From positions 325,526-389,525 of the forward strand of contig VXSP01000045.1 in NCBI GenBank assembly GCA_009837885.1: 64,000 nt of DNA. Reading direction: 5' to 3'. The notes below the pieces were generated by a model. That model was not told where the DNA came from. It did not search any database and saw only the letters and a list, made by a program, of their open reading frames with translations. The position numbers were made by a program, and so were the translations under genes. Below, one piece after another: positions 1 to 64,000 of this stretch. Position 1 is the first letter of the stretch. Every line of letters begins with the position of its first letter. The DNA is from Holophagales bacterium. Lineage in GTDB: Bacteria > Acidobacteriota > Thermoanaerobaculia > Multivoradales > Multivoraceae.

Positions 1-2
1 AC

Positions 3-764
3 GAAGCGGCGCGCCGCTTCGAACGCGCCCTGGGACTCCGGCCGTCGTACTGGGCGGCGCGCGTCCGGCTCGGCAACGCCCTGCTAGCCGCGGGTAACGC
101 GAGTGGCGCCGAGGCGGCGTTCCGCGCGGTGCGGGCCGCGTCTCCCGGCACGCCCTGGGGCGAACTCGGATTGGGCAAGACGGCCCGCCGCCAAGGCGAG
201 CCCGAGACCGCGGCTCAACATCTGCGCACGGCGCTGGCGCTCGATCCGGCCCATCGCGAGACCCGCTATCTGCTGGCGATGACGGAGCGGCAGCTCGGCA
301 ACTCCGAGCGCGCCGGAGAACTGTTGGCCGGCCTGGAGGCCGCGGAAGTCTCCAGCCTCGACGATCCGATGCTGGAGGCCGTGTTCGAACTCGTCCGGGA
401 CACGCAGACCATGATCCGGACCGCGAACCAGCGGTTGGCCGAAGGGAACCACGTCGCCGCGGGGCGCCTCTACCGCGAGGTGCTGCGGCTCGATCCGGAT
501 TCCTACGACGCGCACCTCAACCTGGGCGTGCTCCACGGTCTGGCCGACCGCAACCAGGAGGCCGCCGCGGCGCTGGAGAGGGCGCTCGAGATCGATCCGG
601 ACCGGGCCGACGCCTACGCGCTTCTCACGATCGCCTACATCAGGACCGGACGTGCCGAAGAAGGCTTGCGTCAGTTGGAAAAGGCGCTCGAGTTGGACCC
701 CGATCATCCTCGTGCGCGAGAGATTCTCCGCAGCCTGGGCGGCAGTTTGGAACAGTTGCGCTAA
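3..764 (+). CDS. TPR-repeat protein, 5' end outside the window
   Basis: Frame 3 is open from the window edge. Repeated TPR-like motifs are present (ALxLDPxxxxAxxxLG...). The track ORF 129..764 is the in-frame 3' part. Confidence 0.6.
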   Translation, partial: EAARRFERALGLRPSYWAARVRLGNALLAAGNASGAEAAFRAVRAASPGTPWGELGLGKTARRQGEPETAAQHLRTALALDPAHRETRYLLAMTERQLGNSERAGELLAGLEAAEVSSLDDPMLEAVFELVRDTQTMIRTANQRLAEGNHVAAGRLYREVLRLDPDSYDAHLNLGVLHGLADRNQEAAAALERALEIDPDRADAYALLTIAYIRTGRAEEGLRQLEKALELDPDHPRAREILRSLGGSLEQLR

Positions 765-1024
765 CATCTGATGTTTGGCCCCACTGGGACGGCTCTTGCG
801 CCGCCTGGTCAACGGCGCGCCGGAGTTGTCCTGGTGAGACTCCAGGTCGGTTCCCCGGCGTGAAGCAACGTCCGAGGCTCCGACCCGGAGTTGAACGGGC
901 AGCCGGGAATCACGAAGCGTGGTGATTCCCTCGGCTCACAGGGGTCTTCTCCAGCAGACGGGAGAATGCCTCAGGCGGCCGGAAGTGGCCGGTACGAGAT
1001 CGGAGATGGCCGGTCTGTCCGGCT

Positions 1025-1044
1025 GGAGAGTCAATTGTCTCTCC
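1025..1044. promoter_or_regulatory. Near-palindromic 20-bp site (GGAGAGTCAATTGTCTCTCC) about 60 nt upstream of the nuclease gene
   Basis: Dyad symmetry with two mismatches, seen directly. Candidate operator. Confidence 0.25.
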
Positions 1045-1102
1045 GCCCCTCGCTGCCCGTCGGGTCGCGATTCAGCGAAGGTCGACCGAGAGGGGGGTTC
1101 AG

Positions 1103-4100
1103 ATGGATACGAGAGTCTTGTGCGCGGCGCGGCGTTTCGCCGCGGGCTGCGTGTTGTCCATGGGTGGCGTTGGGGCTGGTTACGGACAGATCGTGATCAA
1201 CGAGATCATGCAGAACCCCAGTGCTGTCAACGACAACCAGGGCGAGTGGTTCGAGCTCTACAACGCGGGGAGTGAGACGGTCGACCTGAACACCTGGACG
1301 ATCAAGGACGATGGCAGCAACACGTTCACCATCTCCAGCAGCACGGAAATCACTGCGGGCGGTTACCTCGTCTTCGGAATCAACGCGACGACATCGTCCA
1401 ACGGGGGCGTCACGGTCGACTACGACTATCCGAACGGCTTCTCTCTGAGCAACGGCGACGACGAACTCGTGCTTCTGGATGGCACAAGCACGGAGCAGGA
1501 CCGCGTCAACTGGGACGGCGGACCGAACTTTCCCGACCCGAACGGAGCCTCGATGGCGCTCAAGGCGACCGACCTCGACAACAACGTCGGTTCCAACTGG
1601 TGCGAGGCGACGACCAGCTACGGCGACGGCGACAAGGGCACGCCCGGCGCCGCGAACGACTGTCCGACGGCGCCGGTGGACTTCACGGGCGCCATCTATG
1701 ACATTCAGGGGAGCGGTGCCGAAAGCCCCCACGTTGGCGCCAAAGTCACGACGAACGACAACGTAGTGACCGCGGTAGGCGCGGGCGGCTTCTTCATCCA
1801 GACCCCAACCGCGGCCAGCGACAGCGACGCCGACACCTCGGACGGGATCTTCGTTCTCTACGACGGAACGACGACGATCAACGCAGGCGACCAGGTCGAC
1901 GTGGTGGGCGAAGCCGAGGAGTTCTTCGGTTTCACCCGGATCAACGCCACGATGTCCATTACCGATGCGTCGGTCACCGTCGACGCCAGCAACCAGACGT
2001 TGCCCGATCCGGTGGCTTTCGGCGCGACGGTGCCTTCGGGTGACCCAGCGAGTCCCAGTTGCGCGATCGAGTACGAGTGCTATGAGGGCATGCGGATCCG
2101 GATCGCGTCGGGCACGGTGAGCAGCGGCAGCCAGTTCTTTCGTAGCGACCCGGTTGCCGAGATGTACATCACTCCCACTTCGTCGCGCGCGTTTCGGGAG
2201 AAGGGTCTCGAGTATCCGGGCGACACGACGAACACGAACATCCCCGTTTGGGACACGAATCCCGAGCTCTTCGAACTCGACCCGAACAAGCTGCGTGACG
2301 AGAACGAGTCCTGGGTGCCCGGGACGGCGTTTTCGGCAACGGGTGTCCTCGGTTACGAGTTCGGTGGCTATGAACTCTGGCCGACCGAGTTGACGCGCCT
2401 CACCGCAGCCACCGCTCTGCCACGACCGGTCCGGCAGCGAAGGGCGGGCGAGGTGTCGGTCGCGTCACTGAACCTGCTGAACCTGAACGCTTCGGCCGGG
2501 GACTACGACACGAAGCTGGTCAAGCTGTCCCGCTACATACGTGAGGTCTTGCGATCTCCGGACGTCATCGGCATCCAGGAGGTCTTCACGATCGAAGCAC
2601 TGACCGCGCTGGGCAACAAGATTCGAACCGATGGCGGTCCTACGTACACGGCGTACGTCGAAGTGGGCAACCAGCCGACCGGGGCGAACGTCGGCTTCCT
2701 TGTGCGCTCGGGAGTCACGGTCGACGCGGTTACCCAGCACAACAAGAGCGAGACGTTCGTCAACCCGACAACGACCAACAACGACATCCTGCACGACCGG
2801 CCGCCGCTGCAGCTCGATGCGTCCGTCACCGGCATCGAGTTCTCGGTGATCGTCATTCACAACCGCTCGTTCATCGATGTCGACACCGATCGGGTGCAGG
2901 TTAAGCGCCTGGAACAGGCCGAGTCCGTAGCAGCCCTGGCTCAGGCGCGCCAGGACTCGAAGCTGATCATCGTCGGCGACTTCAACGCGTATCAGTTCAC
3001 CGACGGCTACTCCGACATCGTCGGCGTGATTTCGGGCGACTTCACGGCCAGTGAGAGTAAACGTCCCGGAATGGACCTGGTGAATCCGAACCTCAAGAAC
3101 CTGGTCGCGGATCTGGAAGCAGCGGAACAGTACTCCTACGTGTTCCGGGGCAACGCCCAGGCGCTTGATCATGCTCTGGTCAATGCAGAGATGCAGCCGA
3201 GCGTGGTCGAGATGGTCTACGCGCGGGGCAACGCGGATGCGGCGGAAGGCGAGGAGGAAAACGCGGGCTCAGCTCTCTACGCCTCCGACCACGACGGTTT
3301 CGTGGTGTTCCTGTCGGCGCCGGGTCGTGCGGCTCCGCAAGCGCCGGGCGATCCGGGTGGCGGCACACCGCAGACAGCGGATCTGGACCTCGGCGCCGAA
3401 AGCCAGATCGTCTCGAACAGCATGGTTCGCTACGACGTCAGTGTCGAAAACGAGGGTCCCGGCATCGCTCGTGACGTCGTTGTCATGAGTTCCTTCTCGG
3501 GCGGCGTCGCCCCAGTGGAGGCGAGGACCTCCGGCTGCGAGGAGGATCCGGGTGGCGTACCGGAGTGCAGTCTCGGCGACATCCGGGTCGGAGAGTCCGC
3601 CTCGTTCAGGATCAACGTAGACACCGGCGGCGCCAGTGAGGCGTCGCTCCGGTACAGCGGCTCCATCGTCAGCGACACGTCGGATCCGACGCCGGAGGAT
3701 GACGATATCGACATCTCCCAGCCGCTCGGTCCGCCGAACATTCCCAGCGATCTCGTGGCGACGGCGATCAGTTCGACCGAGATCGAACTCCGCTGGAAGG
3801 ACAACTCGAGCGTCGAGACCGGCTTCGAGGTCTTCCTTCAGGGTCCAGGCGACTCGAGGCTGCGGCTGATCGGGTCGGTGCCCCGGAACACGACCTCCAT
3901 GATCGTCGCCGATCTGGTGCCCGACATCAGGTACAACTTTGCTGTCGAAGCACACAATGGCCCGCTGCGCTCGGGACAGACGCCGAAGGCAACCGCGACG
4001 ACATGGTTCTCGGACGCAGCCGGCTGTGCTGATGATTCCGTGCTCTGCGTCGGGAGCTTTGAGGTCGAGGTCGAGTGGACAGCGGCCGACGGCAGGACGG

Positions 4101-4834
4101 GGCGCGGCGTCGCCGAGCGGTTGACCGCGGAGACCGGGGACTTCTGGTTCTTCCATCCGGCGAACATCGAGATGGTGATCAAGGTACTGGACGGTTGCCG
4201 GATCAACGGTCACTACTGGGTCTTTGCCGCCGGTCTGACCGACGTCCAGGTGACGACGACCGTTCGCGACCTCCGCAGTGGCCTGGAGATGAGCTGGACC
4301 AACCCGCAGGGCACCCTGTTCGAGCCAATCGCGGATTCGGAGGCGTTCGCCACCTGCGGAAGTGCGTCGAGCGTGGCCGTCGCGAGCCGGGTACGGCTCA
4401 GCGGCGCTCCGCGGGAACGCGCTGTCGACCTCTATCAGGCGAGTCTGGCCGAGAGTGATCGACTCGATCTGGCCAGCACGGCCTGTGCGGCGAGCGAGAC
4501 AGCGCTGTGCCTGCAGAGTGCCCGCTACGAGGTGCGTGCGAACTGGCAGGCCGGTGAGCAGGAGGGCGAGGCGATGGGCATGCCACGCACTCCCGACACC
4601 GGCATGTTCTGGTTCTTCAACCCGGACAACGTCGAACTGATCGTCAAGGTGCTCGATGGTTGCGCCCTCAATGGCCACCGCTGGGTGCTGATGGGCGGTC
4701 TGACGGATGTCGGCGTCGATATCTTCGTGACGGACAGCGAAACCGGCGAAGCGAGGATCTACGGGAGTCCGGGCGCTTCGGCTTTCCAGACGATGTTCGA
4801 CACAACGGCGTTCTCATGTGGCGCTGGGAAGTAG
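1103..4834 (+). CDS. Large secreted multidomain nuclease: lamin-tail domain (LTD) + EEP endonuclease/exonuclease/phosphatase domain + FN3 + two tandem Cys-containing C-terminal repeats
   Basis: N-terminal signal peptide. The LTD signature reads NEIMQNPSAVNDNQGEWFELYN. EEP motifs are present (IGIQEV, IIVGDFNAY, YASDHDG). The FN3-like stretch is PSDLVATAISSTEIELRWKD. Two roughly 105-aa repeats are visible (DFWFFHPANIEMVIKVLDGC... and MFWFFNPDNVELIVKVLDGC...). Confidence 0.8.
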   Translation: MDTRVLCAARRFAAGCVLSMGGVGAGYGQIVINEIMQNPSAVNDNQGEWFELYNAGSETVDLNTWTIKDDGSNTFTISSSTEITAGGYLVFGINATTSSNGGVTVDYDYPNGFSLSNGDDELVLLDGTSTEQDRVNWDGGPNFPDPNGASMALKATDLDNNVGSNWCEATTSYGDGDKGTPGAANDCPTAPVDFTGAIYDIQGSGAESPHVGAKVTTNDNVVTAVGAGGFFIQTPTAASDSDADTSDGIFVLYDGTTTINAGDQVDVVGEAEEFFGFTRINATMSITDASVTVDASNQTLPDPVAFGATVPSGDPASPSCAIEYECYEGMRIRIASGTVSSGSQFFRSDPVAEMYITPTSSRAFREKGLEYPGDTTNTNIPVWDTNPELFELDPNKLRDENESWVPGTAFSATGVLGYEFGGYELWPTELTRLTAATALPRPVRQRRAGEVSVASLNLLNLNASAGDYDTKLVKLSRYIREVLRSPDVIGIQEVFTIEALTALGNKIRTDGGPTYTAYVEVGNQPTGANVGFLVRSGVTVDAVTQHNKSETFVNPTTTNNDILHDRPPLQLDASVTGIEFSVIVIHNRSFIDVDTDRVQVKRLEQAESVAALAQARQDSKLIIVGDFNAYQFTDGYSDIVGVISGDFTASESKRPGMDLVNPNLKNLVADLEAAEQYSYVFRGNAQALDHALVNAEMQPSVVEMVYARGNADAAEGEEENAGSALYASDHDGFVVFLSAPGRAAPQAPGDPGGGTPQTADLDLGAESQIVSNSMVRYDVSVENEGPGIARDVVVMSSFSGGVAPVEARTSGCEEDPGGVPECSLGDIRVGESASFRINVDTGGASEASLRYSGSIVSDTSDPTPEDDDIDISQPLGPPNIPSDLVATAISSTEIELRWKDNSSVETGFEVFLQGPGDSRLRLIGSVPRNTTSMIVADLVPDIRYNFAVEAHNGPLRSGQTPKATATTWFSDAAGCADDSVLCVGSFEVEVEWTAADGRTGRGVAERLTAETGDFWFFHPANIEMVIKVLDGCRINGHYWVFAAGLTDVQVTTTVRDLRSGLEMSWTNPQGTLFEPIADSEAFATCGSASSVAVASRVRLSGAPRERAVDLYQASLAESDRLDLASTACAASETALCLQSARYEVRANWQAGEQEGEAMGMPRTPDTGMFWFFNPDNVELIVKVLDGCALNGHRWVLMGGLTDVGVDIFVTDSETGEARIYGSPGASAFQTMFDTTAFSCGAGK

Positions 4835-5011
4835 GTCCGCCGGCAGATCCTCAACGCCGAGATACTTCGCGTCGTAGGCGGTCCCCCAGAACACCTGCGT
4901 GGGGTGGTCCACGGCGGCTGCGGGCGAGTAAGTGCCGCGGTCCTGGGCGGGTAGGGCGCCGGTCAGCGACACGGCTGCCACGGTGCCGAGCAACGCGGTG
5001 TTCGGCTTCAT
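4814..5011 (-). CDS. Small secreted protein (about 65 aa), hypothetical; convergently overlaps the nuclease 3' end
   Basis: ATG at 5011 is preceded by a strong SD (GGAGGT about 10 nt upstream). The N-terminus is signal-peptide-like (MKPNTALLGTVAAVSLTGALPAQ). No homology is recognised. Confidence 0.3.
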   Translation of the reverse strand: MKPNTALLGTVAAVSLTGALPAQDRGTYSPAAAVDHPTQVFWGTAYDAKYLGVEDLPADLLPSAT

Positions 5012-5094
5012 CCCCTGGCTACCTCCGGAAGTAGGGTCGGCGGCGTAGCCGCCGGTCGCTATCATCGCGCGCTTGGACGGAAGGAGGCGGCGAC

Positions 5095-6126
5095 GTGTTG
5101 AAGGCGGTTCAGTTGGGTCAGAAGTGCGGACTCCGGGTGTCGGAGCTGTGCCTGGGAACGATGAACTTCGGAGAGCCGGGCAGGGGTCACCAGGGCGACT
5201 GGACGCTCGATATCGACGCCTCTCGGCCGATCTTCCAGGCCGCCATTGAGCGTGGACTCTTCTACTTCGACTGCGCGGACATCTATGGCATCGGCGCCTG
5301 CGAGCGGGTGGTCGGGGCGCTCCTGCGCGAGCTGCTGCCGCGCGACGAGTACGTGATCTCGACCAAGGTGTCCATGCCGATGGGCCGGTCGCCGAACCAG
5401 GGCGGGCTGTCCCGCAAGCACATCATGGAGGGGGTCGACGGTTGTTTGCAGCGGCTGGGCCTGGACTACATCGACCAGTTGATCATCCATCGCCACCCGC
5501 ACGGCATTCCCGGCCAGGTCCAGGCGCCGATCGAGGAGACGCTGGAGGCCCTGCACGACGTGGTCAAGGCCGGCAAGGCCCTCTACCTTGGCGCGTCGTC
5601 CATGTTCGCGTGGCAGTTCACCGAGCTCCAGATGACGGCGCAGCGGAACGGCTGGACCGAGTTCGTGTCGATGCAGAACCACTACAACCTCGTCTACCGG
5701 GAGGAGGAGCGTGAGATGAACCCGTACTGCGCCCGGACCGGCGTGGCGCTGACTCCGTGGTCGCCGCTGGCACGCGGCATTCTCACGGGCTCGTACAAGG
5801 GCAGCTTCGACGAGGGCGGAACGGACCGCTCGAAGGGCGGCGACCGGGTCCGCACCGAGATGCTCTACGGCGGCGCCGCCACCTTCGACATCGCCGACCG
5901 GGTGGTCGAAGTGGCCGGGAAGTACGGCCGCACGCCGGCGCAGATCTCGCTGGCCTGGCTGGTGAACAAGCCCGAGGTCACATCGCCCGTCGTCGGCGTG
6001 TCGAAGATCTCCCAGATCGAGCAGCTCGTCGAGGCGACGACGATCGACCTCGATGCGGAGGACGTCGCCTACCTGGAGGAGCTGTACCAGCCGGTCGAGA
6101 ACCTGCTGTCGCGCGGTCACTCCTGA
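5095..6126 (+). CDS. Aldo/keto reductase family oxidoreductase
   Basis: AKR signature regions are readable in the translation (LGTMNFG, YFDCADIYG, STKV, LGLDYIDQLIIHR). Length is 343 aa. Confidence 0.85.
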   Translation: MLKAVQLGQKCGLRVSELCLGTMNFGEPGRGHQGDWTLDIDASRPIFQAAIERGLFYFDCADIYGIGACERVVGALLRELLPRDEYVISTKVSMPMGRSPNQGGLSRKHIMEGVDGCLQRLGLDYIDQLIIHRHPHGIPGQVQAPIEETLEALHDVVKAGKALYLGASSMFAWQFTELQMTAQRNGWTEFVSMQNHYNLVYREEEREMNPYCARTGVALTPWSPLARGILTGSYKGSFDEGGTDRSKGGDRVRTEMLYGGAATFDIADRVVEVAGKYGRTPAQISLAWLVNKPEVTSPVVGVSKISQIEQLVEATTIDLDAEDVAYLEELYQPVENLLSRGHS

Positions 6127-6176
6127 GCGTTCCCGGCCTGCCGTCGGGCGCCCAGCCGCTATCATCGGCGGCGACC

Positions 6177-8015
6177 TTGAAGCATCGCGTTCATCCGGGA
6201 GGCTGCGCGGCGGTGGCGATCGCCTGCTGCATCGCCCTGCCTGTAGCTGCCATCGGCGCGCCGGTCGATACGGCCGGCCACGCCTGGGTCGGCGACCTGG
6301 CGCCGCTGGCCGAGTCGGACTTCGGTTACGAGCAGGCGGCGCACCTGCTGGAACGGGCCGGCTTCGGCGGTACGCCGGCGGAGATCGAGGAACTCGTTTC
6401 GCTCGGGCTGGAAGGCGCCGTCGCCCGGCTCGTGGACTACGAGACGATCGACGACTCGGCGCTCACGCCGTTCGACGAATCCGGGATCTGGGATCCGGGC
6501 ATGGACCCGTTCCCGCCCAGCCGGGCGGCGGCGGTGCGGCGAGCGCGGCGGCACGGCCGGTCGCTCGGCGTGGACGTCCTACCCGAGGGTTCGTCGCGGC
6601 CGATCCAGCCGGTGGTCGACAAGTTCTTCTACGGGCTGCGCAGCAACGTGCTGGAGACGCGGCGGCTGGCGCTGTGGTGGGCCGATCGGATGGTGGTGAC
6701 GCCGCGGCCGCTGGAAGAGAAGATGACCCTCTTCTGGCACGACCACTTCGCGACCTCGGAAGTCAAGGTCCGCGACGCGCGCAAGATGCACCTCCAGAAC
6801 CGGACGTTGCGTACTCATGCCACGGCGGACTTCAAGAGCCTGGTGCTCGCGGTAATGCGCGATCCGGCGATGCTGGTTTACCTCGACAACCGGGAGAACG
6901 TGAAGGACCACCCGAACGAGAACTTCGGCCGCGAGCTGCTCGAGCTGTTCACGATGGGGGTCGGCAACTACACCGAGCAGGACATTCGCGAGGCGTCGCG
7001 GGCGTTCACCGGCTGGACGAACGACGTCCTCGACTTCCGGTTCGACGCCGATCTCCATGACGGTGGCCCGAAGACCTTCCTGGGGCGCGAGGGGAACCTG
7101 GGCGGCGAGGAAGTGCTCGACATCATCCTCGAGCAGCCGGCGACCGGCGAGTTCATCGCCGGCAAGGTTTACCGCTACCTGGTGCGGGAGGAACTCGACC
7201 CGGCGCTCCAGGTCGAACTGGGCCGGCGCCTGCGCGAATCGGGATACGAACTGAAGGCGCTGCTGCGAACGATCCTGTCGTCGCGGGACTTCTACAGTCC
7301 GCCGTCGGTCGCCACCCAGATCAAGAGCCCGGTCGCTCTCTTTGTCTCGACGTACCGCAAGTTCGGCGTGCCGACGGCGCCCACGGTACCCGACATGAAC
7401 AGCCTCGCGGGTCGCCTGGGCCAGCAACTGCTCTACCCGCCGAACGTGGCCGGCTGGGCGGGCGGGCGCACCTGGATCACGCCGGCGACGTTGCTCGAGC
7501 GCGGCAACGCGATGCGTTCCGTCCTCTTTCCGCCGGCGCTCGAGGAGTTCGGCCATCCGGACCGGCGGATGCCCGGGATCTATCGCCAGGTCGGCGAGCG
7601 TCTGGCGCGGGGCATGACGATCACGGCGGCGACGAAGCAGGGCGACGCCGCGTCGAACACGCTGGCCGACGCGGATGAGGAGTACAACACCCGCTACGGC
7701 GGCTATCGCGGCTACGTGGTGGCCTACGAGCGGGTCAAGCTCGTGCCGCGCCACGTCCTCGACGTCGACGTGCGAGGCATGGTGTTGGCGGCCGGCGCCA
7801 CCGACGCCGGGGGAGCGGTCGACCACCTCCTCCACCGGTTCCTGCGTGTTCCGCTGACCGAGCAGGGACGCGCGGCGCTGGTGCGGCACCTGGAGCGCGA
7901 ACTCGAGTCGACCGGCCTGGAGGCACAGGCACCGGGCGCGACCGGGAAAGTCGAGGAAGCGCTACGCTCGACCCTCTACCTCGTCTTCAGTTCGCCCGAG
8001 TATCAGTTGGGCTGA
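6177..8015 (+). CDS. DUF1800 family protein (secreted)
   Basis: Conserved DUF1800 core is present (FWHDHFATS, VMRDPAMLVYLDN, ELFTMGVGNYTEQDIREASRAFTGW). The track ORF is over-extended 5' into the AKR gene. TTG at 6177 gives a signal peptide (MKHRVHPGGCAAVAIACCIALPVAAIGA). A CTG at 6123 overlapping the AKR stop is an alternative start. Confidence 0.7.
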   Translation: MKHRVHPGGCAAVAIACCIALPVAAIGAPVDTAGHAWVGDLAPLAESDFGYEQAAHLLERAGFGGTPAEIEELVSLGLEGAVARLVDYETIDDSALTPFDESGIWDPGMDPFPPSRAAAVRRARRHGRSLGVDVLPEGSSRPIQPVVDKFFYGLRSNVLETRRLALWWADRMVVTPRPLEEKMTLFWHDHFATSEVKVRDARKMHLQNRTLRTHATADFKSLVLAVMRDPAMLVYLDNRENVKDHPNENFGRELLELFTMGVGNYTEQDIREASRAFTGWTNDVLDFRFDADLHDGGPKTFLGREGNLGGEEVLDIILEQPATGEFIAGKVYRYLVREELDPALQVELGRRLRESGYELKALLRTILSSRDFYSPPSVATQIKSPVALFVSTYRKFGVPTAPTVPDMNSLAGRLGQQLLYPPNVAGWAGGRTWITPATLLERGNAMRSVLFPPALEEFGHPDRRMPGIYRQVGERLARGMTITAATKQGDAASNTLADADEEYNTRYGGYRGYVVAYERVKLVPRHVLDVDVRGMVLAAGATDAGGAVDHLLHRFLRVPLTEQGRAALVRHLERELESTGLEAQAPGATGKVEEALRSTLYLVFSSPEYQLG

Positions 8016-8025
8016 GGAGTTCCCG

Positions 8026-9282
8026 ATGGCTGAACGACTTCCCTGCGGCTGTTCGCGGCGCGACTTCCTGCACCGTGGCCTCCTTGGACTTGGCGTCGCC
8101 GCCGGTCTTCCGGCGGTTCTCGGACGTACGTCCGCGGCGCTCGCGCTCGAGGAACTGCGGTCCGGGATCTCGGACGCGTCGGGGCGCATCCTGGTCGTGG
8201 TCGAGCTCTCTGGCGGCAACGACGGGCTGAACACCGTCATCCCGTTCCGCAACGACGAGTACTACCGGGTGCGCCCGAACCTGGGCATCCGCCCGAAGCG
8301 GGCGATCGCCGTCACCGAGGAGGCCGGGTTCCACCCGTCGCTCGTCGGCATGGAGGGCCTCTACAAGGACGGGAACCTGGCGGTCGTCGAGGGCTGCGGC
8401 TACCCGAACCCGAGTCTGTCCCACTTCTCGTCGATGGGCTTCTGGCACACCGGCGTGCCGAACGGCGGCGAGGCGCTTGGCTGGCTGGGCCGTCTCGCGG
8501 ACGATCACGGCCCGGACGGCACGCCCAACTACATCGTCAACGTGGCCAGCTCGCAGTCCCTGGCGGTGCGCGCGGCCAGGCACTCGCCGCTGGTCTTCGA
8601 CGACCCGGGCCGCCTCCGGCGCCAGGGCACGCCGGGCGAGAAACAGGCGCTCGGCCAGTTCGGCACGGACGAGGCGAGCGGCAACGACGCCCTCGACTTC
8701 CTGCGCGGCACGGCCGCCAACGCCGCTTCCAGTGCGGCGCTCGTGCGCGACGCGTGGTCCGGCTACCGCACGCCAGTCGACTACGGCATCGGCGGCCTCG
8801 GCGCCGACCTGCGCAAGGTCGCGGCCTTGATCGAGGCCGAACTGCCCACGCGCATCTACTACGTCAGCTTCCGCGGCAACTCGTTCGACACCCACGTCCA
8901 CCAGGCCGACACCCACGCCCGGCTGCTGATGTACATGTCCGACGCGGTCGCCGGCTTCCTGCGCGACGTCGACCGGATCGGCCGCGCCGACGATGTGGCG
9001 GTGCTGATGTTCACCGAGTTCGGCCGGCGGGTGGAGGAGAACGCGAGCCTCGGCACTGATCACGGCACCGCGGGCCCGATGTTCGTCGCCGGCAAAGGCG
9101 TCGCCGGCGGCTTCTACGGCGACACGCCGAGCCTCACCGACCTCGACGACGGCAACCTGAAGATGACGACCGACTTCCGGCGCGTCTACGCGTCGATGAT
9201 CGAGGGCTGGATGGGAATGGACGACGCCTCCGCGGTCCTCAAGGGCGAGTTCCCGGCGCTGCCGGTGTTCGGCGCGACGTAG
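8026..9282 (+). CDS. DUF1501 family protein (TAT-secreted, sulfatase-like fold)
   Basis: Twin-arginine motif SRRDFLHRGLLGLG. DUF1501 motifs follow (VVVELSGGNDGLNTVIP). It lies immediately downstream of DUF1800, the usual pair. Confidence 0.75.
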   Translation: MAERLPCGCSRRDFLHRGLLGLGVAAGLPAVLGRTSAALALEELRSGISDASGRILVVVELSGGNDGLNTVIPFRNDEYYRVRPNLGIRPKRAIAVTEEAGFHPSLVGMEGLYKDGNLAVVEGCGYPNPSLSHFSSMGFWHTGVPNGGEALGWLGRLADDHGPDGTPNYIVNVASSQSLAVRAARHSPLVFDDPGRLRRQGTPGEKQALGQFGTDEASGNDALDFLRGTAANAASSAALVRDAWSGYRTPVDYGIGGLGADLRKVAALIEAELPTRIYYVSFRGNSFDTHVHQADTHARLLMYMSDAVAGFLRDVDRIGRADDVAVLMFTEFGRRVEENASLGTDHGTAGPMFVAGKGVAGGFYGDTPSLTDLDDGNLKMTTDFRRVYASMIEGWMGMDDASAVLKGEFPALPVFGAT

Positions 9283-9397
9283 GCTTCGGGCTGGCGTTGG
9301 TTGGTGCCGAGATCGCGGCCTGGGAGCGTTCCCTTTCGGCAGTCGACTTCGTTCTCGGTTGACACCGGGAGTCGTCTGTGGTCGGATCCGACATGCG

Positions 9398-9421
9398 AAA
9401 AGACCCGCCGAGAGGCGGGTC
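9398..9421 (-). terminator. Intrinsic-terminator-like hairpin on the minus strand (GACCCGCC-tctc-GGCGGGTC followed by UUUU)
   Basis: Perfect 8-bp stem with 4-nt loop, followed by a T4 tract when read on the minus strand. No minus-strand CDS ends nearby. Confidence 0.4.
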
Positions 9422-9480
9422 GCAGATAGCCATCCGGCCCGAAGCGCTAAGCAACTACAATGGGCGGCTGGCTTTTCATG

Positions 9481-9500
9481 GGGGCTCCCTCGGGAGCCCC
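9481..9500. other. GC-rich perfect hairpin (GGGGCTCCC / GGGAGCCCC) in the DUF1501–NYN intergenic region
   Basis: 9-nt perfect inverted repeat seen directly, 27 nt upstream of the NYN start. Confidence 0.35.
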
Positions 9501-9526
9501 TCGTTAGTTTGCGGCGGAGAGGGTCG

Positions 9527-10117
9527 ATGGACTACGTGGCGGTCTTCGTGGATGCTGGCTACCTGTTCGCCCAGGGCTCGCAGGTCCTTACCGGCACGAA
9601 GCTCCAACGTGGCGAGATGCGGCTCAACGTGGACGGCGCGGTGCGGGCGCTGACAGACCTCGCCGTTCGGGCTTCTCGCGAACTTCGGCTCCTCAGGATC
9701 TACTGGTACGACGGCACCTCGGGGGAGCCATCTCACCAGCACCGCACCCTCGCCCGACACGCTCACATCAAGGTGAGACTCGGCATCGTGAACAGGCAGG
9801 GCCAGCAGAAGGGCGTGGACTCACTCTTGGTGACGGACATGATCACGCTGGCACGGAACCGGGCGATGGCAGAGTGCGTTCTGCTCTCCGGTGACGAGGA
9901 CGCGACCAGGTTCAGGACTTCGAGGCGCTCGGCATCGAAGAACAGGTTCTCGTACACGGAAACCAAGCCAGCCGCAACGACCCACTCGTCCTCAAGCGCC
10001 TGGAGCACCTCGCTTCGTTTCGTCAGGCGGTCGGCAGCCTCCTTGACCTCCTCCAGGAGCCCTTCCTCCAGGGTCTCGGTCTCCGGCGACGGGCCGTGGT
10101 CCGTCTCAGTCATTTAG
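9527..10117 (+). CDS. NYN-domain (LabA/DUF88-like) protein; C-terminal third uncertain
   Basis: MDYVAVFVDAGYL...KGVDSLLVTDMITLA...LLSGDED matches the NYN/PIN-like core. RBS GAGAGG sits before ATG 9527. After about residue 125 the frame is low-complexity (S/R/T-rich) and may not be genuine. Confidence 0.55.
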   Translation: MDYVAVFVDAGYLFAQGSQVLTGTKLQRGEMRLNVDGAVRALTDLAVRASRELRLLRIYWYDGTSGEPSHQHRTLARHAHIKVRLGIVNRQGQQKGVDSLLVTDMITLARNRAMAECVLLSGDEDATRFRTSRRSASKNRFSYTETKPAATTHSSSSAWSTSLRFVRRSAASLTSSRSPSSRVSVSGDGPWSVSVI

Positions 10118-10176
10118 CGGCAGAGAGCCTACCCTTCGAGGGTGCTCGCCCTGGCAGGTCGGACAGCTCTCGCGGC

Positions 10177-10425
10177 TTACTGCCGAAGTTGGGGCAGTGA
10201 GCCTTCGGCGCAGGCCTCGATCTGGAAGCGTCGGATCAACGCCTTGACGAAACGGCGCTGGACTTCACCGCGGCCCGACCGCTGCCGGCTGTGCTGGCCG
10301 CTCGGAAGAAAGGCGCTGCTGGCGTCGTAGGTGACGATCCAGTTGTGTTGACCGCGTTTGACGGTGTAACCGGGAGCGCAGACGTCCAGCATGGCGAAGA
10401 CGCTCCGAAGCTGAATCTGCGCCAC
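10177..10425 (-). CDS. Possible HicA-like (YcfA-fold) toxin, 82 aa
   Basis: GYTVKRGQHNWIVTY resembles the HicA G-x-x-x-R-x-GSH core. It lies 4 nt downstream of the HicB-like ORF. The match is weak. Confidence 0.35.
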   Translation of the reverse strand: MAQIQLRSVFAMLDVCAPGYTVKRGQHNWIVTYDASSAFLPSGQHSRQRSGRGEVQRRFVKALIRRFQIEACAEGSLPQLRQ

Positions 10426-10428
10426 GAA

Positions 10429-10917
10429 TCAGGCGGCTTCGGGCAGTCCGGCGAGGACCAGTTCGGATGGCTTGGGGTTGTTGGCGGGTCCGGTCTCGAC
10501 GAACAACGTGACGCTATGGCGAAGGGCGGGATTCGGTCGCACCGGGAGTTCGGACTGGACCTGGCCGGCTGCGACCTTCTCTCGCGCCGCGTCGAACGCG
10601 TGAGCGGCCCATGCGTCCGTGTCCTTGAAGAACCTGGAGACCTTCCGCTCGAACACGTCGAAGTCGGGCGCGTCCGCCGCGATGTCGTACAGCGCGAGTT
10701 CCGTGTTCGCCTTCAGGTCGAGGTAGGCCTCGATCAGGGTGTCGCCCACGCCGGCGACGCCGCCCGGCTTCAGGCCGTGCGCGAGGAAGCCGTCCTCCTC
10801 TTCGGTGACCACGGCGCCCCCACGAAACTCGACTCCGGCGGCGAAGCCCGGGCCTTGTACGGGGATCTGCAATCGGAACACGATCGGGTAGACCGTGTCC
10901 GGCATGGGATCGATCAT
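10429..10917 (-). CDS. HicB-like (UPF0150) antitoxin-family protein, 162 aa
   Basis: YPIVF...EEEDGFLAHGLKPGGVAGVGDTLIEAYLDLKANTELAL matches the HicB N-domain pattern (YPxVxE.EEDG...PG..GDTLEEA). Confidence 0.45.
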   Translation of the reverse strand: MIDPMPDTVYPIVFRLQIPVQGPGFAAGVEFRGGAVVTEEEDGFLAHGLKPGGVAGVGDTLIEAYLDLKANTELALYDIAADAPDFDVFERKVSRFFKDTDAWAAHAFDAAREKVAAGQVQSELPVRPNPALRHSVTLFVETGPANNPKPSELVLAGLPEAA

Positions 10918-11081
10918 GTCGGTCTCCCTCTTCGACGTGGGAGGCGGGAAGGTTTGGATCAGCGGCTTGACCGGCCGGCAGCCGGGTGCTGGAAGGCGAT
11001 GAGTATACCGAGGAGTCCGAGCGGGATCACCGCTCCCGGCGCCAGGGTCGGCATGGCGCCTCCCACGTTGGCGGCTTTCGA

Positions 11082-13229
11082 CTACGGGGCCGCCGCGGCC
11101 TGCTCGTCCGCGAGCATGTTGCGGCGGTGGAGGACGTAGGCCTTGAGCAGGGCGACATCGTCGCGGTCGAGGACGGGGTCGAAGCTGGGCATGCCGACAT
11201 CGACGAGTGCGCCTTCAAGCAGCGCTGCTTCGTAGGAGTCGAAGACGCGCTGTGACGATTGCCGCAGGTCGGGCGTGACGCCGCCGGAGACCGCGCCGTA
11301 GCCGTGGCAGACGAGGCAGTACTGGTTGAACAGCCGGCGCCCGGCATCGATGTCCTCCGCCTCTGCGCCATGGTCCACGCGGGTGACCCGGATCTCGCGG
11401 CGCTCCTGCCGCTCGATCGGCCGGCCGGTGGCGCCGAGGGCGTAGACGACGATCCGGCCTTCGGACTCGACTGCCTGCCGGGCGGAGCGGCTGCCGACGA
11501 TGCCGAAGGCGCCGCCCCAGCCGGACATGACGGCGATGTGCTGGGTGCCGCCGGACTCGAAGGTGATCGGCGGCGCGATGACGCCGCTGCCGGTGTAGCT
11601 CTCCCAGAGCTTCTCGCCGTCATCGGCTCGATACGCGGTCAACTGGCCGAAAGGCGTACCCTGAAAGACGAGGTTGCCGGCCGTGGCAAGCACGCCGCCC
11701 GACCAGGGCATCGTGTACTGCGCCCGCCAGGCCTCCCGCTGGGCGACGGGATCCCAGGCCAGCAGGTGGCCCGAGAGCAGGGCCGGCGGCGCGTCCTCGG
11801 CCAGCATCTGGCCCGAGAGGCCGGTGGCGTCGACGATTGCCTGGGGGATGTCCTCGGGAGCCGCGGCGCGGACACCCAGGTTCCATTGTCCGGGGGTGTA
11901 CTGGTAGTTCGGGTCCGGAACGTAGAAGTTCCCCATCTCCATCGCCGGGATGTAGACGAGGCCGGTCTTCGGACTGAACGCCATCGGATGCCAGTTGTGG
12001 CCGCCGAGTGGGCCCGGCGAGACGTTCACGGTCTGGTCGGTGTAGCGCGCCCCGGCGAGTTCGACGGGCCGGCCGCTGGCCAGATCGACATGGCTGGCCC
12101 AGGTGACGGTGACGAACTCCTCGGCCGAGATCAGTTCGCCGGTGCGGCGGTCGAGGACGTAGAAGAAGCCGTTCTTCGGCGCCTGCATCAGGACCTGGCG
12201 GACGCGGCCGCCGATCGGTAACTCGGCGAGCATGATCGGCTGGGTGGCGGTGTAGTCCCAGGTGTCGCCGGGCGTGGTCTGGTAGTGCCAGACGTACTCG
12301 CCGGTGTCGGGCTTAAGCGCCACGATGGACGACAGGAACAGGTTGTCGCCGCCGCCGGGGCTGCGCAGGTTGCGGTCCCAGGGCGCGCCGTTGCCGACGC
12401 CGATGTAGAGCAGATCGAGTTCCGGGTCGTAGACGATCGAGTCCCAGACCGTGCCGCCGCCGCCGCCGGTCCACCACTCGCCGGTCCAGGTCTCGGCGGC
12501 CATCCGCATCGCCTCGTTCTCGAAGCCGTCGGCCGGGTCCCCCGGCACGGTGTAGAAGCGCCAGGCTCGCTCGCCGGTTTCCGCGTCGTAGGCGTCGACG
12601 TAGCCGCGCACGCCGTACTCGGCGCCGCTGTTGCCGATGATCACCTTGCCCTTGGCGATCCGGGGCGCGCCGGTGATCGTGTACATCGAGTCCTCGGGCA
12701 CGGTCATCGTCGACCAGGCGAGTTCTCCGGTCTCGGCGTCGATGGCGATCAGCCGTCCGTCGAGCGTGGCGGAGATCACCTTGCCGCGGTAGAGGGCGGC
12801 GCCGCGGTTCACCGCGTCGCAGCAGGTCTTGTTCGCGATCGAACGCGGAACCTCCGGGTCGTAGGTCCACAGCGGTTCGCCAGTCACCGCGTCGAGGGCG
12901 TAGATGACGTTCCAGGCGCCGGTCGCGTACATCACGCCGTCGACGATCAGGGGCGTGGCCTCGAGACCCCGCTTCGTGTTCGTCTCCTGGACCCAGGCGA
13001 TGCCGAGCTGATCCACGTTGCCATCGTTGATCTGGTCCAGCACGCTGTAGCGCTGCTCCTTGTAGGTGCCGCCGTAGGTCAGCCAGTCGGCGGTGCGGCC
13101 GGCGGCGCCGACCAGCGCGGCGTCGTCGACTCCGTATGCGGCCTCGGCCCGCCGCGGCGGCGGTTGGGAGGCCGCGGCAGTGGCCAGCAGGAGCGCCACG
13201 AGCGTGGCGATCGGAGTGTGGATCTTCAT
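11082..13229 (-). CDS. Quinohemoprotein PQQ-dependent alcohol dehydrogenase (type II ADH, C-terminal cytochrome c domain)
   Basis: ATG at 13229 has an AGAGGAA SD. Signal peptide present. PQQ beta-propeller motifs are visible (DWLTYGGTYKEQRYS, W repeats). The C-terminal CLVCHG reads as a CxxCH heme-c site. The track ORF is over-extended 5'. Confidence 0.85.
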   Translation of the reverse strand: MKIHTPIATLVALLLATAAASQPPPRRAEAAYGVDDAALVGAAGRTADWLTYGGTYKEQRYSVLDQINDGNVDQLGIAWVQETNTKRGLEATPLIVDGVMYATGAWNVIYALDAVTGEPLWTYDPEVPRSIANKTCCDAVNRGAALYRGKVISATLDGRLIAIDAETGELAWSTMTVPEDSMYTITGAPRIAKGKVIIGNSGAEYGVRGYVDAYDAETGERAWRFYTVPGDPADGFENEAMRMAAETWTGEWWTGGGGGTVWDSIVYDPELDLLYIGVGNGAPWDRNLRSPGGGDNLFLSSIVALKPDTGEYVWHYQTTPGDTWDYTATQPIMLAELPIGGRVRQVLMQAPKNGFFYVLDRRTGELISAEEFVTVTWASHVDLASGRPVELAGARYTDQTVNVSPGPLGGHNWHPMAFSPKTGLVYIPAMEMGNFYVPDPNYQYTPGQWNLGVRAAAPEDIPQAIVDATGLSGQMLAEDAPPALLSGHLLAWDPVAQREAWRAQYTMPWSGGVLATAGNLVFQGTPFGQLTAYRADDGEKLWESYTGSGVIAPPITFESGGTQHIAVMSGWGGAFGIVGSRSARQAVESEGRIVVYALGATGRPIERQERREIRVTRVDHGAEAEDIDAGRRLFNQYCLVCHGYGAVSGGVTPDLRQSSQRVFDSYEAALLEGALVDVGMPSFDPVLDRDDVALLKAYVLHRRNMLADEQAAAAP

Positions 13230-15218
13230 GACTTCGGTTCCTCTAAGGCTGCAGGCAGGGCAAGCGCGACGAGTTCGGGGGGCGTGCCGCCGCCGCCGAT
13301 GCCGAAGCGGCCGCCGCCGGTGGCGACGGCCAGGTACTGCCGGCCGTCGTGTTCGTAGATGATGGGGTTCGAGTTCGGGGTGCCCGGTAACTCGATTCCA
13401 CCGAGGTACTCGCCGGTCTTCTTGTCGTAGACGCTGATCTCCGGCGGCACGTCGGGTTCGTCGGCCTCGGGATCGGCGGTGCGTTCCGGGGCGGCCGTGA
13501 CGAAGAGCAGGGTGGGCGTGACCAGGGGAGCCGCGGTGTGATTGGCGACCCCGAGCCGTCCGAGTTCGAGGTCGGCGATGGCTGGATGGTTCACCGGACC
13601 GACGCCGTGCGGGACCATCCACAGGTGCTCGCCGGTGTTCAGATCGATCGCCGTGATTCGCCCGTATGGTGGCTTGACCAGGGGCAATCCACGGGGTCCC
13701 TCGACGGTCCGGTACCAACGATCCGGCACGAAGTTCAGGTCGGAGCGGTTCGGATCGGGCCTGGTCAGGGAGACGCTGGCCGAACGGGTGTGGGAGACGA
13801 CGTAGAGGATTCCGGTTTCGGGATCGACCGCGGCGCCGGTCCAGTTCGCGCCGCCGCCGTCGGCCGGCAACTGGATCGTCGGCTTTCCCGCCTCCTCGAA
13901 GCGCGGCGGCGTATAGAGCGGCACCAGGTCGTAGTCGGCTGCGATCTCGATCGCCTCGGCGCGGAGTTCGGGAGTCCAGTCGATCAGGTCGTCTTCGGTG
14001 ATGCCCTGGCGATCGAAGGCGGCCGGCCGGGTGGGGAAGGGCTGGGTTGGCGCGGCACGCTCGCCCGGCACGTCGCTTGGCGGCACCTCGCGTTCCTCGA
14101 TCTCCCACACCGGCTTGCCGGTCACACGGTCGAAGACGAAGGCGAAGGCCTGCTTGGTGACCTGGACCACGCCGCGCACCCGCTCGCCCTCCACCGTCGC
14201 CTCGAACAGGTTGGGGGCGGTCGGCGGGTCGTAGTCCCAGAGGCCGTGGTGGACGAACTGGTAGTGCCACTGGCGCTGGCCCGTTTCGCAGTCGACCGCG
14301 ACGATGCTCTCGGCGTAGAGGTTGTCACCGAGCCGGTGGCCGCCGTAGAGATCGTTGGTCGGCGTGCCGACCGGCAGATAGGCGGTGCCGGTCTCCTCGT
14401 CGACCGCGATCATGGACCAGACGTTCGTGTTACCGCTGTAGCGCCACGACTCGTCCTCCCAGGTTTCGACGCCGAGTTCGTCGTTCTGCGGGATGGTGTG
14501 GAAGACCCAGGCGAGATCGCCGGTCGGGATGTCATAGGCGCGCACGAACCCGGGCGGCGCTTCCTTGTGGGTGGCGAAGTCCGCCACGATCGAGCCAACG
14601 ATCACGGTGTTGCCGCAGACTGCCGGCGGCGAACTGTGCGTCGTCAGGCGCTCCATCACCTCGCGACCCAGGTGCGGCGTCATCTCGACCGCGCCGCCGT
14701 TGCCGAAGTCCGGATCAGGCTCTCCGGTTGCGGCGTCCAGGGAGATCAGCCGCCGGTCGTGGGTGGGGATCAGCACCCGCTCCTGCTGGCCGTCCGTCCA
14801 CCAGGCGACTCCGCGGTGGTGGAAGCCGAGGTTGGCCGGCCGGCCGGCGCGCCAGCTTTCCGGGTCGTAGGCCCAGAGCGTCTCGCCCGTCCCGGCGTCG
14901 ATCGCGGCGACCTGGCTGAGCGAGGTAGCGACGAAGATCCGGCCGCCGACCTCGAGCGGAATCGCCTTGAACTGGCCTCGTCGCACGCTGCTCGGGACTT
15001 CGGTGTCCGCGGCGATCGAGCGCCAGCGCCAGACGACCTCCACGTCCTGGAAGTTGGAGCGGTCGATCTCGTCGAGCGTCGAGTACTTGCTGTTGCCGGG
15101 ATCGCCACCGAAAGCCGGCCAGTCGCCGGAGGTTCCGGCCTGGGCCGTGAGCGGCGAACTCGCGAGTGAGCTGGCGAGCGCCGCGAGAGCGACGGCGAGG
15201 CTGGAATGGGTACTCAGG
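13226..15218 (-). CDS. PQQ-dependent dehydrogenase (second quinoprotein, no heme domain)
   Basis: The conserved mature N-terminus GDWPAFGGDPGNSKYSTLDEI and propeller repeats are present. There is no ATG/GTG/TTG between the upstream stop and this conserved N-terminus. The only candidate start is CTG at 15217, overlapping the upstream TGA (CTGA). ATGA overlap with the downstream ADH. Confidence 0.75.
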
Positions 15219-15687
15219 ACAGCAGCCCGATCAGGCGGGCGTAGACCGAAACGCTGGTCCAGATGCCGATCGAGAGAAAGCCGACCACCTTGGGCCAGTG
15301 TCCGAGCGTTCCTTCCTCGGCGAAGGCGACCCGGCGGCGGATCGTGAAGTTGAAGAGCAGCCCGATGACGATGATCTGAATCTTCCACCAGAAGAACGGG
15401 CTGTAGTACTGCTTGAGCGCCGTGGACAGGACCTGGGGCGCGCCGGTCACGAACAGGGCGACGAAGCTCCAGATCATCCACCGGTCCATCTCTCGGGCGA
15501 GCTGGTTGAGAGGCGTCTTGATCAGGCCGCGTCCAAGCAGGCGCATGTCGACGACCAGGACGGCGCCGGCGAAGCCGACCAGCGCCACCAGGTGAGCGCA
15601 CTGGATGATCGGCGACGCCCAGGTCTCCTCCAGCATCCAGGCGCTGAAGGGCAGGCCCTGCATCCACTCGAAGAAGGACTGCAACAT
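15214..15687 (-). CDS. 4-TM membrane protein, paralogue B (unknown function)
   Basis: Hydrophobic 157-aa ORF, paralogous to the upstream 174-aa ORF. Shared pattern: FEW..LP.S....E.......P.I...H.....FAG....DMRL.G. One His is conserved in TM1. Confidence 0.55.
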   Translation of the reverse strand: MLQSFFEWMQGLPFSAWMLEETWASPIIQCAHLVALVGFAGAVLVVDMRLLGRGLIKTPLNQLAREMDRWMIWSFVALFVTGAPQVLSTALKQYYSPFFWWKIQIIVIGLLFNFTIRRRVAFAEEGTLGHWPKVVGFLSIGIWTSVSVYARLIGLLS

Positions 15688-15711
15688 GTGGACGTTTCCT
15701 CCGCGGCCTCT

Positions 15712-16236
15712 TCAGGCGCCGATGTTCAGGTTGTTCCACCAGCCGGGCATCAGGCCGCTGTAGGCCATCATCCGTCCGGTGACCACGACCGCCGCCCACA
15801 ACACGAGGGACACGACCCCGGCGAGTCGGGCGTTCAGCGGAATCTCGCGGCCCTGGTCCCACGCCTGGACCGACTTGTAGGTCGCGTAGTGGAACCAGAA
15901 CATGTTGATGCCGGCGACAAGCATCAGCGCCATCTTGGCCCAGAAGTAGAAGTTGCCGTAGTACCGCATCGGCTGGCTGTAAAGCAGCAATGCCCCGGTG
16001 ATCAGGTTGATGCCGTAGCCGGTCAGCGCCCACGGGAAGAGGCGGGTCGGGATGTTCGATACCGGCACCTTCTTGAGCGTGAACCCGATCAGGCGCATGT
16101 CCCAGTACGCGATCAACCCGGCGAACAGGCACATGCTGACGACGTGGATCGTCAGCATGGTCGGGTAGGCGTTCAGCGACTCCCGCAGCGCGATGCTGCT
16201 GGGAAGCGCATCGACCCACTCGAAGAGGCTACGCAT
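15712..16236 (-). CDS. 4-TM membrane protein, paralogue A (unknown function)
   Basis: 174-aa hydrophobic ORF in the same operon and orientation. Paralogue of 15214..15687. Confidence 0.55.
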   Translation of the reverse strand: MRSLFEWVDALPSSIALRESLNAYPTMLTIHVVSMCLFAGLIAYWDMRLIGFTLKKVPVSNIPTRLFPWALTGYGINLITGALLLYSQPMRYYGNFYFWAKMALMLVAGINMFWFHYATYKSVQAWDQGREIPLNARLAGVVSLVLWAAVVVTGRMMAYSGLMPGWWNNLNIGA

Positions 16237-16292
16237 GAGCTATGTAGGGGAGGGTTCAGCGGCTCCCGGCCTGCGCCGGGGCGAATGCGGGC

Positions 16293-16826
16293 TCAGTCGT
16301 CGCAGCGGTCCTGGTACTTGCGGTAGACGAAGTGGCAGTCCTCGCAGGCGCCGGCAAGCTCGTTGGTGAGGTCGCTGACCTTGTCGCGGTCCTTCTCGTG
16401 GGCGGCGGTGTAGATCTTCTTGGCGACCTCGGTGAGCTTGCGCGCATACTCCTGATAGTCGTCTTTCTGGACCGGCGCCGGCTTGCCGTTCTCGCACATC
16501 CGGTCCGGGTTCAGGATCTGCGGTTCGACCTCGGCCAGGGCAAGCGCCGCCTGCTGGGGAACCTGCCAACCCGTGTAGATACTGGCGAAGCGGGCCGAAG
16601 CGGAACCGTCGCCGCTGTCGGACGCTTCGGGCGGCGCCTCCGGATCGTAGGACTGGACATCGAACAGGTGGTTCGAGTTCGGGAACAGGATGGCGCGCAT
16701 CAGTTCGGCCAGGTTGCCTACCGGCTCCTCGTGCTCGGAGGCTGCGACGGACGGCGCCACAATCGCCATACACGCTGCGAGGGCCACCGCGGCGGTGAGA
16801 ATCGGCGCGAGTCTGGTCAGGCGCAT
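16293..16826 (-). CDS. Class-II-like c-type cytochrome (C-terminal CxxCH), periplasmic
   Basis: ATG at 16826 has a GGAAGGAGAA SD. Signal peptide MRLTRLAPILTAAVALAA. The single CEDCH motif sits near the C-terminus, typical of cytochrome c'/c556 four-helix-bundle cytochromes. Confidence 0.6.
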   Translation of the reverse strand: MRLTRLAPILTAAVALAACMAIVAPSVAASEHEEPVGNLAELMRAILFPNSNHLFDVQSYDPEAPPEASDSGDGSASARFASIYTGWQVPQQAALALAEVEPQILNPDRMCENGKPAPVQKDDYQEYARKLTEVAKKIYTAAHEKDRDKVSDLTNELAGACEDCHFVYRKYQDRCDD

Positions 16827-16965
16827 TGTGCGGTTCTCCTTCCCCCGGAACAAGGGGATTGACGTTGGTTTCGGTTGGCTGGCGGAATCGCGAGCCGGGA
16901 GTGTAACTCAGAAACGGAGGCCTTCACGGGGGAAGCGGGTGCCGCCCGCGACGGCCTGGAGCTGC

Positions 16966-17466
16966 TCAGTCGTCGGACTCTTCTCCGGACGAACCCGTGA
17001 CGGGTTCAGCCATCGTTGTCGTCGCGATCAGCCACTGCATGTCGAGCCCCGCGGTGCGGTGGACCGAGTACTCGGCGACGCGCGGGTCGCCGATGATGCG
17101 GAGGAACTCGGCCCGCGAGGGGTACTCCATCAGGGCGATCGCGTGGAAGTACTCGTCCGTGTCGCCGATCACCATCGAATCGACCCGGCCGGACCAGATC
17201 AGACGGGCGCCCTGAGAGGTGACCCACTGGACCATCTGGGCGCCATACCTGCCGTACGCCTCCTCGCCCGTGAGGCCCTCGTCGGGGGCGTCGGCCTCCT
17301 TCTTGAAGCGCAGCAGGTTGACCATGACGACCGGCTCCTCGGCCGGGCCTTCCATGAGTTCCTGGATCTGTTCGGGTTCGGGTGCGATCTGGGCCATGGC
17401 GCCTCCAGCGGCCAGCAAGGCCACGGAAAAGGTGATGAAGGTAGCGGCGGAAAGGGGGCGGATCAT
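16966..17466 (-). CDS. DUF1330 domain protein (secreted)
   Basis: ATG at 17466 with AAAGGAG SD. Signal peptide present. The DUF1330 core is visible (VMVNLLRFK...YGRY...IALMEYPSRAEFL). Confidence 0.7.
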   Translation of the reverse strand: MIRPLSAATFITFSVALLAAGGAMAQIAPEPEQIQELMEGPAEEPVVMVNLLRFKKEADAPDEGLTGEEAYGRYGAQMVQWVTSQGARLIWSGRVDSMVIGDTDEYFHAIALMEYPSRAEFLRIIGDPRVAEYSVHRTAGLDMQWLIATTTMAEPVTGSSGEESDD

Positions 17467-17489
17467 GACAGGCTCCTTTCGAGTGGACG

Positions 17490-18755
17490 TCAGGCGGGCG
17501 AGCGAACCGCCATCGGTTGGAACTTCATGTAGGTGAGGGAACGCCACAGCCACTCCAGCGGTCCGAAGCGGAAGCGGGCCAGCCACCACGGCGACCAGAT
17601 CAGTTGCGCTGCCCAGATCGCGACGACGATGCCGAACTGGCCGAGGCGGCCGACCTGCTCGAACTGGCCGAGGCCGTGGCCGTAGAAGATAAGCGTGCAG
17701 ATGACGCTCTGGCTGATGTAGTTCGACAGCGCCATCCGGCCGGCCGCCTGGAGCCGGTGCTGCAAGCCGGGCAGCCAGCCGCGCAGAACGGCCAGCATGA
17801 CGAGCGCGACGTAGCCAAGAAAGACGATCGTGGCTCCAACGAGGTTGAAGACCATCCCCTGGAACATGGAGTGCTCGAAGGCGAAGCCGTGCCGTGTGTT
17901 GAACACCGCGCCGAGGATGACGATCGGCAGGCCGACGCCGAAGCTCGCGGCCAGAAGGCGCCGGTAGAAGGTTGGCGAGCGGCGGGCGGAAAACACACCG
18001 AGCTTGTAGAGGCCCATGCCCACGAGCATCAGGCCGCCGCTGCGCCAGAAGAACAGCACGAGGAAGACGAAGGTCTCCGCGCCCAGGGCCGTGGCGCTCC
18101 GGTGCGGAAGCTGGGTGAGCCAGCTCCCCCGATAGGTGGCGATCTCGGCCTCGATGGCGGCCGCCGCCGGCGCCCAGTCGCCGGCGAACTGGGCTTGGGC
18201 TTCGGCCGGCATGGACGGTAATGCCGTGCCGGTCAGCAGAAAGAACCCCGCCGGCACGACCGTCATCGCGAAGCCGCCGATCAGCAGCTTCTTCGGGCTC
18301 AGGTTGCGCAGGCTGTAGAGCAGGAAGCCGCACAGGGCATAGGGGACCAGGATGTCGCCGTACCAGATCAGGTGGGCGTGGGCGAGGCCGATGAGCAGCA
18401 GCCAGAACTGCCGGCGGTAGTGAACGCCCGTCGCCGAGCCTCCTCGGGCGGCGGCCCGCTCGGCCATCAGCGCCATTCCGGCGCCGAACAGGGCGGAGAA
18501 GATGGAGATGAACTTCATGTCGAAGAACACGTGCGCGACGAGCCAGGCCCAGTAGCCGGCGCCGACGCCCCAGTCGTTGGCGGCCGGGTTCAGATACGCC
18601 GCTTCGATCATCGAGTAGCTCTGCACGTTCATCGCCAGGATGCCGAGCACGGCGAAGCCGCGCAGGACATCGAGCGCCGCGATGCGCTCGCCGGAGCGGA
18701 CGGGCACCGCCCTGGGCGGGGCGGCGGATTCGGTGGGTGAGTCGGCGGTCGTCAC
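17490..18755 (-). CDS. DUF418 (YeiB-like) membrane protein
   Basis: LDVLRGFAVLGILAMN...DMKFISIFSALFG plus multi-TM hydrophobic profile. GTG start about 18755; the track ORF is over-extended. Confidence 0.7.
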   Translation of the reverse strand: MTTADSPTESAAPPRAVPVRSGERIAALDVLRGFAVLGILAMNVQSYSMIEAAYLNPAANDWGVGAGYWAWLVAHVFFDMKFISIFSALFGAGMALMAERAAARGGSATGVHYRRQFWLLLIGLAHAHLIWYGDILVPYALCGFLLYSLRNLSPKKLLIGGFAMTVVPAGFFLLTGTALPSMPAEAQAQFAGDWAPAAAAIEAEIATYRGSWLTQLPHRSATALGAETFVFLVLFFWRSGGLMLVGMGLYKLGVFSARRSPTFYRRLLAASFGVGLPIVILGAVFNTRHGFAFEHSMFQGMVFNLVGATIVFLGYVALVMLAVLRGWLPGLQHRLQAAGRMALSNYISQSVICTLIFYGHGLGQFEQVGRLGQFGIVVAIWAAQLIWSPWWLARFRFGPLEWLWRSLTYMKFQPMAVRSPA

Positions 18756-18772
18756 GGGGCTCGGCTCTTGCG

Positions 18773-19678
18773 TCAGTCGGCGAGAAACGCCCGCGCCACG
18801 GCGACGAACTCGTCGAGCTGGTCGTGATGGACCCAGTGGCCGGCGCCTTCGAAGTTGCGAAGCTCCGCGCTTTGGAACGCTTCGATGCGGCCGTCCTCGA
18901 CCGGGTCGCTGGCCCAGCTCTCCGTGCCCCGAACCAGCAACGTGGGGCAGGTGATCCGGCCCCAGATGCTCCGCAGTTCCTCCTCGTCGTAGCGGTAGGG
19001 CGGGAAGGAGCGCACGTAGTTGTCGAACTTCCAGGTGTAGGTGCCGTCCTCGTTGCGCGCCATGCCGTTGACGGTGAGGTGGCGGGCCTGTTCGGGGCTC
19101 AGGAAGCTGTTCACCTCCTGCATCCGCTCGGCTGCGGCGCCGAGCGACGGGTAGCGCCGGGGCTGCCGCCCCGCGAGCTTCTGCATGTTGCCGACCCAGC
19201 CTCGCATACGCTCGTCGACCGCCGCGTTGACCCGGTCGGCGAGGATGCGGGGAGGCGGTCCCATCCCTTCGATCGCCACCAGCTTGTGGACGTTCCCGGG
19301 GTAGAAGCCCGTGTAGTGCAGCGCGATGTTCGCGCCCAGCGAGTGGGCGACGATGCGCACCGGGAAGCGGTCCAGTGCTTCCAGCAGCTGCGCGATGTCG
19401 AGGACGAAGTCGGTGATCGCGTACATGCCGCCGATCGCCCATTCGCTGTCGCCGTGACCGCGCAGGTCCGGCGCCACGATGTGGTAGTCGTGACGGAGCG
19501 CGTTCGCCACCCAGTCCCAGTTGTGGGCGTGGTCGCGACCGCCGTGGATCAGCACCAGGGGCGGTTTGTCCTCGTTGCCCCAGTTCAGGTAGTGAAGCCG
19601 CAGCCGCTGGGAGATGTAGAACTGGGACGACGGGCCGACGATGTCCCGGAAGCGACTGTCGCTGAAGGCGGTGCTCAC
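18773..19678 (-). CDS. Alpha/beta hydrolase fold protein
   Basis: HGGRDHAHNWDW and the nucleophile elbow AHSLGA are present. Length 301 aa. Confidence 0.8.
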   Translation of the reverse strand: MSTAFSDSRFRDIVGPSSQFYISQRLRLHYLNWGNEDKPPLVLIHGGRDHAHNWDWVANALRHDYHIVAPDLRGHGDSEWAIGGMYAITDFVLDIAQLLEALDRFPVRIVAHSLGANIALHYTGFYPGNVHKLVAIEGMGPPPRILADRVNAAVDERMRGWVGNMQKLAGRQPRRYPSLGAAAERMQEVNSFLSPEQARHLTVNGMARNEDGTYTWKFDNYVRSFPPYRYDEEELRSIWGRITCPTLLVRGTESWASDPVEDGRIEAFQSAELRNFEGAGHWVHHDQLDEFVAVARAFLAD

Positions 19679-19763
19679 CGGTTGGCGTCGGATCGCGGGC
19701 CGGAGGTTGCTGCGATCATGACGTGCGCGCGGGCGCTCTCCCGTTGCTGCGAATCGAGGTTTG

Positions 19764-20378
19764 TCATTGGCCGCTGGCGTCGGGGCGAGGGGGATTGATC
19801 ATGATGTGCGCACCCGCGGTGCCGGGGAACATCAGCCAGGGCGCGCCGGGCACCGGCCGGGTCGTCAGTCCGGTCGACTCGGGCGTTGCGTACGGCGTGT
19901 AGATCACCCAGCGCAGGTAGGCGTCACTCACTTCACCGGTCGCGGCGTCGAAGCCGCTACCGTGGAGCACGTACAAGGTGCGCGGCTCCCGCGGCATCGG
20001 CAGCTTGCCTTCCGCGATCTCCCGTTCACGAATCTCGATTCGTTCCTGGCCCTCGATGCCCTGGGCCGTCAGTTCGCGGCCGCGGGCCATGAACGGCTCC
20101 AGCGACTCGTGGTAACAGGCGACGCTCCACTGCGCGTCGCCAGGCCGGGCCGCCAGGCAGACGAGGTCGTTGCTGCCGGTCCGGAGTTCCACCACCTTGC
20201 CATCGGCGGTCCAGCCAAGCACGCGCGCGCCGTCCCGCCGGTCTTCCGGCGCCGCCTGGATTGCGGCGGCGAGCTGAGCTTCGGCATCGCCCGGTTCCGC
20301 CGCCGGTGAGGCTGCAGCCAGACAACCCAGCGCGAGCGCGGCGATCACTGCTTTCGATGTCCTCGTCCTGACGTGCAC
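19764..20378 (-). CDS. Hypothetical lipoprotein
   Basis: Lipobox LALGC follows an N-terminal basic region. No recognisable domain. Confidence 0.5.
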   Translation of the reverse strand: MHVRTRTSKAVIAALALGCLAAASPAAEPGDAEAQLAAAIQAAPEDRRDGARVLGWTADGKVVELRTGSNDLVCLAARPGDAQWSVACYHESLEPFMARGRELTAQGIEGQERIEIREREIAEGKLPMPREPRTLYVLHGSGFDAATGEVSDAYLRWVIYTPYATPESTGLTTRPVPGAPWLMFPGTAGAHIMINPPRPDASGQ

Positions 20379-20491
20379 TTCGTTCCTCCTGTCTCGCCCG
20401 CTACCTGGCGCACGGGCGCGGAGAGCGTATCGCGGGCGGGTCGGCGAGTCCGCTAACCTCCGGGCGTTTTCATCTCAGGGGGAGCATCGCG

Positions 20492-21226
20492 ATGATCGAT
20501 CTGCACTACTGGCCGACGCCGAACGGCAAGAAAGTCACGATCCTGCTCGAGGAGTGCGGGTTGCCCTACCGCATCGTGCCCTGCCGGATCGGCTTCGGTG
20601 ACCAGTTCAAGGAAGAGTTCCTGGCCATCTCGCCGAACAACCGGATGCCGGCGATGGTCGATCACGAGCCGGCCGACGGCGGTGAACCGATCGCGCTCTT
20701 CGAGTCCGGCGCGATCATGATGTACATCGCCGAGAAGGCCGGCCGGTTCTACCCTCAGGATCTCCGTGCCCGCCACGAGGTGAACCAGTGGCTCATCTGG
20801 CAGATGGCGAACCAGGGGCCGAAGTCCGGCGAGTGCGGTCATTTCCGTCGCCTGCGCGACACGGAAGGCGACCAGAGCTACGCGGTGCGCCGCTTCACCG
20901 ACGAAGTGAACCGCCTCTACGGCGTGATGAACAACCGCCTCTACGACCGGCGTTACCTGATCGGCGACGAGTACACGATCGCCGACATGATCTGCTATCC
21001 GTGGACGGTTCGCTGGGAGGACCAGCAGCAGGACATCGAGGAGTTTCCGTACTTCAAGCGCTGGTTCGAGGAAGTCGGTGCCCGTCCGGCGGTCCAGCGG
21101 GGCATGGACGTCTCGAGCGGCGAGGCGATCGACTACGCGAACCTCTCCGACGAAGAACGCGAACGCCTGAAGAAGCTGCTCTACAACCAGCGCGCCCGGC
21201 CGGCGCCCGAGGGCGGGCTGCTGTAG
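20492..21226 (+). CDS. Glutathione S-transferase (Nu/YfcG-like)
   Basis: MIDLHYWPTPNGKKVTILLEE...LAISPNNRMPAMVDH...ESGAIMMYIAEK matches the GST N-domain. Confidence 0.85.
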   Translation: MIDLHYWPTPNGKKVTILLEECGLPYRIVPCRIGFGDQFKEEFLAISPNNRMPAMVDHEPADGGEPIALFESGAIMMYIAEKAGRFYPQDLRARHEVNQWLIWQMANQGPKSGECGHFRRLRDTEGDQSYAVRRFTDEVNRLYGVMNNRLYDRRYLIGDEYTIADMICYPWTVRWEDQQQDIEEFPYFKRWFEEVGARPAVQRGMDVSSGEAIDYANLSDEERERLKKLLYNQRARPAPEGGLL

Positions 21227-21250
21227 CGGGGCGCCGTCGGACGCACCCGC

Positions 21251-21424
21251 CCGCGTCGCGGCCCGAGGGGTCAGCTCCCAGGTGACGCTCGCGCTTGAGA
21301 GGAGATGGAAGGGGTTGCGCTCGCTCCGCTTCACTCGCTCCGGTTGGGCGTCGGTTGGTGGAGTGTCGTCGGGCGTCGCTCGTTCAGAGGCACCTGGGAG
21401 CTGACCCCTCGGGCCGCGACGCGG
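21251..21424. repeat. MITE-like element: 34-bp perfect terminal inverted repeats flanking a 106-bp core
   Basis: 21251..21284 (CCGCGTCGCGGCCCGAGGGGTCAGCTCCCAGGTG) is the exact reverse complement of 21391..21424. It lies in the convergent intergenic region GST / sulfotransferase. Confidence 0.55.
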
Positions 21425-21456
21425 GCTGGACATCGGTGGACCGCACTGCGCTTCAG

Positions 21457-21484
21457 ACTGGGTGCGCCGGCGTCCTCGCCGGCC
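21457..21484 (+). repeat. REP-like conserved hairpin copy A (ACTGGGTGCGCCGGCGTCCTCGCCGGC)
   Basis: Stem GCCGGCG/CGCCGGC with 4-nt loop. Near-identical to copies at 43719 and 57235. Confidence 0.5.
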
Positions 21485-21505
21485 TCTTGAGGATCGTGCG
21501 AGGCG

Positions 21506-22366
21506 CTAGCCTCGCTCCTTTGCGAATGCGACTGTGCCGCGCAGCTCTTCGTAGGAACTGTGACCCGTCGCCGGTTTCACGATCCGCTGCCACTCTCGAT
21601 CCCAGACCTCGAGGACTTCGCGCGGTACTTCACGGGAGCCTTCTCCCGACTTTCCCTTGCGGACCTTTGTTGTGGTGCCGGAGGCGGGGAGGCCGCAGGG
21701 GGCGTTTCGGGCGTTGCGGACCAGGTGGTCGTCGAACTTCGAGCTGTGTTCGCGCATGAAGCCGATTGACGCTTGCCGGGTCGCGATCTCGATGTTGGGG
21801 TGCTCCGGGTCGAGCTTGAGGAACGCCGCGACGCGGGCGGTGGCGGCGGGGAGGTCGGCGACGATGTCCTCGAAGCAGAGCCAGAGGGTCTCCGGGTCCA
21901 GGCGCTCCGGCCACCAGGACACGAGGTGTTCCCAGTAGCGGCCGCTACGGGTGCCGTGGAAGATGAAGTCGAGGGCGAAGTCGCGGATCGAGACGGTCCC
22001 GGGCTCGAACACCCAGCCGCTGAAGAAGTGGAAGAAGGAGACGAGCGAATCGACCGGGTCGCGGACGACGAAGATGTTGCGCCCACCTTTCGGTGCCAGT
22101 TCCCGGCTCAGGTGGGTCTTGAACGCTCTGGGCTCGGCCCGCTGGTGTGCGTCGAGGTCGAGGCCGATGTCGTGGGCGACTTCGAGCCAGGGGACGACTT
22201 CCGTGATCTCGTCGAAGTCCATGTCGCCGCCGGTGCGGAGCCCGTGGACGATCTGCTGCATCAGGGTCGTGCCGGCCTTGGGATAGGTGGCGATCAGGAT
22301 GTCGCTGGGCCGCAGACTGAAGTCGAGACCGCGCCGTACTCCTTCTCGTGTGGCGAAGCCGGCCAT
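21506..22366 (-). CDS. Sulfotransferase family protein
   Basis: PAPS-binding motifs YPKAGTTL and RDPVDSLVS are present. ATG at 22366. An alternative GTG at 22426 overlaps the exoIII stop (GTGA). Confidence 0.75.
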   Translation of the reverse strand: MAGFATREGVRRGLDFSLRPSDILIATYPKAGTTLMQQIVHGLRTGGDMDFDEITEVVPWLEVAHDIGLDLDAHQRAEPRAFKTHLSRELAPKGGRNIFVVRDPVDSLVSFFHFFSGWVFEPGTVSIRDFALDFIFHGTRSGRYWEHLVSWWPERLDPETLWLCFEDIVADLPAATARVAAFLKLDPEHPNIEIATRQASIGFMREHSSKFDDHLVRNARNAPCGLPASGTTTKVRKGKSGEGSREVPREVLEVWDREWQRIVKPATGHSSYEELRGTVAFAKERG

Positions 22367-22422
22367 GCGCCGCCTGATGCCCTCGACCGTAGTGGCCCGG
22401 TGAGGCGTCACGGCGCTGTCGC

Positions 22423-23232
22423 TCACCCGAGTACCTCGGCCGAAAGGTCGACGCCGACCGGGCAGTGGTCCGAGCCGGTCACGTGCGTCAGGATGAACGC
22501 CCGCTCGACGAAACGCATCGCGGCCTCCGAGGCGAGCACGAGGTCGATCCGCCAGCCGACGTTGCGCTCGCGGGCCTGGAAGGCCTGCTTCCACCAGCTA
22601 TAGCGCACCGTGTCGGGGTGCAGGGTCCGGAAGGTGTCGATCCAGCCGGCGTCGAGCCAGCGCTGGACCTCGTCGCGTTCCTCCGGCAGGAAGCCGGAGT
22701 TCCTCGCGTTGTCCTTCGGGCGCGCCAGGTCGATCGGCTGCGGCGCCGTGTTGAAGTCGCCGATGACCAGGACGCGATAGCCGGCGGCGCGGGCCTGGTC
22801 GAGCTGGGCGAACAGGGCGCGGTAGAAGCCCAGCTTGTAGGGCACGCGGCTGTTGTCTCGCTTGCTGCCGCTGCCCTTCGGGAAGTAGACGTTCGCCACC
22901 AGCAGTTGGCCGAAGAGAGCCAGTTGCAGACGGCCCTCGGCGTCGAAGCGCGGTTCGCCGAGCGAGGTGCGGACCCAGGCCGGCTCCAGGCGGGAGTAGA
23001 GGCCGACGCCGGAGTAGCCTGGGCGCTCGGCGCTCGAGAAGGAGGTGTGCCAGCGCGTGGGCCGGCGAAGCTCCGGCGCCAGTTGCCCGGCGCGGGCCTT
23101 CGTTTCCTGCAGGCCGACGATCTGAGCCCGGCTCTTTCCCAGCCAGTCGAGGAAGCCCTTGCGCCCGGCGGCGCGCAAGCCGTTCACGTTCCAGGAGACG
23201 ACGCGGATGCGACGGCGCTTCCGGGGGCTCAG
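22423..23232 (-). CDS. xth: Exodeoxyribonuclease III
   Basis: The full ExoIII core runs from RIRVVSWNVNGLRA to DHCPV. The track start (GTG 23187, VNGLRA) truncates the conserved N-terminus. There is no canonical start upstream; CTG at 23232 overlaps the GNAT TGA stop. Confidence 0.75.
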   Translation of the reverse strand: MSPRKRRRIRVVSWNVNGLRAAGRKGFLDWLGKSRAQIVGLQETKARAGQLAPELRRPTRWHTSFSSAERPGYSGVGLYSRLEPAWVRTSLGEPRFDAEGRLQLALFGQLLVANVYFPKGSGSKRDNSRVPYKLGFYRALFAQLDQARAAGYRVLVIGDFNTAPQPIDLARPKDNARNSGFLPEERDEVQRWLDAGWIDTFRTLHPDTVRYSWWKQAFQARERNVGWRIDLVLASEAAMRFVERAFILTHVTGSDHCPVGVDLSAEVLG

Positions 23233-23852
23233 GTGCGGCTCCGCTTCCCGGCGCCCAGGTCGTAGGACATGATCATCATGTCGCGGGTGCGCCCGGAGCG
23301 GTCGATGACCCAGTCGGTGAGCAGCGCCTCGGGCGAGAACCCGAGGCGCTCGAACACCCGGCGTGCTCCAATCTGCTCACGCGTCATCTGCGCTACCAGC
23401 TTGAGCAGACCCAGCTCTCTGGCCGTCTCGAACACCCGCTCGGTCAGCACGTGGCCGAGCCCGCAGCGGCGATGGGCCTCGGCGATGATCACGCGGATCT
23501 CGCCGAGGTGACTCATCCAGTGCAGGCCTCGAAGGTTCAGGCTGCCGTAGCCCACCAGCTCGCCTTCGTAGTGGGCCAGGGTAGTGAAGCGGCTGCCGGT
23601 GTCGGCGTCGTGGATCCATCCCTCCACCACGTCCGGATCGGTCAGGTCCGAGCGCAGGAACTGGAGGTCGATCTCGGGCAGGGCGCTGGCGAGCGAGACG
23701 ATGTCGTCCCGGTCGGCAGGGCGCAGGCGGCGCAGGTCGTAGGTGCGATCGCCGCACTGGACCTGGTCGACGGATTGGGTGCTCACGGGCCGCTCGGTCG
23801 TGCCCGGGTGGCGCGGCCGCGCCACCCGTGCCCCAGTCCGCGCGCCCGTCAT
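23229..23852 (-). CDS. GNAT family N-acetyltransferase
   Basis: Acetyl-CoA binding region RRCGLGHVLTERVFETARELG. ATG at 23852. Confidence 0.7.
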   Translation of the reverse strand: MTGARTGARVARPRHPGTTERPVSTQSVDQVQCGDRTYDLRRLRPADRDDIVSLASALPEIDLQFLRSDLTDPDVVEGWIHDADTGSRFTTLAHYEGELVGYGSLNLRGLHWMSHLGEIRVIIAEAHRRCGLGHVLTERVFETARELGLLKLVAQMTREQIGARRVFERLGFSPEALLTDWVIDRSGRTRDMMIMSYDLGAGKRSRT

Positions 23853-23938
23853 TGGGTGCGCGGATGGCAACCTGCAAAGCTAGCAGGTTCGCCGTCGGGT
23901 ATCGTCGCGCGCGAACGGAATCAGGGAGGGCGGGAGAA

Positions 23939-25018
23939 ATGGCTCCGATACCGAAGGGCGGGACGGTCGCGGTGACGGGTAGCGCCGGCTTTGTCGGCGG
24001 CTGGGCGGTTCGGCTGCTACTGGACAAGGGCTACCGGGTGCGTGCATGCGTGCGCGACGCCAACGACCCCGGGAAGACGACCTTCCTGCGGGAGATGCCG
24101 GGTTACGCCTCCGGGCGCTTGACGATCCACTCGGCGAACCTGGACGAGCCGGGCTGCTTCGACGAGATCTTCGCCGGTTGCCACGGCGTGGCTCACATCG
24201 CCCACGTCAGCGACTACAACGACTTCGACTACGTGAAGAACGTGTGCGACCACATCGTCGAGAGCGTCGAGAAGTCGGGTTCGGTGACCCGCGTGGTCGT
24301 TACCTCGAGCATCGCCGCCGTGATCATGGAGGCCGACATCTACGAGTTCGTTCGGCGGCCGGTCCTGTACGAGGACCGCTACCCGGACGAGTCCAACCCG
24401 AAGCGGACGCCCGAGCGCGGTCACGGCTATTCGATGAGCAAGATCTACGCTCAGCAGGCGTTCACCAGGGCCGCGGAGAAGAGCGGGCGCTGGGACGCGA
24501 TCACCTGCTGCCCGGGCGACAATGTCGGCCCCATCCTGTCGGCGCACCAGAAGGAGAAGGGGCCCTGGCAGCACAACATCGAACTGATGCTGCTGGGCGA
24601 GTGCAAGCAAAACCAGGCCTACCGGCCGTGGATGACGGTCGATGTGCGTGATGATGCGGAGTGCCACATCCGGTTGCTTGAGAGCATCAGTGTCCGGAAC
24701 GGCGAGCGGTTCATCGCGTGGTCCGCGGACGCGGTGCCGGTGGAGGAGATCAACGCCGGCATCGATCGCCTGCTGCCCGAGCTCCGCCATGACACGCCCG
24801 CGATCACGGAAATCCACCCCGACCACATACAGAAGCGCGAAGAGGAACTGCGAGGCATCTGGGCCGGTGTCGAACTGCGCAACGACCGGATGCGGGCGGC
24901 TACGGGCGTCAGGTTCCGGCCGTTCGACGAGTCCCTGCGTGACTGCGTCGAATCGCTGATCTCAGTTGCCGGGGTCGAACCGCAACGGCGGCCCGAGGTG
25001 GACGCCAGCGACGGCTAG
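23939..25018 (+). CDS. NAD-dependent epimerase/dehydratase (SDR extended family, cinnamoyl-CoA-reductase-like)
   Basis: ATG at 23939 with AGGGAGGGCGGGAG upstream. VTGSAGFVGGWAV Rossmann motif. YxxxK is present. Confidence 0.8.
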   Translation: MAPIPKGGTVAVTGSAGFVGGWAVRLLLDKGYRVRACVRDANDPGKTTFLREMPGYASGRLTIHSANLDEPGCFDEIFAGCHGVAHIAHVSDYNDFDYVKNVCDHIVESVEKSGSVTRVVVTSSIAAVIMEADIYEFVRRPVLYEDRYPDESNPKRTPERGHGYSMSKIYAQQAFTRAAEKSGRWDAITCCPGDNVGPILSAHQKEKGPWQHNIELMLLGECKQNQAYRPWMTVDVRDDAECHIRLLESISVRNGERFIAWSADAVPVEEINAGIDRLLPELRHDTPAITEIHPDHIQKREEELRGIWAGVELRNDRMRAATGVRFRPFDESLRDCVESLISVAGVEPQRRPEVDASDG

Positions 25019-25071
25019 ACGCCCTACAGACGAGAAGGTCGCCGTCGACCGCTTTCTGATGTCCCGCGCGG

Positions 25072-27418
25072 TCAATCTTCGTTCCCGCTCTCGATCTCGT
25101 TGTCGCCACCGTTCTCCTTCTGCTTCACGGTAAGCGGCCAGCCGTCGAACTGAGTACTGGCGGCGCCTTCTGAAGCAGGGAAGCGGAAGGCCTCGAGCAA
25201 GTAGGTCTTCGCCGTCGTGTCGATCGTGACCAGACCGAAGCCGCTGCCCCTGTTGCGCGCTGTGACGTAGCGGTCCGTCGCCTCCAGCTCGGTCCCCGGA
25301 TTGGCGACGGCATAGACGTACATGTAGTTGCCGAAACCGTCTCGGTACTCGCCGGTGTTGGCCCGCTCGTGACTCGGCCGGTTGGCCACCGTGAACCAGT
25401 TCGTGTGCTCGTCCGGCCGCCACCAGCGCACCCAGCCGGTGCTGATCGCAGGCGTGCAGAACGCCCAGCAACTGTCGCGTTGCGCGTCGGCGCCGTACTG
25501 GATCAGGGACGGCAGGTGCAGATCGCCGCACACATGCAGGCACTTCGCCGTCTTCAGGATGCGCACGAGGCGGTTCCGCGGCGTCTGGGGCCAACTGCTG
25601 CTGTCGGATGGCCCGGATGAAGTTGTGGCGGGCCCCGTGGTGCGTCGCCGCCGCGGCGAACAGCGTCTGGCTGAGGAGGACTTTCATCGCGTGGCCGTTT
25701 CGGTCGGTGGACCAGGCGGCCAGGAAGTCCTCCTGCCGCCGGCCGAGCAGGTGGAGGCCAGGCGCGTCCAGCGTGGCCGTGTCGATGCTGTCGTCGTACA
25801 CGTGGTCTCGCGGGCCGACACCGGTGTTCACGCGCTCGGGGCCGCTCTTGAACTGGCGGTCGCCGACGATCGCAAAGCTGACGTTCCCGTAGACGAGGTC
25901 GCCGTAGTAGACGCTGATGCCCCGATTGGCCGGCCTCGAGTCGTAGGGGTCGGGATGATGAGATGTATGCGTGTGGTGGACCACGTTGACCATCCGTACC
26001 GGCTCGATGTAGCCGCCGTTCGAGGACGGGTTCTTGCCGGCGCCCATCGCGTTGCCGCTCTCGCCCCAGAGGTTTCCCTGGAAGACGTCGTGGTCGTCCG
26101 GGATGCACACCGTCGGCCGGTCCCGCATCGCCTCGCGAAAGGCCCACCCGAACATGTAGAACTTGCGCAGGTAGCTCAGGATCGCCAGCGACGCCGGGTT
26201 CCGAACGATGCCGTAGCCGCCGTTGTCCTCGTAGACCTGATCGCCCGAGAAGAACAGGAGATCGGGGTCCTTCTCCGCGACCTCCCTGGCGAGCGGGACG
26301 TAGGGGAAGGAGTAATCCTTCTGGCAGGTGAGCGCGGCGAGTTTCATCGACCCGCCCGTCGGATTCGCCCGGATCGTGCCTTGCCACTCGTGGATCGTCT
26401 CGGAGCCGTCCGCGTGGCGCTCCCGGTACGCGAACCGGTACGGCGTTGCCGTCGTTTGGTCCCAGTTCGCCAGTTTGAAGGTGGCCGTGTACGCGTCCGG
26501 GTTGAAGTCGACGAAGCCGTGGGATCGCCAGTTGCCGCTCCGCTGCGTGAGAAGCTCCACGCGCCGGTCGTCCTGAGCGCCCAGTGGAGGCAGGATCGCT
26601 GTCAGCTTGACGACGAAGCCCTCGGCCCCGCGCGTGTCGTCCAGGGTGTACATGGCCCACAGGACCGCCCCGAACCGGCGGTCCATGTTGACTTCGAAGG
26701 CGCTGCCGCTCGCCTTCCAGTCGCTGAAGCGATAGCGGCCGCCCTGTCCCTCCTGGATGGTGCGGTCGAAGTTGCTGACGATGGCGACGTTGCCGGCGAT
26801 GTTGGCCGCGGCCACCGAGTGGGTGACCGTGCCGAGTTCGGTGCCGGCGGCTGACAGCGCCTTCAGTGTGAGATCGGTCATGCTGCCGGTGCCGGGCGCT
26901 CCGCTCAGGATCAGGACGACGCCGTCATTGAAGGGGCCGGCGATCGTCGAAGTGGCCGTCCCCAGCGTCAGGCTCCCGTTGATCAGGCCGGCGATCATTC
27001 CGCCAGCGCGTACGAAGCAGTTGCTCCGATAGTCGTCGATGGCGTGGCGAATGCCGATCCGGAACCCCGCGCCGCCGTCCATCGCGCCGGTCTTCACGCG
27101 CCGGCAGTGGACCGACATCTCGAAGCTCCCGGTCGAGGTCAGCCGATGGGTGAGCAGGTGAACGCTGCGGTCGCCGGAGTCCCTCCGCGTCTCGGCGCCG
27201 CCGTTCACGACGCTCCAGTCCTCCATGGGATTGGCCCAGAAGGACTCGCCCAGCCAGACCCGGTCGCGGGTCTGATGCCACTTGTCGACCCGCGTGGTGT
27301 CGGAAGTGGATTGCTGCTCGCGCTGCTGCCTGGCGTGGGCGGGCCTGATCCGTTTCGGCAGGGAGACGATGGCCGCCAGCAGGCCGAGGAGTCCGCGTCG
27401 ACTGAGGCTGTACTTCAC
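25072..27418 (-). pseudogene. TAT-secreted PhoD-like phosphodiesterase/alkaline phosphatase with an apparent frameshift near 25566–25640
   Basis: N-terminal TAT signal MKYSLSRRGLLGLLAA. PhoD-like metallophosphatase motifs (FFSGDQVYEDN, IPDDHDV). The homologous reading continues in a different frame (track ORF 25072..25566: CLHVCGDLHLPSLIQY...). Either a real disruption or an assembly indel. Confidence 0.55.
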
Positions 27419-27665
27419 GATGGGCCTCGACTATTCCTTTTCGAACGAGAAGCCACGCCCCAGTCGCCCTTCACGTTACACTATTTCTTGTGAAAATTTG
27501 GTGAGTTGGAGGGGTGCTACGTGATTTTTTGGCGACTTACCGAGTGTACCTGTGGGGTTTTGTCCTCGTCGTCCGCGTCGTGATGGGTAACGTTGTCTTT
27601 GTGTTCGGCCTGGCGGAGGAGTAGGGTCCGGGCAGGTCGGCGCGAACCGGGCGGAGGTTTCGGAG
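27419..27665. promoter_or_regulatory. Divergent promoter region (PhoD-like / TonB receptor) containing 16-nt direct repeats
   Basis: Locally AT-richer. GTGAAAATTTGGTGAG at 27489..27504 and GTGATTTTTTGGCGAC at 27521..27536, start-to-start spacing 32 nt. Confidence 0.4.
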
Positions 27666-30275
27666 ATGGGAGTTCCTTGCTGGCGTCTTTTGGCGCTTGG
27701 GCTGTTGCTCGCCCAGTTCCTGGTTGGTCCGTTGTCCGGCCAGCAGGACGGCGGGGCCGAGGCGGCGGATACCGCGCACGACGAAGCGGAGTCCGACGAG
27801 CCCGCGGCCCACGTCGACGAGGAGATCGTCGTCACCGGCAGCCGGGCGCGGGAGCGTTCGGTGACGAAGTCGATGGTGCCCATCGACGTGATCTCGGCGG
27901 AGCACGTGGCGCATCAGGGGGAGACGAACCTCGACCAGCTTCTGCGCACCGTGGTGCCGTCGCTGAACATCAGTTCGATCAGCGGCGACGCGGCGACCAT
28001 CGTGCGGCCCACGAACCTGCGCGGCCTGGCGCCCGATCACACGCTGGTGCTGGTGAACGGCAAGCGGCGGCATCGCGGGGCCGTGATCCTGTGGTCGCGA
28101 ATCGGCGTCTCCCACGGCGCGCAGGGGCCTGACCTGTCCGCGATTCCGGCGATCGCGCTTCGCCAGGTCGAGGTGCTGAGGGACGGCGCTTCGGCGCAGT
28201 ACGGCTCCGACGCGATCGCGGGGATCATGAACTTCCGGCTCAAGGAGGCACGTGCCGGCGGTTCACTGGAGGTACTGACCGGCCTGTACGACGCGGGCGA
28301 CGGCGAATCCGTGACCGTTGCCGGCAACGTCGGCCTGCCCTGGGGCGAGACCGGTTTCGCGAATCTGAGCCTCGAGGTCGGCGGCGCGAACCCGACGAAT
28401 CGCGCAATCCAGCGAGCCGACGCGGCGGCCCTGGTCGCCGTGGGCAACACCCACGTGGCCGATCCCGCTCAGAGGTGGGGCAAGGCCGAGGTCGACGACG
28501 ACCTGAAGTTCTTCATCAACTTCGGCCGGCCGCTGGGAAGCAGCGGGACGGTGCGGTTCTACGGCTGGGCGAACCACGCGGACCGCAATGTGACGGCGAG
28601 GAACTTCTTCTTTCGGAACCCCAACACCCGGGACGCGGTCTACAGCGGCGACGGCGGCGCGACGCTGCTGATCGGCGACGCCCTGGACGCGGCGGACGGG
28701 GCGCCGGACGGCTCGGCCGGATGTCCCGTCGTCGCGGTGACGGATGCGTTGCCGGATCAGGACGCGCTCGCCCGGGTACTTGACGATCCGAACTGCTTCA
28801 GCTTCCAGGAGCTCTTTCCGGGCGGCTTCCAGCCGGTGTTCGGCGGCGACCGCGTGGACTCTTCGCTCGTCCTCGGAGTTCGCGGGTTCACCGCCTCCGG
28901 CACCGTATGGGACGTGAGCGTCAGCACCGGCCGGAACGAGATCGACTTCCTGCTGTTCGACAGCGTGAACGCCTCGCTCGGGCCGCTCAGCCCGACATCC
29001 TTCGAGCCCGGCCTCTACGGCCAGCGCGATGTGAGCGCGAACGTCGATCTGTTGCGTCAGTTCGGCGAACGGCTCTACCTGGCCGGCGGCCTGGAGTGGC
29101 GGGAGGAGCGGTTCGAGATCGGCCTCGGCGACCCCGCCTCCTGGCAGATCGGCCCCTACGCCCGGCAGGGATTCAGTTCCGGCTCGAACGGCTTTCCCGG
29201 GTTCAGCCCGGTCGCTGCGGGAGACTGGAGCCGTGCCAACGCGGCGGTCTACGGCGACCTGGAGTACGGGCCGCCGGACGAGTCCTGGAACCTGGGCCTG
29301 GCGCTGCGCTTCGAGGACTACGAGGACTTCGGCTCGACGCTCAACGGCAAGGTCGCTGGCCGCCGTCAGGTGTCCGAGGCGCTCGCCCTGCGCGCGAGTG
29401 CGTCGACGGGCTTCCGGGCGCCGACGCCCGGCCAGCAGAACGCGTTCAACGTCTCCACGCAGTGGGACGCGGAGCGGTTCGAACTGGTGAACAACGGCAC
29501 GATCCCGCCGGCCTCCAGGGTGGCGGAGCTACGGGGAGGCAAGGCGCTCGACGCGGAGAAGTCGGTCAACCTGGCCGCCGGCGCGGTCCTCGAGCGCGGT
29601 CCGTTGACGCTCACGGCGGACGTGTTCCGCGTCGACGTGAGCGATCGCCTGGGGGTCACCGGCCTGTTCGCTCTTCAGCCCTTCGAGGTCGAGCAACTGC
29701 TGGCGGAAGGCATCACGAGCGCCGCCAACATCACGAACTTCCGTTTCTTCGCCAACGACTTCGAGACCCGCACCGAGGGCCTGGACCTGGTCGTCACCTG
29801 GCGGCCGCCCCAGGCCGGCGGGCACACGACGCTCGACCTCGCGCTCAACGTGACCTCGACCGAGGTCGTGGACTTCAACCCGCTGACCCTGGACCGGCAG
29901 CGCATCCGCGAGCTGGAGGAGGCCCTGCCGGGCGTGCGCTGGAATGCGACGCTGCACCACGAACTGGGCCGTCACACCGCGACCCGGCGGCCGGTCGAGT
30001 TGCTCGCCCGGCTCGGCTACTACGACGGCTGGTACGACCCGTTCATCTCCGTCGACTTCAGCGGCGTGTACCTGCTCGATGCCGAGGTTGGCTTTCCTTT
30101 GCGCGACGGAGCCCGGCTGGCGATCGGCGCTCGCAACGTCCTGGGCGAGACCGGCACGGGCAATCCGACGCCGACGCGGCTGGGCAACCTGCACAGCACC
30201 CGCGCGCCGTTCGACGTCAGCGGCGGTTACTACTACGCCCGGTTGCAGTATGGCTGGGGCGGCGCGGCCCCCTGA
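27666..30275 (+). CDS. TonB-dependent outer-membrane receptor
   Basis: Signal peptide. TonB box/plug region (EEIVVTGSRA, DxISAE). Long beta-barrel with a C-terminal aromatic-rich end. Confidence 0.85.
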   Translation: MGVPCWRLLALGLLLAQFLVGPLSGQQDGGAEAADTAHDEAESDEPAAHVDEEIVVTGSRARERSVTKSMVPIDVISAEHVAHQGETNLDQLLRTVVPSLNISSISGDAATIVRPTNLRGLAPDHTLVLVNGKRRHRGAVILWSRIGVSHGAQGPDLSAIPAIALRQVEVLRDGASAQYGSDAIAGIMNFRLKEARAGGSLEVLTGLYDAGDGESVTVAGNVGLPWGETGFANLSLEVGGANPTNRAIQRADAAALVAVGNTHVADPAQRWGKAEVDDDLKFFINFGRPLGSSGTVRFYGWANHADRNVTARNFFFRNPNTRDAVYSGDGGATLLIGDALDAADGAPDGSAGCPVVAVTDALPDQDALARVLDDPNCFSFQELFPGGFQPVFGGDRVDSSLVLGVRGFTASGTVWDVSVSTGRNEIDFLLFDSVNASLGPLSPTSFEPGLYGQRDVSANVDLLRQFGERLYLAGGLEWREERFEIGLGDPASWQIGPYARQGFSSGSNGFPGFSPVAAGDWSRANAAVYGDLEYGPPDESWNLGLALRFEDYEDFGSTLNGKVAGRRQVSEALALRASASTGFRAPTPGQQNAFNVSTQWDAERFELVNNGTIPPASRVAELRGGKALDAEKSVNLAAGAVLERGPLTLTADVFRVDVSDRLGVTGLFALQPFEVEQLLAEGITSAANITNFRFFANDFETRTEGLDLVVTWRPPQAGGHTTLDLALNVTSTEVVDFNPLTLDRQRIRELEEALPGVRWNATLHHELGRHTATRRPVELLARLGYYDGWYDPFISVDFSGVYLLDAEVGFPLRDGARLAIGARNVLGETGTGNPTPTRLGNLHSTRAPFDVSGGYYYARLQYGWGGAAP

Positions 30276-30341
30276 GCTACGGCTACTGCTGCCGCTTGGC
30301 GGGTTGTGGCTCGGGCGGCGACGGGTGAGTCGGTCTCGCGT

Positions 30342-33300
30342 TCAGGCCTGAACCCGGGAGCGCTGCATCGCGGGGGCGCCCTGCGGGAGGTGCATGCCGG
30401 CCTGCCGCGCCGCCTTCCGACGGCCGCGAATGGCGCGCCGCCGTTCCCGCCCGCGCTCGACCAGGAGATAGAGCGAGGGCACGAAGATCAGGGTGATCAG
30501 CGTCGAGGCGAGCAGGCCACCGACGACCACGCGGGCCAGCGGCGCCTGGAGTTCGGAGCCCTCGCCGATCCCGAGGGTCAGCGGCAGCAGGCCGAGGGCG
30601 GTGGTCAGCGTCGTCATCAGGATCGGCCGCAGGCGGCGTCTGGAGCCGCGGATCAGCGCCTCGTGGAGGGTGCAGCCGACGTCCCGGCGCATGCGGTTCA
30701 CGTTGTCCACGAGCACGATCGCGTTGTTGACCACGATGCCGACCAGGACGACCAGGCCGAGGAAGGAGTTCATGTTCAGGGTCGTGCCCGTAACCGCCAG
30801 GGTCAGCAGCACGCCGAGCAGCGAGAACGGCACCGCGGTCATGATGACCAGGGGCTGGACCAGGGACTCGAACTGGACTGCCATCACCGTGTAGACGAGG
30901 AAGACCGCGAGCAGCACGCCGATCAGGAGCTCCACGAAGACCTGGCGCTGCTCTTCCAACTCGCCGCCCATGTCGATCGTGAAGCCGTAGGGTGTTTCGA
31001 TCCGCGCCAGGGCCGCCTCGACGTCGTTCGCCGCATCGCTGAACCTTCGTCCGTCGATGCCGGCGAGGACCTGCATGTAGCGCTCCTGGTTCTCACGGTT
31101 GATGGACAGGGGCCCCTCGCCGGGATTGATGCTGGCGACCGAGCCCAGGGGCACGATGTCGCCGCGCGGAGTGACGATGGGTAGTTGCGGCAGCTGCTCG
31201 ATGCGCAACCGATCCTCGGGCTGGAGCTGGACCCGGATGTCGAACTCGTCGCCCTGGTCGCGGAACTTGGTCGCCACCCGTCCGAGGACGTAGTGCTCGA
31301 CGGCATCGGCGACCTGGCTGCCATTGAGGCCGAGTTCGGCGAGGCGGGCGCGATCGACTCGCAGGGTCCGCTCGAGCTGGCCGGATTCACGGTCGAGGCG
31401 CGGGTGGACGACCCCGGGGACCGCGGCCATCGCATCGATCACGCGCTGGGCGAGCTCGTTGCCCTGGTCCAGGTCGTGGCCGCGGATCTCGACGACGAGA
31501 CGGGCGTCCTGGCCGCCGCGCATCATCCTCATCATCATGTTGTTGGACGAGGCGTAGAGCTGCACCTGGGCGGCCGGCACGTCGGCGATGGCGTGGCGGA
31601 TCGACGCGAGGACTTCCTCCTGGCCGCGAGTTCGTTCGGTCAGCGGGGTGAGCAGGATCTCCATCGTGCCCTGGTTGGACTGGGCGGGCCGCCACCAGCT
31701 CTCGGGACCGGCGGTGGTGATCAGGCTGTCGAGTTCGTCGGGTCTGAGCGCGCCGCGGACCCGGGCTTCGATCTCCTCCATCGTGCCGGTGGTCTCATCA
31801 AGGGGAGCGCCCACGGGCATCTCGACCCGCATGTTGAGCCGGCCCTCGTCGCTCTCGGGCATCAACTCGAGGCCGATGATGGGCACCAGGGCGAAGGAAC
31901 CGAGCAGGAGCACGACCGCCGTGGCCATCACGCGGCCGGGCCTGCCGAGGGCCCACTCGATCATCCGGCCGTAGGCCATGTCGACCGGCCCGAGGGCGGC
32001 GACGCACTCGTCCGTCACCTGGCGGCTCTTCGGGACTTCCCGCAGCCAGCGGGCGGCGGCGGCCGGAATCAGCGTCAGGGCGACGAACAGCGCGCAGAGC
32101 AGGGCGAAACTGACCGTGATCGCCAACTGGTTGAAGAAGATGCCGGCGAAGCCGGAGATGAAGACGACCGGCAGGAAGACGGCCACCGTGGTCAGCGTGC
32201 CGGCCGCGATCGCCATCGCCACCTCGTTGCTGCCGGCGACCGCCGCGGCGGTGGGGCGTTCGCCCTCGTGGAGCCGGCGGTAGATGCTCTCGAGCACCAC
32301 GATCGAGCCGTCGACCAGCATGCCGACGCCGAGCGCGATGCCGGCCAGGGAGATCACGTTCAGCGTGAAGCCGTTGAAGTACATCAGGGCGATCGTCGCC
32401 AGCACCGAGATCGGAATTGCGGCGCCGACGATCAGGGTCGCCCGCATGTCGCGGAGGAAGAACATCAGCACGAGCACCGCCAGCGCGGCGCCGAACATGG
32501 CTCCCAACTGGACGTTGTTCACGGCCTGCCGGATGAAGGCGGCGCCGTCCATGAGGATCGTGATCTCGGCGCGACCGGCGTAGTCGCGGTTGATCGCGTC
32601 GATCTCGCGCTTCAGGCGATCCACGACCTCGACCGTGTTCGAGCCGGACTGCTTCATCACGAACATCCGCATGCCTTCGGCGCCGTTGATCCACAGCTCG
32701 TTCGTCATTTCGCGGATGCCGTCGTCGACCCGACCGACATCCCGCACCAGGATCGGCCGGCCGTCGCGGATCGCGACGATCGTGTTCTCGACGTCGACCT
32801 TGCGCTCGAACTCGCCGATCGCGCGGATCAGGACCTCCCGCCCCGTCTCCAGCATGTCTCCGGCGGAGACGTTGCGGTTTTCGCGGGACAGGGCGTTGGT
32901 GACCTCGCTCGGCGTGATTCCGAGGGCGGCCATCCGGTCGGCGGCGAGCTGGACCTGGATCTCCCGCACGCGGCCGCCCTGGATGTCCACCGAGGCAACG
33001 CCGGGCAGGCGTTCCAGCCGCCGGCTGATCGTCTGTTCGGCCATGTGGCGGACCTGGCGCGCGTCGCCCGTGCCCGACAGGCCCAGGAAGACGACCGGCA
33101 TGTCGGAGAGGTTGAACTTGAACAGGGTCGGTTCGGAGGCGTCCTCGGGCAGCATGCCGCGCACGAAGTCGAGCTGCTCCCGGATGTCGTTGACCACTTC
33201 GTTCAGGTCGACGCCCCAGTCGAACTGTGCCTGGATGCTGCTCATGCCCTCCGCGGACATGGAGTTCAACTGGTCGAGACCGGTGACGGTGGACAGGGCC

Positions 33301-33506
33301 TGCTCGACCGGCCGGGTGATCAGGCTCTCCATCTCCTCCGGCGCCACGCCTTCGTAGGTCGTCGTGATCGAGATCCGGGGCATGTCGACTTCGGGCATCA
33401 GGTCGACGGCGAGCTGGCGCACGGCGACCAGACCGATCACGACGACGCAAACGTAGAGCATGGTCACGCCCACCGGGCGGTTGGCGGAAAGGCGGGGGAG
33501 GTTCAT
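30342..33506 (-). CDS. RND efflux transporter permease (AcrB/HAE1-type)
   Basis: ATG at 33506 (MNLPRLSANRPVGVTMLY...). About 1054 aa with the 12-TM RND architecture. The track ORF is over-extended 5'. Confidence 0.9.
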   Translation of the reverse strand: MNLPRLSANRPVGVTMLYVCVVVIGLVAVRQLAVDLMPEVDMPRISITTTYEGVAPEEMESLITRPVEQALSTVTGLDQLNSMSAEGMSSIQAQFDWGVDLNEVVNDIREQLDFVRGMLPEDASEPTLFKFNLSDMPVVFLGLSGTGDARQVRHMAEQTISRRLERLPGVASVDIQGGRVREIQVQLAADRMAALGITPSEVTNALSRENRNVSAGDMLETGREVLIRAIGEFERKVDVENTIVAIRDGRPILVRDVGRVDDGIREMTNELWINGAEGMRMFVMKQSGSNTVEVVDRLKREIDAINRDYAGRAEITILMDGAAFIRQAVNNVQLGAMFGAALAVLVLMFFLRDMRATLIVGAAIPISVLATIALMYFNGFTLNVISLAGIALGVGMLVDGSIVVLESIYRRLHEGERPTAAAVAGSNEVAMAIAAGTLTTVAVFLPVVFISGFAGIFFNQLAITVSFALLCALFVALTLIPAAAARWLREVPKSRQVTDECVAALGPVDMAYGRMIEWALGRPGRVMATAVVLLLGSFALVPIIGLELMPESDEGRLNMRVEMPVGAPLDETTGTMEEIEARVRGALRPDELDSLITTAGPESWWRPAQSNQGTMEILLTPLTERTRGQEEVLASIRHAIADVPAAQVQLYASSNNMMMRMMRGGQDARLVVEIRGHDLDQGNELAQRVIDAMAAVPGVVHPRLDRESGQLERTLRVDRARLAELGLNGSQVADAVEHYVLGRVATKFRDQGDEFDIRVQLQPEDRLRIEQLPQLPIVTPRGDIVPLGSVASINPGEGPLSINRENQERYMQVLAGIDGRRFSDAANDVEAALARIETPYGFTIDMGGELEEQRQVFVELLIGVLLAVFLVYTVMAVQFESLVQPLVIMTAVPFSLLGVLLTLAVTGTTLNMNSFLGLVVLVGIVVNNAIVLVDNVNRMRRDVGCTLHEALIRGSRRRLRPILMTTLTTALGLLPLTLGIGEGSELQAPLARVVVGGLLASTLITLIFVPSLYLLVERGRERRRAIRGRRKAARQAGMHLPQGAPAMQRSRVQA

Positions 33507-33514
33507 CGTCGGCC

Positions 33515-34807
33515 TCAGAGTCCGGCGGCGCCAGTGGGCGAGGGCTGTGCTTCTGATGGTTGGGGCTCGTTGCGGACGACCCGAACGGGCGCGCCGTGTC
33601 CCAACTGGTTGTGGCCCATCGTCAGGACGAGCTCGCCGGCTTCGACGGGACCGGCGATCGCGCTGTACTCCCCGGAGCGGCCCGCGACCGTGACCGCGCG
33701 CCACTGGGCGAGGCCGTCGACCGGCACCATGACTCCCGTGGAGCGCGCGCCGTCCATCGCCACCCGTTCGAGCAGGGCGGTACCCGGTACGATCAGTGCG
33801 TTTTCGAGATCCCGCAGGCTGACGGAGACGTCGGCGTACATGCCCGGCAGGAGCAGGTCGTCCGTTTCGGCCAACTCGCCCTCGACGAGCACGGTGCGGT
33901 CGTTGCGGCGCACCTCGCCGGCGACCCGGCGCACGATGCCGCCGAAAGTCCGGTCGCCCGTGGCTTCGGTGACCACGTCGAAGGCGGCGCCGGTCTGGAC
34001 CGCCGAAAGATCGCGTTCCGGAACCCGAAACTGGACCAGAAGCGGCGCCTCCTCGACCAGGCGCAGAATCGGCGTGCCCGGCTGGACCAGGGCGCCGCGG
34101 TCCAGGTAACGATCCGAGACGACGGCGTCGAACGGCGCCCGCACGCGGGTGTTCGCGAACTGCTCGGCGAGCAGCGCCTCGCGGGCCGCGGACTGCTGGA
34201 CCTGGGCCTCGCCGGCGGCCAGGTTCGCCTTCGTCGTCGCGTACTGGGAACTGACCTGCTGCTGCTCCTGCTCGGAGAGGAGACCCTGGTCGTAGAGCTC
34301 CATCGCCCGCTGGTAGTCGGCTTCGACGCCGACGAGCTCGGCGGCGGCGCGATCGCGGTTGGCCTCCGCGACGCCGAGTTGACCGCGCGCCTCCTGGAGC
34401 TGGTTCCTCACTTCGACGTCGGCGATCACCGCGATCACCGTGCCGGCCGCGACCCGCTGGCCGATTCGTGCCGGGACGTCGATCAGGAGCCCGGAGACCT
34501 GGGGTGAGATGTCGGAGACCTCCCCCACGAGTTCTCCCGAATAGGCGGTGCGCACGGAGAGGAATCCGCGCCACGCGGCGACGGCGCGCACGGGTACTGC
34601 CTGGGTCATCTGCGCGTCCGCCGCCTGGCCGCCTGCACGCGCCTGGGACCCGCGGCCGAAGGCGAACACGGCGGCCGCGACGAGCACGAGGGCCGCGACG
34701 GCAAGCCCCGCGATCTGCGGGCGGCTGATCCGGCGGCCGGGTTTCGGAGCGGCTCTCGGGGAGCGCGGCATTGCGCCGCCTCCATTGGGTTGCTGAGCTA
34801 TAGCCAT
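33515..34807 (-). CDS. RND efflux periplasmic adaptor (membrane fusion protein, HlyD family)
   Basis: N-terminal TM anchor. Coiled-coil (NQLQEARGQL...) and lipoyl/beta-barrel motifs. Directly upstream of the RND gene. Confidence 0.8.
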   Translation of the reverse strand: MAIAQQPNGGGAMPRSPRAAPKPGRRISRPQIAGLAVAALVLVAAAVFAFGRGSQARAGGQAADAQMTQAVPVRAVAAWRGFLSVRTAYSGELVGEVSDISPQVSGLLIDVPARIGQRVAAGTVIAVIADVEVRNQLQEARGQLGVAEANRDRAAAELVGVEADYQRAMELYDQGLLSEQEQQQVSSQYATTKANLAAGEAQVQQSAAREALLAEQFANTRVRAPFDAVVSDRYLDRGALVQPGTPILRLVEEAPLLVQFRVPERDLSAVQTGAAFDVVTEATGDRTFGGIVRRVAGEVRRNDRTVLVEGELAETDDLLLPGMYADVSVSLRDLENALIVPGTALLERVAMDGARSTGVMVPVDGLAQWRAVTVAGRSGEYSAIAGPVEAGELVLTMGHNQLGHGAPVRVVRNEPQPSEAQPSPTGAAGL

Positions 34808-34850
34808 GAGATCGTCGTTTCTTTCTGGTCTGACGGTTCTTCCGCGTCGT

Positions 34851-35393
34851 CTACGCGGTGCCGGGTCGGGAGTTGCCGTCGTCGCCCGCCATCGCCGCGA
34901 GCACGGAGTTCAGGCTGTCGGCGAGGATCGAGTAGAAGCGGATGAACCGATCCAGCCGCTCGGCGACGACGCCGCCGGCGCCGGACTCGGGAAGGAGCGC
35001 CTGCTTCATCTCCTCGGCGCTGGCTTGCCGCGCCCGGTAGCGATCGACGATCCGCAGCAGGAGGCCCGGCTCCTCGTTGATCTTGAAGTAGTCGCGGCGG
35101 TCGCCCGGACGGGTCACGCGCTGGATGACGCCCATGTTCTCCAGCAGGCGCGTGTTCGTGCTGATGCTGCCGCGGCTGACCCGAAGGCGCTCGGTGAGAT
35201 GGTCGAACCGGACGGGTTCGGGCGAGAGGATGAGCAGGCCGACGAGGCGGCCGGCGATCCGGGGCAGGCGGTCCTCTTCGTGCGCGAGCCCCATCGCTTC
35301 GATGAAGCGCTCCTCCGCGACGCGCAGGCTGAAGTCGGCGGCGGAGGACTCGGCGGCTGGATCCGGAACGGGAATCGGTTCGGAGACGGTCAT
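34851..35393 (-). CDS. MarR/GbsR-family winged-helix transcriptional regulator
   Basis: wHTH region ISTNTRLLENMGVIQRVTRPGDRR. First gene of the efflux operon. Confidence 0.7.
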   Translation of the reverse strand: MTVSEPIPVPDPAAESSAADFSLRVAEERFIEAMGLAHEEDRLPRIAGRLVGLLILSPEPVRFDHLTERLRVSRGSISTNTRLLENMGVIQRVTRPGDRRDYFKINEEPGLLLRIVDRYRARQASAEEMKQALLPESGAGGVVAERLDRFIRFYSILADSLNSVLAAMAGDDGNSRPGTA

Positions 35394-35498
35394 GAGTCAG
35401 GGATGTTGGATCATCCGGTTTGTTTTGTCAAGACTGAACAGGATGAAACTGATGAACGAAGTGGGCTTTCCTGAGCGCCAGCTACTAGGCTCGCGAGA

Positions 35499-35882
35499 AT
35501 GCGGTCTTCGCGGCCTCGCTCAAGCCCCCGATTCCTGCCCCTGCTGCTCGGCCTGGCGATGCTGGTCTTCGCCCTGCTGCAGATCAACGACCCGGATCCG
35601 CTGATCTGGGTGACCTACTACGCCGCGATCGCCTGCGCCTGCACGATCGCCGCCTACCGGCCGCTGCCCCTTGTCGTCTTTCTGGCGCTCGCCGCGGTCA
35701 CGGCGGCGGGCGTCGTGCTGACGCTGCCCGGGTTCATCGACTGGCTGCTGAACCGTCCGACCAGCGACCTGTGGGCGCCCATGTCGGCCGGCCGGATGTA
35801 CATCGAGCACAGCCGCGAGCTACTCGGACTGCTGATTGCCGGCGGTTTTCTCGTGATGGCGGACCGGCTGTCGCGGAGTTAA
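35499..35882 (+). CDS. TMEM220-like small membrane protein
   Basis: LLQINDPDPLIWVTYY matches the conserved TMEM220 family motif. 4 TM segments. Confidence 0.55.
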   Translation: MRSSRPRSSPRFLPLLLGLAMLVFALLQINDPDPLIWVTYYAAIACACTIAAYRPLPLVVFLALAAVTAAGVVLTLPGFIDWLLNRPTSDLWAPMSAGRMYIEHSRELLGLLIAGGFLVMADRLSRS

Positions 35883-35885
35883 CTG

Positions 35886-37187
35886 CTACTCCTCCGGGAC
35901 CGCGGCGCTCATCATGAAGCCCATCATCATCTCGTCGGTGGAGGGCTGGCCGAAGCGGACCTCGCGGTTCGAGTCGAAGCCGTAGCGAGCGGCCTTTTCG
36001 GGCGAGTTGTCGTACCAGGCGGTGTACTCGATTCGCGTGCCCTTGGGGATGCGCTTCATCTGGTCGTAGTAGTAGACCGTCTGCCAGGAGAAGTCGAACT
36101 CGGGCACGTCGAGCAGCACTTCACTCGTGCCGTCGGGGTAGAAGGCCTCGAAGCGCGCTGCCTTGCCGCGCATGTGCATGTGCGGCATGAGCGCGATGAT
36201 GTCCGAGTCCCTCCGGGCGACGGTGGAGTAGGGGCCCACCTGGTGGTTGCCGTCGTTCGGCGGTATCGCGAAGGTGAAGTCCATGATCGGCCGCAGACCC
36301 GACCCGAGCGAGCGGGTGACCGGCTCGTCGGCGAAGATGAAGCCGATCGACGACTGGTCCCACACGCCCGTGCCGGCGCCGGGCTCCTTGTGGTAGTGGA
36401 TGTCGAACGTCACCCGCGAGCCCTTCCTGAGCAGGAAGCCGTAGCCCTCCGGGTAGCGGTTCGCGTCGCTGCCGGAGGAGACGCCGCCCATGTAGTTGCC
36501 CGCGTTCTCCGGTGACGGGGCGATCTGATCCTGGTTGGGGAACGCGGGTGGAGGCGGCAGCTCGCCGTTCTCGTCCGGCGCCAGCAGGTGAAGGTTGAAG
36601 TGGTGGATGATCTCGCTGTCCGGCTTGCACTGGAAGGCGACCACCCAGCGGTCCTCCGGCAGGTCTTCTTCGGTCAGAACGTAGGAGAACGCTGCGTAGA
36701 GGTCTTCGACATCGTCCTCGACGAAGTAGGGCTCGGGCATCGTCACGACCAGGTCGGGTTCGCCCACGACCCAGCCGCCCGTGCTTGGGAACTCGCGCGG
36801 CGGCGGGGCGTCGGCGGCCTCGCCGGGAGCGGCGCCGCTGCCGGCCCAGTTGACCAGGGTCTCGATCTCGGCCGCGTCCAGCACCCGTTCGTTCGCGAAC
36901 GTGCCGTCGTGTTGCGGATGAGCGTCCCAGGGCGGCATCTCGCGGGCGGCGACCGTACGGGCGATCGACCGGGCCCAGGGGCGCACCTCGGCGTAGGTGG
37001 TGAGCGCCATCGGCGCCCTCATCCCGCCATAGTTGGCTCCGGCCGGGCGGTGACAGTCCTGGCAGTGCATCTGGAGCACCGGCAGCACGTCGGCGTAGAA
37101 AGTCGGCGCGTCGCGATCGGCGGCCGTCGCGGGCGCGGCAGCGACCGCGAGCAGAAGGGCGAGGCAAAGGAGGACTGAACGCTTCAT
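35886..37187 (-). CDS. Secreted copper type II ascorbate-dependent monooxygenase-like protein (PHM/DBH fold) with N-terminal CxxCH (PSCyt1-like) domain
   Basis: Signal peptide. FYADVLPVLQMHCQDCH (PSCyt1-type F..V.PIL..C..CH). CuH-like HHF...H and CuM-like HMHMRG...TDEMMMGF motifs. Confidence 0.5.
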   Translation of the reverse strand: MKRSVLLCLALLLAVAAAPATAADRDAPTFYADVLPVLQMHCQDCHRPAGANYGGMRAPMALTTYAEVRPWARSIARTVAAREMPPWDAHPQHDGTFANERVLDAAEIETLVNWAGSGAAPGEAADAPPPREFPSTGGWVVGEPDLVVTMPEPYFVEDDVEDLYAAFSYVLTEEDLPEDRWVVAFQCKPDSEIIHHFNLHLLAPDENGELPPPPAFPNQDQIAPSPENAGNYMGGVSSGSDANRYPEGYGFLLRKGSRVTFDIHYHKEPGAGTGVWDQSSIGFIFADEPVTRSLGSGLRPIMDFTFAIPPNDGNHQVGPYSTVARRDSDIIALMPHMHMRGKAARFEAFYPDGTSEVLLDVPEFDFSWQTVYYYDQMKRIPKGTRIEYTAWYDNSPEKAARYGFDSNREVRFGQPSTDEMMMGFMMSAAVPEE

Positions 37188-37207
37188 CGCGTTCAGATTA
37201 CCAGCAC

Positions 37208-40200
37208 TCAGGCGGTCGCCAACTGGCGCTCGGGGTGCATCTCGTCGACGTCGACGCCGACGATCTTCGAGACCCCGCGTTCCTCCATCGTGACCCCGTA
37301 GAGCGTGCTCGCGACCTGCATCGTCAGCTTGTTGTGGGTGATGACGAGGAACTGGGTCTCCGCCGACATCCGCTCCAGCATGTCGACGAAGCGCAGGATG
37401 TTCGCGTCGTCGAGCGGCGCGTCGACTTCGTCGAGGATGCAGAAGGGCGAGGGCTTGGTCTGGAAGAGGGCGAACAGCAGGGCGATCGCGGCCAGAGCCT
37501 TCTCGCCGCCTGAGAGCAGCATGATGTTCTGGGCCCGCTTTCCCGGCGGCCGGGCGGTGATCTCGATGCCGCAGTCAAGCGGATCCTCCTCGTCCATCAG
37601 GCGCATTTCCGCGTCTCCTCCGCGGAAAAGCTCCGTGAAGGTCCGCCCGAAGTTCTCGTTGACCTCGCTGAAGGTGGCGACGAAACGCTCGGAGGAGGTC
37701 CTGTCGATGTCGCGAATCGTGCGTTTCAGGCTCTCGACAGAGGACGCCACGTCGGCCCGCTGTCCGGCCAGGAAGGTGTGGCGCTCCTGCTGCTCGTCGT
37801 ACTCGTCGGCCGCCAGGACGTTGACCGGCCCCATCCGCTCCAGCAGGGTGCGCCGGCGTTCGAGCTCCTCGGTCATGGTCTCGAGGTCGGCGGCCTCGCC
37901 GTCCTGCGTTGCCGGCGCCTCCCGGGTGGCCAGCTCGCGCCGGAACTCCTCGCGGTACTCCCGTTCCAGGTGTTCGGCGTCCTGACGCAGGCCCGCCTGC
38001 CGCACGCGCAACTCCTCGATCCGGTCACGCAGTTCGTCGCGCCGGGTGCCGAGGTCGCGCATCCGGGCATCCAGTTCGCGTCCGCGGTCCCTCTCAGCCT
38101 CGAGAGCCTCCTGGGCGCCGGTCGCTTCGTCTCTGGCGCTCGTCCGCTCGGCCAGGGCGTCGTCGAGTTCCCGCCTCGCCCGGGTGGATGAGTCCTCGAG
38201 TTCGACAAGACGCCCGCGCAGCCGCTCCTGCTCGACCAGCCATTCCTCGTCGGCCTCGCGCAGACCCGCGATTCGTCCCTCGAGCCGCTCGGTTTCGTTC
38301 CGTTCGGTGGCGGAGCGCTCCTCGATCAACTCGAGTTGGCCCTGGCGGCCGGCGCCCGCGGTGACGTGCTCCTCCCGTTCTTCCCGAGCCCGCTCGACGG
38401 CGGCCGCCGCTTCCTGCACTGCCCGTTCCAGACTGCGGTGAACCGTCTCCCGGGCCTCGATGTCGGTCTGGATCCGGGCCTGCCGACTCTCCGTCTCGGC
38501 GATTCCGCGGATCAGTTCGTCGCGCTCGGTCTCGGCCGCCGCGCTCTCGCGGGCCTGCACGTCGCGTCGTTCGGTGATGTCCTGGAGCCGGGCCTTGGCG
38601 ACCGCGAGCTGTTCCCGTAGCCCGGCCGCGGCCTGCTCGATCCGTCGACCTTCCAGAGCGGCGTCGCGGACGCTCTCAGCGGCGGCATCGATGTCCCGAC
38701 CCAGTGCCGTGCAGCGCGCCTCGAGTTCGTCAGACCGTCGAACGAGGTCGTCGAGTTCGCGCTGGCGGCCCAGGGCGCCGGGCGCCGCGCCCTCGCCGCG
38801 GACGGTGACACGGCCGGCCTCGATCCAGAGCCGGTCGCGGCACAGGAAGGCGACACCCGGGTTGTCCGCCGCCAGGCGTTCCGCCGCTTCGGGGCTCTCC
38901 ACGAGACAGCCGGGCTGAAGCGAGCCCCGCAGATCCTCGGGGAGGCCCAGCGCGGTCCACACGTCGCCGACGATCTCCGGATCGTCGAGTTCCCCGAGTG
39001 CCGTGAGTTCCGACAGGGGCTGCGGCGGATCAGCCGGCCGGAGAAGTGTGACCTGGTGGTCGAAGCCGGCGAGAGCTCGGGCAATGGCGACCGCGTCTTC
39101 GTCGCCGGGGGCCAGGATCGCATTGCGCAGCGGACCGAGGAAGAGGTCCAGGCTGTCCTCCCAGCCCGCCGGGACGTTCACTTCGTCGCCGAGAAAGCGG
39201 GGCTCGGAGAGTTCCAGCTCGATCAGCGCGTCCCGGATTCCGGCCCGCAGTTCCTCGTCTCGCCGACCGAGCTCTCGGAGAACAGCCGCCCGCTTCTGGG
39301 CTTCGACCAGCTCCTCGCGGCGCGTTTCCAGTTCGGCCTGGGCGGTTTGCCGTCGGTCCCGGCTCGCTTCCAGGGCCACGGCCGCCCGCCGGGCGGCCTG
39401 GGTTTCGGTCGTCAGGGCGAGTTCCAGCGTTTCCACCTTGGCGCCCACGTCTCTGACGTCGACGTCGATCGAGCGGAGGGCTTCCTGGCTGCGTTCGAGG
39501 GTCTTTTCGGCGCGGTCGCGGCGGTCGACCGCCTTTTCGCTGACGATGCGCTCCGCGACCAGACTGCTTCGCAGTTCGTCGATGCCGACCCGCGATGCCG
39601 CCTGTTCCTCGAGCAGATCCCGGTGTCGTCTGCGCGCATCCTCGATCGCGGTATCGGCCTCGTCGATCCGCCGGCGGTCCTCGTGGACCTTCGCCAGCGC
39701 CTCTTCGCGCTCCGAGAGGAACATCTGGCGGCGTCCGGCGAGAACGGCGAGCGCCTCTTCGGCCGTTGCCAGTTCGCGGCGCCGCGTCTCCCCATCGCGG
39801 GCGCCTGCCTCGAGCCTCTCGGCGATCTCCGCTCGGGTGGCGCCGGCTCCCTTGATCAGTTCGCTCCGCCCCTCGATCGTCGCCAGCAGGGTGGCCTGAC
39901 GTTCGTGCGAGCGAACGGCCTCCTCTGTGCGCGCGTCGATGACGTGACGGGATTCGGCGAGTGCCGCGTTGCCGCGGGCGATCTCGGCCAGGAGTTCCGC
40001 CTCGCGGTCGGCCTCCCGTGCGAGAGCCGACCCGAGTTCCTCGAGCTCGCCACGGAGCTTCGCCCAGCGCGCCAGGAGCACGGCGTCGAGCAGTTCACGA
40101 TAGGCGTCCCTGCGCTCACGGTGGCGCCGGGCGGCGTTCGCCTGACGCTTGAGGGAGCGAAGACGGCGCTCGACCTCGGAGATGATGTCGTCGAGCCGGA

Positions 40201-40768
40201 GCAGATCGGCGGTCGCGTCCTCGAGCTTCAGGCTGGCCAGCCGCTTGCGGTTCTTGTAGCGGGTGATCCCGGCCGCTTCCTCGATCAGCTTGCGGCGTTC
40301 CTGGGGCTTGCCGGAGAGGATCATCCCGATCCGCCCCTGCTCGATCACGGAGTAGGCGCGAATGCCCAGACCCGTGTCCATCAGGATGTCGCGGATGTCC
40401 TTGAGCCGGGCCACCCGGTCATTCAACCGGTACTGGCCCTCGCCGCCCCGGAAGATTCGCCGCCCGATCGTGATGCGGCCATCCTCGGCGTTTTCGACGC
40501 TGCCGTCGGTGAGGAAGGTGAGGCTGACCTCGGCCATCCCCAGGGGCTTGCGTTGGCCGCTCCCGTTGAATATGACTTCCTCCATGGAGCTGCCGCGGAG
40601 CGACTTCGGGCTCTGTTCGCCGAGCACCCAGGTGATGGCCTCCGCCAGGTTGCTCTTGCCGCAGCCGTTGGGTCCGACGATCGCCGTGATGCCGCGGGCG
40701 AACCGGCTCGTTACCGGGTCGACGAAGGTCTTGAAGCCGTTGACTTCAAGGCTCTCGAGTTTGAGCAT
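37208..40768 (-). CDS. smc: Chromosome segregation protein SMC
   Basis: N-terminal Walker A GPNGCGKSN. Long coiled coils. C-terminal LSGGEKALAAIALLFA...ILDEVDAPLD. ATG at 40768; the track ORF is over-extended 5'. Confidence 0.9.
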   Translation of the reverse strand: MLKLESLEVNGFKTFVDPVTSRFARGITAIVGPNGCGKSNLAEAITWVLGEQSPKSLRGSSMEEVIFNGSGQRKPLGMAEVSLTFLTDGSVENAEDGRITIGRRIFRGGEGQYRLNDRVARLKDIRDILMDTGLGIRAYSVIEQGRIGMILSGKPQERRKLIEEAAGITRYKNRKRLASLKLEDATADLLRLDDIISEVERRLRSLKRQANAARRHRERRDAYRELLDAVLLARWAKLRGELEELGSALAREADREAELLAEIARGNAALAESRHVIDARTEEAVRSHERQATLLATIEGRSELIKGAGATRAEIAERLEAGARDGETRRRELATAEEALAVLAGRRQMFLSEREEALAKVHEDRRRIDEADTAIEDARRRHRDLLEEQAASRVGIDELRSSLVAERIVSEKAVDRRDRAEKTLERSQEALRSIDVDVRDVGAKVETLELALTTETQAARRAAVALEASRDRRQTAQAELETRREELVEAQKRAAVLRELGRRDEELRAGIRDALIELELSEPRFLGDEVNVPAGWEDSLDLFLGPLRNAILAPGDEDAVAIARALAGFDHQVTLLRPADPPQPLSELTALGELDDPEIVGDVWTALGLPEDLRGSLQPGCLVESPEAAERLAADNPGVAFLCRDRLWIEAGRVTVRGEGAAPGALGRQRELDDLVRRSDELEARCTALGRDIDAAAESVRDAALEGRRIEQAAAGLREQLAVAKARLQDITERRDVQARESAAAETERDELIRGIAETESRQARIQTDIEARETVHRSLERAVQEAAAAVERAREEREEHVTAGAGRQGQLELIEERSATERNETERLEGRIAGLREADEEWLVEQERLRGRLVELEDSSTRARRELDDALAERTSARDEATGAQEALEAERDRGRELDARMRDLGTRRDELRDRIEELRVRQAGLRQDAEHLEREYREEFRRELATREAPATQDGEAADLETMTEELERRRTLLERMGPVNVLAADEYDEQQERHTFLAGQRADVASSVESLKRTIRDIDRTSSERFVATFSEVNENFGRTFTELFRGGDAEMRLMDEEDPLDCGIEITARPPGKRAQNIMLLSGGEKALAAIALLFALFQTKPSPFCILDEVDAPLDDANILRFVDMLERMSAETQFLVITHNKLTMQVASTLYGVTMEERGVSKIVGVDVDEMHPERQLATA

Positions 40769-40912
40769 CGTGCGTGTGGTGGCCAATCGGGCTGGTTGAG
40801 CTTCGGGGAACATAACAGGGTTCATGCATAAGTCACAAGTGGTTGTGCCGGCGACGGACCGCGTCCACAACATGTGGCGTCGCGAGCGCGCCGCTGATAC
40901 GCTGCCGCGGCC

Positions 40913-41466
40913 GTGAGTGCGCTGACTGTCAAGCGGATGCTGTTCGACGCGCCGCAGATGGCGCGGATGATGCGCCGGATGGCGTTGGAGGTGGTCGAGC
41001 GGGCGGGGGGCACCGATTCGCTGATGCTGGTCGGCGTGCGCACGCGCGGCGTGCCCCTGGCCGACTTCGTCGCCGCCGAGATCAAGCGCACCGAAGGCGT
41101 CGCCGTGCCAGTGGGCGTGCTCGACATCACGCTCTACCGGGACGATCTCTCGACCATCGCGCCGCAGCCCGTGGTCAAGGAGAGCGTGATGCCGGTGCCG
41201 ATCGACGACCGAATCGTCGTGCTCTGCGACGACGTCCTCTACAGCGGCCGCACGATCCGGGCGGCGATGGACGCTCTGATCATGGACTACGGCCGGCCGC
41301 GGGCGATCCGCCTGGCGGTGCTGATCGACCGTGGCCACCGGGAACTGCCGATCCACGCCGACTGCGTCGGTGAACACGTGCAGACGACCGACACCGAGGT
41401 GATCAAGGTCTCTTACGCCGCCACCGACGGCGGCAAGGAGATGGTCGAGCTCCTGGAACGCGAGGG

Positions 41467-41470
<4 letters not shown>
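40913..41470 (+). CDS. pyrR: Bifunctional pyrimidine operon regulator/uracil phosphoribosyltransferase PyrR
   Basis: PRTase motif [22 protein letters not shown]. 185 aa. Confidence 0.85.
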
Positions 41471-42416
<946 letters not shown>

Positions 42417-42420
<4 letters not shown>

Positions 42421-43706
42421 GCGGATCGCTGGTGATTCGGGGGGGCCGGGTTGTCGATCCGACCCAGGAACTCGACGGCGCGGCGGACGTCCTGATCGAG
42501 GGCGGCAGGGTGACGGCCTGCGGACCCGGTCTCGCGGCGCCGGAGAACGTGCGCGAGTTCGACGCCGCGGGGTTGGTGGTCGTACCCGGCCTGATCGACA
42601 TGCACGTCCACCTGCGCGAGCCGGGCCAGGAGTACAAGGAGACGATCGAGACCGGCACCCGCGCGGCGGCGTCGGGCGGGTTCACCGCCGTCGCCTGCAT
42701 GCCGAACACGGACCCGGTGAACGACGATCCGTCACTGACCGAGTTCATGCTCAAGCAGGCGGAGCGGGCGGGCTGGACTCGTGTGTACCCGATCTCGGCG
42801 GTCAGCCGGGGGCTGGAGGGCCGCGAGTTGACGGAGTTCGGGGCGCAGCGGCGGGCCGGCGCGGTAGCGGTCTCGGACGACGGCCATCCGGTCTGGAGCG
42901 CCGCCCTGATGCGCCAGGCGCTGCGATACGCCCGGCACTTCGACCTGCCGGTCATCCAGCACGCCGAGGAACTCGCACTCTCGGGCGACGGGGTCATGCA
43001 CGAGGGACGCTTCTCGACGCGGCTCGGCGTCGAGGGGATCCCCGGCGCCGCGGATGACGTGATGGTCTCCCGCGATCTGCTCCTGACCGCTGATACGGGG
43101 GGCCGCTACCACCTGGCGCACATGTCGACCGCGCGCAGCCTGGACCTGATCCGGGCCGCCAGGGCCGATGGCCACCGGGTCACCTGCGAGGTCTCGGCCC
43201 ATCACCTGCTGCTGACGGACGAGGACGTCTTCGACTCGGGGCTGGACCCGAACTTCAAGATGCATCCGCCGCTCAGAACCGCCGGCGACCGCGACGCCCT
43301 GGTCGGGGGCCTCGCCGATGGTTCGATCGACGCGATCGCGAGCGATCACGCCCCCCACCATCCGGACGAGAAGGAGCTCGACTTCGTCGCCTCGCCGAAC
43401 GGCATCGTCGGGCTCGAGACGACGCTCAGCCTCTGCCTGGACCGGCTGGTGAGGAAGGGCGTGATCGACATGGCGCGCCTCGTCGACCTGCTGTCGACGG
43501 CGCCCGCGAGGATCCTCGGCGTGCCTGGGGGCAGCCTCGCGCCCGGTTCGCCCGGCGACGTGACCCTGATCGACGTGGAGCGCGAGGTCGAAGTCGATCC
43601 GGCGACGTTCCGGAGCAGGTCGCGGAACACGCCGTTCGCGGGCTGGGAGCTTCGCGGCGCGCCGGCCGGCACCGTCGTCGGCGGTCGCGTGATCGAGCTG
43701 CCGTAG
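42417..43706 (+). CDS. pyrC: Dihydroorotase
   Basis: [10 protein letters not shown] metal-binding motif, amidohydrolase fold. GTGA overlap with the pyrB stop. Confidence 0.9.
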
Positions 43707-43718
43707 CCGGGAACCGCC

Positions 43719-43747
43719 CACTGGGCGCGCCGGCGTCCCCGCCGGCA
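43719..43747 (+). repeat. REP-like conserved hairpin copy B (ACTGGGCGCGCCGGCGTCCCCGCCGGC), 13 nt after the pyrC stop
   Basis: Same 27-nt element as at 21457 and 57235. Stem GCCGGCG/CGCCGGC. Confidence 0.5.
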
Positions 43748-43784
43748 TCCGGAGCGAAGCGACGGGCTCTGGGTGTCCGCTGAA

Positions 43785-44591
43785 CTACCCGATACTCCGC
43801 CCGCCGTCGATGTCGAGGCAGACGCCGGTGAGAAAGGCCGCGTCGTCGGAGGCGAGGTAGGCGACGGCGGCGGCCACGTCGGCCGGTTCGGCGAGTCGGC
43901 CCAGCGGGATCGTCTTCTGAAGGACATCGCGTCCCGATGCGTCCAGCTTCCGTCCCCCCGAGGGGCCCTTCATGAAGTCGGTGTCGGCGGCGACGGGGTT
44001 GACCGCGTTGACGCGGATGCCATGAGGCGCGAGTTCAGTCGCCAGTCCCCGGGTCAGTGTGATGACCGCCCCCTTCGTCGCGTTGTAGGCGGTGATCAGC
44101 GGTCGCGGGCGGACGGCGCCGATCGACGCCGTGTTCACGATCACCCCGCCTCCGCGCTCGAGCAGCCGCGGCACGCCGTGCACCACGCCCAGATAGACGC
44201 TCTTCGTGTTCACCTCGAAGACCCGGTCGTAGTCGGCCTCGGCGAGCTTCCAGAGGGGCCGGGCCCGGTGGCAGTAGCCCGCGTTGTTGACGAGGATGTC
44301 GATGCCGCCGAACGCGCCGCAGGTCCGCTCCATCAGCCGCCGCACGTCGTCGCCCTTCGATACGTCGACCGTCTCGAAGAGGACCCTGGCGCCGCGCTTT
44401 GCGAGCTGGGCCGTGGTCCTCTTCCCCTTGCCTGAATCGATGTCCGCGAGCGCGACGGCCGCGCCTTCTTCGGTGAGCCTTCGTGCGATGGCGCGGCCGA
44501 AACCGCCGGCCGCGCCGGTCACGACCGCGACCTTTCTCGCGAACCGGGAAGTGGCTGTCGCGCTGTCGTTCTTGCTGTTCGAGTCGTTCAT
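43785..44591 (-). CDS. SDR family short-chain dehydrogenase/reductase
   Basis: TGAAGGFG Rossmann motif, NNAG, YNATK catalytic motif. Confidence 0.85.
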   Translation of the reverse strand: MNDSNSKNDSATATSRFARKVAVVTGAAGGFGRAIARRLTEEGAAVALADIDSGKGKRTTAQLAKRGARVLFETVDVSKGDDVRRLMERTCGAFGGIDILVNNAGYCHRARPLWKLAEADYDRVFEVNTKSVYLGVVHGVPRLLERGGGVIVNTASIGAVRPRPLITAYNATKGAVITLTRGLATELAPHGIRVNAVNPVAADTDFMKGPSGGRKLDASGRDVLQKTIPLGRLAEPADVAAAVAYLASDDAAFLTGVCLDIDGGRSIG

Positions 44592-44717
44592 GGTGAGTAT
44601 CTCCCCGGGTTTCGGGCGGCTACGCTACCTTGCCATCCGCGCGCCCCACGAAGGGGCGCACGGAGTGGGACGCGGGTGGCGCGAAACGCGCCACCCGGGT
44701 TCAGCGCGGGAGGCAAG

Positions 44718-46214
44718 ATGATGGGAGAGCCAGCAGCAGGTAAGCGGCGCGTGGTCGTCGTCGGCGCCGGCAACGCGGCGTTGTGCGCCGCCCTCGCGGC
44801 CCGGGAGGAGGGCGCGTCGGTAACCGTGCTGGAGCGTGCGCCGCGCGCGGAACGGGGAGGGAACAGCCGCTTCACGATGGCGGCGATGCGCTTCGCCTAT
44901 GACGGCCTGGACGATCTGCGCGAGGTGGCCGCTGGTCTGGGCGAGGAGGAGATCGAGGCCAGCGATTTCGGAACGTATCCGGCGCGGCGATTCGCCGAGG
45001 ACCTCGAACGGACCGGTGGCGGTCGCGCCGACTCCAAGCTGGTCGGAACCCTGGTGGGGGAGAGCCTCCGGACGCTGCGCTGGATGCGTGGCCAGGGGGT
45101 CGAGTTCGTTCCGCTCTACGCGGGTCAGGCGTTCGAAGTCGACGGCAAGCGCCGGTTCTGGGGCGGCTTGACATTGCAGGCGCGGGGAGGCGGCCCCGGC
45201 CTGGTGGCGGCCCTCGAGCGGGCGGCGGAGAGTGCAGGAATCGAGACGCGCTACGGCTGCCGGGCTTTGAGCCTGCGGTTGGAAGAGGACGCCGTGTGCG
45301 GCGTCGAGGTCGAGGAGGAGTCGGTTCGGCGCGTCCTCGAGGCCGACAGCGTGGTTCTCGCCAGCGGCGGCTTCGAGGCGAATCGTGAGTGGCGCCGCCG
45401 CTACCTCGGCGAAGGTTGGGAGGAGGCCAGGGTCCGGGGCAGCCGCTACAACGAGGGCTGTGGCATCCGCATGGCCCTCGAAATCGGCGCCGGACGGGCC
45501 GGACAGTGGTCCGGCTGCCACGCCGTGGCGTGGGATCTGAACGCGCCTGAGGTCGGCAACCTCGAGGTCCGCCACCGCTACCAGAAGCACAGCTATCCGC
45601 TTGGCATCGTCGTCAACGCGAGGGGAGAGCGGTTTCTCGACGAGGGCGCGGACTTTCGGAACTACACCTACGCCAGGTACGGCCGCGAGGTGCTGGAGCA
45701 GCCGGGCCGTTTCGCCTGGCAGGTGTTCGATGCGCGGGTCGCTCACCTGCTGCGGGACGAGTACCGGAAGCGGCACGCGACGCGGGTCGAAGCCGACTCG
45801 CTCCCGGGACTCGCCGACCGTCTCGAGGGTGTGGACGGCGAGACGTTCCTGCGGACGGTCGGCGACTTCAACGCCGCCGTGCGCCGGGAGGTGCCTTTCG
45901 ATCCCAGCGTCCTTGATGGCCGCTCGACCCGCGGTCTGGTCCCGAACAAGTCGAACTGGGCCAACCCGATCGAGGAGCCGCCGTTCGAGGCCTTCGCCGT
46001 GACCTGCGGCATCACGTTCACGTTCGGGGGCCTGTCGGTTGACCGGCGCGCCAGGGTGCTCGACGACGGCGGACGGCCGATTCCGCACCTGTTCGCGGCG
46101 GGCGAGCTCGTCGGCGGCCTGTTCTACGACAACTACCCGGGCGGTTCCGGGCTGACGGCGGGCGCGGTGTTCGGCCGTCTGGCCGGCCGGGGGGCGGGCC
46201 GGTTCGATGGCTGA
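44718..46214 (+). CDS. FAD-dependent oxidoreductase, TcuA (tricarballylate dehydrogenase)-like flavoprotein
   Basis: ATG at 44718 with GGGAGG SD. VVVVGAGNAALCAALAA...GGNS and ASGGFEANREWRRRYLGEGW resemble TcuA / fumarate-reductase-like flavoproteins. Confidence 0.7.
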   Translation: MMGEPAAGKRRVVVVGAGNAALCAALAAREEGASVTVLERAPRAERGGNSRFTMAAMRFAYDGLDDLREVAAGLGEEEIEASDFGTYPARRFAEDLERTGGGRADSKLVGTLVGESLRTLRWMRGQGVEFVPLYAGQAFEVDGKRRFWGGLTLQARGGGPGLVAALERAAESAGIETRYGCRALSLRLEEDAVCGVEVEEESVRRVLEADSVVLASGGFEANREWRRRYLGEGWEEARVRGSRYNEGCGIRMALEIGAGRAGQWSGCHAVAWDLNAPEVGNLEVRHRYQKHSYPLGIVVNARGERFLDEGADFRNYTYARYGREVLEQPGRFAWQVFDARVAHLLRDEYRKRHATRVEADSLPGLADRLEGVDGETFLRTVGDFNAAVRREVPFDPSVLDGRSTRGLVPNKSNWANPIEEPPFEAFAVTCGITFTFGGLSVDRRARVLDDGGRPIPHLFAAGELVGGLFYDNYPGGSGLTAGAVFGRLAGRGAGRFDG

Positions 46215-47250
46215 GCCTTCGGCCGATGCCAGCGTTCCCCTCGGGAACCTCCAGATCCACAGCCCGCGCGGGCGCGTGCGCTACCTCAAGGTAACCGCCG
46301 CGAAACTCCAGCTTGGGCTGGCGGCGCTGATTCTCGTTGGTTCCCTCGTGGTCAATGCCGCTCTGATCGCTCCCGTCGTCGTACGCTCCCAGTTCTCGAG
46401 GGCCGAGCAGGTCGAGGTGTTCGGGGAACACAGGCGGCTGGCGGCCCGTTTCGAGGCACTGGCCGAACGCTACTCGGAGGTCCGCCAACTGGCGTCGGAG
46501 CTCGATAGTCGACTGTGCAAGATCGTCCTTGCCTACGGTGTCGGGGCGCCAGCGAACGAAGGATGCGGCGAGGCCGTCGACGTCCTGGAGGAACCCGCCC
46601 TCACCTTGCGGCAGGGCGAGGTGGTGCTGATCGAGTCAGGCGTCGAGGAAGACGTGGAACGGGTGACGGGGCGCATCGAGGGCCGGCTGCAGGCGGCCCT
46701 CGAGGTCGAACGGGCCGAGCCCGAGCTCGTCGAGTCGACGCCGTCCGCGGTTCCGCTTCGCGGCGACGACTTCGTCCTCGTCGGCCCGTTCGGACAGACG
46801 AGAAACCGGGTGACGGACGTTGAAGAGTTCCACCAGGGCATCGATCTCGCGGCGTCCGCCGGGGCGCCGGTGCTGGCCACTGCGGCCGGTCGCGTGACGT
46901 ATGCGGGACGGGGCGCAGCTTTGGGCCGTTCCTGGGTTCGCTACGGGCGGATCGTGGGAATCCGGCATGGTGACCGCTTCATCACCCTGTTCGGCCACCT
47001 GGATACGACGGAGGTGCGAGCGGGGCAATCGGTCAGCCGCGGACAACGCATCGGCACCGTCGGCGCGACCGGATGGAGCGTGGAACCGAATCTCCACTAC
47101 GGCGTGCTGCGGCGGCGCGGCGACGGAGGCTACTTCGCCGTCGATCCCCGCATCCACATCCTGGACTACCGGTGGAACGAGGAAGGCTTCATCGCCTCCG
47201 ATCGGACACCGGCGGATCCCCTGACCCTGCCGGCCACGTTGCGGCGATAA
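46207..47250 (+). CDS. M23 family metallopeptidase (LytM domain) with N-terminal TM segment
   Basis: HQGIDLAA...HGDRFITLFGHL...GATGWSVEPNLHY. ATGA-type overlap with the upstream stop. Confidence 0.8.
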   Translation: MAEPSADASVPLGNLQIHSPRGRVRYLKVTAAKLQLGLAALILVGSLVVNAALIAPVVVRSQFSRAEQVEVFGEHRRLAARFEALAERYSEVRQLASELDSRLCKIVLAYGVGAPANEGCGEAVDVLEEPALTLRQGEVVLIESGVEEDVERVTGRIEGRLQAALEVERAEPELVESTPSAVPLRGDDFVLVGPFGQTRNRVTDVEEFHQGIDLAASAGAPVLATAAGRVTYAGRGAALGRSWVRYGRIVGIRHGDRFITLFGHLDTTEVRAGQSVSRGQRIGTVGATGWSVEPNLHYGVLRRRGDGGYFAVDPRIHILDYRWNEEGFIASDRTPADPLTLPATLRR

Positions 47251-47260
47251 CGGGAGAAAC

Positions 47261-47950
47261 GTGTTCATGAGCTATCGAGCAGTCATCTTCGACCTGGGCG
47301 GAGTCGTCTTCGGCTCCCCGCTGCACGCCATCCGGCGCTACGAACAGGCGAACGGCATCGAGGAGAATTTCGTCAACCGCCTGGTCGTGGCGGCCGGGCC
47401 GGGAGGCTCCTGGCAGCGGATGGAGCGCGGCGAGCTGGTCATGGGGCCGGGCTTCTTCGCCGCCTTCGACGACGATGTGAGGGCGGCCGATCCCTCGGTG
47501 GCCGAGCGTTTCTCGGCCGAGGAGATGATGGCGGCGATCGCGGAGGAGTCAAAGCCCAGGCCGCAGATGATCGACGCGCTGCGGCGGTTACGCGCCGGCG
47601 GCTACACCGTGACGGCGTTGACGAACAACTGGGTCAGCGAGGAGGAACGGGAACCCGCGGATGCCGAGGAGGCCGCGATGCGGGCCGAGGTCCGTGCCCT
47701 GTTCGACGACTACGTCGAGTCGAGCGTCGTCGGCCTGCGCAAGCCCGATCCCGCGATCTACCGACTGGCCTGCGGCCGGATCGGCGTCGAACCGCGCGAG
47801 GCGGTGTTCCTGGACGACATCGGTTCGAACCTGAAGAGCGCGCGGGCACTCGGCATGACGACGATCAAGGTCGACGACGCCGACGACGCCCTCGCGGAAC
47901 TCTGGCGGACGCTGGCCAGGAGGCGGCGCGACAGAAACGACATGGAGTGA
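47261..47950 (+). CDS. HAD-superfamily hydrolase (subfamily IA)
   Basis: Motif I VIFDLGGV. VFLDDIGSNL (motif IV region). Confidence 0.75.
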   Translation: MFMSYRAVIFDLGGVVFGSPLHAIRRYEQANGIEENFVNRLVVAAGPGGSWQRMERGELVMGPGFFAAFDDDVRAADPSVAERFSAEEMMAAIAEESKPRPQMIDALRRLRAGGYTVTALTNNWVSEEEREPADAEEAAMRAEVRALFDDYVESSVVGLRKPDPAIYRLACGRIGVEPREAVFLDDIGSNLKSARALGMTTIKVDDADDALAELWRTLARRRRDRNDME

Positions 47951-48021
47951 GTTCTGTCGCGAAGCCTCCTGGCGAGGTGGGGGCTGGGGGCCAAACAGCG
48001 AGCCTGCGAGCGGTTTGGCGG

Positions 48022-48816
48022 CTACTCCGGAAGGGTGAACGTGAGATCGAGCGTCGCGGCGAGCCCGTCGAGCAGCGTCACGCCGGACCGCATCGTGCCG
48101 AGACGTTCGTGCCACGCCTCGATCGTGTAGGTGCCGGCCGGGAGCCCGGGAATCTCGAACGAGCCGTCCGGCCCGGAGACGGCGAAGTAGGGGTGGCTGA
48201 AGACCCCGACATAGCTCGACATCCACGGGTGGACGTCGCACTTGATCCGGAACGCCGGCTCCTCGTCGGTGAACGAGAACGTGGCCTGCTTGATGGCCGC
48301 CGGCATGGCCCGGTTGAAGGGGCGGTTGACCTCGGACAGCGAGTGGACGTTGTGGAGCAACTCGTCCGAGTTCAGCACCTTGAGCTCCTGGCCCACCATG
48401 ATGCCTGCGACGCGGGGCGTGTAGCGGCAGCCCTGCTGGTCGATCACGGGCGGTTCCGCCGGCGGGTAGGGCCCCTGTGGAACGTTGTCGGCGACGTAGA
48501 CGAGGACGTTGGCCAGGCCGGCCTGATCGTCGACCGCGAGGATCTCCGGATAGACCGGCTCCGTGTGCTTGGCGGCGCAGGCGGGATCGGCATGCATGTT
48601 GAGCGGCCGGAGTTCCGGCACCTCGCCGTCGAAGCGAACGACGCCGGCGATCGAACTGTTGCCGAGGGGTTCGGTGGGTGTGGCTTCGGGGGCTGAGGGA
48701 GTGTCGCCGCCGGAGTGCTCCGGGGCATCGCCGGCGCAGCCGGCCAGGAGGAAGGCGAAGGGAAGAAGGGCCGTGGAGAGGGCCAGCGGAAGCGTAGTTC
48801 TCGATGCGCAGATCAT
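48022..48816 (-). CDS. Cupredoxin (amicyanin-like type-1 copper) lipoprotein, paralogue 1
   Basis: Lipobox LLAGC. T1-Cu ligand pattern LHNVHS ... CDVHPWM (H, C-x2-H-x2-M). Paralogue of 52397..53113, with an extra C-terminal beta-sandwich tail (DGSFEIPGLPAGTYTIEA). Confidence 0.55.
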   Translation of the reverse strand: MICASRTTLPLALSTALLPFAFLLAGCAGDAPEHSGGDTPSAPEATPTEPLGNSSIAGVVRFDGEVPELRPLNMHADPACAAKHTEPVYPEILAVDDQAGLANVLVYVADNVPQGPYPPAEPPVIDQQGCRYTPRVAGIMVGQELKVLNSDELLHNVHSLSEVNRPFNRAMPAAIKQATFSFTDEEPAFRIKCDVHPWMSSYVGVFSHPYFAVSGPDGSFEIPGLPAGTYTIEAWHERLGTMRSGVTLLDGLAATLDLTFTLPE

Positions 48817-48971
48817 GCGCCTATTCTAATGGGCCGCAGGACGGTTGCACCGGGGTTCTTCTCGCCGTACGGCCCGTTTCCTTGACCGCGATAGGGGCGG
48901 GTGTTAGCTTCCGCGCGATTCGTGGCCCGGCCGGCCCTTGAGGGCACAGCCGCCCTATCTCCAGGCCCTCG

Positions 48972-50432
48972 ATGGCACAGAGTCAGGACAACACTCAGGA
49001 ACCCGTCGCCGGGCGTGCGCCGCTGATCGTCGGCGGTTACGACTTCCGTTCCCTGACGGAAGCGGTCGCGGTGCCGGTCGAGCGCAAGACGCCGATCGGC
49101 TGGTGGTTCTTCTTCCTGCCGTCGCTGGCGATGCTGGGCCTGTTCGGCGTTTCGATCGGCTGGCTGTTCTGGGAGGGCACCGGCATCTGGGGCCTGAACA
49201 ACCCGGTCAACTGGGGCTTCGCGATCGTCAACTTCGTCTTCTGGGTCGGCATCGGCCATGCCGGCACGTTGATCTCCGCGATCCTCTTCCTGTTTCGGCA
49301 GAAGTGGCGCACGTCGATCAACCGCGCGGCGGAGGCGATGACGATCTTCGCGGTCATGTGCGCCCTGGTCTTCCCGGGAATCCACGTCGGCCGCGTGTGG
49401 GTCGCCTACTGGATGTTCCCGCTGCCGAATCAGATGGACATGTGGCCGAACTTCCGCAGCCCGCTGATCTGGGACGTGTTTGCGGTGTCGATCTACGGCA
49501 CGGTGTCCCTGATGTTCTGGTACGTGGGCCTGATCCCGGATCTCGCGACGATCCGCGACCGCGCCAAGACGCGGATCAAGCAGATCGCCTACGGCATCTT
49601 CGCTCTCGGCTGGCGCGGTTCGCACCGGAACTGGCTCCACTACGAGCGGGCCTACCTGATGCTGGCCGGTCTGGCGACGCCGCTGGTTCTCTCCGTCCAC
49701 TCGGTCGTGTCGATGGACTTCGCCACCGCCCAGTTGCCGGGCTGGCACACGACGATCTTCCCGCCGTACTTCGTCGCCGGGGCGATCTTCTCAGGCTTCG
49801 CCATGGTCATGACCCTGATGCTGATCTGCCGGGTCCTGTTCAAGATGGAGGACATCATCACGATGCGCCACCTCGAGAACATGGCCAAGATCATGCTGCT
49901 GACGGGGTGCATGGTCGGTTACGCCTACGGCATCGAGATGTTCATCGCCTGGTACAGCGGCAACCCGTACGAGCAGTTCGCCTTCGCCAACCGGGCCCTC
50001 GGGCCCTACGCCTGGGCCTACTGGATCATGGTGAGCTGCAACGTGCTCACGCCGCAGTTGTTCTGGTTCAAGAAGATGCGCAACCACATCGGCTGGCTGT
50101 TCATCTCCTCGATCCTGATCAACATCGGCATGTGGTTCGAGCGTTTCGTCATCGTCACCTCGTCGCTGCACCGCGACTTCCTGCCCGCGAACTGGGACTA
50201 CTACCAGGCGACCTTCTGGGACTTCGCTTCGCTGATCGGCAGCTTCGGCCTGTTCTTCACGATGTTCTGCCTGTTCGCCCGGTTCCTGCCGCTGGTGGCG
50301 ACGGCGGAGGTCAAGACCGTGCTGCCGGAGGCCGACCCGCACCAGGGCGAGGAACTGGTGCGCGTGGTGCCAGCCGGCTCCGGAGTGGAACCCGCGCCGC
50401 AGGCGGCGCCGGCCGGCGGGGGAGGGTCCTGA
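48972..50432 (+). CDS. actC: NrfD/PsrC-family polytopic membrane protein, alternative complex III ActC-like
   Basis: 486 aa, about 10 TM, NrfD-like profile. Followed by DUF3341 and a second NrfD-like gene, as in act operons. Confidence 0.6.
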
Positions 50433-50433
50433 C

Positions 50434-51042
50434 ATGGGCCTGATGACCCTGGACGTGCCGGAAGCGTCGGCGGGTTACAGCCACTACGGTGTGCTGGCCC
50501 GCTTCGAAACCGCGAAGGCGCTCTACCGGGCCTGTGAGGCGGTCCGGGACGCCGGCTACTCGAAGTGGGACGCGCTGACGCCGTTTCCGGTTCATGGTCT
50601 CGAGAAGGCGATGGGGCTGAAGCCGTCCAGGCTGCCGTTCCTCGTGCTGGCCACGGGACTTTCCGGCGCCGGGCTCGGCTTCGCCCTGCAGAGCTGGGTC
50701 CACATCAAGGGCTACCCGCTGATCATCAGCGGCAAGCCGCTGTTCACCTGGCCCGCCTTCGTGCCGGTCACCTTCGAGCTCGGAGTGCTCGGCGCTGCGC
50801 TGGGGGCGGTGCTCGGCATGTTCGCCTTCAACAAGTTGCCCACCTACCACCATCCGCTCTTCCGGTCGAAGAACTTCGCGCGCGTGACGGACGACGGTCT
50901 GTTCATCGCCATCGAGGCCTGGGATCCGAAGTACGACGACCAGGACACCGCGGAGTTCCTGAGCAGGCTCGGCGCGGTCGAGGTGGAGCACGTGCCGATC
51001 GACGATCCCGCGGACGACGGTGACGGGGGAGGCGCCGCCTGA
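50434..51042 (+). CDS. actD: DUF3341 membrane protein, ACIII ActD-like
   Basis: 202 aa. Soluble N-terminal part followed by 2 TM. Position between the two NrfD-like genes. Confidence 0.55.
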   Translation: MGLMTLDVPEASAGYSHYGVLARFETAKALYRACEAVRDAGYSKWDALTPFPVHGLEKAMGLKPSRLPFLVLATGLSGAGLGFALQSWVHIKGYPLIISGKPLFTWPAFVPVTFELGVLGAALGAVLGMFAFNKLPTYHHPLFRSKNFARVTDDGLFIAIEAWDPKYDDQDTAEFLSRLGAVEVEHVPIDDPADDGDGGGAA

Positions 51043-52277
51043 TGGCCCACGGACCGCGCATCGTTCATCTCGATCAATTGGTCATCCGGCCGGGCAGCGG
51101 CTGGGCGCGCCTGCCTTTGATCGCGGGCGCGGTCGGCGTCGTCTTCACGGTCGTGTCGATCGTGCTGGCGATGGGGTCAAAAGAGAGCACCAAGCAGTTC
51201 TTCCACTCCTGGCTCGTCGCCGTCGTCTTCTTCCTCTGCATCGGTCTCGGCTGCCTGTTCTTCGTGCTGATTCACCACGCGACGAAGGCCGGCTGGGGCG
51301 TCGTGGTGCGCCGTCTGGCCGAGAACCTGGCCTGCACGGTGCCTGTGCTGGCCGTCCTGTTCATTCCGGTCGTGGCCCTGGGCATGTACGACCTGTTCCA
51401 CTGGACCCACGCCGACGCCGTGGCGCACGACCGGTTGCTGCAGGTCAAGGAACCGTGGCTCAACGAGACCGGCTTCTGGATTCGGACCGTCATCTACTTC
51501 GTGATCTGGAGTGGGCTGGCCCTCTACTTCCGGAACGCGTCGCGGCGCCAGGATGACAGCGGAGACGAGGCCCTTTCCCACCGGATGGCGCGATTCAGCC
51601 CCGTCGCGGTCGCCATGTTTGCCGTGACGCTGACGTTCGCCGGTTTCGACTGGCTGATGTCGCTGGAGCCGCACTGGTACTCGACGATGTTCGGCGTCTA
51701 CTTCTTCGCCGGTACGGTCGTCTCGGCGTTCGCGGCGCTTACGGTCCTCACCCTGGCCTTCGAACGGTCGGGCCACTTCCGGGGCGTGATCACCGGCGAG
51801 CACTTCCACGATCTCGGCAAGCTGCTGTTCGCCTTCACGGTCTTCTGGGCCTACATCGCCTTCAGCCAGTTCTTCCTCATCTGGTACGCGAACATCCCGG
51901 AGGAGACGAACTGGTTCCTGAGCCGGCTGCACGGCACGGCCGACAATCCGGCGAACTGGCGCCCGGCGACCCTGCTTCTGGCCATCGGCCACTTCGCCGT
52001 CCCGTTCTTCTTCCTCATGCCCCGGACGATCAAGCGCAACCGCACCCTGCTGCTGATCGGCGCCCTCTGGATGCTGGCCATGCACCTCTGGGACGTGTTC
52101 TGGCTGGTCATGCCGAACCTGCACCGGGAGATGACGTTCTCCCTGCTCGACCTGACCTCGCTGCTCGGCGTGGGCGGCGTGTTCCTGGCAACCGCGGGCT
52201 GGCTGCTGGGCCGCGGCTCGCTGGTGCCGTCCCGCGATCCGCGGCTGGTCGAGTCGCTGGCCTTCGAGAACATCTGA
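51042..52277 (+). CDS. actF: NrfD-like membrane protein, ACIII ActF-like (quinone-binding subunit 2)
   Basis: 411 aa polytopic. TGATG overlap with actD. No cytochrome c (ActE) gene lies between. Confidence 0.55.
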   Translation: MAHGPRIVHLDQLVIRPGSGWARLPLIAGAVGVVFTVVSIVLAMGSKESTKQFFHSWLVAVVFFLCIGLGCLFFVLIHHATKAGWGVVVRRLAENLACTVPVLAVLFIPVVALGMYDLFHWTHADAVAHDRLLQVKEPWLNETGFWIRTVIYFVIWSGLALYFRNASRRQDDSGDEALSHRMARFSPVAVAMFAVTLTFAGFDWLMSLEPHWYSTMFGVYFFAGTVVSAFAALTVLTLAFERSGHFRGVITGEHFHDLGKLLFAFTVFWAYIAFSQFFLIWYANIPEETNWFLSRLHGTADNPANWRPATLLLAIGHFAVPFFFLMPRTIKRNRTLLLIGALWMLAMHLWDVFWLVMPNLHREMTFSLLDLTSLLGVGGVFLATAGWLLGRGSLVPSRDPRLVESLAFENI

Positions 52278-52396
52278 GACGTTCAGGGGCCCTCCCAGTC
52301 CGTCAGCCGTTCGCCTTGTTCAGTCCGCCGGTCCTTGCTACGCTGCGCACCGTCTCAGGACCTCTTGCAACACCTCTCCCGTCAAGGAGCATCGAC

Positions 52397-53113
52397 ATGA
52401 TTCCGAAGCAGACGATTCGCGTCTGTGCCGTTCTTCTCGCCTTCGCCCTGGCTTCCTCCTCGGTTGCGCTCGGCGGCACGATTGTCGGCAAAGTCACGTA
52501 CGAAGGCCGGACGCCCCCGCAACGCCCGATGAGGATGGACGCGGACCCCAAGTGCGCCGAGAAGCACAGTGGCACGGTCCTCGACCAGACCTTCATGATC
52601 GGGGATGGCGGCGCCTTCGCCAACGTCTTCCTGGTGATTACCGAGGGCCTGGACGGGAAGTCGTTCGACACGCCTTCGCAGCCGGTGGTCATGGACCAGA
52701 ACGGCTGCATCTACACGCCACGCGTCATGGGCATCCAGGTCGGGCAGCAGTTCAAGGTGAAGAACTCGGACGGCCTGCTGCACAACGTCCACTCCCTGTC
52801 CAAGGACAACCCCCCGTTCAACCGGGCGATGCCGGCCAGCGTGACGGAGGCCGACTACAGCTTCGACAAGACGGAGCGCTTCCGCATCAAGTGCGACGTC
52901 CACCCCTGGATGACGTCCTGGGTGACGGTCGTCGATCATCCGTTCTACGCGGTTTCGGGCGCCGACGGCAGTTTCCGCATCGAGAATGTTCCGGCCGGCA
53001 CCTACACGATCGAGGCCCGGCATGAGTTCGAGAGGTTCAGGATCTACTCGGAGACCGTCGAGGTCGGCGACAGTGGCGAAGCGACGGTGAACTTCGTCTT
53101 CAAGCCGGAGTAG
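52397..53113 (+). CDS. Cupredoxin (amicyanin-like type-1 copper) protein, paralogue 2, secreted
   Basis: ATG at 52397 with AAGGAG SD. Signal peptide. LHNVHS ... CDVHPWM ligand set. Same architecture as 48022..48816. Confidence 0.55.
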   Translation: MIPKQTIRVCAVLLAFALASSSVALGGTIVGKVTYEGRTPPQRPMRMDADPKCAEKHSGTVLDQTFMIGDGGAFANVFLVITEGLDGKSFDTPSQPVVMDQNGCIYTPRVMGIQVGQQFKVKNSDGLLHNVHSLSKDNPPFNRAMPASVTEADYSFDKTERFRIKCDVHPWMTSWVTVVDHPFYAVSGADGSFRIENVPAGTYTIEARHEFERFRIYSETVEVGDSGEATVNFVFKPE

Positions 53114-53154
53114 ACGAGGCAACCCCAGAAAGTAGCTAGAAAGGAGCGGCGTCC

Positions 53155-54912
53155 ATGGCGGAGCCCGTTCACGCTTCACCTGCACACGACGAGCATCACC
53201 ACGAGCAGAGCTTCTGGCGGAAGTACATCTTCTCGACCGATCACAAGGTGATCGGCGTCCAGTACTCGGTCACGGGTCTGGCGTTTCTCCTCTTCGGGTT
53301 CGTCCTGATGATGGTGATGCGCTGGAACCTCGCCTACCCGGGCGAGCCGATTCCCTTCATCGGCTCGCTCCTCGGCGAGAACCGGGCGCCCGGCGGCATC
53401 ATGCTGCCGGACTTCTACAACGAGCTCGGCGCCATGCACGGCACGATCATGGTGTTCCTGGGGGTCGTGCCGCTGGCGGTCGGCGGCTTCGGCAACTTCG
53501 TCATGCCGCTGCAGCTCGGCGCCCCGGACATGGCCTTCCCGCGGATCAACATGATCAGCTACTGGTGCCTGTTCCTGGGCGGCGTGACGATGTTCGCCAG
53601 CTTCTTCCTGCCGAACGGCGCCGCGGGCAACGGCTGGACCTCCTACTCGCCGCTGGCCGACATCGCGCTGAACGGCCAGACCGCCTGGCTGATCGGGATG
53701 ATCTTCCTGATCACGTCGTCCCTGCTGGGCGCGGTCAACTTCATCACCACGGCGATCCAGCTCCGGGCTCCGGGCATGACCTGGATGCGACTGCCCTTCT
53801 TCTGCTGGGCGCAGATCGTGACCGCCTTCCTCCTGCTGCTGGCCTTCCCGCCGCTCGAGGCCGCGGGCGTGCTGCAGTTGATGGACCGGGTCGCGAACAC
53901 CAGTTTCTTCATTCCGGAGGGCCTGGTGGTCGGTGGCGAAGTGGTCGACCGGAGCGGAGGCGGCAGCCCGCTGCTCTGGCAGCACCTGTTCTGGTTCCTG
54001 GCCCACCCGGAGGTCTACGTGCTCATCCTGCCGGCGATGGGGATCGTCGCCGAGGTGATCGCGAACAACTCCCGCAAGCCGCTCTGGGGTTACCGCTCGA
54101 TGGTCTACTCCCTGATCTTCCTCGGCTTCATGAGCTTCATCGTCTGGGCGCACCACATGTTCATCACCGGCATGGGCTCGGTGATGTCGACCTTCTTCCA
54201 GACGACGACGATGATCATCTCGATCCCGTCGGTCATCATCCTGAGCGCGCTCTTCATCTCGCTGTGGGGCGGTTCCATCCGCTACAACACGCCGATGCTG
54301 TTCGCGCTCGGCTTCCTGCCGATGTTCGGCATAGGAGGGCTGACCGGGCTGCCGCTCGGTCTCTCGGCGGCGGACATCCCGCTCCACGACACCTACTACG
54401 TGATCGGGCACTTCCACTACGTGGTGGCGCCCGGAACCCTGTTCGCGCTGTTCGCCGGCGTCTACTACTGGTTCCCCAAGGTGACGGGGCGCAAGATGAA
54501 CGAGTTCCTGGGCAAGCTCCACTTCTGGCCCTCGCTCGTCTTCATGAACGGGGTTTTCTTCCCGATGATGATCCAGGGCCTGAACGGCGTATCGCGCCGG
54601 CTCGCCGACGGCGGCATCACTTACGACTTCGCGGGCGAGGTCGCCGGGCTGAACCGGATGATGTCGGTTTCGGCCTGGTGCCTGGCGGTGGCGCAGATTC
54701 CGTTCATCATCAACTTCTTCATGAGCATCCGGAACGGCGAGAAGGCCGGACGCAACCCCTGGAACTCGACCACCGTCGAGTGGCTGGCGCCGTCGCCGGC
54801 TCCGCACGGCAACTTCGATCAGCCGATCGAGGTTGTGCGCGGGCCGTACGAGTACAGCGTCCCGGGTAGCGACAAGGACTACGTCCCACAGGCCGAACCG
54901 GCCTCAACCTGA
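53155..54912 (+). CDS. coxA: Cytochrome c oxidase subunit I (heme-copper oxidase, A-type)
   Basis: AAAGGAG SD. Canonical CuB/heme ligands are readable (WAHHMF, GHFHYV). 12+ TM, 585 aa. Confidence 0.95.
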   Translation: MAEPVHASPAHDEHHHEQSFWRKYIFSTDHKVIGVQYSVTGLAFLLFGFVLMMVMRWNLAYPGEPIPFIGSLLGENRAPGGIMLPDFYNELGAMHGTIMVFLGVVPLAVGGFGNFVMPLQLGAPDMAFPRINMISYWCLFLGGVTMFASFFLPNGAAGNGWTSYSPLADIALNGQTAWLIGMIFLITSSLLGAVNFITTAIQLRAPGMTWMRLPFFCWAQIVTAFLLLLAFPPLEAAGVLQLMDRVANTSFFIPEGLVVGGEVVDRSGGGSPLLWQHLFWFLAHPEVYVLILPAMGIVAEVIANNSRKPLWGYRSMVYSLIFLGFMSFIVWAHHMFITGMGSVMSTFFQTTTMIISIPSVIILSALFISLWGGSIRYNTPMLFALGFLPMFGIGGLTGLPLGLSAADIPLHDTYYVIGHFHYVVAPGTLFALFAGVYYWFPKVTGRKMNEFLGKLHFWPSLVFMNGVFFPMMIQGLNGVSRRLADGGITYDFAGEVAGLNRMMSVSAWCLAVAQIPFIINFFMSIRNGEKAGRNPWNSTTVEWLAPSPAPHGNFDQPIEVVRGPYEYSVPGSDKDYVPQAEPAST

Positions 54913-54932
54913 CCGTTCGAGGACCTCAAGAG

Positions 54933-55532
54933 ATGGAAATCCCCTACACGGTAGAGGCCCACCCCGAAACCGGCCTCAACAACGGGAAGATCGGGATCTG
55001 GCTGTTCCTGACCTCGGAGGTCATGCTGTTCGGGGCGTTGTTCGCCACGTTCATCATGCTGCGCCTGGGATCGGACGGCAACTGGGCCGCGATGCAGGCG
55101 GAAGCGGAGCTCAACATTCCGCTGGCGACGCTCAACACGGCCGTGCTGATCGCCTCCAGTCTGACGATGGTCATGGCCTGGGCGTCGCTGATGCGCGGGC
55201 AACTGGGCCGGTTCAAGCTGTTCGGCTGGCTGACCGTCGCCTGCGGCGGCGTCTTCTTGGTCATCAAGTACTTCGAGTACACGGCGAAGTTCGAGCACCA
55301 CCACTACCCGGAGTCGAGCACCTTCCTCGCCATCTACTTCGCGATGACGGGCCTCCACGCCCTGCACGTGATCGGCGGCATGGCCTGGAACGCCTACTTC
55401 ACCGGGCCGGGGTCGAAGCTTTTCCACACGAACCGGCAGTGGCTGACCGACCGGGTCGAGCACTCCGGTCTGTTCTGGCACTTCGTCGACCTGGTCTGGA
55501 TCTTCCTCTTCCCCGTCTTCTACCTGCTGTAG
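54933..55532 (+). CDS. coxC: Cytochrome c oxidase subunit III (short 5-TM form)
   Basis: 199 aa. Conserved subunit III motifs are present (IWLFLTSEVMLFG, WHFVDLVW). Confidence 0.85.
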   Translation: MEIPYTVEAHPETGLNNGKIGIWLFLTSEVMLFGALFATFIMLRLGSDGNWAAMQAEAELNIPLATLNTAVLIASSLTMVMAWASLMRGQLGRFKLFGWLTVACGGVFLVIKYFEYTAKFEHHHYPESSTFLAIYFAMTGLHALHVIGGMAWNAYFTGPGSKLFHTNRQWLTDRVEHSGLFWHFVDLVWIFLFPVFYLL

Positions 55533-55584
55533 CGGACATCTGCCGCCCTGAATCCCTGGTCTACCCTGGAGCGAGTCGCATTCC

Positions 55585-55914
55585 ATGAGTGAACACGTCG
55601 ATATCGACAAGCAGGTCCGCGTCTACTTCCTGGTTTTCGGCGCCCTGATGGTGGGTACGCTCGTCACGGTTCTTGCGGCGGAACTCGATGTTTCGGTGCC
55701 GGTGGCCCTCACCATCGGCCTGTTCATCGCCACCGCCAAGGCGTCGCTGGTCGCCTGCTTCTTCATGCACCTGATCGACGAGAAGAAGATCATCTACTGG
55801 ACGCTGGCCCTGACCGTCGCGTTCTTCATCGCCCTGATGGCGTTGCCGCTCCTGACCTCGGTAGCGGACCAGGTAGGGGAGTTCGCCGAAGTCGAGGCGC
55901 ACGAGCCGCACTGA
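55585..55914 (+). CDS. Cytochrome c oxidase subunit IV (prokaryotic CoxD/CtaF-like)
   Basis: 109 aa, 3 TM, in the typical position after subunit III. Confidence 0.6.
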   Translation: MSEHVDIDKQVRVYFLVFGALMVGTLVTVLAAELDVSVPVALTIGLFIATAKASLVACFFMHLIDEKKIIYWTLALTVAFFIALMALPLLTSVADQVGEFAEVEAHEPH

Positions 55915-55933
55915 CGATCCCGCTGAACGCGTC

Positions 55934-56407
55934 ATGAACCTGAAGGTCATTCACATCGTCTTCGTCGGCAGCGCCATTCTCCTGGCGCTGTTCTTCGGCG
56001 GCTGGTGTCTGGCGCAGGGGAGCGCGTTCGCGGTGGGCGCCGTTCTTTCCTTCGCGGTCGCGGCTGCGCTCGTCTGGTACGGCATCTGGTTCTGGCGCAA
56101 GATCACGACGCCCGAAGAGGAGTGGGCTCGCCGGCGCAAGCTGTTCCGCACGATTCCCGTTGCCGTGGTCGTCTGGCTCTTCGCCTCCGAGCCGGCGGCC
56201 TGGGCCTGCTCGGTCTGCTACGGGGCCGCTGAAGGGTCGATGATCGACGCGGCCCGGGCCGGGGTGTGGTTCCTGCTGGCGGCCGTGTTCGTGATGCAGG
56301 GGGCCTTCGTTCTCTTCTTTCTCTATCTCCGGCGCCGTGCCCGGCGTCTGCGAACCGACCCGGTGCCGCCCTGGTGGAGCACCGTTGAGGAGCCTGTCAA
56401 GTCATGA
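55934..56407 (+). CDS. Hypothetical 4-TM membrane protein with a CSVCYG motif, embedded in the oxidase operon
   Basis: 157 aa hydrophobic ORF. The CxxC sits at a TM boundary. ATGA overlap with the coxB start. Confidence 0.45.
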   Translation: MNLKVIHIVFVGSAILLALFFGGWCLAQGSAFAVGAVLSFAVAAALVWYGIWFWRKITTPEEEWARRRKLFRTIPVAVVVWLFASEPAAWACSVCYGAAEGSMIDAARAGVWFLLAAVFVMQGAFVLFFLYLRRRARRLRTDPVPPWWSTVEEPVKS

Positions 56408-57207
56408 TGGATGCCATGTTCCCGGCCGCGGCGTCGGAGCACGCCGGCCGGATCGACAACATGATCGACGCGGTGCACTACCTGATGCTCGCGCTCTTCA
56501 TCGTCTGGGGCGTGTTCTTCGTGTACGTGCTGATGCGCTTCCGCGCCAGCCGCAACCCGAAGGCGGACTACGTCGGCGTCAAGAGCAAGATGAGCACTTA
56601 TGGTGAAGTCGCCGTGGCGATCGCGGAAGGGATTCTCCTGCTCGGCTTCTCGATTCCCATGTGGGCGGAACGGGTGGACGAAGTGCCGCCGGAGTCCGAG
56701 GCGACGGTCGTGCGGGTCGTGGCGCAGCAGTTCGCGTGGAACGTCTGGTATCCGGGGGCCGACGGCGAGTTCGGCGCGCAGGACCTGTCACTGATAGACG
56801 AGGCGACCAATCCGATCGGCCTCGACCGCGACAGCGAGGCCGGCGCCGACGACATCTGGACGGTGAACCAGTTGCACCTCCCGGTCGACAAGGCGGCGAT
56901 CATCCACCTGACGTCCAAGGACGTGATCCACAGCTTCAACCTGCCGAACATGCGGATCAAGCAGGACACGATCCCGGGCATTTCGATTCCGGTCTGGTTC
57001 GTTCCCACCAAGACCACCGCCCAGATCCGCGAAGAGACCGGAAACCCGGACTACGTCTACGAGATCGCCTGCGCCCAACTCTGCGGCAACAGCCACTACT
57101 CGATGCGCGGCTTCCTGACCGTGCACACCGAGGAGGAGTTCCAGGCCTGGCTCGACGAGGAGGCGTCCTACCTCACCGGCAGCGACGACGACTTCTTCGA
57201 CTTCTAG
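56404..57207 (+). CDS. coxB: Cytochrome c oxidase subunit II (CuA), without a fused cytochrome c domain
   Basis: 2 N-terminal TM helices. CuA ligands are present (HSF...CAQLCGNSHYSM). The protein ends soon after CuA, so this is an aa3-type rather than caa3-type subunit. Confidence 0.9.
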   Translation: MMDAMFPAAASEHAGRIDNMIDAVHYLMLALFIVWGVFFVYVLMRFRASRNPKADYVGVKSKMSTYGEVAVAIAEGILLLGFSIPMWAERVDEVPPESEATVVRVVAQQFAWNVWYPGADGEFGAQDLSLIDEATNPIGLDRDSEAGADDIWTVNQLHLPVDKAAIIHLTSKDVIHSFNLPNMRIKQDTIPGISIPVWFVPTKTTAQIREETGNPDYVYEIACAQLCGNSHYSMRGFLTVHTEEEFQAWLDEEASYLTGSDDDFFDF

Positions 57208-57234
57208 GAGCCTGGCCGCGAGGCCGGTTCCTTC

Positions 57235-57262
57235 ACTGGGTGCGCCGGCGTCCCCGCCGGCT
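57235..57262 (+). repeat. REP-like conserved hairpin copy C (ACTGGGTGCGCCGGCGTCCCCGCCGGC), 28 nt after the coxB stop; flanked by 18-nt direct repeats
   Basis: Same element as copies A and B. Flanking GGCCGCGAGGCCGGTTCC (57214..57231) and GGCCGCAAGGCCGGTTCC (57290..57307). Shared downstream GCTCTGGGTGTmCGCT with copy B. Confidence 0.5.
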
Positions 57263-57335
57263 GCCGCCGGAGGCGGTGAGGAAACGTACCGGCCGCAAGG
57301 CCGGTTCCCTATGCTCTGGGTGTACGCTCTGAAGA

Positions 57336-58730
57336 ATGAGCGGTTGCACACCCCTCTGGGGCCGCCGCGAGCTGTTGAAGGCGGCCTGGGTAGGGCCTTC
57401 GGCGGCGGCCGCCGCGTTTAGCGCCCACGCCGCGGCGAGTCAGGAAGCTGACGAAGACGACGCCGCGGGGCAGCCGGCCGAAGAGGCGCTCAAGGCATAC
57501 CGGGCGGGCTTCGCCGCTCCGCCGCTCGAGCGGGTGCGGATCGGTTTCGTCGGCGTCGGCCTTCAGGGCGGCGGCCACGTCCGGAACTTCCTCCGCATCG
57601 AGGGGGTCGATCTCGTGGCGGTCTGCGACATCGACGAGCGTCGCGCCGAGGAGGTGGCCTCGTGGATCGTCGACGCGGACAACGAGCCGCCCGAGCTCTA
57701 CACCCGGGGCGAGACGGACTTCAAGCGTCTCTGCGAGCGCGACGATATCGACCTCGTCTTCAACTCGACCCCCTGGCGGTGGCACGTTCCCGTCTGCGTC
57801 GAGGCGATGGAAACCGGGAAGCACACCGCGGTCGAGGTGCCGGCCGCGATCACGCTCGAGGGCTGCTGGCGTCTGGTCGAGACCGCCGAACGCACCGCGC
57901 GGCACTGCGTGATGATGGAGAACTGCAACTACGGCCGCAGCGAGATGATGGTCCTGAACATGGTGCGCCAGGGCCTGCTGGGAGACCTTCTTCACGGCGA
58001 GGCGGCCTACATTCATGACCTGCGGTCGATCAAGTTCTCCGATCGCAACGAGGGACTGTGGCGCCTGCAGCACTCGGTGGAACGGAACGCGAACCTCTAC
58101 CCGACCCATGGCCTTGGGCCAGTAGCCCAGTGCATGGACATCAACCGGGGCGACTGCTTCGACTACCTCGTCTCGCTGTCGAGCCCGGCCAAGGGGCTGG
58201 CGCTCTACGCGGCGGAACGGTTCGGCGCCGACGATCCGCGGGCCAGGGTCCGCTACGCCCTGGGTGACATGAACTCGAGCCTGATCCGGACGCGGCGCGG
58301 GCGCAGCATCCTGCTGCAGCACGACACGACGACGCCCAGACCGTACAGCCGGCTCAACCTGGTGCAGGGTACCCGCGGCGTGTTCGCGGGGTTTCCGGAC
58401 CGGATCTTCATCGAAGGCGAGGCCGAGGGGCACGAGTGGAGCGATGTCGAGCCCTACCGGGAGCGCTTCGAGCATCCGTTGTGGGCGGAGCGGTCCGGCG
58501 ATGCCGAGGGCGCCGGCCACGGCGGCATGGACTACCTCGAGGACTACCGGCTGGTCCGCTGTCTGCTCGAGGGCACGCCCACCGACATGGACGTCTACGA
58601 CGCGGCGGCGCTGTCGGCGCCGGTCGAGTTGAGCGAACTCTCGGTCGCCCGGGGCAGCGAGCCGGTCGAGTTCCCCGACTTCACCCGCGGCGCCTACCGG
58701 ACGCGGCCGCCGCTGGGGATCGTCGCCTGA
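57336..58730 (+). CDS. TAT-secreted Gfo/Idh/MocA-family NAD-binding oxidoreductase (GH109-like)
   Basis: Twin-arginine motif RRELLKAAWVG. IGFVGVGLQGGGH Rossmann motif. EVPAAIT region. Confidence 0.8.
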   Translation: MSGCTPLWGRRELLKAAWVGPSAAAAAFSAHAAASQEADEDDAAGQPAEEALKAYRAGFAAPPLERVRIGFVGVGLQGGGHVRNFLRIEGVDLVAVCDIDERRAEEVASWIVDADNEPPELYTRGETDFKRLCERDDIDLVFNSTPWRWHVPVCVEAMETGKHTAVEVPAAITLEGCWRLVETAERTARHCVMMENCNYGRSEMMVLNMVRQGLLGDLLHGEAAYIHDLRSIKFSDRNEGLWRLQHSVERNANLYPTHGLGPVAQCMDINRGDCFDYLVSLSSPAKGLALYAAERFGADDPRARVRYALGDMNSSLIRTRRGRSILLQHDTTTPRPYSRLNLVQGTRGVFAGFPDRIFIEGEAEGHEWSDVEPYRERFEHPLWAERSGDAEGAGHGGMDYLEDYRLVRCLLEGTPTDMDVYDAAALSAPVELSELSVARGSEPVEFPDFTRGAYRTRPPLGIVA

Positions 58731-59776
58731 GAGTCGCCTACCTTCTGCCCGGCGCCGCCCTCTACGGCGGCGTCAAGGTGGTCTTGCAGCACGCCCGGGC
58801 GCTCCGCAGCCTCGGAGTCGACGCGACCGTCCACTCGCCGGATCCGTGCCCGGCCTGGTTCGACGGGGCGGACGCCTTCTACCGGCAGGTTCGGGCCCTC
58901 GACCGGCGATCGCTGCCGCGGGTCGAGGTGGCGGTGGGGACGCTGGCGCCGACGGTCGCTCCGGCGATCGAGGTCGCCGAGTACCTGGCGTGCCACCTGT
59001 GCCAGGGCTACGAGCCGGCCCACGAGACGCTGTCTCGCGCCGAGCGCGCTGGGATGCTGGCGGCGTACGAGTTGCCGGCCCGGAAGCTGGTCGTGTCGCC
59101 TCACCTCGTCCGCACGGTTCGCGAGCGGCACGGCGTCGAGGCTCACTGGATTCCGCAGCCGTTCGAGCCGGCGCTGTTCCGACCCCCGGAGGAGGAACGA
59201 GAAGACGATGGCCGGCTACGTGTGCTCGTTAGCGGCCACTGGGATCTCGAAGTCAAGGGAGTCGCCTGGTGCCTGCGCGCACTACGGCCGCTCTTCGAAC
59301 GAAGCGGTCGCCGTCTCGACCTGGTGCGCCTGTCGCTCGACGCGGATGCCGAGGAAGTCTCCTTCTGGCCGGAAGCGGAGCGGCATCGTCACGTTCTTCC
59401 CGCCGAGGTTCCGGCATTGATCCGAGGCGTCGACCTGTGCATCGGACCGTCGTCGCCGCTCGAAGGCTTCGGCCTGCTCGCGCTCGAAGCGATGGGCTGC
59501 GCCCGTTCCTGCGTTCTGACGGAGATTCCCTCCCACCGCGACCTCGATCCCGAAGACCGGGCCTCGATCAAGGTGCCGTTCGGCGACGCGGAGGCGCTTC
59601 GAGTTGCGGTGGAATGCCTGTGGCGCGACCGCGACCTGCGGTGGCGGCTCGGCATGGCGGGGCGGGCGATCGCCGAAACGTACACGGAACGCCGCACCGG
59701 CGAAGCGCTGATGCGGGCGTTCGGCGTCGACCCGGTGAGGCGGCAGCCCGCGGCTCAGACGAAGATCGAGACGTAG
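58727..59776 (+). CDS. Glycosyltransferase family 1 (GT4-like)
   Basis: Conserved N-terminus LRVAYLLPGAALYGGVKVV. C-terminal EGFGLLALEAMGCARSCVLTEI. There is no ATG/GTG/TTG before the conserved N-terminus; CTG at 58727 overlaps the upstream TGA. Confidence 0.7.
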   Translation: MRVAYLLPGAALYGGVKVVLQHARALRSLGVDATVHSPDPCPAWFDGADAFYRQVRALDRRSLPRVEVAVGTLAPTVAPAIEVAEYLACHLCQGYEPAHETLSRAERAGMLAAYELPARKLVVSPHLVRTVRERHGVEAHWIPQPFEPALFRPPEEEREDDGRLRVLVSGHWDLEVKGVAWCLRALRPLFERSGRRLDLVRLSLDADAEEVSFWPEAERHRHVLPAEVPALIRGVDLCIGPSSPLEGFGLLALEAMGCARSCVLTEIPSHRDLDPEDRASIKVPFGDAEALRVAVECLWRDRDLRWRLGMAGRAIAETYTERRTGEALMRAFGVDPVRRQPAAQTKIET

Positions 59777-60864
59777 AAGCCGGCCGTGGCCAGGCTCTCG
59801 CGGTCGGGTGTCATCGACGCGGGAAGCGCGTCGATGCGCTCCGGCAGGGGAGTGGTCTGGGCGTCGATCCGGTAGCGGTCGAAACCGGCCGCGTGGAGCC
59901 AGTCCTCGAGCGTGCGGCGAGTGAAGAAGCGGACGTGGGTAGCGCAGAGCAGACCCATGGGCACATAGTCCCATCGTCCGGCGATCAGGTCCTCGACCAC
60001 CGAGTAGTGGCCGACGTTGGGCACCGAGAAGACCATCCGGCCGCCGGGACGGAGCCAGCCGGCGGCCCGTTCCAGGAACGCCTGACCGTCCGTGAGATGT
60101 TCGAAGAGTTCGAAGGCGACGATGGCGTCGAAGGTCTCTCCGGGTTCCACGGTCTGGACGTCGCCCCGGATCACCCGGTCGAGCCGCCTCTCGGCCGCCA
60201 GTGCCGCTTCAGGATTCAGTTCGATGCCGACAGTGCGGCAGCCGAAACGGTCCTTGATCAGGGCCGCGGTCGCCCCGCGGCCGCAGCCGACCTCCAGAAC
60301 GGAGGATTCGGGCCCGAGGTCTTGGGGCAGGAGCGGCAGGACATCGGCACGTTCGCCGCCGTAGTAGTCGATGAACTCGTAGCAGAGGCCGGCTCGCGGA
60401 CCGGGTATCCGCTCGCCCGCGGCCAACCGTGCAGCGGCCGCGGTCGACAGCAGCGCGGCGGGGGAGGCCGCTTCGCCGGAAAGTGGCCCGGCCGTGTTTG
60501 TGGAGTCGGAGGCGAGCCATGCGGTCTCGGCCTGTTCAAAGTCGGCCAGAGTGAACAGGTCGCTGCTTGCTTCCGGGCCGGTTGTTGTCAGGTCGGTGGC
60601 GTAGAGGGCGCCGTTGCCTCCGTCGCGGCTGTTCGCCGCGAGTTCCTCCCGCATTCTGCGCAGGGACTTGCGGCCGATCAGGACGCGGCAGGACCCCAGG
60701 ACGAGGGTCGCTTCCGTGTCGTCGGGCGGTTCGGCTGGCAGCTCTGAAACAACCTGGACCTCGCCGAACACGGCGCGCGCCTCGCCGACCAGCCAGCGAC
60801 GGAGATACCACCACTCGGCTGACGCCTCGGCCTCGGCGTCCCAGGGCAGGACCAGCAGGAGCAT
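59755..60864 (-). CDS. Class I SAM-dependent methyltransferase with N-terminal extension
   Basis: VLEVGCGRGATAALI (motif I), AIVAFELFEHL, PGGRMVF. Convergent 22-nt overlap with the GT gene. Confidence 0.7.
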   Translation of the reverse strand: MLLLVLPWDAEAEASAEWWYLRRWLVGEARAVFGEVQVVSELPAEPPDDTEATLVLGSCRVLIGRKSLRRMREELAANSRDGGNGALYATDLTTTGPEASSDLFTLADFEQAETAWLASDSTNTAGPLSGEAASPAALLSTAAAARLAAGERIPGPRAGLCYEFIDYYGGERADVLPLLPQDLGPESSVLEVGCGRGATAALIKDRFGCRTVGIELNPEAALAAERRLDRVIRGDVQTVEPGETFDAIVAFELFEHLTDGQAFLERAAGWLRPGGRMVFSVPNVGHYSVVEDLIAGRWDYVPMGLLCATHVRFFTRRTLEDWLHAAGFDRYRIDAQTTPLPERIDALPASMTPDRESLATAGFYVSIFV

Positions 60865-60899
60865 GGCGTGATCGTAGCGTTGGCCCGAGGCGCGGGTCC

Positions 60900-61970
60900 C
60901 TACAGTCTCTCCATCACCTCATCGTGGAACTGCTGGATGACCCGTTCCTGGGTCGCCAGCGAAGGCAGGAGCATGAGCTGGTCGAGACCGGCGTCGGCGA
61001 GGGTGCGGACCTGTGCCCGTACCTCCTCGGCCGTACCCGCAAGGCAGGAGGCGCGGATGAGATCAGGGGTGACGAACCTCTCTTCTTCCGGCAGGGAGTA
61101 CGTACAGTGCCCGGCGTGGACGCGCAGGTGGCGCCCTCTCGCCGGCGTCTGCTCGACCAGCGCGCAGTACTCGTCCCAGACCGGCCGCACGTGCGGCGGC
61201 GGCTCGCGGTCGAACTGGTGCTGCTGGTCGTACAGGTAGTGCAGGCCGGAGAGGACGAAGGGCCCGCACTCCTCGATCACCCGCGGCGAGGTCAGGTCCT
61301 CGCCGGGCTCGAGAATCACGGCCGTGGTAAGCGAGCAGGTGTAGAAGCTGTCGGCGTCGAAGTCCCGGCCGGCCGCCTCGGCGCCCCGGCCGCAGTTCTC
61401 GATCGCGCGATCGAACAGCGAGGCGTTCGGCGGAATCGACATGACCAGGCCGTCGCCGACCTCGCCGGCCAGGCCCTGGCTCTTGGGACCGAAGCCGGAG
61501 ACGTACATCGGGATGCGCGGCTCGGTGGCGATGAAGCCCTGTTCCTCCATGAGGAAGCGGAGCGGCTCCGTGCGGCCGCGGAACGTGAAGTCGACCTCCT
61601 GGCCGTCGAGCAGCGCCCGCACCACGCGCAGGTACTCGCCGAACTCCTGGACGCCGACCGGGCGGTGCCCCATCAGTCGGAGCGCCGTGTTGCCGGCGCC
61701 GATGCCGAGGAAGGTGCGTCCCGGAGCGATGCGGTTGATCGTCGCGATGCTGTGCGCCGTGACCGGCGCGATCCGCGTGCCGGTGATCGCGACGCCGGTC
61801 CCGAGCCTGATCCGGCTCGTCCGCTCCGCCGCCAGCGCCAGCACCGCGTAGCAGTCCGACCAGATCATCTGGCTGTCGGCGATCCACGCATGGCTGTACC
61901 CGAGCGCTTCCGCCCTCTCGATGTAGCCGATGTCGTCGATCTTGCTGGCGACGCAGACGCCGAAGTCCAT
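60900..61970 (-). CDS. LLM-class (luciferase-like) flavin/F420-dependent oxidoreductase
   Basis: ATG at 61970 (MDFGVCVAS...). TIM-barrel LLM motifs (LGYSHAWIADS, LGIGAGNT). The track ORF is over-extended. Confidence 0.8.
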   Translation of the reverse strand: MDFGVCVASKIDDIGYIERAEALGYSHAWIADSQMIWSDCYAVLALAAERTSRIRLGTGVAITGTRIAPVTAHSIATINRIAPGRTFLGIGAGNTALRLMGHRPVGVQEFGEYLRVVRALLDGQEVDFTFRGRTEPLRFLMEEQGFIATEPRIPMYVSGFGPKSQGLAGEVGDGLVMSIPPNASLFDRAIENCGRGAEAAGRDFDADSFYTCSLTTAVILEPGEDLTSPRVIEECGPFVLSGLHYLYDQQHQFDREPPPHVRPVWDEYCALVEQTPARGRHLRVHAGHCTYSLPEEERFVTPDLIRASCLAGTAEEVRAQVRTLADAGLDQLMLLPSLATQERVIQQFHDEVMERL

Positions 61971-62201
61971 GGGGCCGGCAGTGTACCGCCGGAAGCTTCG
62001 GCTGCACCCGCCCGTTCCGGGCCTCAGGGGAGAGGGTCCCAGCGGGCTGGGCGGCGTAGACGTGCGTGCAGGCCCAACAGTGCATCGTCCTGGAGCCTTT
62101 GGCGGCGCAGTCTTGGCGGGTTCTGGTCCTTGTCGACCGTCTAGCCACCGGGAACTCATGCACCGACCTTGTGTTCTAACAGAATACTGTAAATTTAGTG
62201 A

Positions 62202-63260
62202 GTGCTGCTCCTGAGCCAGAGACCCTTGCGAGACAGAGATGGCGATCGGGCGCTCTTCACGGGTCGAGAGCCTGAGCTCGATCGCCTACTGCGAGCGTCC
62301 CGAGTTGGATTCAACGCCATCGTCTTGGGTGATCGAGGTGCAGGTACTAGCTCGTTGCTGGCTCGACACGCTTCCCACCTCGAAGGCCGGGGCGGTCGAG
62401 TGTGCCTCGTGACGGGAACCGCGGTCGACTCGATGCGTGGGCTCGCGGAAGCGATCCGACTCGCTGCCGAGGGAAGGCGGACTGTCGGCCGCGTTCCACC
62501 GGCTCAGGAACGGGGAGAGGACGAGCAGTCGGTACTCGGCAGGTTGATCCACGGTGACCCGCAGTCCTTGGGCCGGCTGCGTGACGTGTGCTTCGAGTTG
62601 GAGGAGTCCAACAACAGTGGGCGGCTGACCGTCATTCTCGACAATGTGCTGCGGCCAGAGATGGTCCACGGGCTCTTCGGCCGGTGCCGGGACGAAGTCT
62701 GGGAGTTACCAACGCGATGGGTGATTGCGGGGCGAGCAGATCGGCGCAGCCAGTATCTGAAGCCGCCGGCCGACTCCTTCTTCGACACTGAGGTGTACGT
62801 CGGAGCTCTTGAACCGGGAGTAGCGCGAGAACTGGTCCTTGCGCGCCTGAAGTCAGCCTTGCCCGAAGAGCGTGTCGACGCGGAACGAATCCGGCGCCGG
62901 CTTGACCAGATCGTGGAGCGCGGCGCGGGGAATCCCCGGCGGCTCTTGTCAGCGGCCAGGGACGTGCTCCTTAGTACCCAGGAGGAAGCGGAGAGCGGCG
63001 ACTCTGCCCTCGCCGCCGCTGCGTCGCTAGGCAAGACGGAGTTTGCTGCACTGCACTACTTGATGGACAGGGGCCCCGCGAGCGCGTCTGACTCGGAGTT
63101 CCAGGCAGACCTTGGAGTGACCCGTTCGCGTGCCACCCAGGTCCTGAAACGACTCGAAGACTCGAATCTCGTCACGGTCTTCGAGACGCGAACCGGCCGC
63201 GGCAGGCCGCGGAAGCTCTATCGTTCGATCGGCAGCGCGAGTGCGGAGGATCCTGCATGA
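62202..63260 (+). CDS. NTPase-like domain protein with degenerate P-loop and C-terminal winged-helix DNA-binding domain
   Basis: LFTGREPELDRLL...IVLGDRGAGTSSLL: Walker-A-like but lacking the Lys. C-terminal wHTH (LGVTRSRATQVLKRLEDSNLVTVFETRTGRGRPRKLY). The segment has lower GC than the rest of the window. Confidence 0.5.
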   Translation: MLLLSQRPLRDRDGDRALFTGREPELDRLLRASRVGFNAIVLGDRGAGTSSLLARHASHLEGRGGRVCLVTGTAVDSMRGLAEAIRLAAEGRRTVGRVPPAQERGEDEQSVLGRLIHGDPQSLGRLRDVCFELEESNNSGRLTVILDNVLRPEMVHGLFGRCRDEVWELPTRWVIAGRADRRSQYLKPPADSFFDTEVYVGALEPGVARELVLARLKSALPEERVDAERIRRRLDQIVERGAGNPRRLLSAARDVLLSTQEEAESGDSALAAAASLGKTEFAALHYLMDRGPASASDSEFQADLGVTRSRATQVLKRLEDSNLVTVFETRTGRGRPRKLYRSIGSASAEDPA

Positions 63261-63955
63261 GTCGCCACCTCCTCGTGTGGCTGCTCCAGACCCACGCCTT
63301 CGACGATGCTTCGCCACGCCACGACACCCGAGGCTACGAGCTGCCTACGGTACTCGGCGACCAGACTCTTCGGTACGTCCACGGCGGCATGGCTCCTCGT
63401 ACGCTGCCATGGCCGGGGCTGGAAGGAGTCGCTCCCGGCCAGAAGGGGCCAGCCGACTTTGGCCTGTCCTCGGCTTGGCCGCCGCAGCGACCGCTGCGTG
63501 CCGAGCGTCGACCAGTGACGACGACGCGGGAGGAGGTGATGGCGAACGTCTATGCGGCGTTCGGTTGGCGTGGAAGTCGCGAAGAGGGCGACGAACGGGT
63601 CGTTGTCCTGTCTGTGCGGACGCCGCCGGGCCTTCGGGACGTCCGGATCGACCACGGATTCGTGGAGCATGTGGCCAGGCACGCGAATCGCGGTGCCTTC
63701 GCGAACTACGTTTTGCCAACCCTGAAGGAACCCCATGAGGTCTGGTTGACGCACGTAGGTTCCAGTAGGGGTGGGGCCTTTCGGCATCACTTTCTTGCGG
63801 CTTTCGATGATGGAGTGACCGCGGTTGTCGTCGTGGAGCCCGGCGAGGCGCCGGTTGCTTGGAACTTCTTCCCCGTAAGGCGCCGGACGGATGTCCGGAA
63901 ACGGCGAAAGGGCATGCTCCTCTACTCTCGGCGCCAAGAAGGCGGGGAGGGCTGA
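63257..63955 (+). CDS. Hypothetical protein, translationally coupled to the NTPase-like/wHTH gene
   Basis: ATGA start/stop overlap. 232-aa ORF in the same lower-GC segment. No domain recognised. Confidence 0.45.
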   Translation: MSRHLLVWLLQTHAFDDASPRHDTRGYELPTVLGDQTLRYVHGGMAPRTLPWPGLEGVAPGQKGPADFGLSSAWPPQRPLRAERRPVTTTREEVMANVYAAFGWRGSREEGDERVVVLSVRTPPGLRDVRIDHGFVEHVARHANRGAFANYVLPTLKEPHEVWLTHVGSSRGGAFRHHFLAAFDDGVTAVVVVEPGEAPVAWNFFPVRRRTDVRKRRKGMLLYSRRQEGGEG

Positions 63956-64000
63956 CGGGCGCGCGTCGCGGGTTAGGAGAGGCTGGAGCCTGCCGCCGCC

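Follow-up and report, generated by a model that had tools for sequence, protein, structure and literature searches.

The AUU codon of infC is a weak non-canonical start that is kept for regulation and autoregulated by IF3. A study that noted the ATT/ATA start of this gene used N-terminal proteomics to establish conserved CTG starts (rpsL; Deide_03051) and an ATC start for dnaA in Deinococcus-Thermus, with only about four non-canonical starts in a whole genome, and it cites CTG initiation of a plasmid RepA protein in E. coli (PMC2830850). E. coli strongly discriminates against CUG (PMC11497404). Translation by termination-reinitiation coupling has been described at −4 nt overlaps, i.e., ATGA or GTGA junctions (PMC6728339, PMC10666635, PMC12548453); CUGA is not discussed there.

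We analyzed a 64-kb stretch of DNA (the window) from a 568-kb metagenome scaffold of an uncultured Thermoanaerobaculia, "Candidatus Multivorans"-like acidobacterium. Three co-directional gene pairs share bases between stop and start codons (NTGA) in exact −4 overlaps, at 15214-15217, 23229-23232, and 58727-58730. The overlapped codon is CTG in each case (at 15217, 23232, and 58727), whereas the described −4 overlap class has ATG or GTG. Comparative analyses make it likely that the downstream genes, coding for a PQQ dehydrogenase, an exonuclease III, and a GT4 glycosyltransferase, are intact, functional, and translated from CUG. In each of them the coding signal begins at the CTG, with amino acid conservation and mostly synonymous codon changes right after it and a collapse of conservation upstream. 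Outgroup orthologues have ATG, GTG, or TTG at that position or a few codons from it, and sequence comparison shows conservation of the CTG over a family-level Thermoanaerobaculia clade ("Ca. Multivorans"/Multivoraceae). A preliminary description of this DNA had proposed CTG initiation for these genes and homologue alignment to fix their N-termini. The alignments bear the proposal out: conservation starts right after the CTG, and the outgroups of all three genes have a Met or a canonical start at or near its position.

The situation resembles that of Deinococcus-Thermus in several respects, namely high GC, essential or housekeeping genes, conserved N-termini upstream of canonical starts, retention of CTG across related genomes, and initial misannotation of the genes. 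The Deinococcus starts were proven by labelled N-terminal peptides, whereas those reported here are proposed from sequence comparison. No link with stop-start overlaps was reported in Deinococcus, unlike here, where three of approximately 62 genes are concerned, all at or near an upstream stop. RepA similarly is a natural bacterial gene with a CUG initiator, but it is a single plasmid gene, whereas the present pattern is chromosomal and lineage-wide. Rare conserved CUG starts are already known (Deinococcus rpsL), and their presence at stop-start overlaps in three of about 62 genes is an unusual variant.

CTGA by itself is uninformative, since the window contains 437 copies for 465 expected, and 23 of its 53 predicted genes end with it; the preliminary description had rightly cautioned that it would be common. 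Ten CTGA junctions of the window are in frame with the following gene, seven of them with a canonical start 1 to 18 codons downstream. In a codon-usage gene map of the window, every other gene has a canonical start a few codons from its coding onset. The non-random feature is the absence of a canonical start, not CTGA itself. The four CTGA junctions first listed were all found in place, including one at 6123 for which a workable TTG had been pointed out. That junction and another one, at 18776, are coincidental:

6123 to 6126, plus strand: CTGA, stop of the aldo-keto reductase gene and DUF1800 frame; TTG 6177 preferred
18773 to 18776, minus strand: CTGA, stop of the hydrolase gene and DUF418 frame; GTG 18755 preferred

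Translation from TTG 6177 yields MKHRVHPGG and a hydrophobic core, a normal signal peptide, and the codon score between CTG and TTG is negative. GTG 18755 yields MTTADS..., which matches the ATG-started MTTAES... of the related locus L005, and relatives have GTGA or an ATG with a Shine-Dalgarno motif. The CTG at 10962 was also rejected, with an in-frame ATG 15 codons downstream, and each of the borderline onsets at 8134, 10971, 20276, 22327, and 62517 has a canonical start that gives a plausible signal peptide or N-terminus. Canonical ATGA or GTGA overlaps are found in the window at 13226-13229, 22423-22426, 41467-41470, 42417-42420, and 56404-56407.

The first CTG junction precedes the PQQ dehydrogenase gene.

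15214 to 15687, minus strand: upstream DUF6644 membrane-protein gene (Pfam PF20349), ending ...GLLS-TGA; exact protein in three assemblies
15215 to 15217, minus strand: CTG, proposed PQQ dehydrogenase start, TG common to the TGA (15214-15216) of the DUF6644 gene
13226 to 15217, minus strand: PQQ-dependent dehydrogenase gene, 663 codons counted from the CTG

Read from the CTG, residues 1 to 27 form a predicted signal peptide, MSTHSSLAVALAALASSLASSPLTAQA, followed by GTSGDWP, with a cleavage site inferred from an AQA motif, and residues 33 to 628 align to positions 1 to 594 of the PF01011 model. From codon −45 to the hydrophobic core of the signal peptide, the CTG is the sole NTG or ATN codon. 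The first canonical start past it is GTG 15043, 58 codons downstream, from which the source gene call predicts a protein of 605 aa that lacks the signal peptide and the first 26 PF01011 positions. In 5/7 loci, an in-frame CTGA lies at codon −30 or −32 relative to GDWP. L050 has a GTG at exactly −30, its genes being 110 nt apart, and L051 has an ATG at −34, with genes 86 nt apart. The CTG-started proteins of relatives have signal peptides with an Arg-containing n-region. Counting against the CTG reading, an ATG within the upstream gene precedes the CTG by 9 codons in L007, P0122, and P0124. No convincing Shine-Dalgarno motif was found upstream of the CTG at this junction, which is identical in a second-sample assembly and in an independent Logan assembly. 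The PQQ dehydrogenase frame is open far upstream, with an in-frame GTG at 15388 (−57 codons) inside the upstream gene.

The second junction precedes the exonuclease gene.

23229 to 23870, minus strand: upstream GNAT acetyltransferase gene (PF00583 and PF13302), candidate starts TTG 23870, GTG 23825, and GTG 23786
23239 to 23242, minus strand: GGAG, Shine-Dalgarno-like, 6 nt upstream of the exonuclease CTG, in the 3′ end of the acetyltransferase gene
23230 to 23232, minus strand: CTG, proposed exonuclease III start, TG common to the TGA (23229-23231) of the GNAT gene
22423 to 23232, minus strand: exonuclease III (Xth/APE1 family) gene, 269 codons from the CTG
22423 to 22426, minus strand: GTGA overlap of the exonuclease stop with the sulfotransferase GTG start, serving as a canonical reference for the CTGA junctions

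The exonuclease frame contains no ATG, GTG, or TTG from its in-frame stop at 23379 as far as GTG 23187. The N-terminus predicted from the CTG is an Arg-rich extension, SPRKRRR, followed by IRVVSWNVNGL. Residue 10 matches residue 2 in the alignment with E. coli ExoIII (1ako), residues 9 and 10 align to residues 2 to 4 of solved ExoIII structures, and position 1 of the PF03372 model aligns to residue 12. A start at GTG 23187 removes strand 1 and the asparagine of SWN, in agreement with the preliminary description, according to which the catalytic N-terminus would be lost from that codon. An in-frame CTGA is present in 6/7 close loci. Counted from the Trp of SWNVNG, it lies at codon −13 in the window, L004, L007, L052, and L053 and at codon −39, also in frame, in L006. 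L005 has a TTG at −11, two codons downstream of the CTG position and 3 nt after the upstream stop. The Arg codons of the extension differ synonymously among relatives (CGG, CGA, CGC, AGG, or CGT, including CGG to AGG changes), and CGGAGC is kept in 7/7 close loci, with variable flanking codons in the upstream gene. The start is canonical and located at −5 to −14 in nearly all of approximately 70 outgroup loci. The eight closest database proteins are all truncated calls, and more distant homologues begin with M..LR[IV]VSWNVNGL. Against the CTG, a GTG two codons before the Trp could serve the exonuclease in L006 and in the P0001/P0002/P0008 sub-clade. A near-cognate ATC at 23208 is also in the exonuclease frame. 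A 97-nt tRNA-Arg(CCG) called by ARAGORN within this coding sequence was taken as a false positive, and Rfam found no RNA family in the window, which leaves no special tRNA.

The overlap between the exonuclease and sulfotransferase genes is GTGA in the window, L006, L007, L052, and L053 and CTGA in L004. The sequence RATTVEGIRRR, encoded upstream of the first ATG of the sulfotransferase gene, is conserved with synonymous changes, arguing that the overlapped NTG is its start. The L004 sulfotransferase is therefore a probable fourth case of a CTG start, in a relative.

The third junction precedes the glycosyltransferase gene.

57336 to 58730, plus strand: upstream GFO_IDH_MocA/GH109-like oxidoreductase gene (PF01408 and PF21252), ending ...PLGIVA-TGA
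58715 to 58719, plus strand: GGGGA, Shine-Dalgarno-like, 7 nt upstream of the GT4 CTG
58727 to 58729, plus strand: CTG, proposed GT4 start, TG common to the TGA (58728-58730) of the oxidoreductase gene
58727 to 59776, plus strand: GT4-family glycosyltransferase gene (Pfam PF13692 and PF00534), 349 codons from the CTG

The N-terminus predicted from the CTG is (M)RVAYLLPGAALYGGVKVV, in which the GGV loop matches the N-terminal GGV of PimA in an alignment. Every related locus has an oxidoreductase orthologue upstream of GT4. Codon 0 is CTG in 39/39 sequences (the window and 38 species-level genomes), a count that overstates the number of independent observations, as do similar ones, since related loci are phylogenetically non-independent. 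Variation in codons 1 to 25 is almost only synonymous, and the codons upstream of the CTG are not conserved. Of 21 fourfold-degenerate sites near the CTG none is invariant (0/21), whereas the C of the CTG is. In about 45 outgroup GT4 proteins (43 to 58% identity), which begin with M[KR]V[VI][YF]..GG, the Met is at the CTG residue in the same register. One clade member, L133, has a GTG at codon 0 after a 105-nt spacer. Past the CTG, no canonical start occurs before GTG 58778, codon +17, and the GTG or TTG codons at +17, +18, +19, and +25 are swapped with non-start synonyms among relatives; L037 has no canonical start within 30 codons. Many GT4 loci have no canonical start from the upstream in-frame stop to the CTG, and in L021 that stop is 5 codons upstream of the CTG. 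The NCBI and Prodigal models, of 330 to 333 aa, start at codons +17 to +19 and lose strand 1 and the GGV loop. A purine-rich motif (GGGGAT, AGGGAT, GAGGAT, GAGGAGT, or GGAGAT) precedes the CTG by 7 to 10 nt in 39/39 sequences and is also present where this stretch is a non-coding spacer. Shine-Dalgarno-like motifs, present at 19/47 canonical starts versus a background of 21.5%, are in use in this genome. The GT4 frame is open far upstream, with in-frame GTGs at 58481 and 58436 (−82 and −97 codons) inside the upstream gene.

We propose that the CUG codons would be decoded by initiator fMet-tRNA despite a mismatch at the first position. In the exonuclease and GT4 genes, the GGAG or GGGGA element 6 to 7 nt upstream, in the 3′ end of the preceding cistron, would position the ribosome. 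Termination at the overlapping UGA would raise the local supply of ribosomes, and sufficient product could then be made from a normally very poor initiator. Coupling would be helpful, not obligatory, and the GT4 CUG, with a Shine-Dalgarno motif of its own, would be used with the stop 13 to 82 nt away.

The strongest competitor is obligatory termination-reinitiation, in which CUG is used only after termination at an overlapping UGA, with no Shine-Dalgarno-directed or de novo initiation, and is silent without overlap. All three junctions in the window are exact −4 overlaps of the kind found in coupled genes, i.e., co-directional, with two bases of the start shared with the UGA and, for the exonuclease and GT4, a Shine-Dalgarno-like motif in the upstream 3′ end. 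Reinitiation efficiency collapses past approximately 20 nt (PMC10666635). This distance dependence fits the switch from CTG to canonical starts at spacers of at least 86 nt, with GTG or ATG in the PQQ dehydrogenase genes at 86 to 110 nt and GTG in the GT4 relative at 105 nt, although this link reflects few independent events and has an exception in L032, where the GT4 CTG is retained despite an 82-nt spacer. The alternation of GTGA and CTGA at the sulfotransferase overlap goes in the same direction. The GT4 CTG is kept in 16 genomes with the upstream stop 13 to 82 nt away, seven of which have another CTGA, also in frame, at their upstream stop, as obligatory coupling would favor. The other nine, however, have no in-frame overlap and carry GAGGAG, GGAG, or GAGGA 7 to 9 nt upstream of the CTG. 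The conserved GGAG 6 nt before the exonuclease CTG is likewise at odds with an obligatory mechanism, and the L005 exonuclease TTG, 3 nt past the stop, indicates that proximity does not force CTG. We consider obligatory reinitiation improbable. Coupling is no defining requirement here, given the persistence of the GT4 CUG without overlap, and this persistence together with the motif, as well as the exonuclease GGAG, argues for Shine-Dalgarno-directed initiation at CUG as at least part of the mechanism. The earlier proposal of termination-reinitiation coupling is only partly supported: it agrees with the PQQ dehydrogenase CTG occurring only with overlap and with the GTG of L133 at 105 nt but not with the GT4 CTG without overlap in nine genomes.

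It is very unlikely that the public models are right and that the conserved 5′ stretches are untranslated. Prodigal and NCBI use GTG 15043, GTG 23187, and GTG 58778 or TTG 58784, and initiation at CUG is poor in E. coli (PMC11497404). However, these models discard the PQQ dehydrogenase signal peptide and 26 Pfam positions, strand 1 of the exonuclease with the SWN asparagine, and strand 1 and the GGV loop of GT4. Moreover, the supposedly untranslated stretch varies with codon periodicity and synonymous changes only, the downstream canonical codons are not kept start-capable, and the outgroup starts lie upstream.

Equally slight are the chances of initiation at another codon, either ATC 23208 for the exonuclease, giving M-RVVSWN (compare E. 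coli MKFVSFN), or the far-upstream GTGs 15388 and 58481/58436, with long overlaps. Exonuclease codon −5 is ATC, CTG, or ATT in all close loci, all of them near-cognate, but ATC and CTG are the codons used most often for Ile and Leu here; protein-level constraint extends over codons −12 to −6, and in L005 the start is TTG −11. In-frame GTGs do exist upstream in the PQQ dehydrogenase and GT4 frames, and an ATG precedes the PQQ dehydrogenase CTG by 9 codons in L007-type genomes. The upstream GTGs, however, are missing or cut off by in-frame stops in many relatives, and translating the interval gives an Arg-rich, out-of-frame sequence that lacks a coding score. The GTGs at 15388 and 58481/58436, which are not conserved, are implausible as starts. 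The conserved N-termini, first described as lying upstream of every in-frame ATG, GTG, or TTG, do lie upstream of every plausible one in the three genes, those GTGs being the exceptions. Similarly, CTG was presented as the only candidate start; no plausible canonical codon competes with it, and the claim needs amending for the near-cognate ATC of the exonuclease.

Programmed −1 frameshifting or recoding, which would fuse the upstream and downstream proteins without a separate start, can be dismissed almost entirely: the downstream frame is indeed −1 relative to the upstream one and open across all three junctions of the window, but there is no XXXYYYZ slippery heptamer within 60 nt of any of them, spacers, in-frame stops (L021), or separate canonical starts (L050, L051, L005, and L133) are found in relatives, the partner proteins are unrelated, and the PQQ dehydrogenase N-terminus is a typical predicted cleavable signal peptide. 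Sequencing or assembly error, or gene decay after loss of the start codon, deserves just as little credence despite the metagenomic source and the 4.8× long-read contig of the supporting locus L004, since lineages at 70 to 91% identity have kept the ORFs intact under purifying selection, and the same junctions occur in dozens of independent assemblies. All three were seen again in other genomes, from both short-read and long-read assemblies, showing that they are not a local artefact. The CCTGAG context of the four junctions first listed was considered as a methylation or systematic-error motif and rejected; it occurs in 32 copies for 42 expected, relatives have other bases before CTGA, and the junctions are present in many assemblies.

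If initiation at the CTG codons is right, specific peptides are expected: the semi-tryptic mature N-terminus GTSGDWPAFGGDPGNSK for the PQQ dehydrogenase, VVSWNVNGLR and IRVVSWNVNGLR for the exonuclease, and VAYLLPGAALYGGVK and an N-terminal (M)R-VAYLL... form for GT4.

A synonymous change of GCC to GCG or GCA in the upstream gene would create GTG or ATG. That the first base nevertheless remains C suggests that a weak start, with low or tunable output, may itself be under selection. In this respect the CUG starts are reminiscent of that of infC, a poor start conserved even though a one-base change improves it, which implies selection for initiation that is low or regulated. They differ from it in that the codon is CUG, not AUU, the products are metabolic or repair enzymes instead of translation factors, and no regulatory loop is known here.

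Regarding frequency, the three CTG-start cases were found among approximately 62 genes examined, on this contig and in a sister strain. In approximately 12 kb past the ends of the window, nine more genes all have canonical starts, with no further CTG case. An automated census of L004 to L007, in which genes were flagged if no canonical start was found within −30 to +12 codons of the coding onset, was discarded for the frequency estimate: its five flagged genes were noise-like, and the exonuclease was missed. With the probable sulfotransferase case of L004 in addition to those three, the view that CTG initiation is used repeatedly holds.

Gene callers restricted to ATG, GTG, and TTG truncate or wrongly extend the PQQ dehydrogenase, exonuclease, and GT4 proteins in public databases. 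The affected clade comprises sponge-, coral-, and marine-associated Acidobacteriota, and both Prodigal and NCBI models are concerned. The annotated forms lose the export signal of the PQQ dehydrogenase, the catalytic-site strand of the exonuclease, and the nucleotide-sugar loop of the glycosyltransferase, and as a consequence localization and function predictions, as well as database sequences, are wrong. Orthologues with overlapped, short-spacer, and long-spacer arrangements represent a natural series on how reinitiation relaxes start-codon stringency.

More tentatively, start selection may be relaxed or re-tuned in the Multivoraceae lineage, with CUG as a routine fourth initiation codon in a few percent of the genes (roughly 100 in each genome), preferentially at or near stop-start junctions and maintained for low translation. 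If CUG were routine, lineage-specific changes would be predicted in IF3, the anticodon stem of the initiator tRNA, or the P-site nucleotides of 16S rRNA. Bacterial CUG starts are held to be exceptional; three conserved ones among approximately 62 genes suggest a much heavier use of CUG in some lineages than in model organisms.

The window (67.6% G+C) corresponds to positions 370,540-434,539 of the 567,961-bp metagenome scaffold ENGE20-1_SAMN12347678_METAG-scaffold_2 (ENA ERZ23491927), and its nucleotides 5214-25687 are identical to L001, a locus fetched from the same ENA scaffold. We tabulated every in-frame ATG, GTG, TTG, CTG, ATT, ATC and ATA around four CTGA junctions, at 6123, 15217, 23232 and 58727, whose positions were confirmed in the sequence, and mapped 53 genes with a codon-usage model. 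CTGA by itself is commonplace, as the preliminary description had assumed, with 437 copies versus 465 expected. It is found at the end of 23 of the 53 predicted genes, and ten such junctions are in frame with the next gene, a canonical start (ATG, GTG or TTG) following 1-18 codons further on in seven. The absence of alternative starts, proposed in that description as the distinguishing feature, did single out three of the 53 genes, those for a PQQ dehydrogenase (CTG 15217, - strand), exonuclease III (CTG 23232, -) and a GT4 glycosyltransferase (CTG 58727, +), which alone lack a canonical start near the coding onset; borderline genes of the map settle on canonical starts with normal signal peptides. 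Each CTG shares its TG with the TGA of the upstream gene (coding for a DUF6644 protein, a GNAT acetyltransferase and an oxidoreductase, respectively), and it is the only near-cognate codon available at the coding onset. The claim that the conserved N-terminus lies upstream of every in-frame ATG, GTG or TTG is strictly true for exonuclease III; for the other two genes it fails literally and applies to plausible starts only. CTG initiation is well supported, as comparison of homologues placed the coding onset at the CTG for all three genes, and we consider it quite probable that they start there. Judging from these alignments, translation of each must begin at the codon after the CTG or immediately before that codon.

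Among the 33 window genes ending in TGA, the preceding base is C in 23, G in 5 and A in 5, a skew much larger than expected from third-position composition. The cause may be that accidental GTGA or ATGA starts are avoided or, alternatively, termination context.

Orthologous loci came from MAGs labelled Acidobacteriota, Thermoanaerobaculia, Holophagales, 'Candidatus Multivorans' or 'Ca. Multivoraceae'; the related MAGs include many sponge or coral bins and about 25 complete long-read chromosomes. For GT4, a scan of species-representative genomes yielded 38 orthologous loci (70-91% protein identity), giving 39 sequences with the window. The residue-1 codon (codon 0) is CTG in 39/39. Variation over codons 1-25 is almost wholly synonymous (TAT/TAC, CTT/CTC/CTG, GCC/GCT/GCG/GCA, GGC/GGT/GGA/GGG), and amino-acid conservation is absent over codons -1 to -8, with a stop at -5 in one locus. 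Of 21 fourfold-degenerate sites across the first 74 codons, all vary among the 39 sequences, unlike the C of the CTG, which is invariant. Changing the upstream-gene GCC at the junction to GCG or GCA would be synonymous and would give GTG or ATG, and the invariant C may mean that a weak start is selected for. At the second codon (58730-58732, +), 32/39 sequences have AGA, including genomes without the overlapping-TGA constraint there, AGA being the rarest Arg codon in the window (22 of 1553). The GTG-started clade member P0257, a database protein from locus L133, has GTG-CGG, not AGA, at codons 0 and 1, a spacer of 105 nt, and the relic CTGAGAGTC still at the end of the upstream gene.

About 45 outgroup GT4 proteins (43-58% identity) begin M[KR]V[VI][YF]LLNG.ALYGGVKVV, their GG being in register with that of the window protein. 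The N-terminus also resembles that of PimA, which we take to be MRIGMV..PGGVQSHVLQLAEVLRDAGHEVSVLAP; the GGV alignment between the two is weak. In public databases, the proteins of other clade members are all truncated to 306-333 aa, including NCBI 'glycosyltransferase family 4 protein' entries, and an NCBI deposit labelled 'Holophagales bacterium' holds a 100% identical fragment.

The oxidoreductase stop overlaps the GT4 CTG in 23/39 sequences, as in the window, and lies 13-82 nt upstream in 16/39. Seven of these 16 (L018, L020, L024, L026, L030, L038 and L044, about 5955-6004) carry a tandem duplication of the oxidoreductase/GT4 junction, roughly 20 nt in length and reading ...GGGCATCGTGGCCTGA TCCGTAGGGATTGTGGCCTGA..., which gives them two in-frame CTGA motifs: one that overlaps the upstream stop and, 7 codons later, the one at the conserved start position. 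The conserved CTG of the remaining nine has no such companion. It follows a GAGGAG, GGAGA or GAGGA motif at a distance of 7-9 nt, and the stretch between the in-frame stop and the CTG frequently lacks any canonical codon.

In the exonuclease III gene (-), tabulation of all in-frame starts revealed no canonical codon between the in-frame stop 23379 and GTG 23187, the near-cognates there being CTG 23313, CTG 23232 and ATC 23208. Position 1 of PF03372 corresponds to residue 12 of the CTG-started protein, and alignment equates residue 10 with residue 2 of E. coli ExoIII (1ako) and residue 9 with residue 4 of Mth212, so that the GTG 23187 model loses strand 1 and the SWN asparagine. In databases, the eight nearest proteins (83-91% identity) are without exception truncated calls, beginning MSWNVNGL or MNGL, and M(x)2-4LR[IV]VSWNVNGL is the N-terminus of homologues with 70% identity or less. 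Seven close loci were compared at the DNA level. The window, L004, L007, L052 and L053 have the CTGA at -13 codons relative to the Trp codon, and the stretch from the CTG to IRVVS yields S-P/Q-R-x-R-R-R with varying Arg codons (CGG, CGA, CGC, CGT, AGG), a variation by which it clearly reads as coding. CGGAGC is kept 6 nt upstream of the CTG in 7/7 loci, and adjacent upstream-gene codons vary. In L006, a 78-nt insertion moves the CTGA to -39 with the frame kept; it separates the acetyltransferase CTGA from the exonuclease core (region 9890-10000) and codes for a Pro/Arg/Ala-rich stretch. An extra GTG two codons before the Trp makes the start ambiguous in that sub-clade. L005, a 396x circular chromosome, differs by 1 nt, which brings the acetyltransferase TGA in frame; a canonical TTG at -11 follows, giving MVGRRRIRVVSWN. 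Nearly all of about 70 outgroup loci have ATG, GTG or TTG at -5 to -14. ARAGORN called a 97-nt tRNA-Arg(CCG) at 22636-22732 (-), wholly within the exonuclease coding sequence; this is most likely a false positive, as Rfam (tRNA model included) gave no match anywhere in the window at gathering thresholds.

The CTG-started PQQ dehydrogenase begins STHSSLAVALAALASSLASSPLTAQA followed by GTSGDWPAFGG, i.e., a signal peptide and then the domain, Pfam PF01011 positions 1-594 matching residues 33-628. The canonical codons closest to the CTG are GTG 15043, 58 codons downstream, and GTG 15388, 57 codons upstream within the DUF6644 gene; the stretch from the latter to the CTG translates as Arg-rich nonsense. 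Database entries for close homologues disagree on the start: a number of them are cut short inside the hydrophobic core, others are lengthened to begin at an ATG within the upstream gene, and two start properly. The window, L006, L048 and L049 all have an in-frame CTGA at -30 codons relative to GDWP, and L007, with a 6-nt in-frame indel, has it at -32; the resulting n-regions are MSTRSS, MSGRSS, MSPRSCR and MTRHSSS. Where the DUF6644-PQQ spacer is 110 nt (L050), a GTG is located exactly at -30, and where it is 86 nt (L051), an ATG is at -34. The gene belongs to an operon-like stretch (11082-16826, -) that comprises a cytochrome c'-like gene, two DUF6644 membrane proteins and then two PQQ dehydrogenases, of which the second carries cytochrome c as a C-terminal domain; in relatives, this locus has two or three PQQ genes. 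DUF6644 may be a membrane partner of these quinoproteins.

We propose that fMet-tRNA would initiate on the CUG, with a contribution of the Shine-Dalgarno-like motif for the exonuclease and GT4 and probably some help from the nearness of the terminating ribosome. Shine-Dalgarno-like motifs precede 19 of 47 canonical starts in the window versus a 21.5% background. Reinitiation drops steeply beyond about 20 nt (PMC10666635) and requires fMet-tRNA and IF2, excess IF3 being inhibitory (PMC2268962), and CUG is normally discriminated against as a start (PMC11497404). Spacer lengths were tallied over the three gene families.

Start codons by spacer length in three gene families (L006 ambiguous; events few and phylogenetically linked)
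Spacer of 28 nt or less: CTG in nearly all loci; canonical in one (exonuclease L005, TTG 3 nt after the stop)
Spacer of 82 nt or more: CTG in one (GT4 L032, 82 nt); canonical in three (L050, L051, L133)

This pattern, from few and phylogenetically linked events, agrees with the idea that CUG can be tolerated where termination occurs nearby. Termination-reinitiation coupling was put forward in the preliminary description; an obligatory form of it is not supported for GT4, since stand-alone CUGs at 13-28 nt with strong Shine-Dalgarno motifs argue that overlap coupling is not required. Such a form is plausible for the PQQ gene, in which canonical starts appear where the spacer is 86-110 nt.

The alternative that the annotated downstream canonical codons are the real starts is contradicted by the truncation of domains, by codon-periodic conservation extending upstream of those codons, and by their lack of conservation. 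In GT4, where the window has canonical codons at -97 and -82 (within the upstream gene), +17 and +19, the downstream positions +17, +18, +19 and +25 exchange GTG for GTC, and TTG for TTC, CTG or CTC; in L037, no canonical codon was found within 30 codons. ATC 23208 as the exonuclease start is opposed by the coding signature between the CTG and IRVVS, and far-upstream in-frame GTGs are missing or stop-blocked in relatives. A frameshift fusion of upstream and downstream genes was rejected, given no slippery sites and relatives with in-frame stops and independent starts, and sequencing error or pseudogenes are ruled out by recurrence in independent assemblies and purifying selection.

The sulfotransferase gene downstream of the exonuclease has its start in a GTGA overlap with the exonuclease stop in the window (22423-22426, -), L006, L007, L052 and L053. 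Over this 5' region (window 22366-22426, -), RATTVEGIRRR, upstream of the first ATG, is kept with synonymous changes; the linker before it varies in length, with 18-30 codons ahead of the conserved RATTVEGIRRRM, and is always in frame. In L004, a 4.8x long-read contig, the overlap (10762) is CTGA, not GTGA; at that coverage, a probable fourth CTG start is suggestive only. Elsewhere, a 31-codon ORF called in the source assembly (10959-11054, -) terminates in a CTGA. The CTG of this motif reads in frame into a downstream 162-aa gene, whose ATG 10917 is 15 codons further on. L004 is arranged alike at 1263-1266, behind a 142-aa gene, with 'SKRET' conserved immediately before the ATG, probably as a ribosome-binding region. 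An RND adaptor in L004 (16280-17700, -) is called at 310 aa versus 456 aa in L005, about 470 nt upstream being uncalled and without a canonical start near the coding onset; this is probably an indel in a low-coverage assembly and could be another non-canonical start. The single 1243-codon ORF at 1103-4834 (+) is represented in a sister strain from another sample (L135, 6074-9740) by a pair of genes, one of 578 aa (LTD domain) and one of 662 aa (CLIPPER/fn3); either the strains differ by a frameshift or one of the assemblies is in error.

A conserved CTG start is already known as a kind: CTG starts were found by N-terminal proteomics for Deinococcus rpsL, in which the CTG is conserved across Deinococcus-Thermus, and Deide_03051, and plasmid RepA also starts at CTG (PMC2830850). 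As for stop-start overlaps, PMC10666635 names ATGA and GTGA, the text of PMC6728339 does not name CTGA, GTGA or TTGA, and PMC12548453 does not mention CUG; the published overlaps in these papers are ATGA/GTGA only, in contrast to the CUGA described here. What appears new is this CUGA form, its conservation over a family-level clade, the systematic mis-annotation in public databases, and the density of CTG starts, 3 in about 62 genes examined; an extra 12 kb beyond the window held no further CTG-start gene. The putative CUG starts would represent a known rarity in an unusual, testable variant that matters in practice for annotation.

What the first reader, a model, noticed from the sequence alone, without database searches (positions are those of the whole stretch)
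21251..21424. MITE-like element: 34-bp perfect inverted repeats flanking a 106-bp core in a convergent intergenic region
21251..21284 and 21391..21424 are exact reverse complements (34/34). Such long perfect terminal inverted repeats enclosing a short non-coding core are the hallmark of miniature inverted-repeat transposable elements. They could alternatively form a very stable transcribed hairpin of about 170 nt.

The element sits between the GST stop and a REP-like hairpin. That pattern is consistent with insertion into a terminator region.
Basis: seen in the sequence. Interest (0 to 1): 0.5.

Follow-up and report, generated by a model that had tools for sequence, protein, structure and literature searches.

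The report
Multi-copy hairpin repeat behind gene ends
The inverted repeat is real and is one copy of a previously undescribed ~205-base hairpin-forming repeat. It is scattered through the genomes of sponge-associated Acidobacteriota, almost always just behind the stop codon of a gene. It is a new family of an already familiar kind of small bacterial repeat element, not a new kind of system.

Summary
**Observation:** confirmed and slightly understated. The perfect arms are 36 nt (21249-21284 / 21391-21426) around a 106-nt core. No shuffle gave a match.

**What it is:** one copy of a ~205-nt non-coding repeat (window ~21235-21438).
- I found 91 copies at about 25 different loci in MAGs and complete chromosomes of sponge-associated Acidobacteriota (Thermoanaerobaculia / Ca. 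Multivorans) and in metagenome contigs.
- None turned up in viral, plasmid or phage collections or in Rfam.
- Several copies occur per genome. There is a diverged subfamily, truncated copies and one nested insertion.
- The GST/sulfotransferase junction is empty (6-nt gap) in two relatives.

The MITE-like reading is therefore partly supported. No target-site duplication and no parent IS was found.

**Unexpected features:**
- Copies are co-oriented with the upstream gene and start 0-85 nt after its stop.
- The long stem and a short internal helix keep pairing through compensatory changes.
- Some sequence blocks barely change between orthologous copies (0.6-4%), while a variable region of the same element differs by 25%.

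**Best reading:** a non-autonomous repeat that persists as a co-transcribed 3'-end hairpin with constrained motifs. How it spreads and what it does are inferred, not shown.

The parts
20492..21226 (+). Upstream gene (GST-like, 244 aa). The element is co-oriented with it and begins 8 nt after its stop codon.
   Evidence: ORF and Pfam GST_N/GST_C gene call. Codon-position GC 0.66/0.40/0.90.
21235..21438 (+). The whole repeat unit as delimited by a profile built from 51 copies (profile positions 4-207 of 211).
   Evidence: nhmmer hit with E = 2.7e-55. Alignments of paralogous copies within one genome lose similarity outside CACCCGCC... on the left and ...GGTGCCGAG on the right.
21235..21243 (+). 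Left extension CGTCGGACG. It is semi-conserved, absent from the empty site, and in other copies expanded into 2-5 tandem 22-nt units.
21244..21253 (+). Left terminus CACCCGCCCG. This is the sharp left boundary of similarity among paralogous copies.
   Evidence: Divergence between orthologous copies is 4%.
21249..21284 (+). Left arm of the perfect 36-nt inverted repeat (helix P1). The outer half, 21249-21264, is the part that varies with compensation in other copies. The inner half, GAGGGGTCAGCTCCCAGGTG, is nearly invariant.
21287..21294 (+). 5' side of the internal helix P2 (GCTCGCGC here, GTGAGCGC in the consensus).
   Evidence: Alignment columns 61-68 pair with columns 92-99. Three of the 8 pairs show changes on both sides. 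In this copy the two central pairs are mismatched.
21295..21316 (+). Purine-rich loop of P2 (TTGAGAGGAGATGGAAGGGGTT). It holds a Shine-Dalgarno-like motif and an ATG whose reading frame is not conserved between copies.
   Evidence: Divergence between orthologous copies is 16%.
21317..21343 (+). Block C, the pyrimidine-rich conserved block GCGCTCGCTCCGCTTCACTCGCTCCGG. Its first 8 nt form the 3' side of P2.
   Evidence: Many columns are invariant in 55 copies. Divergence between orthologous copies is 4%.
21344..21374 (+). Variable region of the core.
   Evidence: Divergence between orthologous copies is 25%. No consistent fold was found.
21375..21391 (+). Block D, GTCGCTCGTTCAGAGGC, the most conserved stretch of the element.
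   Evidence: 15 of its 17 columns are invariant in 55/55 copies and the other two are at least 90% conserved. Divergence between orthologous copies is 0.6%. It was used as the seed that found 26 metagenome loci.
21391..21426 (+). Right arm of the perfect 36-nt inverted repeat (helix P1).
21423..21438 (+). Right terminus GGGCTGGA plus the right extension CATCGGTG (consensus CGTCGGTGCCGAG).
21458..21483 (+). Companion small repeat: CTGGGTGCG followed by a 7-bp hairpin (GCCGGCG TCCT CGCCGGC). It belongs to a second, REP-like family that often follows the big element.
   Evidence: 93 occurrences against about 20 expected in 763 kb of loci. 39 of 105 profile hits reaching the element's right end have it within 150 nt downstream on the same strand.
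21506..22426 (-). Convergent downstream gene (sulfotransferase, 306 aa). Its last ~10 codons differ between genomes with an occupied site and genomes with an empty site.

Best explanation
The finding is one resident copy of a family of short (~205 nt), non-coding, non-autonomous repeat elements. The family is confined, as far as these searches see, to sponge-associated Acidobacteriota.

Each copy has imperfect ~60-nt terminal inverted repeats. Their inner 35-45 bp form a long stem (P1) that presents a ~106-nt asymmetric core.

The family reached at least ~25 unrelated intergenic sites by an unidentified mobilisation mechanism, or by recombination between copies. After that it was mostly inherited vertically.

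Copies survive almost only in one orientation, directly behind the stop codon of a co-oriented gene. From this I infer that they are transcribed as the 3' end of that gene's mRNA. There the stem would act as a 3' hairpin: a barrier to 3' exonucleases, a processing site, or a U-tract-less termination signal. The invariant core blocks (C, D and the inner arms) would be bound by some factor.

**Shown:**
- repetition and distribution
- directionality
- presence/absence at one site
- compensated stems
- uneven constraint along the element

**Inferred:** mobility as such, transcription, and the RNA-level role.
For: **Multi-copy and dispersed.**
- 65 genome stretches carry the arm 20-mer, nearly all as full copies 83-89% identical to the window copy.
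- With the 26 metagenome loci this gives 91 copies in 25 locus groups.
- At least 4-8 copies occur per genome.

**Marks of a repeat family with turnover.**
- A ~70%-identical subfamily coexists in the same genomes.
- Truncated copies and tandem partial copies exist.
- A 67-nt hairpin repeat is inserted into two copies.
- Copies in one genome at different loci are as alike (89.3%) as orthologous copies in different genomes (88.7%). Both exceed unrelated pairs (85.2%).

**Presence/absence.**
- GST and the sulfotransferase gene are 6 nt apart in L097 and L102.
- They are 279 nt apart in the window.
- They are 199 nt apart in L103, where the gap holds a subfamily-2 copy co-oriented with GST.

**Non-coding.** Copies differ by 1-nt indels between the ATG and the invariant block.

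**Directional context.**
- 50 of 58 copies with an upstream gene within 150 nt are co-oriented with it.
- By locus group, about 20 of 23 are co-oriented.
- In tandem contexts, the only informative ones, the count is 7:0, or up to 13:0 if groups with no called downstream gene are added.

**Structure.**
- P1 is 97-98% paired over 33 pairs, with compensatory changes at 5 pairs. Pair 34/188 is AU in 37 copies and CG in 15.
- P2 has 3 compensated pairs out of 8.
- All five measures exceed all 500 shuffles and all slid controls.

**Constraint in place.** Orthologous copies differ by 0.6% in block D and 3-4% in block C and the inner arms. They differ by 25% in the variable region. Third codon positions of the flanking genes differ by 10-22%.
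Against: - No target-site duplication appears at any tested offset.
- No transposase or other multi-copy protein lies next to any copy.
- Every orthologous site among the pattern-fetched loci is occupied. Those loci were selected for carrying the element, so this is weak evidence.
- The one empty/occupied comparison is between species with only ~75-78% sulfotransferase identity, and the gene's C-terminus differs in each. Insertion cannot be told from deletion.
- No promoter-like or canonical terminator-like site lies in the element, and no T-run follows the stem.
- The core alone folds no better than shuffled sequence on either strand (z about +0.7).
- G-U versus A-C mismatch counts in P1 (16 vs 19, leaving out one fixed wobble) do not point to a functional strand.
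- Compensated arms could come from templated arm-to-arm correction of DNA palindromes rather than from selection on an RNA.
- The orientation bias could partly reflect replication direction rather than transcription. I could not test this.
Confidence: 0.6

Rival explanations
1. A functional structured RNA or protein-binding cis-element, for example a 3'-UTR regulatory or processing module. It would have been copied to many genes and is now kept by selection. Its transposon-like look would be secondary and it would no longer be mobile, if it ever was.
For: - Constraint is very uneven between orthologous copies: block D 0.6%, block C 4%, inner arms 3-4%, against 25% in the variable region and 10-22% at synonymous sites.
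- P1 and P2 show compensatory changes.
- Copies are co-oriented with the upstream gene and lie close to its stop.
- All orthologous sites among the fetched loci are occupied.
- There is no TSD and no transposase.
Against: - The upstream genes have no common theme: RuvA, RecA, RecR, GST, epimerase, DegT, enoyl-CoA hydratase, M24 and M23 peptidases, an NtrC-like activator and others.
- There is no Rfam match.
- The core is not thermodynamically structured.
- Truncated and tandem-partial copies and a nested insertion look like decay rather than function.
- The GST site is empty in two genomes that carry or belong with the family.
Confidence: 0.25
2. A REPIN-like element: a hairpin made of two inverted recognition sequences. 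A single-copy HUH (Y1) transposase of the RAYT / IS200-IS605 kind, encoded elsewhere in each genome, would mobilise it as single-stranded DNA.
For: - It forms a long hairpin.
- Copies sit at gene 3' ends and between convergent genes.
- Copies persist vertically at orthologous sites while copies within a genome stay alike.
- There is no TSD, as expected for this mechanism.
- It is strongly directional.
- A second, REP-like small hairpin family lies alongside it.
- The compensated stem fits recognition of a folded single strand.
Against: - No RAYT or TnpA gene was seen in about 760 kb of flanking DNA. Only DNA around copies was sampled, so this is weak.
- The unit (~205 nt with a 106-nt conserved asymmetric core) is larger and more complex than described REPINs. 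That comparison rests on my own knowledge.
- The arms lack an obvious internal REP palindrome or a conserved 5' tetranucleotide.
Confidence: 0.12
3. An invertible DNA switch (inverton): the 36-nt inverted repeats would be recombination sites and the 106-nt core would flip.
For: - Inverted repeats around a ~100-nt segment have the geometry of known invertons.
- Pairs of whole elements in inverted orientation do flank a segment (ruvB) that is found in both orientations in different assemblies.
Against: - In all 55 aligned full-length copies the core has the same orientation relative to the distinguishable outer flanks, CACCCGCCCG on the left and CGGGCTGGA on the right.
- No promoter-like site lies in the core.
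- No recombinase gene is adjacent.
Confidence: 0.02
4. An assembly artefact (fold-back chimera), or a one-off bidirectional terminator hairpin specific to this locus.
For: - Contigs of several assemblies break inside the arms, and one scaffold has an N gap and poly-G/C junk there.
- The element lies between convergent genes.
Against: - The breaks fall exactly where a real 36-nt inverted repeat must break a k=31 graph.
- The sequence past the right arm continues into the sulfotransferase gene, not back into GST.
- 91 homologous copies exist, including on complete MAG chromosome records.
- No T-run follows the stem.
Confidence: 0.01

Closest known systems
Bacterial MITEs with long terminal inverted repeats that are co-transcribed with neighbouring genes. 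Examples are the Correia/NEMIS elements of Neisseria and ERIC/IRU elements of enterobacteria. These comparisons rest on my own knowledge, not on a tool result.
   Same: - 100-250 nt, non-coding and multi-copy
- long inverted termini that fold into one big hairpin
- intergenic and mostly in transcribed 3' or intra-operon positions (here also between ruvA and ruvB)
- subfamilies and internally deleted variants
   Different: - No TA or other target-site duplication was found.
- No parent IS is known.
- There is no sequence similarity to anything in Rfam, plasmid or phage collections.
- Copies have a strong single orientation relative to the upstream gene.
- Core blocks are nearly frozen between orthologous copies.
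REPINs / REP-BIME elements with their RAYT transposases.
   Same: - hairpin-forming
- found at gene 3' ends and between convergent genes
- long vertical persistence at orthologous sites together with within-genome similarity
- no TSD
- mosaic arrangement with other small palindromic repeats: CTGGGTGCG + hairpin here, and tandem 22-nt units at the left end
   Different: - The unit is about twice as long and has a large, asymmetric core conserved at the sequence level.
- No RAYT gene was seen in the sampled DNA.
- Copy number appears modest: at least 4-8 copies per genome carry an exact arm 20-mer.
Stabilising 3' hairpins and REP-type mRNA stabilisers, and U-tract-less 'I-shaped' terminators reported for high-G+C bacteria. 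This rests on my own knowledge.
   Same: - position directly behind a stop codon and co-oriented with the gene
- a very stable G+C-rich stem with no T-run
   Different: - These features are normally locus-specific sequences of 20-40 nt.
- They are not a 205-nt repeated unit with conserved loop motifs.
- Function here is untested.

Membership tests
MITE (miniature inverted-repeat transposable element) | Small (under about 500 bp) and without coding capacity | tested here: met
   The unit is ~205 nt. The only ATG-led ORF changes frame between copies because of 1-nt indels (126- versus 127-nt arm spacing). Conservation is at the nucleotide level.
MITE (miniature inverted-repeat transposable element) | Terminal inverted repeats | tested here: met
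   36 nt are perfect in this copy. Across 55 copies, 33 pairs are 97-98% paired. Weaker inverted similarity continues to the ends (GGCGTCGGACGCACCC versus the reverse complement of GGACGTCGGTGCC).
MITE (miniature inverted-repeat transposable element) | Many dispersed copies within a genome | tested here: met
   At least 4-8 copies per genome carry an exact arm 20-mer. Examples are OZ244152, OZ245033 and JAGWAG01, at unrelated loci. The window's own 64 kb holds a single copy.
MITE (miniature inverted-repeat transposable element) | Target-site duplication flanking each copy | tested here: not met
   No left/right 6-mer register averaged even 3.8 of 6 matches within a copy. None is visible in within-genome alignments. 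The fuzzy element ends limit the power of this test.
MITE (miniature inverted-repeat transposable element) | Insertion polymorphism (occupied versus empty orthologous sites) | tested here: inconclusive
   The GST/sulfotransferase junction is empty (6 nt) in L097 and L102 and occupied in the window, L009, L034, L037 and L103. The species are distant and the neighbouring gene end differs, so gain cannot be told from loss. No empty sites appear among the pattern-fetched loci.
MITE (miniature inverted-repeat transposable element) | Termini shared with an autonomous IS that supplies the transposase | not testable with these tools
   No multi-copy protein lies beside copies in ~760 kb. Truncated copies are not IS ends. 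Whole genomes and ISfinder were not available.
REPIN / REP with RAYT | Hairpin made of two inverted REP units, at extragenic 3' positions, inherited vertically | tested here: inconclusive
   The hairpin, 3' position and vertical persistence are met. The arms have no clear internal REP palindrome, and the 106-nt conserved core is atypical.
REPIN / REP with RAYT | A cognate RAYT (Y1 HUH transposase) gene flanked by the repeats | not testable with these tools
   None was seen in the sampled flanks. Whole genomes could not be searched.
Inverton (invertible promoter switch) | The segment between the inverted repeats occurs in both orientations | tested here: not met
   The core orientation is constant in 55 of 55 copies. 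No promoter-like site was found.
Integron attC site | R''/R' core sites (RYYYAAC ... GTTRRRY) at the ends of an imperfect palindrome, arranged in ORF-attC arrays | tested here: not met
   The ends read CACCCGCCCG ... CGGGCTGGA and carry no AAC/GTT core sites (read off). The flanking genes are ordinary syntenic housekeeping genes.
Any Rfam RNA family | A covariance-model match at or above the gathering score | tested here: not met
   The only match is a plant miRNA precursor model at 33 bits against a cut-off of 150, which reflects the long hairpin.
Intrinsic (Rho-independent) terminator | A G+C-rich hairpin followed by a T-run | tested here: not met
   The scan finds no terminator-like site in 21227-21505. 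The stem is followed by GGACATCGGTGG.

The most novel reading that the evidence does not exclude
The element may be more than a passive MITE. It could be a domesticated, sequence-specific module that sponge-symbiont Acidobacteriota keep behind particular genes, including recA, ruvA/ruvB and recR.

In this reading, a long compensated stem presents invariant single-stranded motifs (blocks C and D) to a dedicated RNA- or DNA-binding factor. That would make it a clade-specific system for defining or processing 3' ends, or for chromosome-level recombination.

Pairs of copies in inverted orientation may also flip the gene between them, as seen for ruvB.
Probability: 0.15. Interest if true: 0.65.

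Novelty: new member of a known kind. Interest (0 to 1): 0.35.

Why it matters
**Practical value.** It gives sponge-symbiont Acidobacteriota, a group known only from MAGs, a defined repeat family.
- The family breaks short-read assemblies. Contigs end inside its arms, and one public MAG has a gap and junk sequence there.
- It coincides with two synteny differences between relatives.
- It may invert genes lying between copies.
- A profile of it can flag mis-assemblies and serve as a lineage marker.

**Biological value.** It is a clean case for an old question: are small palindromic repeats parasites or retained functional parts? Orthologous copies show blocks that are almost frozen next to a freely drifting region, plus a strict orientation behind stop codons. 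That makes a specific, testable prediction of a binding partner and of an effect on the 3' end of the upstream mRNA.

**If it is only a decaying MITE family,** it is ordinary.

Tried and rejected
- **Protein coding in the core.** Rejected. The ORF from the ATG at 21305 has a different frame in other copies.
- **Known RNA family.** None in Rfam at E < 1 apart from a spurious miRNA hairpin model.
- **Plasmid, phage or viral origin.** No blastn match in plasmids or phages, and no exact match to the conserved 20-mer in viral contigs.
- **Autonomous parent.**
  - The 1.5-kb pair in L017 turned out to be two separate full copies around ruvB, not an IS.
  - Truncated copies are remnants in intergenic DNA.
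  - All-against-all comparison of about 700 predicted neighbouring proteins gave only syntenic orthologue sets.
- **Target-site duplication.** Not found by eye in within-genome alignments or by a register scan.
- **Empty sites by joining flanks.** All orthologous sites among fetched loci were occupied. The smallest gap, 145 nt, is an internally deleted copy.
- **A second filled/empty comparison, downstream of the epimerase gene** (window 25019 versus L009/L037). It failed because synteny changes at that point.
- **Strand of function from wobble pairs.** No asymmetry.
- **Stable fold of the core alone.** Not better than shuffles, and the predicted folds disagree between copies.
- **Sigma-54 promoter in block D / right arm.** By eye, the GG...GC spacing is one base off the consensus. 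This was not pursued.
- **Common function of the upstream genes.** None, apart from three recombination genes.
- **Literature.** No paper in the searchable library describes repeats in these bacteria.

Full report
**1. Observation**

- The inverted repeat exists. The repeat finder gives arms 21246-21289 and 21386-21429, 44 nt at 93% complementarity.
- By direct extension the perfect part is 36 nt, 21249-21284 against 21391-21426, around a 106-nt core.
- The arm occurs nowhere else in the 64-kb window, and none of 100 shuffles gave a match.
- No other close inverted repeat in the window comes near it.
- The region folds far better than shuffles on both strands.
- It lies between a GST-like gene (20492-21226, +) and a sulfotransferase gene (21506-22426, -).

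**2. It is not an artefact**

- The window is identical here to an independent assembly of the same sample series (L002).
- Two k=31 Logan contigs end at 21278. A 36-nt perfect inverted repeat starting at 21249 creates a branch in a k=31 graph at exactly that position.
- A third assembly ends inside the right arm.
- The NCBI MAG (GCA_009842435.1) has an N gap and poly-G/C junk there.
- The element therefore breaks assemblies, but the reads contain it.

**3. It is one copy of a family**

- An exact-match scan of one genome per species with the inner arm 20-mer returned 65 stretches. Apart from one unrelated 23-nt match in an Acidimicrobiales MAG, all are MAGs named Thermoanaerobaculia, Ca. Multivorans, Holophagales or Acidobacteria. 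Many are complete chromosome records.
- The two arm hits are typically 126-127 nt apart, as in the window.
- BLAST and a profile search show full copies of ~205 nt, 83-89% identical to window 21235-21438.
- Also present:
  - a ~70%-identical subfamily in the same genomes;
  - truncated and tandem-partial copies;
  - an internally deleted copy (L046);
  - two copies carrying a 67-nt insertion that is itself a small hairpin repeat.
- A scan of JGI metagenomes with the most conserved 20-mer added 26 loci. A scan of viral contigs found none.
- There is no match in plasmid or phage collections, or in Rfam.
- In all I count 91 copies in 25 locus groups.

**4. Anatomy** (alignment A1, 55 copies)

- The consensus reads GGCGTCGGACG-CACCCGCCCG-(outer stem)-GGAGGGGTCAGCTCCCAGGTG-core-CACCTGGGAGCTGACCCCTCC-(outer stem)-CGGGCTGGA-CGTCGGTGCCGAG.
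- The unit is directional.
- In order, the core holds:
  - an 8-bp helix P2 closing a purine-rich loop;
  - a pyrimidine-rich block C;
  - a variable stretch of about 30 nt;
  - block D, GTCGCTCGTTCAGAGGC.
- The ATG in the loop is not in a conserved frame, so the element is non-coding.
- In all 55 copies the core has the same orientation relative to the distinguishable ends. It is therefore not an invertible switch.

**5. Structure**

- On a structure I specified (P1, P2 and a speculative P3), 96.7% of cells pair.
- Ten pairs have changes on both sides, against 4.9 expected from shuffles. All slid controls collapse to 33-53% paired.
- The compensation is concentrated in the outer stem and in P2. 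Pair 34/188 is AU in 37 copies and CG in 15. Pair 62/98 is UA in 42 and CG in 11.
- The window copy shows this well. Its outer stem reads GCGTCGCGGCCCG instead of the consensus GTCTTGGGTCAG, on both arms. That is why it is perfectly paired over 36 nt.
- The core alone is no more stable than shuffled sequence, and its predicted folds disagree between copies.
- Wobble statistics do not identify a strand.
- I read this as a long stem that presents sequence motifs, not as a compact RNA fold.

**6. Genomic context**

- Using a codon-position GC gene caller checked against the database gene calls, 50 of 58 copies with an upstream gene within 150 nt are co-oriented with it.
- The downstream gene shows no bias, 14 versus 15.
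- After manual correction of one group and grouping by locus, about 20 of 23 groups have a co-oriented upstream gene that stops 0-85 nt before the left end.
- Only tandem contexts are informative about orientation, and they stand at 7:0. Adding groups with no called downstream gene gives up to 13:0.
- The upstream genes are unrelated in function. They include RuvA, RecA, RecR, the GST, an epimerase, a DegT aminotransferase, an enoyl-CoA hydratase, peptidases and an NtrC-like activator.

**7. Evolution in place**

- Copies occupy orthologous positions in different species.
- For the GST locus, the flanking genes differ by 10-22% at third codon positions. The whole element differs by 14-20% in all but the closest pair.
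- Between orthologous copies, however, divergence is very uneven:

| Region | Divergence |
|---|---|
| Block D | 0.6% |
| Block C | 4% |
| Inner arms | 3-4% |
| Left terminus | 4% |
| Outer stem (compensated) | 15-19% |
| Variable region | 25% |
| Flanks | 22-37% |

- The inner arms were favoured by my search seed. Blocks C and D were not.
- This pattern means purifying selection on particular motifs of resident copies. Less simply, it could reflect patchy gene conversion.
- Copies in one genome at different loci are more alike (89.3%) than copies at different loci in different genomes (85.2%). So there is also turnover or conversion within genomes.

**8. Presence and absence**

- Sulfotransferase orthologues led to the same neighbourhood in more distant relatives.
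- In L097 (OZ244152.1, a genome that carries the family elsewhere) and in L102, the two stop codons are 6 nt apart (TAG CGCCTC TCA) with no hairpin of any kind.
- In L103 the 199-nt gap is a subfamily-2 copy, again co-oriented with GST, and the sulfotransferase stop codon lies in its right terminus.
- L098 and L100 lack the GST gene altogether.
- The sulfotransferase C-terminus differs in each state.
- The site is therefore polymorphic, but gain and loss cannot be separated at this distance.
- No target-site duplication could be read.
- 'Insertion into a terminator' is not supported.

**9. What mobilises it**

- This is unknown.
- No transposase-like multi-copy protein lies near any copy.
- The 1.5-kb pair I first suspected is two copies around ruvB.
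- No TSD, a folded stem under compensation and strict directionality fit a single-strand (HUH/RAYT-like) mechanism at least as well as a DDE transposase. I could not search whole genomes.

**10. Verdict**

- The MITE-like interpretation is right in kind: a short, non-coding, multi-copy element with terminal inverted repeats and a polymorphic site. Its defining mechanistic features, a TSD and a parent IS, remain unproven.
- The element is better described as a new family of structured intergenic repeats of the ERIC / Correia / REPIN kind.
- It is retained in one orientation behind gene ends, with constrained motifs.
- The RNA-level role (3' hairpin or processing site) is my best inference and is untested.
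- Interest is moderate. It is new as a family and useful for MAG assembly and comparative work on sponge symbionts. It is not a new kind of system on present evidence.

Noticed in passing
L011 3461-5004; L015 2565-4302; L017 4341-5948; L062 447-1934; L063 910-2291: Two full copies in inverted orientation bracket ruvB (ruvA -> [E+] ruvB [E-] thrA-like ->). The ~1.07-kb segment between them is in operon orientation in L011, L015 and L017 but flipped in L062 and L063 (for example L011 88-1115 against L062 1065-38, 93.7% identity). The inversion state does not follow sequence similarity. This is either recurrent inversion by recombination between the copies or a short-read assembly ambiguity. Both flipped cases are SPAdes MAGs from the same sample.
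   Followed up: partly
window 21458-21483 and 57236-57265; many loci (e.g. L011 3707, L042 941, L053 3150): A second, REP-like repeat family: CTGGGTGCG followed by a 6-7-bp G+C stem with a TTCT/TCCT loop. The stem sequence covaries between copies (CCGGCG, CGGACC, CCGGCC, CGGGTC). It occurs 93 times against about 20 expected in 763 kb. It lies within 150 nt downstream of 39 of 105 profile hits that reach the big element's right end.
   Followed up: partly
L013 4275-4340; L069 2508-2573; also downstream of copies in L022, L035, L043: A third small hairpin repeat (CCATCCGTGCGCCCGnTGACGGGCGCACGGACTGG) is inserted into two copies of the element just after the left arm. It also occurs free-standing near other copies.
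   Followed up: no
upstream of L031 4842-5052 (-), L056 3203-3413 (+), L016 6920-7131 (+): The left end of the element is preceded by 2-5 tandem units of about 22 nt (GGCGTyGsrCkGCACCCGCCT) that repeat the element's own left terminus. A solitary unit or mini-version also lies downstream of the sulfotransferase gene in L100 (about 3400-3445).
   Followed up: no
window 62005-62050: A 46-nt hairpin (CACCCGCCCGTTCCGGGCCTCAGGGGAGAGGGTCCCAGCGGGCTGG, -34 kcal/mol with flanks) carries the same termini as the big element. It lies in a probable divergent intergenic region. It may be an internally deleted relative of the diverged subfamily, but the loose termini pattern is common by chance (about 9 per shuffled window), so support is weak.
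   Followed up: partly
L009 1060-1252, L012 7105-7302, L037 6797-6990, L047 7691-7891, L068 867-1062, L038 2673-2872, L103 3425-3628: A diverged subfamily (~70% identity, arms GGAGGGGAGGGnCCCAGCG...) coexists with the main family in the same genomes. In L103 it occupies the very GST/sulfotransferase site that the main family occupies in the window.
   Followed up: partly
window 25019 vs L009 1060-1252 and L037 6797-6990: In two close relatives, a subfamily-2 copy directly follows the epimerase gene that ends at window 25018. Gene order changes there: a cytochrome-c-like gene follows, instead of the convergent gene that follows it in the window. A synteny break therefore coincides with an element. 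A similar change of neighbour is seen between L056 and L031.
   Followed up: partly
L001 (GCA_009842435.1, VYFK01000276.1) about 10915-11020: The public MAG of this organism has a 10-N scaffold gap followed by about 90 nt of poly-G/C junk inside the right arm of the element. In that record no sulfotransferase gene is called.
   Followed up: yes
L006 5616-6695, L011 2825-3442, L043 2156-2743 / L056 5246-5830: Three of about 22 locus groups have a recombination gene (recA, ruvA, recR) as the gene immediately upstream of the element, and ruvB is bracketed by two copies. This is possibly chance, and it was noticed only after the fact.
   Followed up: no
L098 4001-5638; L100 2501-4266: In two relatives the GST gene is absent. 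The sulfotransferase gene is followed directly by the 204-aa gene that lies on the other side of GST in the window (19764-20378). The GST gene is thus itself variably present at this spot.
   Followed up: no

Follow-up and report, generated by a model that had tools for sequence, protein, structure and literature searches.

Three near-identical hairpin elements (copies A, B and C) in the window, the whole 64-kb stretch of DNA analysed here and part of a sponge metagenome contig, belong to a family found across Acidobacteriota. We think it fairly probable that they form part of a repeat family of the REP (repetitive extragenic palindrome) type, in a REP/BIME-like reading. BIMEs are the bacterial interspersed mosaic elements of E. 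coli, and RAYT is the REP-associated tyrosine transposase (TnpA-REP, Y1 HUH). Because the family, which we call the T-class (same head and hairpin as copies A, B and C), follows genes in at least 22 species and differs by one base from repeats flanking RAYT genes, it is in this reading an ordinary, hitherto undescribed member of the bacterial "REP" repeats.

Three copies and their accessory hairpins

The pattern ACTGGGYGC followed by GCCGGCG-TCCY-CGCCGGC matches the 64-kb window exactly three times, on the + strand only, for a chance expectation of 0. The 27-mer ACTGGGYGCGCCGGCGTCCYCGCCGGC is found with 0 mismatches at 21457-21483, 43720-43746 and 57235-57261; no fourth match was found in the window with up to 3 mismatches tolerated, and 100 shuffles of the window gave 0 matches. 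The preliminary description had listed these three + strand matches, placing the second start at 43719; it is 43720, though the motif does include the conserved C at 43719. The 7-bp stem GCCGGCG/CGCCGGC and 4-nt loop that it described are present in all three copies (loops TCCT, TCCC and TCCC). Under a covariance model built on head and hairpin, copies A, B and C reach 49.8, 49.7 and 49.8 bits; the next-best match in the window reaches 16 bits inside a gene and thus adds no further copy. All three are singletons, with the inverted partner absent from the window.

Each head is followed by one of several small-hairpin modules, and the three copies, all with their modules on the + strand, carry three different ones. 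The core of copy A (21457-21483) consists of the single-stranded head ACTGGGTGC (21457-21465) and the hairpin GCCGGCG-TCCT-CGCCGGC (21466-21483). A glutathione S-transferase-like gene stops 230 nt upstream of it (at 21226), and 22 nt after it comes the stop of a convergent sulfotransferase-like gene; a 90%-identity relative (L074) has kept an orthologous copy. Its "type III" module (21484-21518) comprises a linker CTCTTGAGGATCGT, the hairpin GCGAGGC-GCTA-GCCTCGC (21498-21515) and TCC. The TAG stop of the sulfotransferase-like gene (CTA on the + strand, 21506-21508) is inside the loop of this hairpin, and the final codons of the gene are within its 3' arm. Type III modules, YTTCTGAGGAAACGYG-CGAGGCC-GNAG-GCCTCG-CTCC, also stand behind heads in other genomes (e.g., L016, L018 and L087).

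Copy B (core 43719-43746: head CACTGGGCGC, 43719-43728; hairpin GCCGGCG-TCCC-CGCCGGC, 43729-43746) starts 13 nt past the TAG stop of pyrC (ends 43706), as first described. Its module (43747-43783) is a degenerate "type I", made of AT, the hairpin CCGGAGC-GAA-GCGACGG (43749-43765) with two pairs mismatched, and the tail GCTCTGGGTGTCCGCT (43766-43781). Core and module occupy the entire 78-nt gap between the pyrC TAG and that of a convergent short-chain dehydrogenase gene (CTA at 43785-43787). The consensus of type I modules, AT-CCGGCGC-GAA-GCGCCGG-CYTCYGGA, is represented by 29 copies. Two short-read contigs of the same species (L118 and L119) stop inside or just before copy B.

Copy C (core 57234-57261: head CACTGGGTGC, 57234-57243; hairpin GCCGGCG-TCCC-CGCCGGC, 57244-57261) starts 27 nt, and not 28 as had been given, past the TAG stop of coxB (ends 57207); it has co-directional genes on both sides, and the next start codon is 74 nt on. 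Its "type II" module (57262-57328) consists of T, the hairpin GCCGCC-GGA-GGCGGT (57263-57277), a linker GAGGAAACGT, a second hairpin ACCGGCC-GCAA-GGCCGGT (57288-57305), CTAT and the tail GCTCTGGGTGTACGCT (57313-57328), ending 7 nt before the ATG at 57336. The consensus of type II modules, T-GCCGCC-GNA-GGCGGC-CAGG..ACGCG-CCGGCC-GNNA-GGCCGG, is represented by 33 copies, and two loci (L115 and L072) match the window over 57234-57329 by blastn.

The 16-mer GCTCTGGGTGTMCGCT, noted earlier as a motif downstream of copies B and C, is indeed common to both (43766-43781 and 57313-57328) and is not present in family copies from other genomes. The direct repeats reported around copy C exist (57214-57231 and 57291-57308, 17 of 18 positions alike); they are an accessory hairpin module present twice. 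The first, GGCC-GCGA-GGCC plus GGTTCC (57214-57231, + strand), probably belongs to a partial element next to copy C, as its tail module; type II elements of L026, L104 and L085 also have GGCCGGTTCC behind their third hairpin. Across the modules, 113 of 166 triloops are GNA on the head strand, so that loops are strand-specific.

A probably mobile family at gene ends

The T-class was found in at least 22 genomes at species level, most of them sponge MAGs and every one from Acidobacteriota, and the pattern CTGGGNGC-GCCGGCG-NNNN-CGCCGGC in more than 116 genomic loci. Contrary to what had been proposed, the element is not genome-specific: its 26-mer is nearly identical between species although flanks diverge by 10-18%, and a one-base variant is present in other phyla. 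Around 145 intact copies (at least 37 bits) and few decayed ones occur in 633 kb of related loci, which were selected as each holding at least one T-class copy; the 64-kb window has 3. Across the family no variation is seen in the foot CTGGG-GC or in the first stem pairs, and at four of the seven stem pairs both partners have changed (e.g., GCGGGTC/GACCCGC, GCCGGCC/GGCCGGC and GCCGACG/CGTCGGC). Stem cells are 100% paired, versus 24-56% with the 3' partner slid, a comparison to be read with the caveat that the variants were collected with a filter demanding complementarity. Around 25 complementary variant hairpins behind CTGGGNGC were seen, versus only around 0.4 that we estimate to be expected by chance.

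The proposal of a family of repetitive extragenic palindromes at gene 3' ends was borne out. Among 142 related copies, 115 (81%) are intergenic, and the median distance past the upstream same-sense stop codon is 26.5 nt. Singletons are found in 39 convergent versus 4 divergent contexts (p = 3e-8), the association with 3' ends that had been suggested as a check. Between co-directional genes, 28 are sense and 10 antisense (74% sense, p = 0.005). Orientation follows the strand of the genes (rho = 0.31, p = 0.003) and does not correlate with local GC skew (rho = -0.03), which is not expected of a purely replication-fork-targeted mechanism. TAG stops are commoner beside elements (55% vs 35%, p = 0.002), and CTAG or TAG is frequent at both element edges.

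The suggestion that the elements may be mobile also gained support. Filled and empty orthologous sites were found in related genomes (L003/L004, L008/L071+L075, L113/L083 and L114/window), and copies come and go at such sites with ragged ends. In the window, 59736-59760 is an empty site of only around 25 nt, whereas the orthologous convergent junction in L114 (Ca. Multivorans sp. OZ242040.1) holds a type I element of around 90 nt. Direct repeats flank a few copies (15 nt in L054, 9 nt in L015 and the 17/18 repeat of copy C), but overall they are of variable length and neither longer nor commoner than in controls, so that the repeats of copy C do not reflect a general target-site duplication. 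Most copies (106 of 142) are singletons, the others including 7 tail-to-tail and 5 head-to-head doublets and 9 tandem arrangements. We rejected the REPIN, an inverted pair of REPs with a short spacer between them, as the replicating unit of the T-class, given 12 inverted pairs versus 106 singletons in the family and only singletons in the window.

A sister repeat beside RAYT genes

One base away from the T-class is a sister repeat, the A-class, consisting of CTGGGAGC and the same hairpin. Unlike the T-class, it occurs mostly as doublets, and inverted doublets stand on both flanks of Y1/HUH transposase (RAYT) genes. In L031, A-class doublets lie on either side of a Y1_Tnp gene (PF01797, E = 2.4e-10) that matches E. 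coli RayT (tblastn, E = 5e-11), and L130 shows the same arrangement around a RAYT gene. The homologous RAYT reading frames run into A-class repeats in 28 of 120 cases, and the family consensus has repeat-encoded peptides at both ends. A-class doublets are also found directly behind stop codons in non-sponge Thermoanaerobaculia, the class holding the T-class. In the 0.8 Mb of T-class loci plus the window, no RAYT or other Y1 gene was found beside a T-class copy, so that the link between RAYT and the T-class is an inference. Searching metagenomes for the T-class head behind a RAYT C-terminal motif gave 9 loci, 0 with a RAYT, and T-class-encoded peptides occur in 0 of 268 RAYT-family proteins.

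The family shares many traits with the REP, BIME and REPIN elements of E. coli, Pseudomonas and Stenotrophomonas: a small stem-loop rich in G+C whose 5' side has a conserved single-stranded foot, numerous extragenic copies scattered mainly at the 3' ends of genes, an occurrence as singles, inverted doublets and clusters in mosaic with other small motifs (as in E. coli BIMEs), gain and loss between relatives, flanking direct repeats not above control, and a variant on both sides of RAYT genes (a "REPtron"). A defining mark of REPs is the conserved tetranucleotide GT[AG]G, which lies 0-2 nt to the 5' side of the foot of the hairpin (PMC6006769, PMC3733652), whereas the T-class 5' foot CTGGGTGC ends in GTGC and that of the A-class in GAGC. 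The foot CTGGG(T/A)GC is thus conserved but of another sequence, which makes the T-class an atypical REP. The missing canonical foot counts against the REP reading, as does the prevalence of singletons over REPIN doublets. Furthermore, REPs are described as species-specific (PMC6006769), whereas the T-class 26-mer is common to at least 22 species, its variant crosses phyla, and a cognate RAYT was not located in the T-class loci scanned. Such near-identity between species is unusual for REPs and could instead indicate selection for a host function.

Atypical systems are on record. TnpA-Y1 subclass 2.6 (Bertels group 5) was described mainly in Bacteroidetes; its genes have the key motifs NH[LIV]H and YIH[QN]NP and, on their flanks, non-GTAG structures that recur at other places in the genome (Quentin et al. 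2018, PMC6006769). Both this subclass and class 3 have "atypical secondary structures" (PMC6006769). The RAYT beside A-class repeats has NHVH and YIHQNP and so resembles subclass 2.6, an assignment by motifs and not by phylogeny. Class 3 genes are found in Acidobacteria, with around 600 associated hairpins in Solibacter, but have a Y....Q motif and a CnGA foot (PMC6006769), which were not seen here.

An Rfam scan of the window at gathering thresholds gave 0 matches. At relaxed thresholds the best was Acido-1 (RF01686; 14.5 bits vs a gathering score of 50, E = 0.93), an Acidobacteria motif with two hairpins and a linker with ACU...GGGUG just before a GCGGCG/CGCCGC stem. Copy C and its upstream hairpin align over the whole model, copies A and B gave nothing in the relaxed search, and no other T-class copy matched Acido-1 in related loci, which gave no Rfam match at all (58 kb at relaxed and 138 kb at gathering thresholds). 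Given this score and distribution, membership of Acido-1 was rejected, as was that of any other Rfam family.

Competing explanations and possible function

The T-class may instead be a host-selected RNA element of 3' untranslated regions, now independent of any transposase, which we regard as somewhat unlikely. The conserved UGGGUGC foot and pyrimidine-loop hairpin would then be the place on the mRNA where an RNA-binding protein, RNase or termination factor binds or processes it, defining or protecting 3' ends in a lineage with few intrinsic terminators. The sense bias (28:10) and short distance past stop codons (median 26.5 nt) fit this, as do the orientation with gene strand and not GC skew, the near-identical 26-mer with few decayed copies, the orthologous copy kept in the 90%-identity relative, the strand-specific loops, canonical terminators not enriched around copies and a transposase not found near them. 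However, where genes are co-directional around a quarter of the copies between them run antisense; arrays occur in head-to-head, tail-to-tail and tandem form; copies at orthologous sites are gained and lost with ragged ends; neighbouring genes lack coherence; and RAYT genes demonstrably have the one-base variant as their flanking repeat. Moreover, C-G-closed GNA triloops are a hallmark of stable DNA mini-hairpins rather than RNA motifs. The two explanations are partly compatible, since known REPs also have such secondary roles.

It is distinctly unlikely, in our view, that the T-class is a domesticated, sequence-specific 3'-end signal, transposase-independent across a clade of sponge-symbiotic Acidobacteriota, with a dedicated host protein reading the invariant UGGGUGC foot and UCCC-loop hairpin on the transcript or the displaced non-template strand. 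Such a signal would be compatible with a 26-mer that hardly varies across at least 22 species, with the bias towards sense orientation, with how few copies have decayed and with the cognate RAYT not having been found.

The family had also been described as possible terminators. The bases directly 3' of hairpins A, B and C (CTCTTG, ATCCGG and TGCCGC) contain no T-run, so these copies are not canonical terminators; none of the three sites appeared in a terminator scan, by which intrinsic (Rho-independent) terminators were rejected, and terminator-like sites around copies are not above shuffles. Non-canonical, factor-independent termination by G+C hairpins working without a U-tract is very unlikely. 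The stable 7-bp all-G+C stems directly past stop codons and between convergent genes, in regions where canonical terminators are scarce, would suit it, but termination needs neither an invariant 9-nt single-stranded foot nor a conserved loop, a T-run follows no copy, antisense copies and arrays occur, copy C has co-directional neighbours, the next of which starts 74 nt on, and the three regions reach folding z-scores of just -1.2 to -2.9.

Bacterial MITEs (e.g., Correia elements, ERIC and RUP) are likewise small, non-coding, dispersed, hairpin-forming and often co-transcribed at gene ends, but have terminal inverted repeats and a fixed TA duplication, whereas T-class copies are mostly single arms without duplication, so that membership was rejected. 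We give hardly any credence to a MITE of a DDE-transposase insertion sequence with the 27-nt head and hairpin as terminal inverted repeat and singles as deletion-derived half-elements: despite 7 tail-to-tail pairs with heads outermost (100-150 nt; L016, L018, L034, L090 and L111), TAG or CTAG at edges and stops, and occasional flanking direct repeats, 106 of 142 copies are singletons, those repeats are no longer than controls and not of fixed length, head-to-head pairs and tandem arrays also exist, no locus has a DDE transposase with these ends, and the A-class flanks Y1/HUH, not DDE, genes.

In the REP/BIME-like reading that we favour, the unit consists of the conserved single-stranded foot (c)ACTGGGTGC, the 7-bp G+C hairpin with pyrimidine tetraloop and an interchangeable small-hairpin module. 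A RAYT-type enzyme that works on single-stranded DNA has probably spread the family: a Y1/HUH transposase of this type would recognise the head strand, read the foot and stem base, and cut and rejoin there without target duplications. Surviving copies would be those landing just past stop codons, where the element would be transcribed as the 3' end of the upstream mRNA. The T-class may thus have a role as a stable 3' hairpin at gene ends, and its very stable stem-loops could protect the mRNA 3' end or impede read-through between convergent genes. If the T-class were the domesticated signal, a host protein would set mRNA 3' ends or insulate convergent genes, and the accessory GNA-loop hairpins would act as exonuclease blocks.

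The three copies and their structure

The 27-mer ACTGGGYGCGCCGGCGTCCYCGCCGGC was found by pattern search without mismatches at 21457, 43720 and 57235 (copies A, B and C), always on the + strand, and with up to three mismatches there was no fourth match in the window and none in shuffled sequences. Each copy carries the hairpin GCCGGCG-N4-CGCCGGC. With filters off, a covariance model of the single-stranded head (or foot) and the 7-bp hairpin gave copies A–C 49.7–49.8 bits and every other match in the window at most 16 bits, so that the window holds exactly three copies. The repeat and its hairpin had been rightly described in the preliminary description, as had the 16-mer common to copies B and C downstream and the 18-nt direct repeats around copy C. 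Its three copies stand with two adjustments: copy B starts at 43720, the conserved C before it being 43719, and the distance from the coxB stop to copy C is 27 nt instead of 28. The sequence GCTCTGGGTGTMCGCT was rejected as a family motif since it is present in copies B and C alone; it looks like a degenerate second head.

Copy A is flanked by a glutathione S-transferase-like gene (+, stop 21226) and, convergent with it, a sulfotransferase-like gene (-, stop 21506-21508). Copy B occupies the whole 78 nt that separate pyrC (+) from a short-chain dehydrogenase gene in convergent orientation (-), and copy C has coxB (+) on one side and a Gfo/Idh/MocA-type oxidoreductase gene (+) on the other. These genes were called from codon statistics and agree with the calls supplied for the source contig. 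All five stop codons facing the copies are TAG. The TAG of the sulfotransferase-like gene is in the loop of the second hairpin of copy A (21498-21515), which also encodes the last 3–4 codons of the gene (…ERG*); the same is seen in L074, a related locus of 90% identity.

Across the family, neither the foot CTGGG-GC nor the first stem pairs vary, and the hairpin loop is pyrimidine-rich in every case. Variant stems that remain complementary (GCGGGTC/GACCCGC, GCCGGCC/GGCCGGC, GCCGACG/CGTCGGC, GCGGACC/GGTCCGC and GATGGCG/CGCCATC) show changes on both sides in four of the seven stem pairs, and pairing is lost when the 3' partner is slid. These variants were gathered through a complementarity filter, which makes the percentage of paired stems circular; complementary hairpins after CTGGGNGC are far commoner than chance. 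After each head comes one of a few accessory hairpin modules: type I, AT-CCGGCGC-GAA-GCGCCGG-CYTCYGGA, present in degenerate form in copy B; type II, GCCGCC-GNA-GGCGGC ... CCGGCC-GNNA-GGCCGG, in copy C; and type III, YTTCTGAGGAAACGYG-CGAGGCC-GNAG-GCCTCG-CTCC, in copy A. C-GNA-G loops are classic, very stable DNA mini-hairpins. The module triloops read GNA on the head strand in 113 of 166 cases, which makes the structure strand-specific.

A second family of structured, conserved and non-coding repeats is found beside copy A. Its element of about 230 nt (21221-21455, +) takes up all the space from the glutathione S-transferase-like gene to copy A, and has a long interrupted outer helix, in which GGGGTCAGCTCCCAGGTG (around 21246) pairs with CACCTGGGAGCTGACCCC (around 21385), enclosing the conserved core GCGCTCGCTCCaCTCCgCTCGCTCCGGTTGGGCGTCGG. 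There are 14 copies in the collected loci that carry the window's kind of repeat (nhmmer), of which L097 has three and L074 two, with compensatory changes in 19 of 51 pairs (RNAalifold) and no match in Rfam. Several loci have a head of the hairpin family after this element, in the same orientation. The element may be either a multi-copy non-coding RNA or a mobile hairpin element of larger size.

Elsewhere in the window, ARAGORN predicts a 97-nt tRNA-Arg(CCG) at 22636-22732 (-) within an exonuclease III-like gene (22423-23187); the Rfam tRNA model finds no tRNA in the window, and the prediction is probably a false positive. Three stretches are gene-free over unusual lengths: 765-1117 (353 nt), 9283-9762 (480 nt) and 61971-62543 (573 nt). 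The second of these contains two perfect 8-bp hairpins, GACCCGCC-GAGA-GGCGGGTC at 9402-9421 and GGGGCTCC-CTCG-GGAGCCCC at 9481-9500, which are unrelated to the repeats described here and have no Rfam match at gathering thresholds.

Range of the family and the transposase link of its A-class

We scanned one genome per species with the pattern CTGGGNGC-GCCGGCG-N4-CGCCGGC and obtained at least 116 loci, which fall into two classes one base apart (feet CTGGGAGC and CTGGGTGC). The T-class, the kind present in the window (cACTGGGTGC plus hairpin; ACTGGGTGC hairpins), occurs in at least 22 species-level genomes, all labelled Acidobacteriota among the matches listed (Thermoanaerobaculia, Candidatus Multivorans and "Holophagales"), mostly sponge metagenome-assembled genomes (MAGs); the window itself comes from a 568-kb sponge metagenome contig. 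Contrary to what had been proposed, the family is thus not genome-specific. The A-class (cCTGGGAGC plus the same hairpin) occurs in at least 21 genomes of Verrucomicrobiota, Planctomycetota, Sumerlaeota, proteobacterial MAGs and non-sponge Acidobacteria, for the most part as inverted doublets.

The covariance model counts about 145 intact T-class copies and about 12 decayed ones in 633 kb of collected loci. Their density is around 1 per 10 kb when one seed copy per locus is discounted, and 1 per 21 kb in the window; extrapolated to whole genomes, this would mean a few hundred copies in each. Two short-read contigs of the window's species (L118 and L119) end within or just before copy B, as expected of a multi-copy repeat. 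The viral contigs searched gave a single match, so the family is not phage-borne. A literature search on the repeat sequence returned nothing relevant.

The A-class is tied to REP-associated tyrosine transposases (RAYTs). In an Opitutus MAG (locus L031), A-class doublets stand on both sides of a gene matched by Escherichia coli RayT (tblastn, E = 5e-11) and by Pfam Y1_Tnp (E = 2.4e-10), with the motifs NHVH and YIHQNP. At E <= 1e-10 its family numbers 7,073 proteins; among the best 120, 28 reading frames enter A-class repeats, and the family consensus has the repeat-encoded peptides PGSAGVPAG...ADEDVGAP at both ends. The same arrangement is found at the DNA level in locus L130, and the A-class also occurs in Thermoanaerobaculia. 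In L130 (2868-6816) the RAYT gene directly follows, with slight overlap, an MmeI-type restriction-modification gene. JGI names several members of the L031 family "type I restriction enzyme R subunit/putative DNA methylase"; the name suggests either mis-annotation or a gene neighbourhood that recurs.

Close to T-class copies, tblastn with the E. coli and Opitutus RAYTs found none in 0.8 Mb of loci and the window, nor did a scan for the HUH...Y motif in all six frames of the T-class loci and the window. A metagenome scan with AACCCNGT-N{45,75}-CTGGGTGCGCCGGCG gave nine loci, none with a RAYT, and T-class-encoded peptides are absent from 268 RAYT-family proteins. An apparent T-class match in one such protein (P0221) and a "DAGAPS" peptide in another (P0112) both turned out to be A-class variants. 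Since a genome has about one RAYT, failing to find it in these loci is hardly informative.

Placement, gain and loss

The reported association with gene 3' ends is borne out across species: 115 of 142 T-class copies are intergenic, and the upstream gene has the same sense as the copy in 90 of 112 cases, at a median of 26.5 nt from the stop. Singletons lie between convergent genes far more often than between divergent ones (39 vs 4, p = 3e-8), and between co-directional genes they are mostly in sense (28 vs 10 antisense, p = 0.005). Orientation follows the gene strand (rho = 0.31). A replication-strand bias was rejected, as orientation does not correlate with local GC skew, a weak test on 8-kb pieces.

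Multiple copies form seven tail-to-tail pairs, five head-to-head pairs, which have a conserved 25-nt spacer, and nine tandem arrays. Head-to-head doublets with a fixed spacing of 51 nt occur in four genomes (L016 6997-7073, L059 7842-7918, L081 5727-5803 and L100 1014-1090); their 25-nt spacers (…GTGTGGACCGTCGACGGAGTTGCAGA…) are alike and hold the palindrome CCGTCGACGG, and these doublets may represent a composite unit of their own. In L082, an array of six or more T-class heads (3788-4121), some with compensatory stems (GCCGGCC/GGCCGGC), directly adjoins a tRNA gene (3840-3912).

All-against-all comparison of the collected loci identified orthologous junctions where an element is present in one genome and absent in another (L003/L004, L008/L071 and L075, L113/L083, L094/L064, L107/L054). 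The window has such an empty site at 59736-59760, where the orthologous convergent junction in L114 has a T-class element of type I, about 90 nt long. The two genes overlap at this site in the window, and a short remnant GCGGCAG..CCCGCGGC resembles the outer stem of the element. Inserts measure around 70–110 nt and have ragged ends, some being placed exactly between a stop codon and the following start codon. Copy A has a conserved orthologue in a relative with 90% identity. Direct repeats at the flanks do not exceed those of controls in length; the few long ones, among them those around copy C, represent module duplications or incomplete elements nearby.

A probable, atypical REP family

In anatomy, copy number, placement and arrangements, as well as in gain and loss and in showing no excess of flanking repeats, the family matches repetitive extragenic palindromes (REPs) and their mosaic elements (BIMEs). 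Since a variant one base apart flanks RAYT genes and occurs in Thermoanaerobaculia, we file the window copies as a REP family, atypical in that the foot is not GTAG. T-class copies probably owe their spread to a RAYT-type enzyme that works on single-stranded DNA; serving as 3' stem-loops would be a likely secondary role. The preliminary reading of REP-like, possibly mobile elements at 3' ends was therefore right in kind.

The main rival is that the T-class is a domesticated, RNA-level 3'-end signal, for which the sense bias, the identity of the repeat across species and the failure to find a T-class transposase all speak; we consider it unlikely, and there is overlap between it and the secondary roles that REPs are known to have. 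A MITE with target duplication was rejected on the flanking repeats, the CTAG/TAG association being real but modest (TAG stops beside elements, 55% vs 35%). The terminator reading suggested at first is unsupported, and intrinsic terminators were rejected, as no T-run follows any of the three hairpins and terminator-like sites in the copy regions are not above shuffles. Rfam has no match in the whole window at gathering thresholds, and its only match in the three copy regions at relaxed thresholds, Acido-1 at copy C, was dismissed (14.5 bits vs 50, not reproduced in the other copies).

In practice, these repeats account for the repeat-encoded last codons and stop codons of some genes, and cause assembly breaks at gene ends in short-read MAGs of these symbionts. 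To REP biology the family contributes an atypical foot, CTGGGWGC instead of GTAG. Two variants one base apart, one of them tied to a RAYT family of more than 7,000 proteins, provide a natural system for how RAYTs read the foot. Whether REPs are retained for a function at mRNA 3' ends could reasonably be tested on the T-class, given its sense bias and its conservation across species. None of these points would surprise a specialist.
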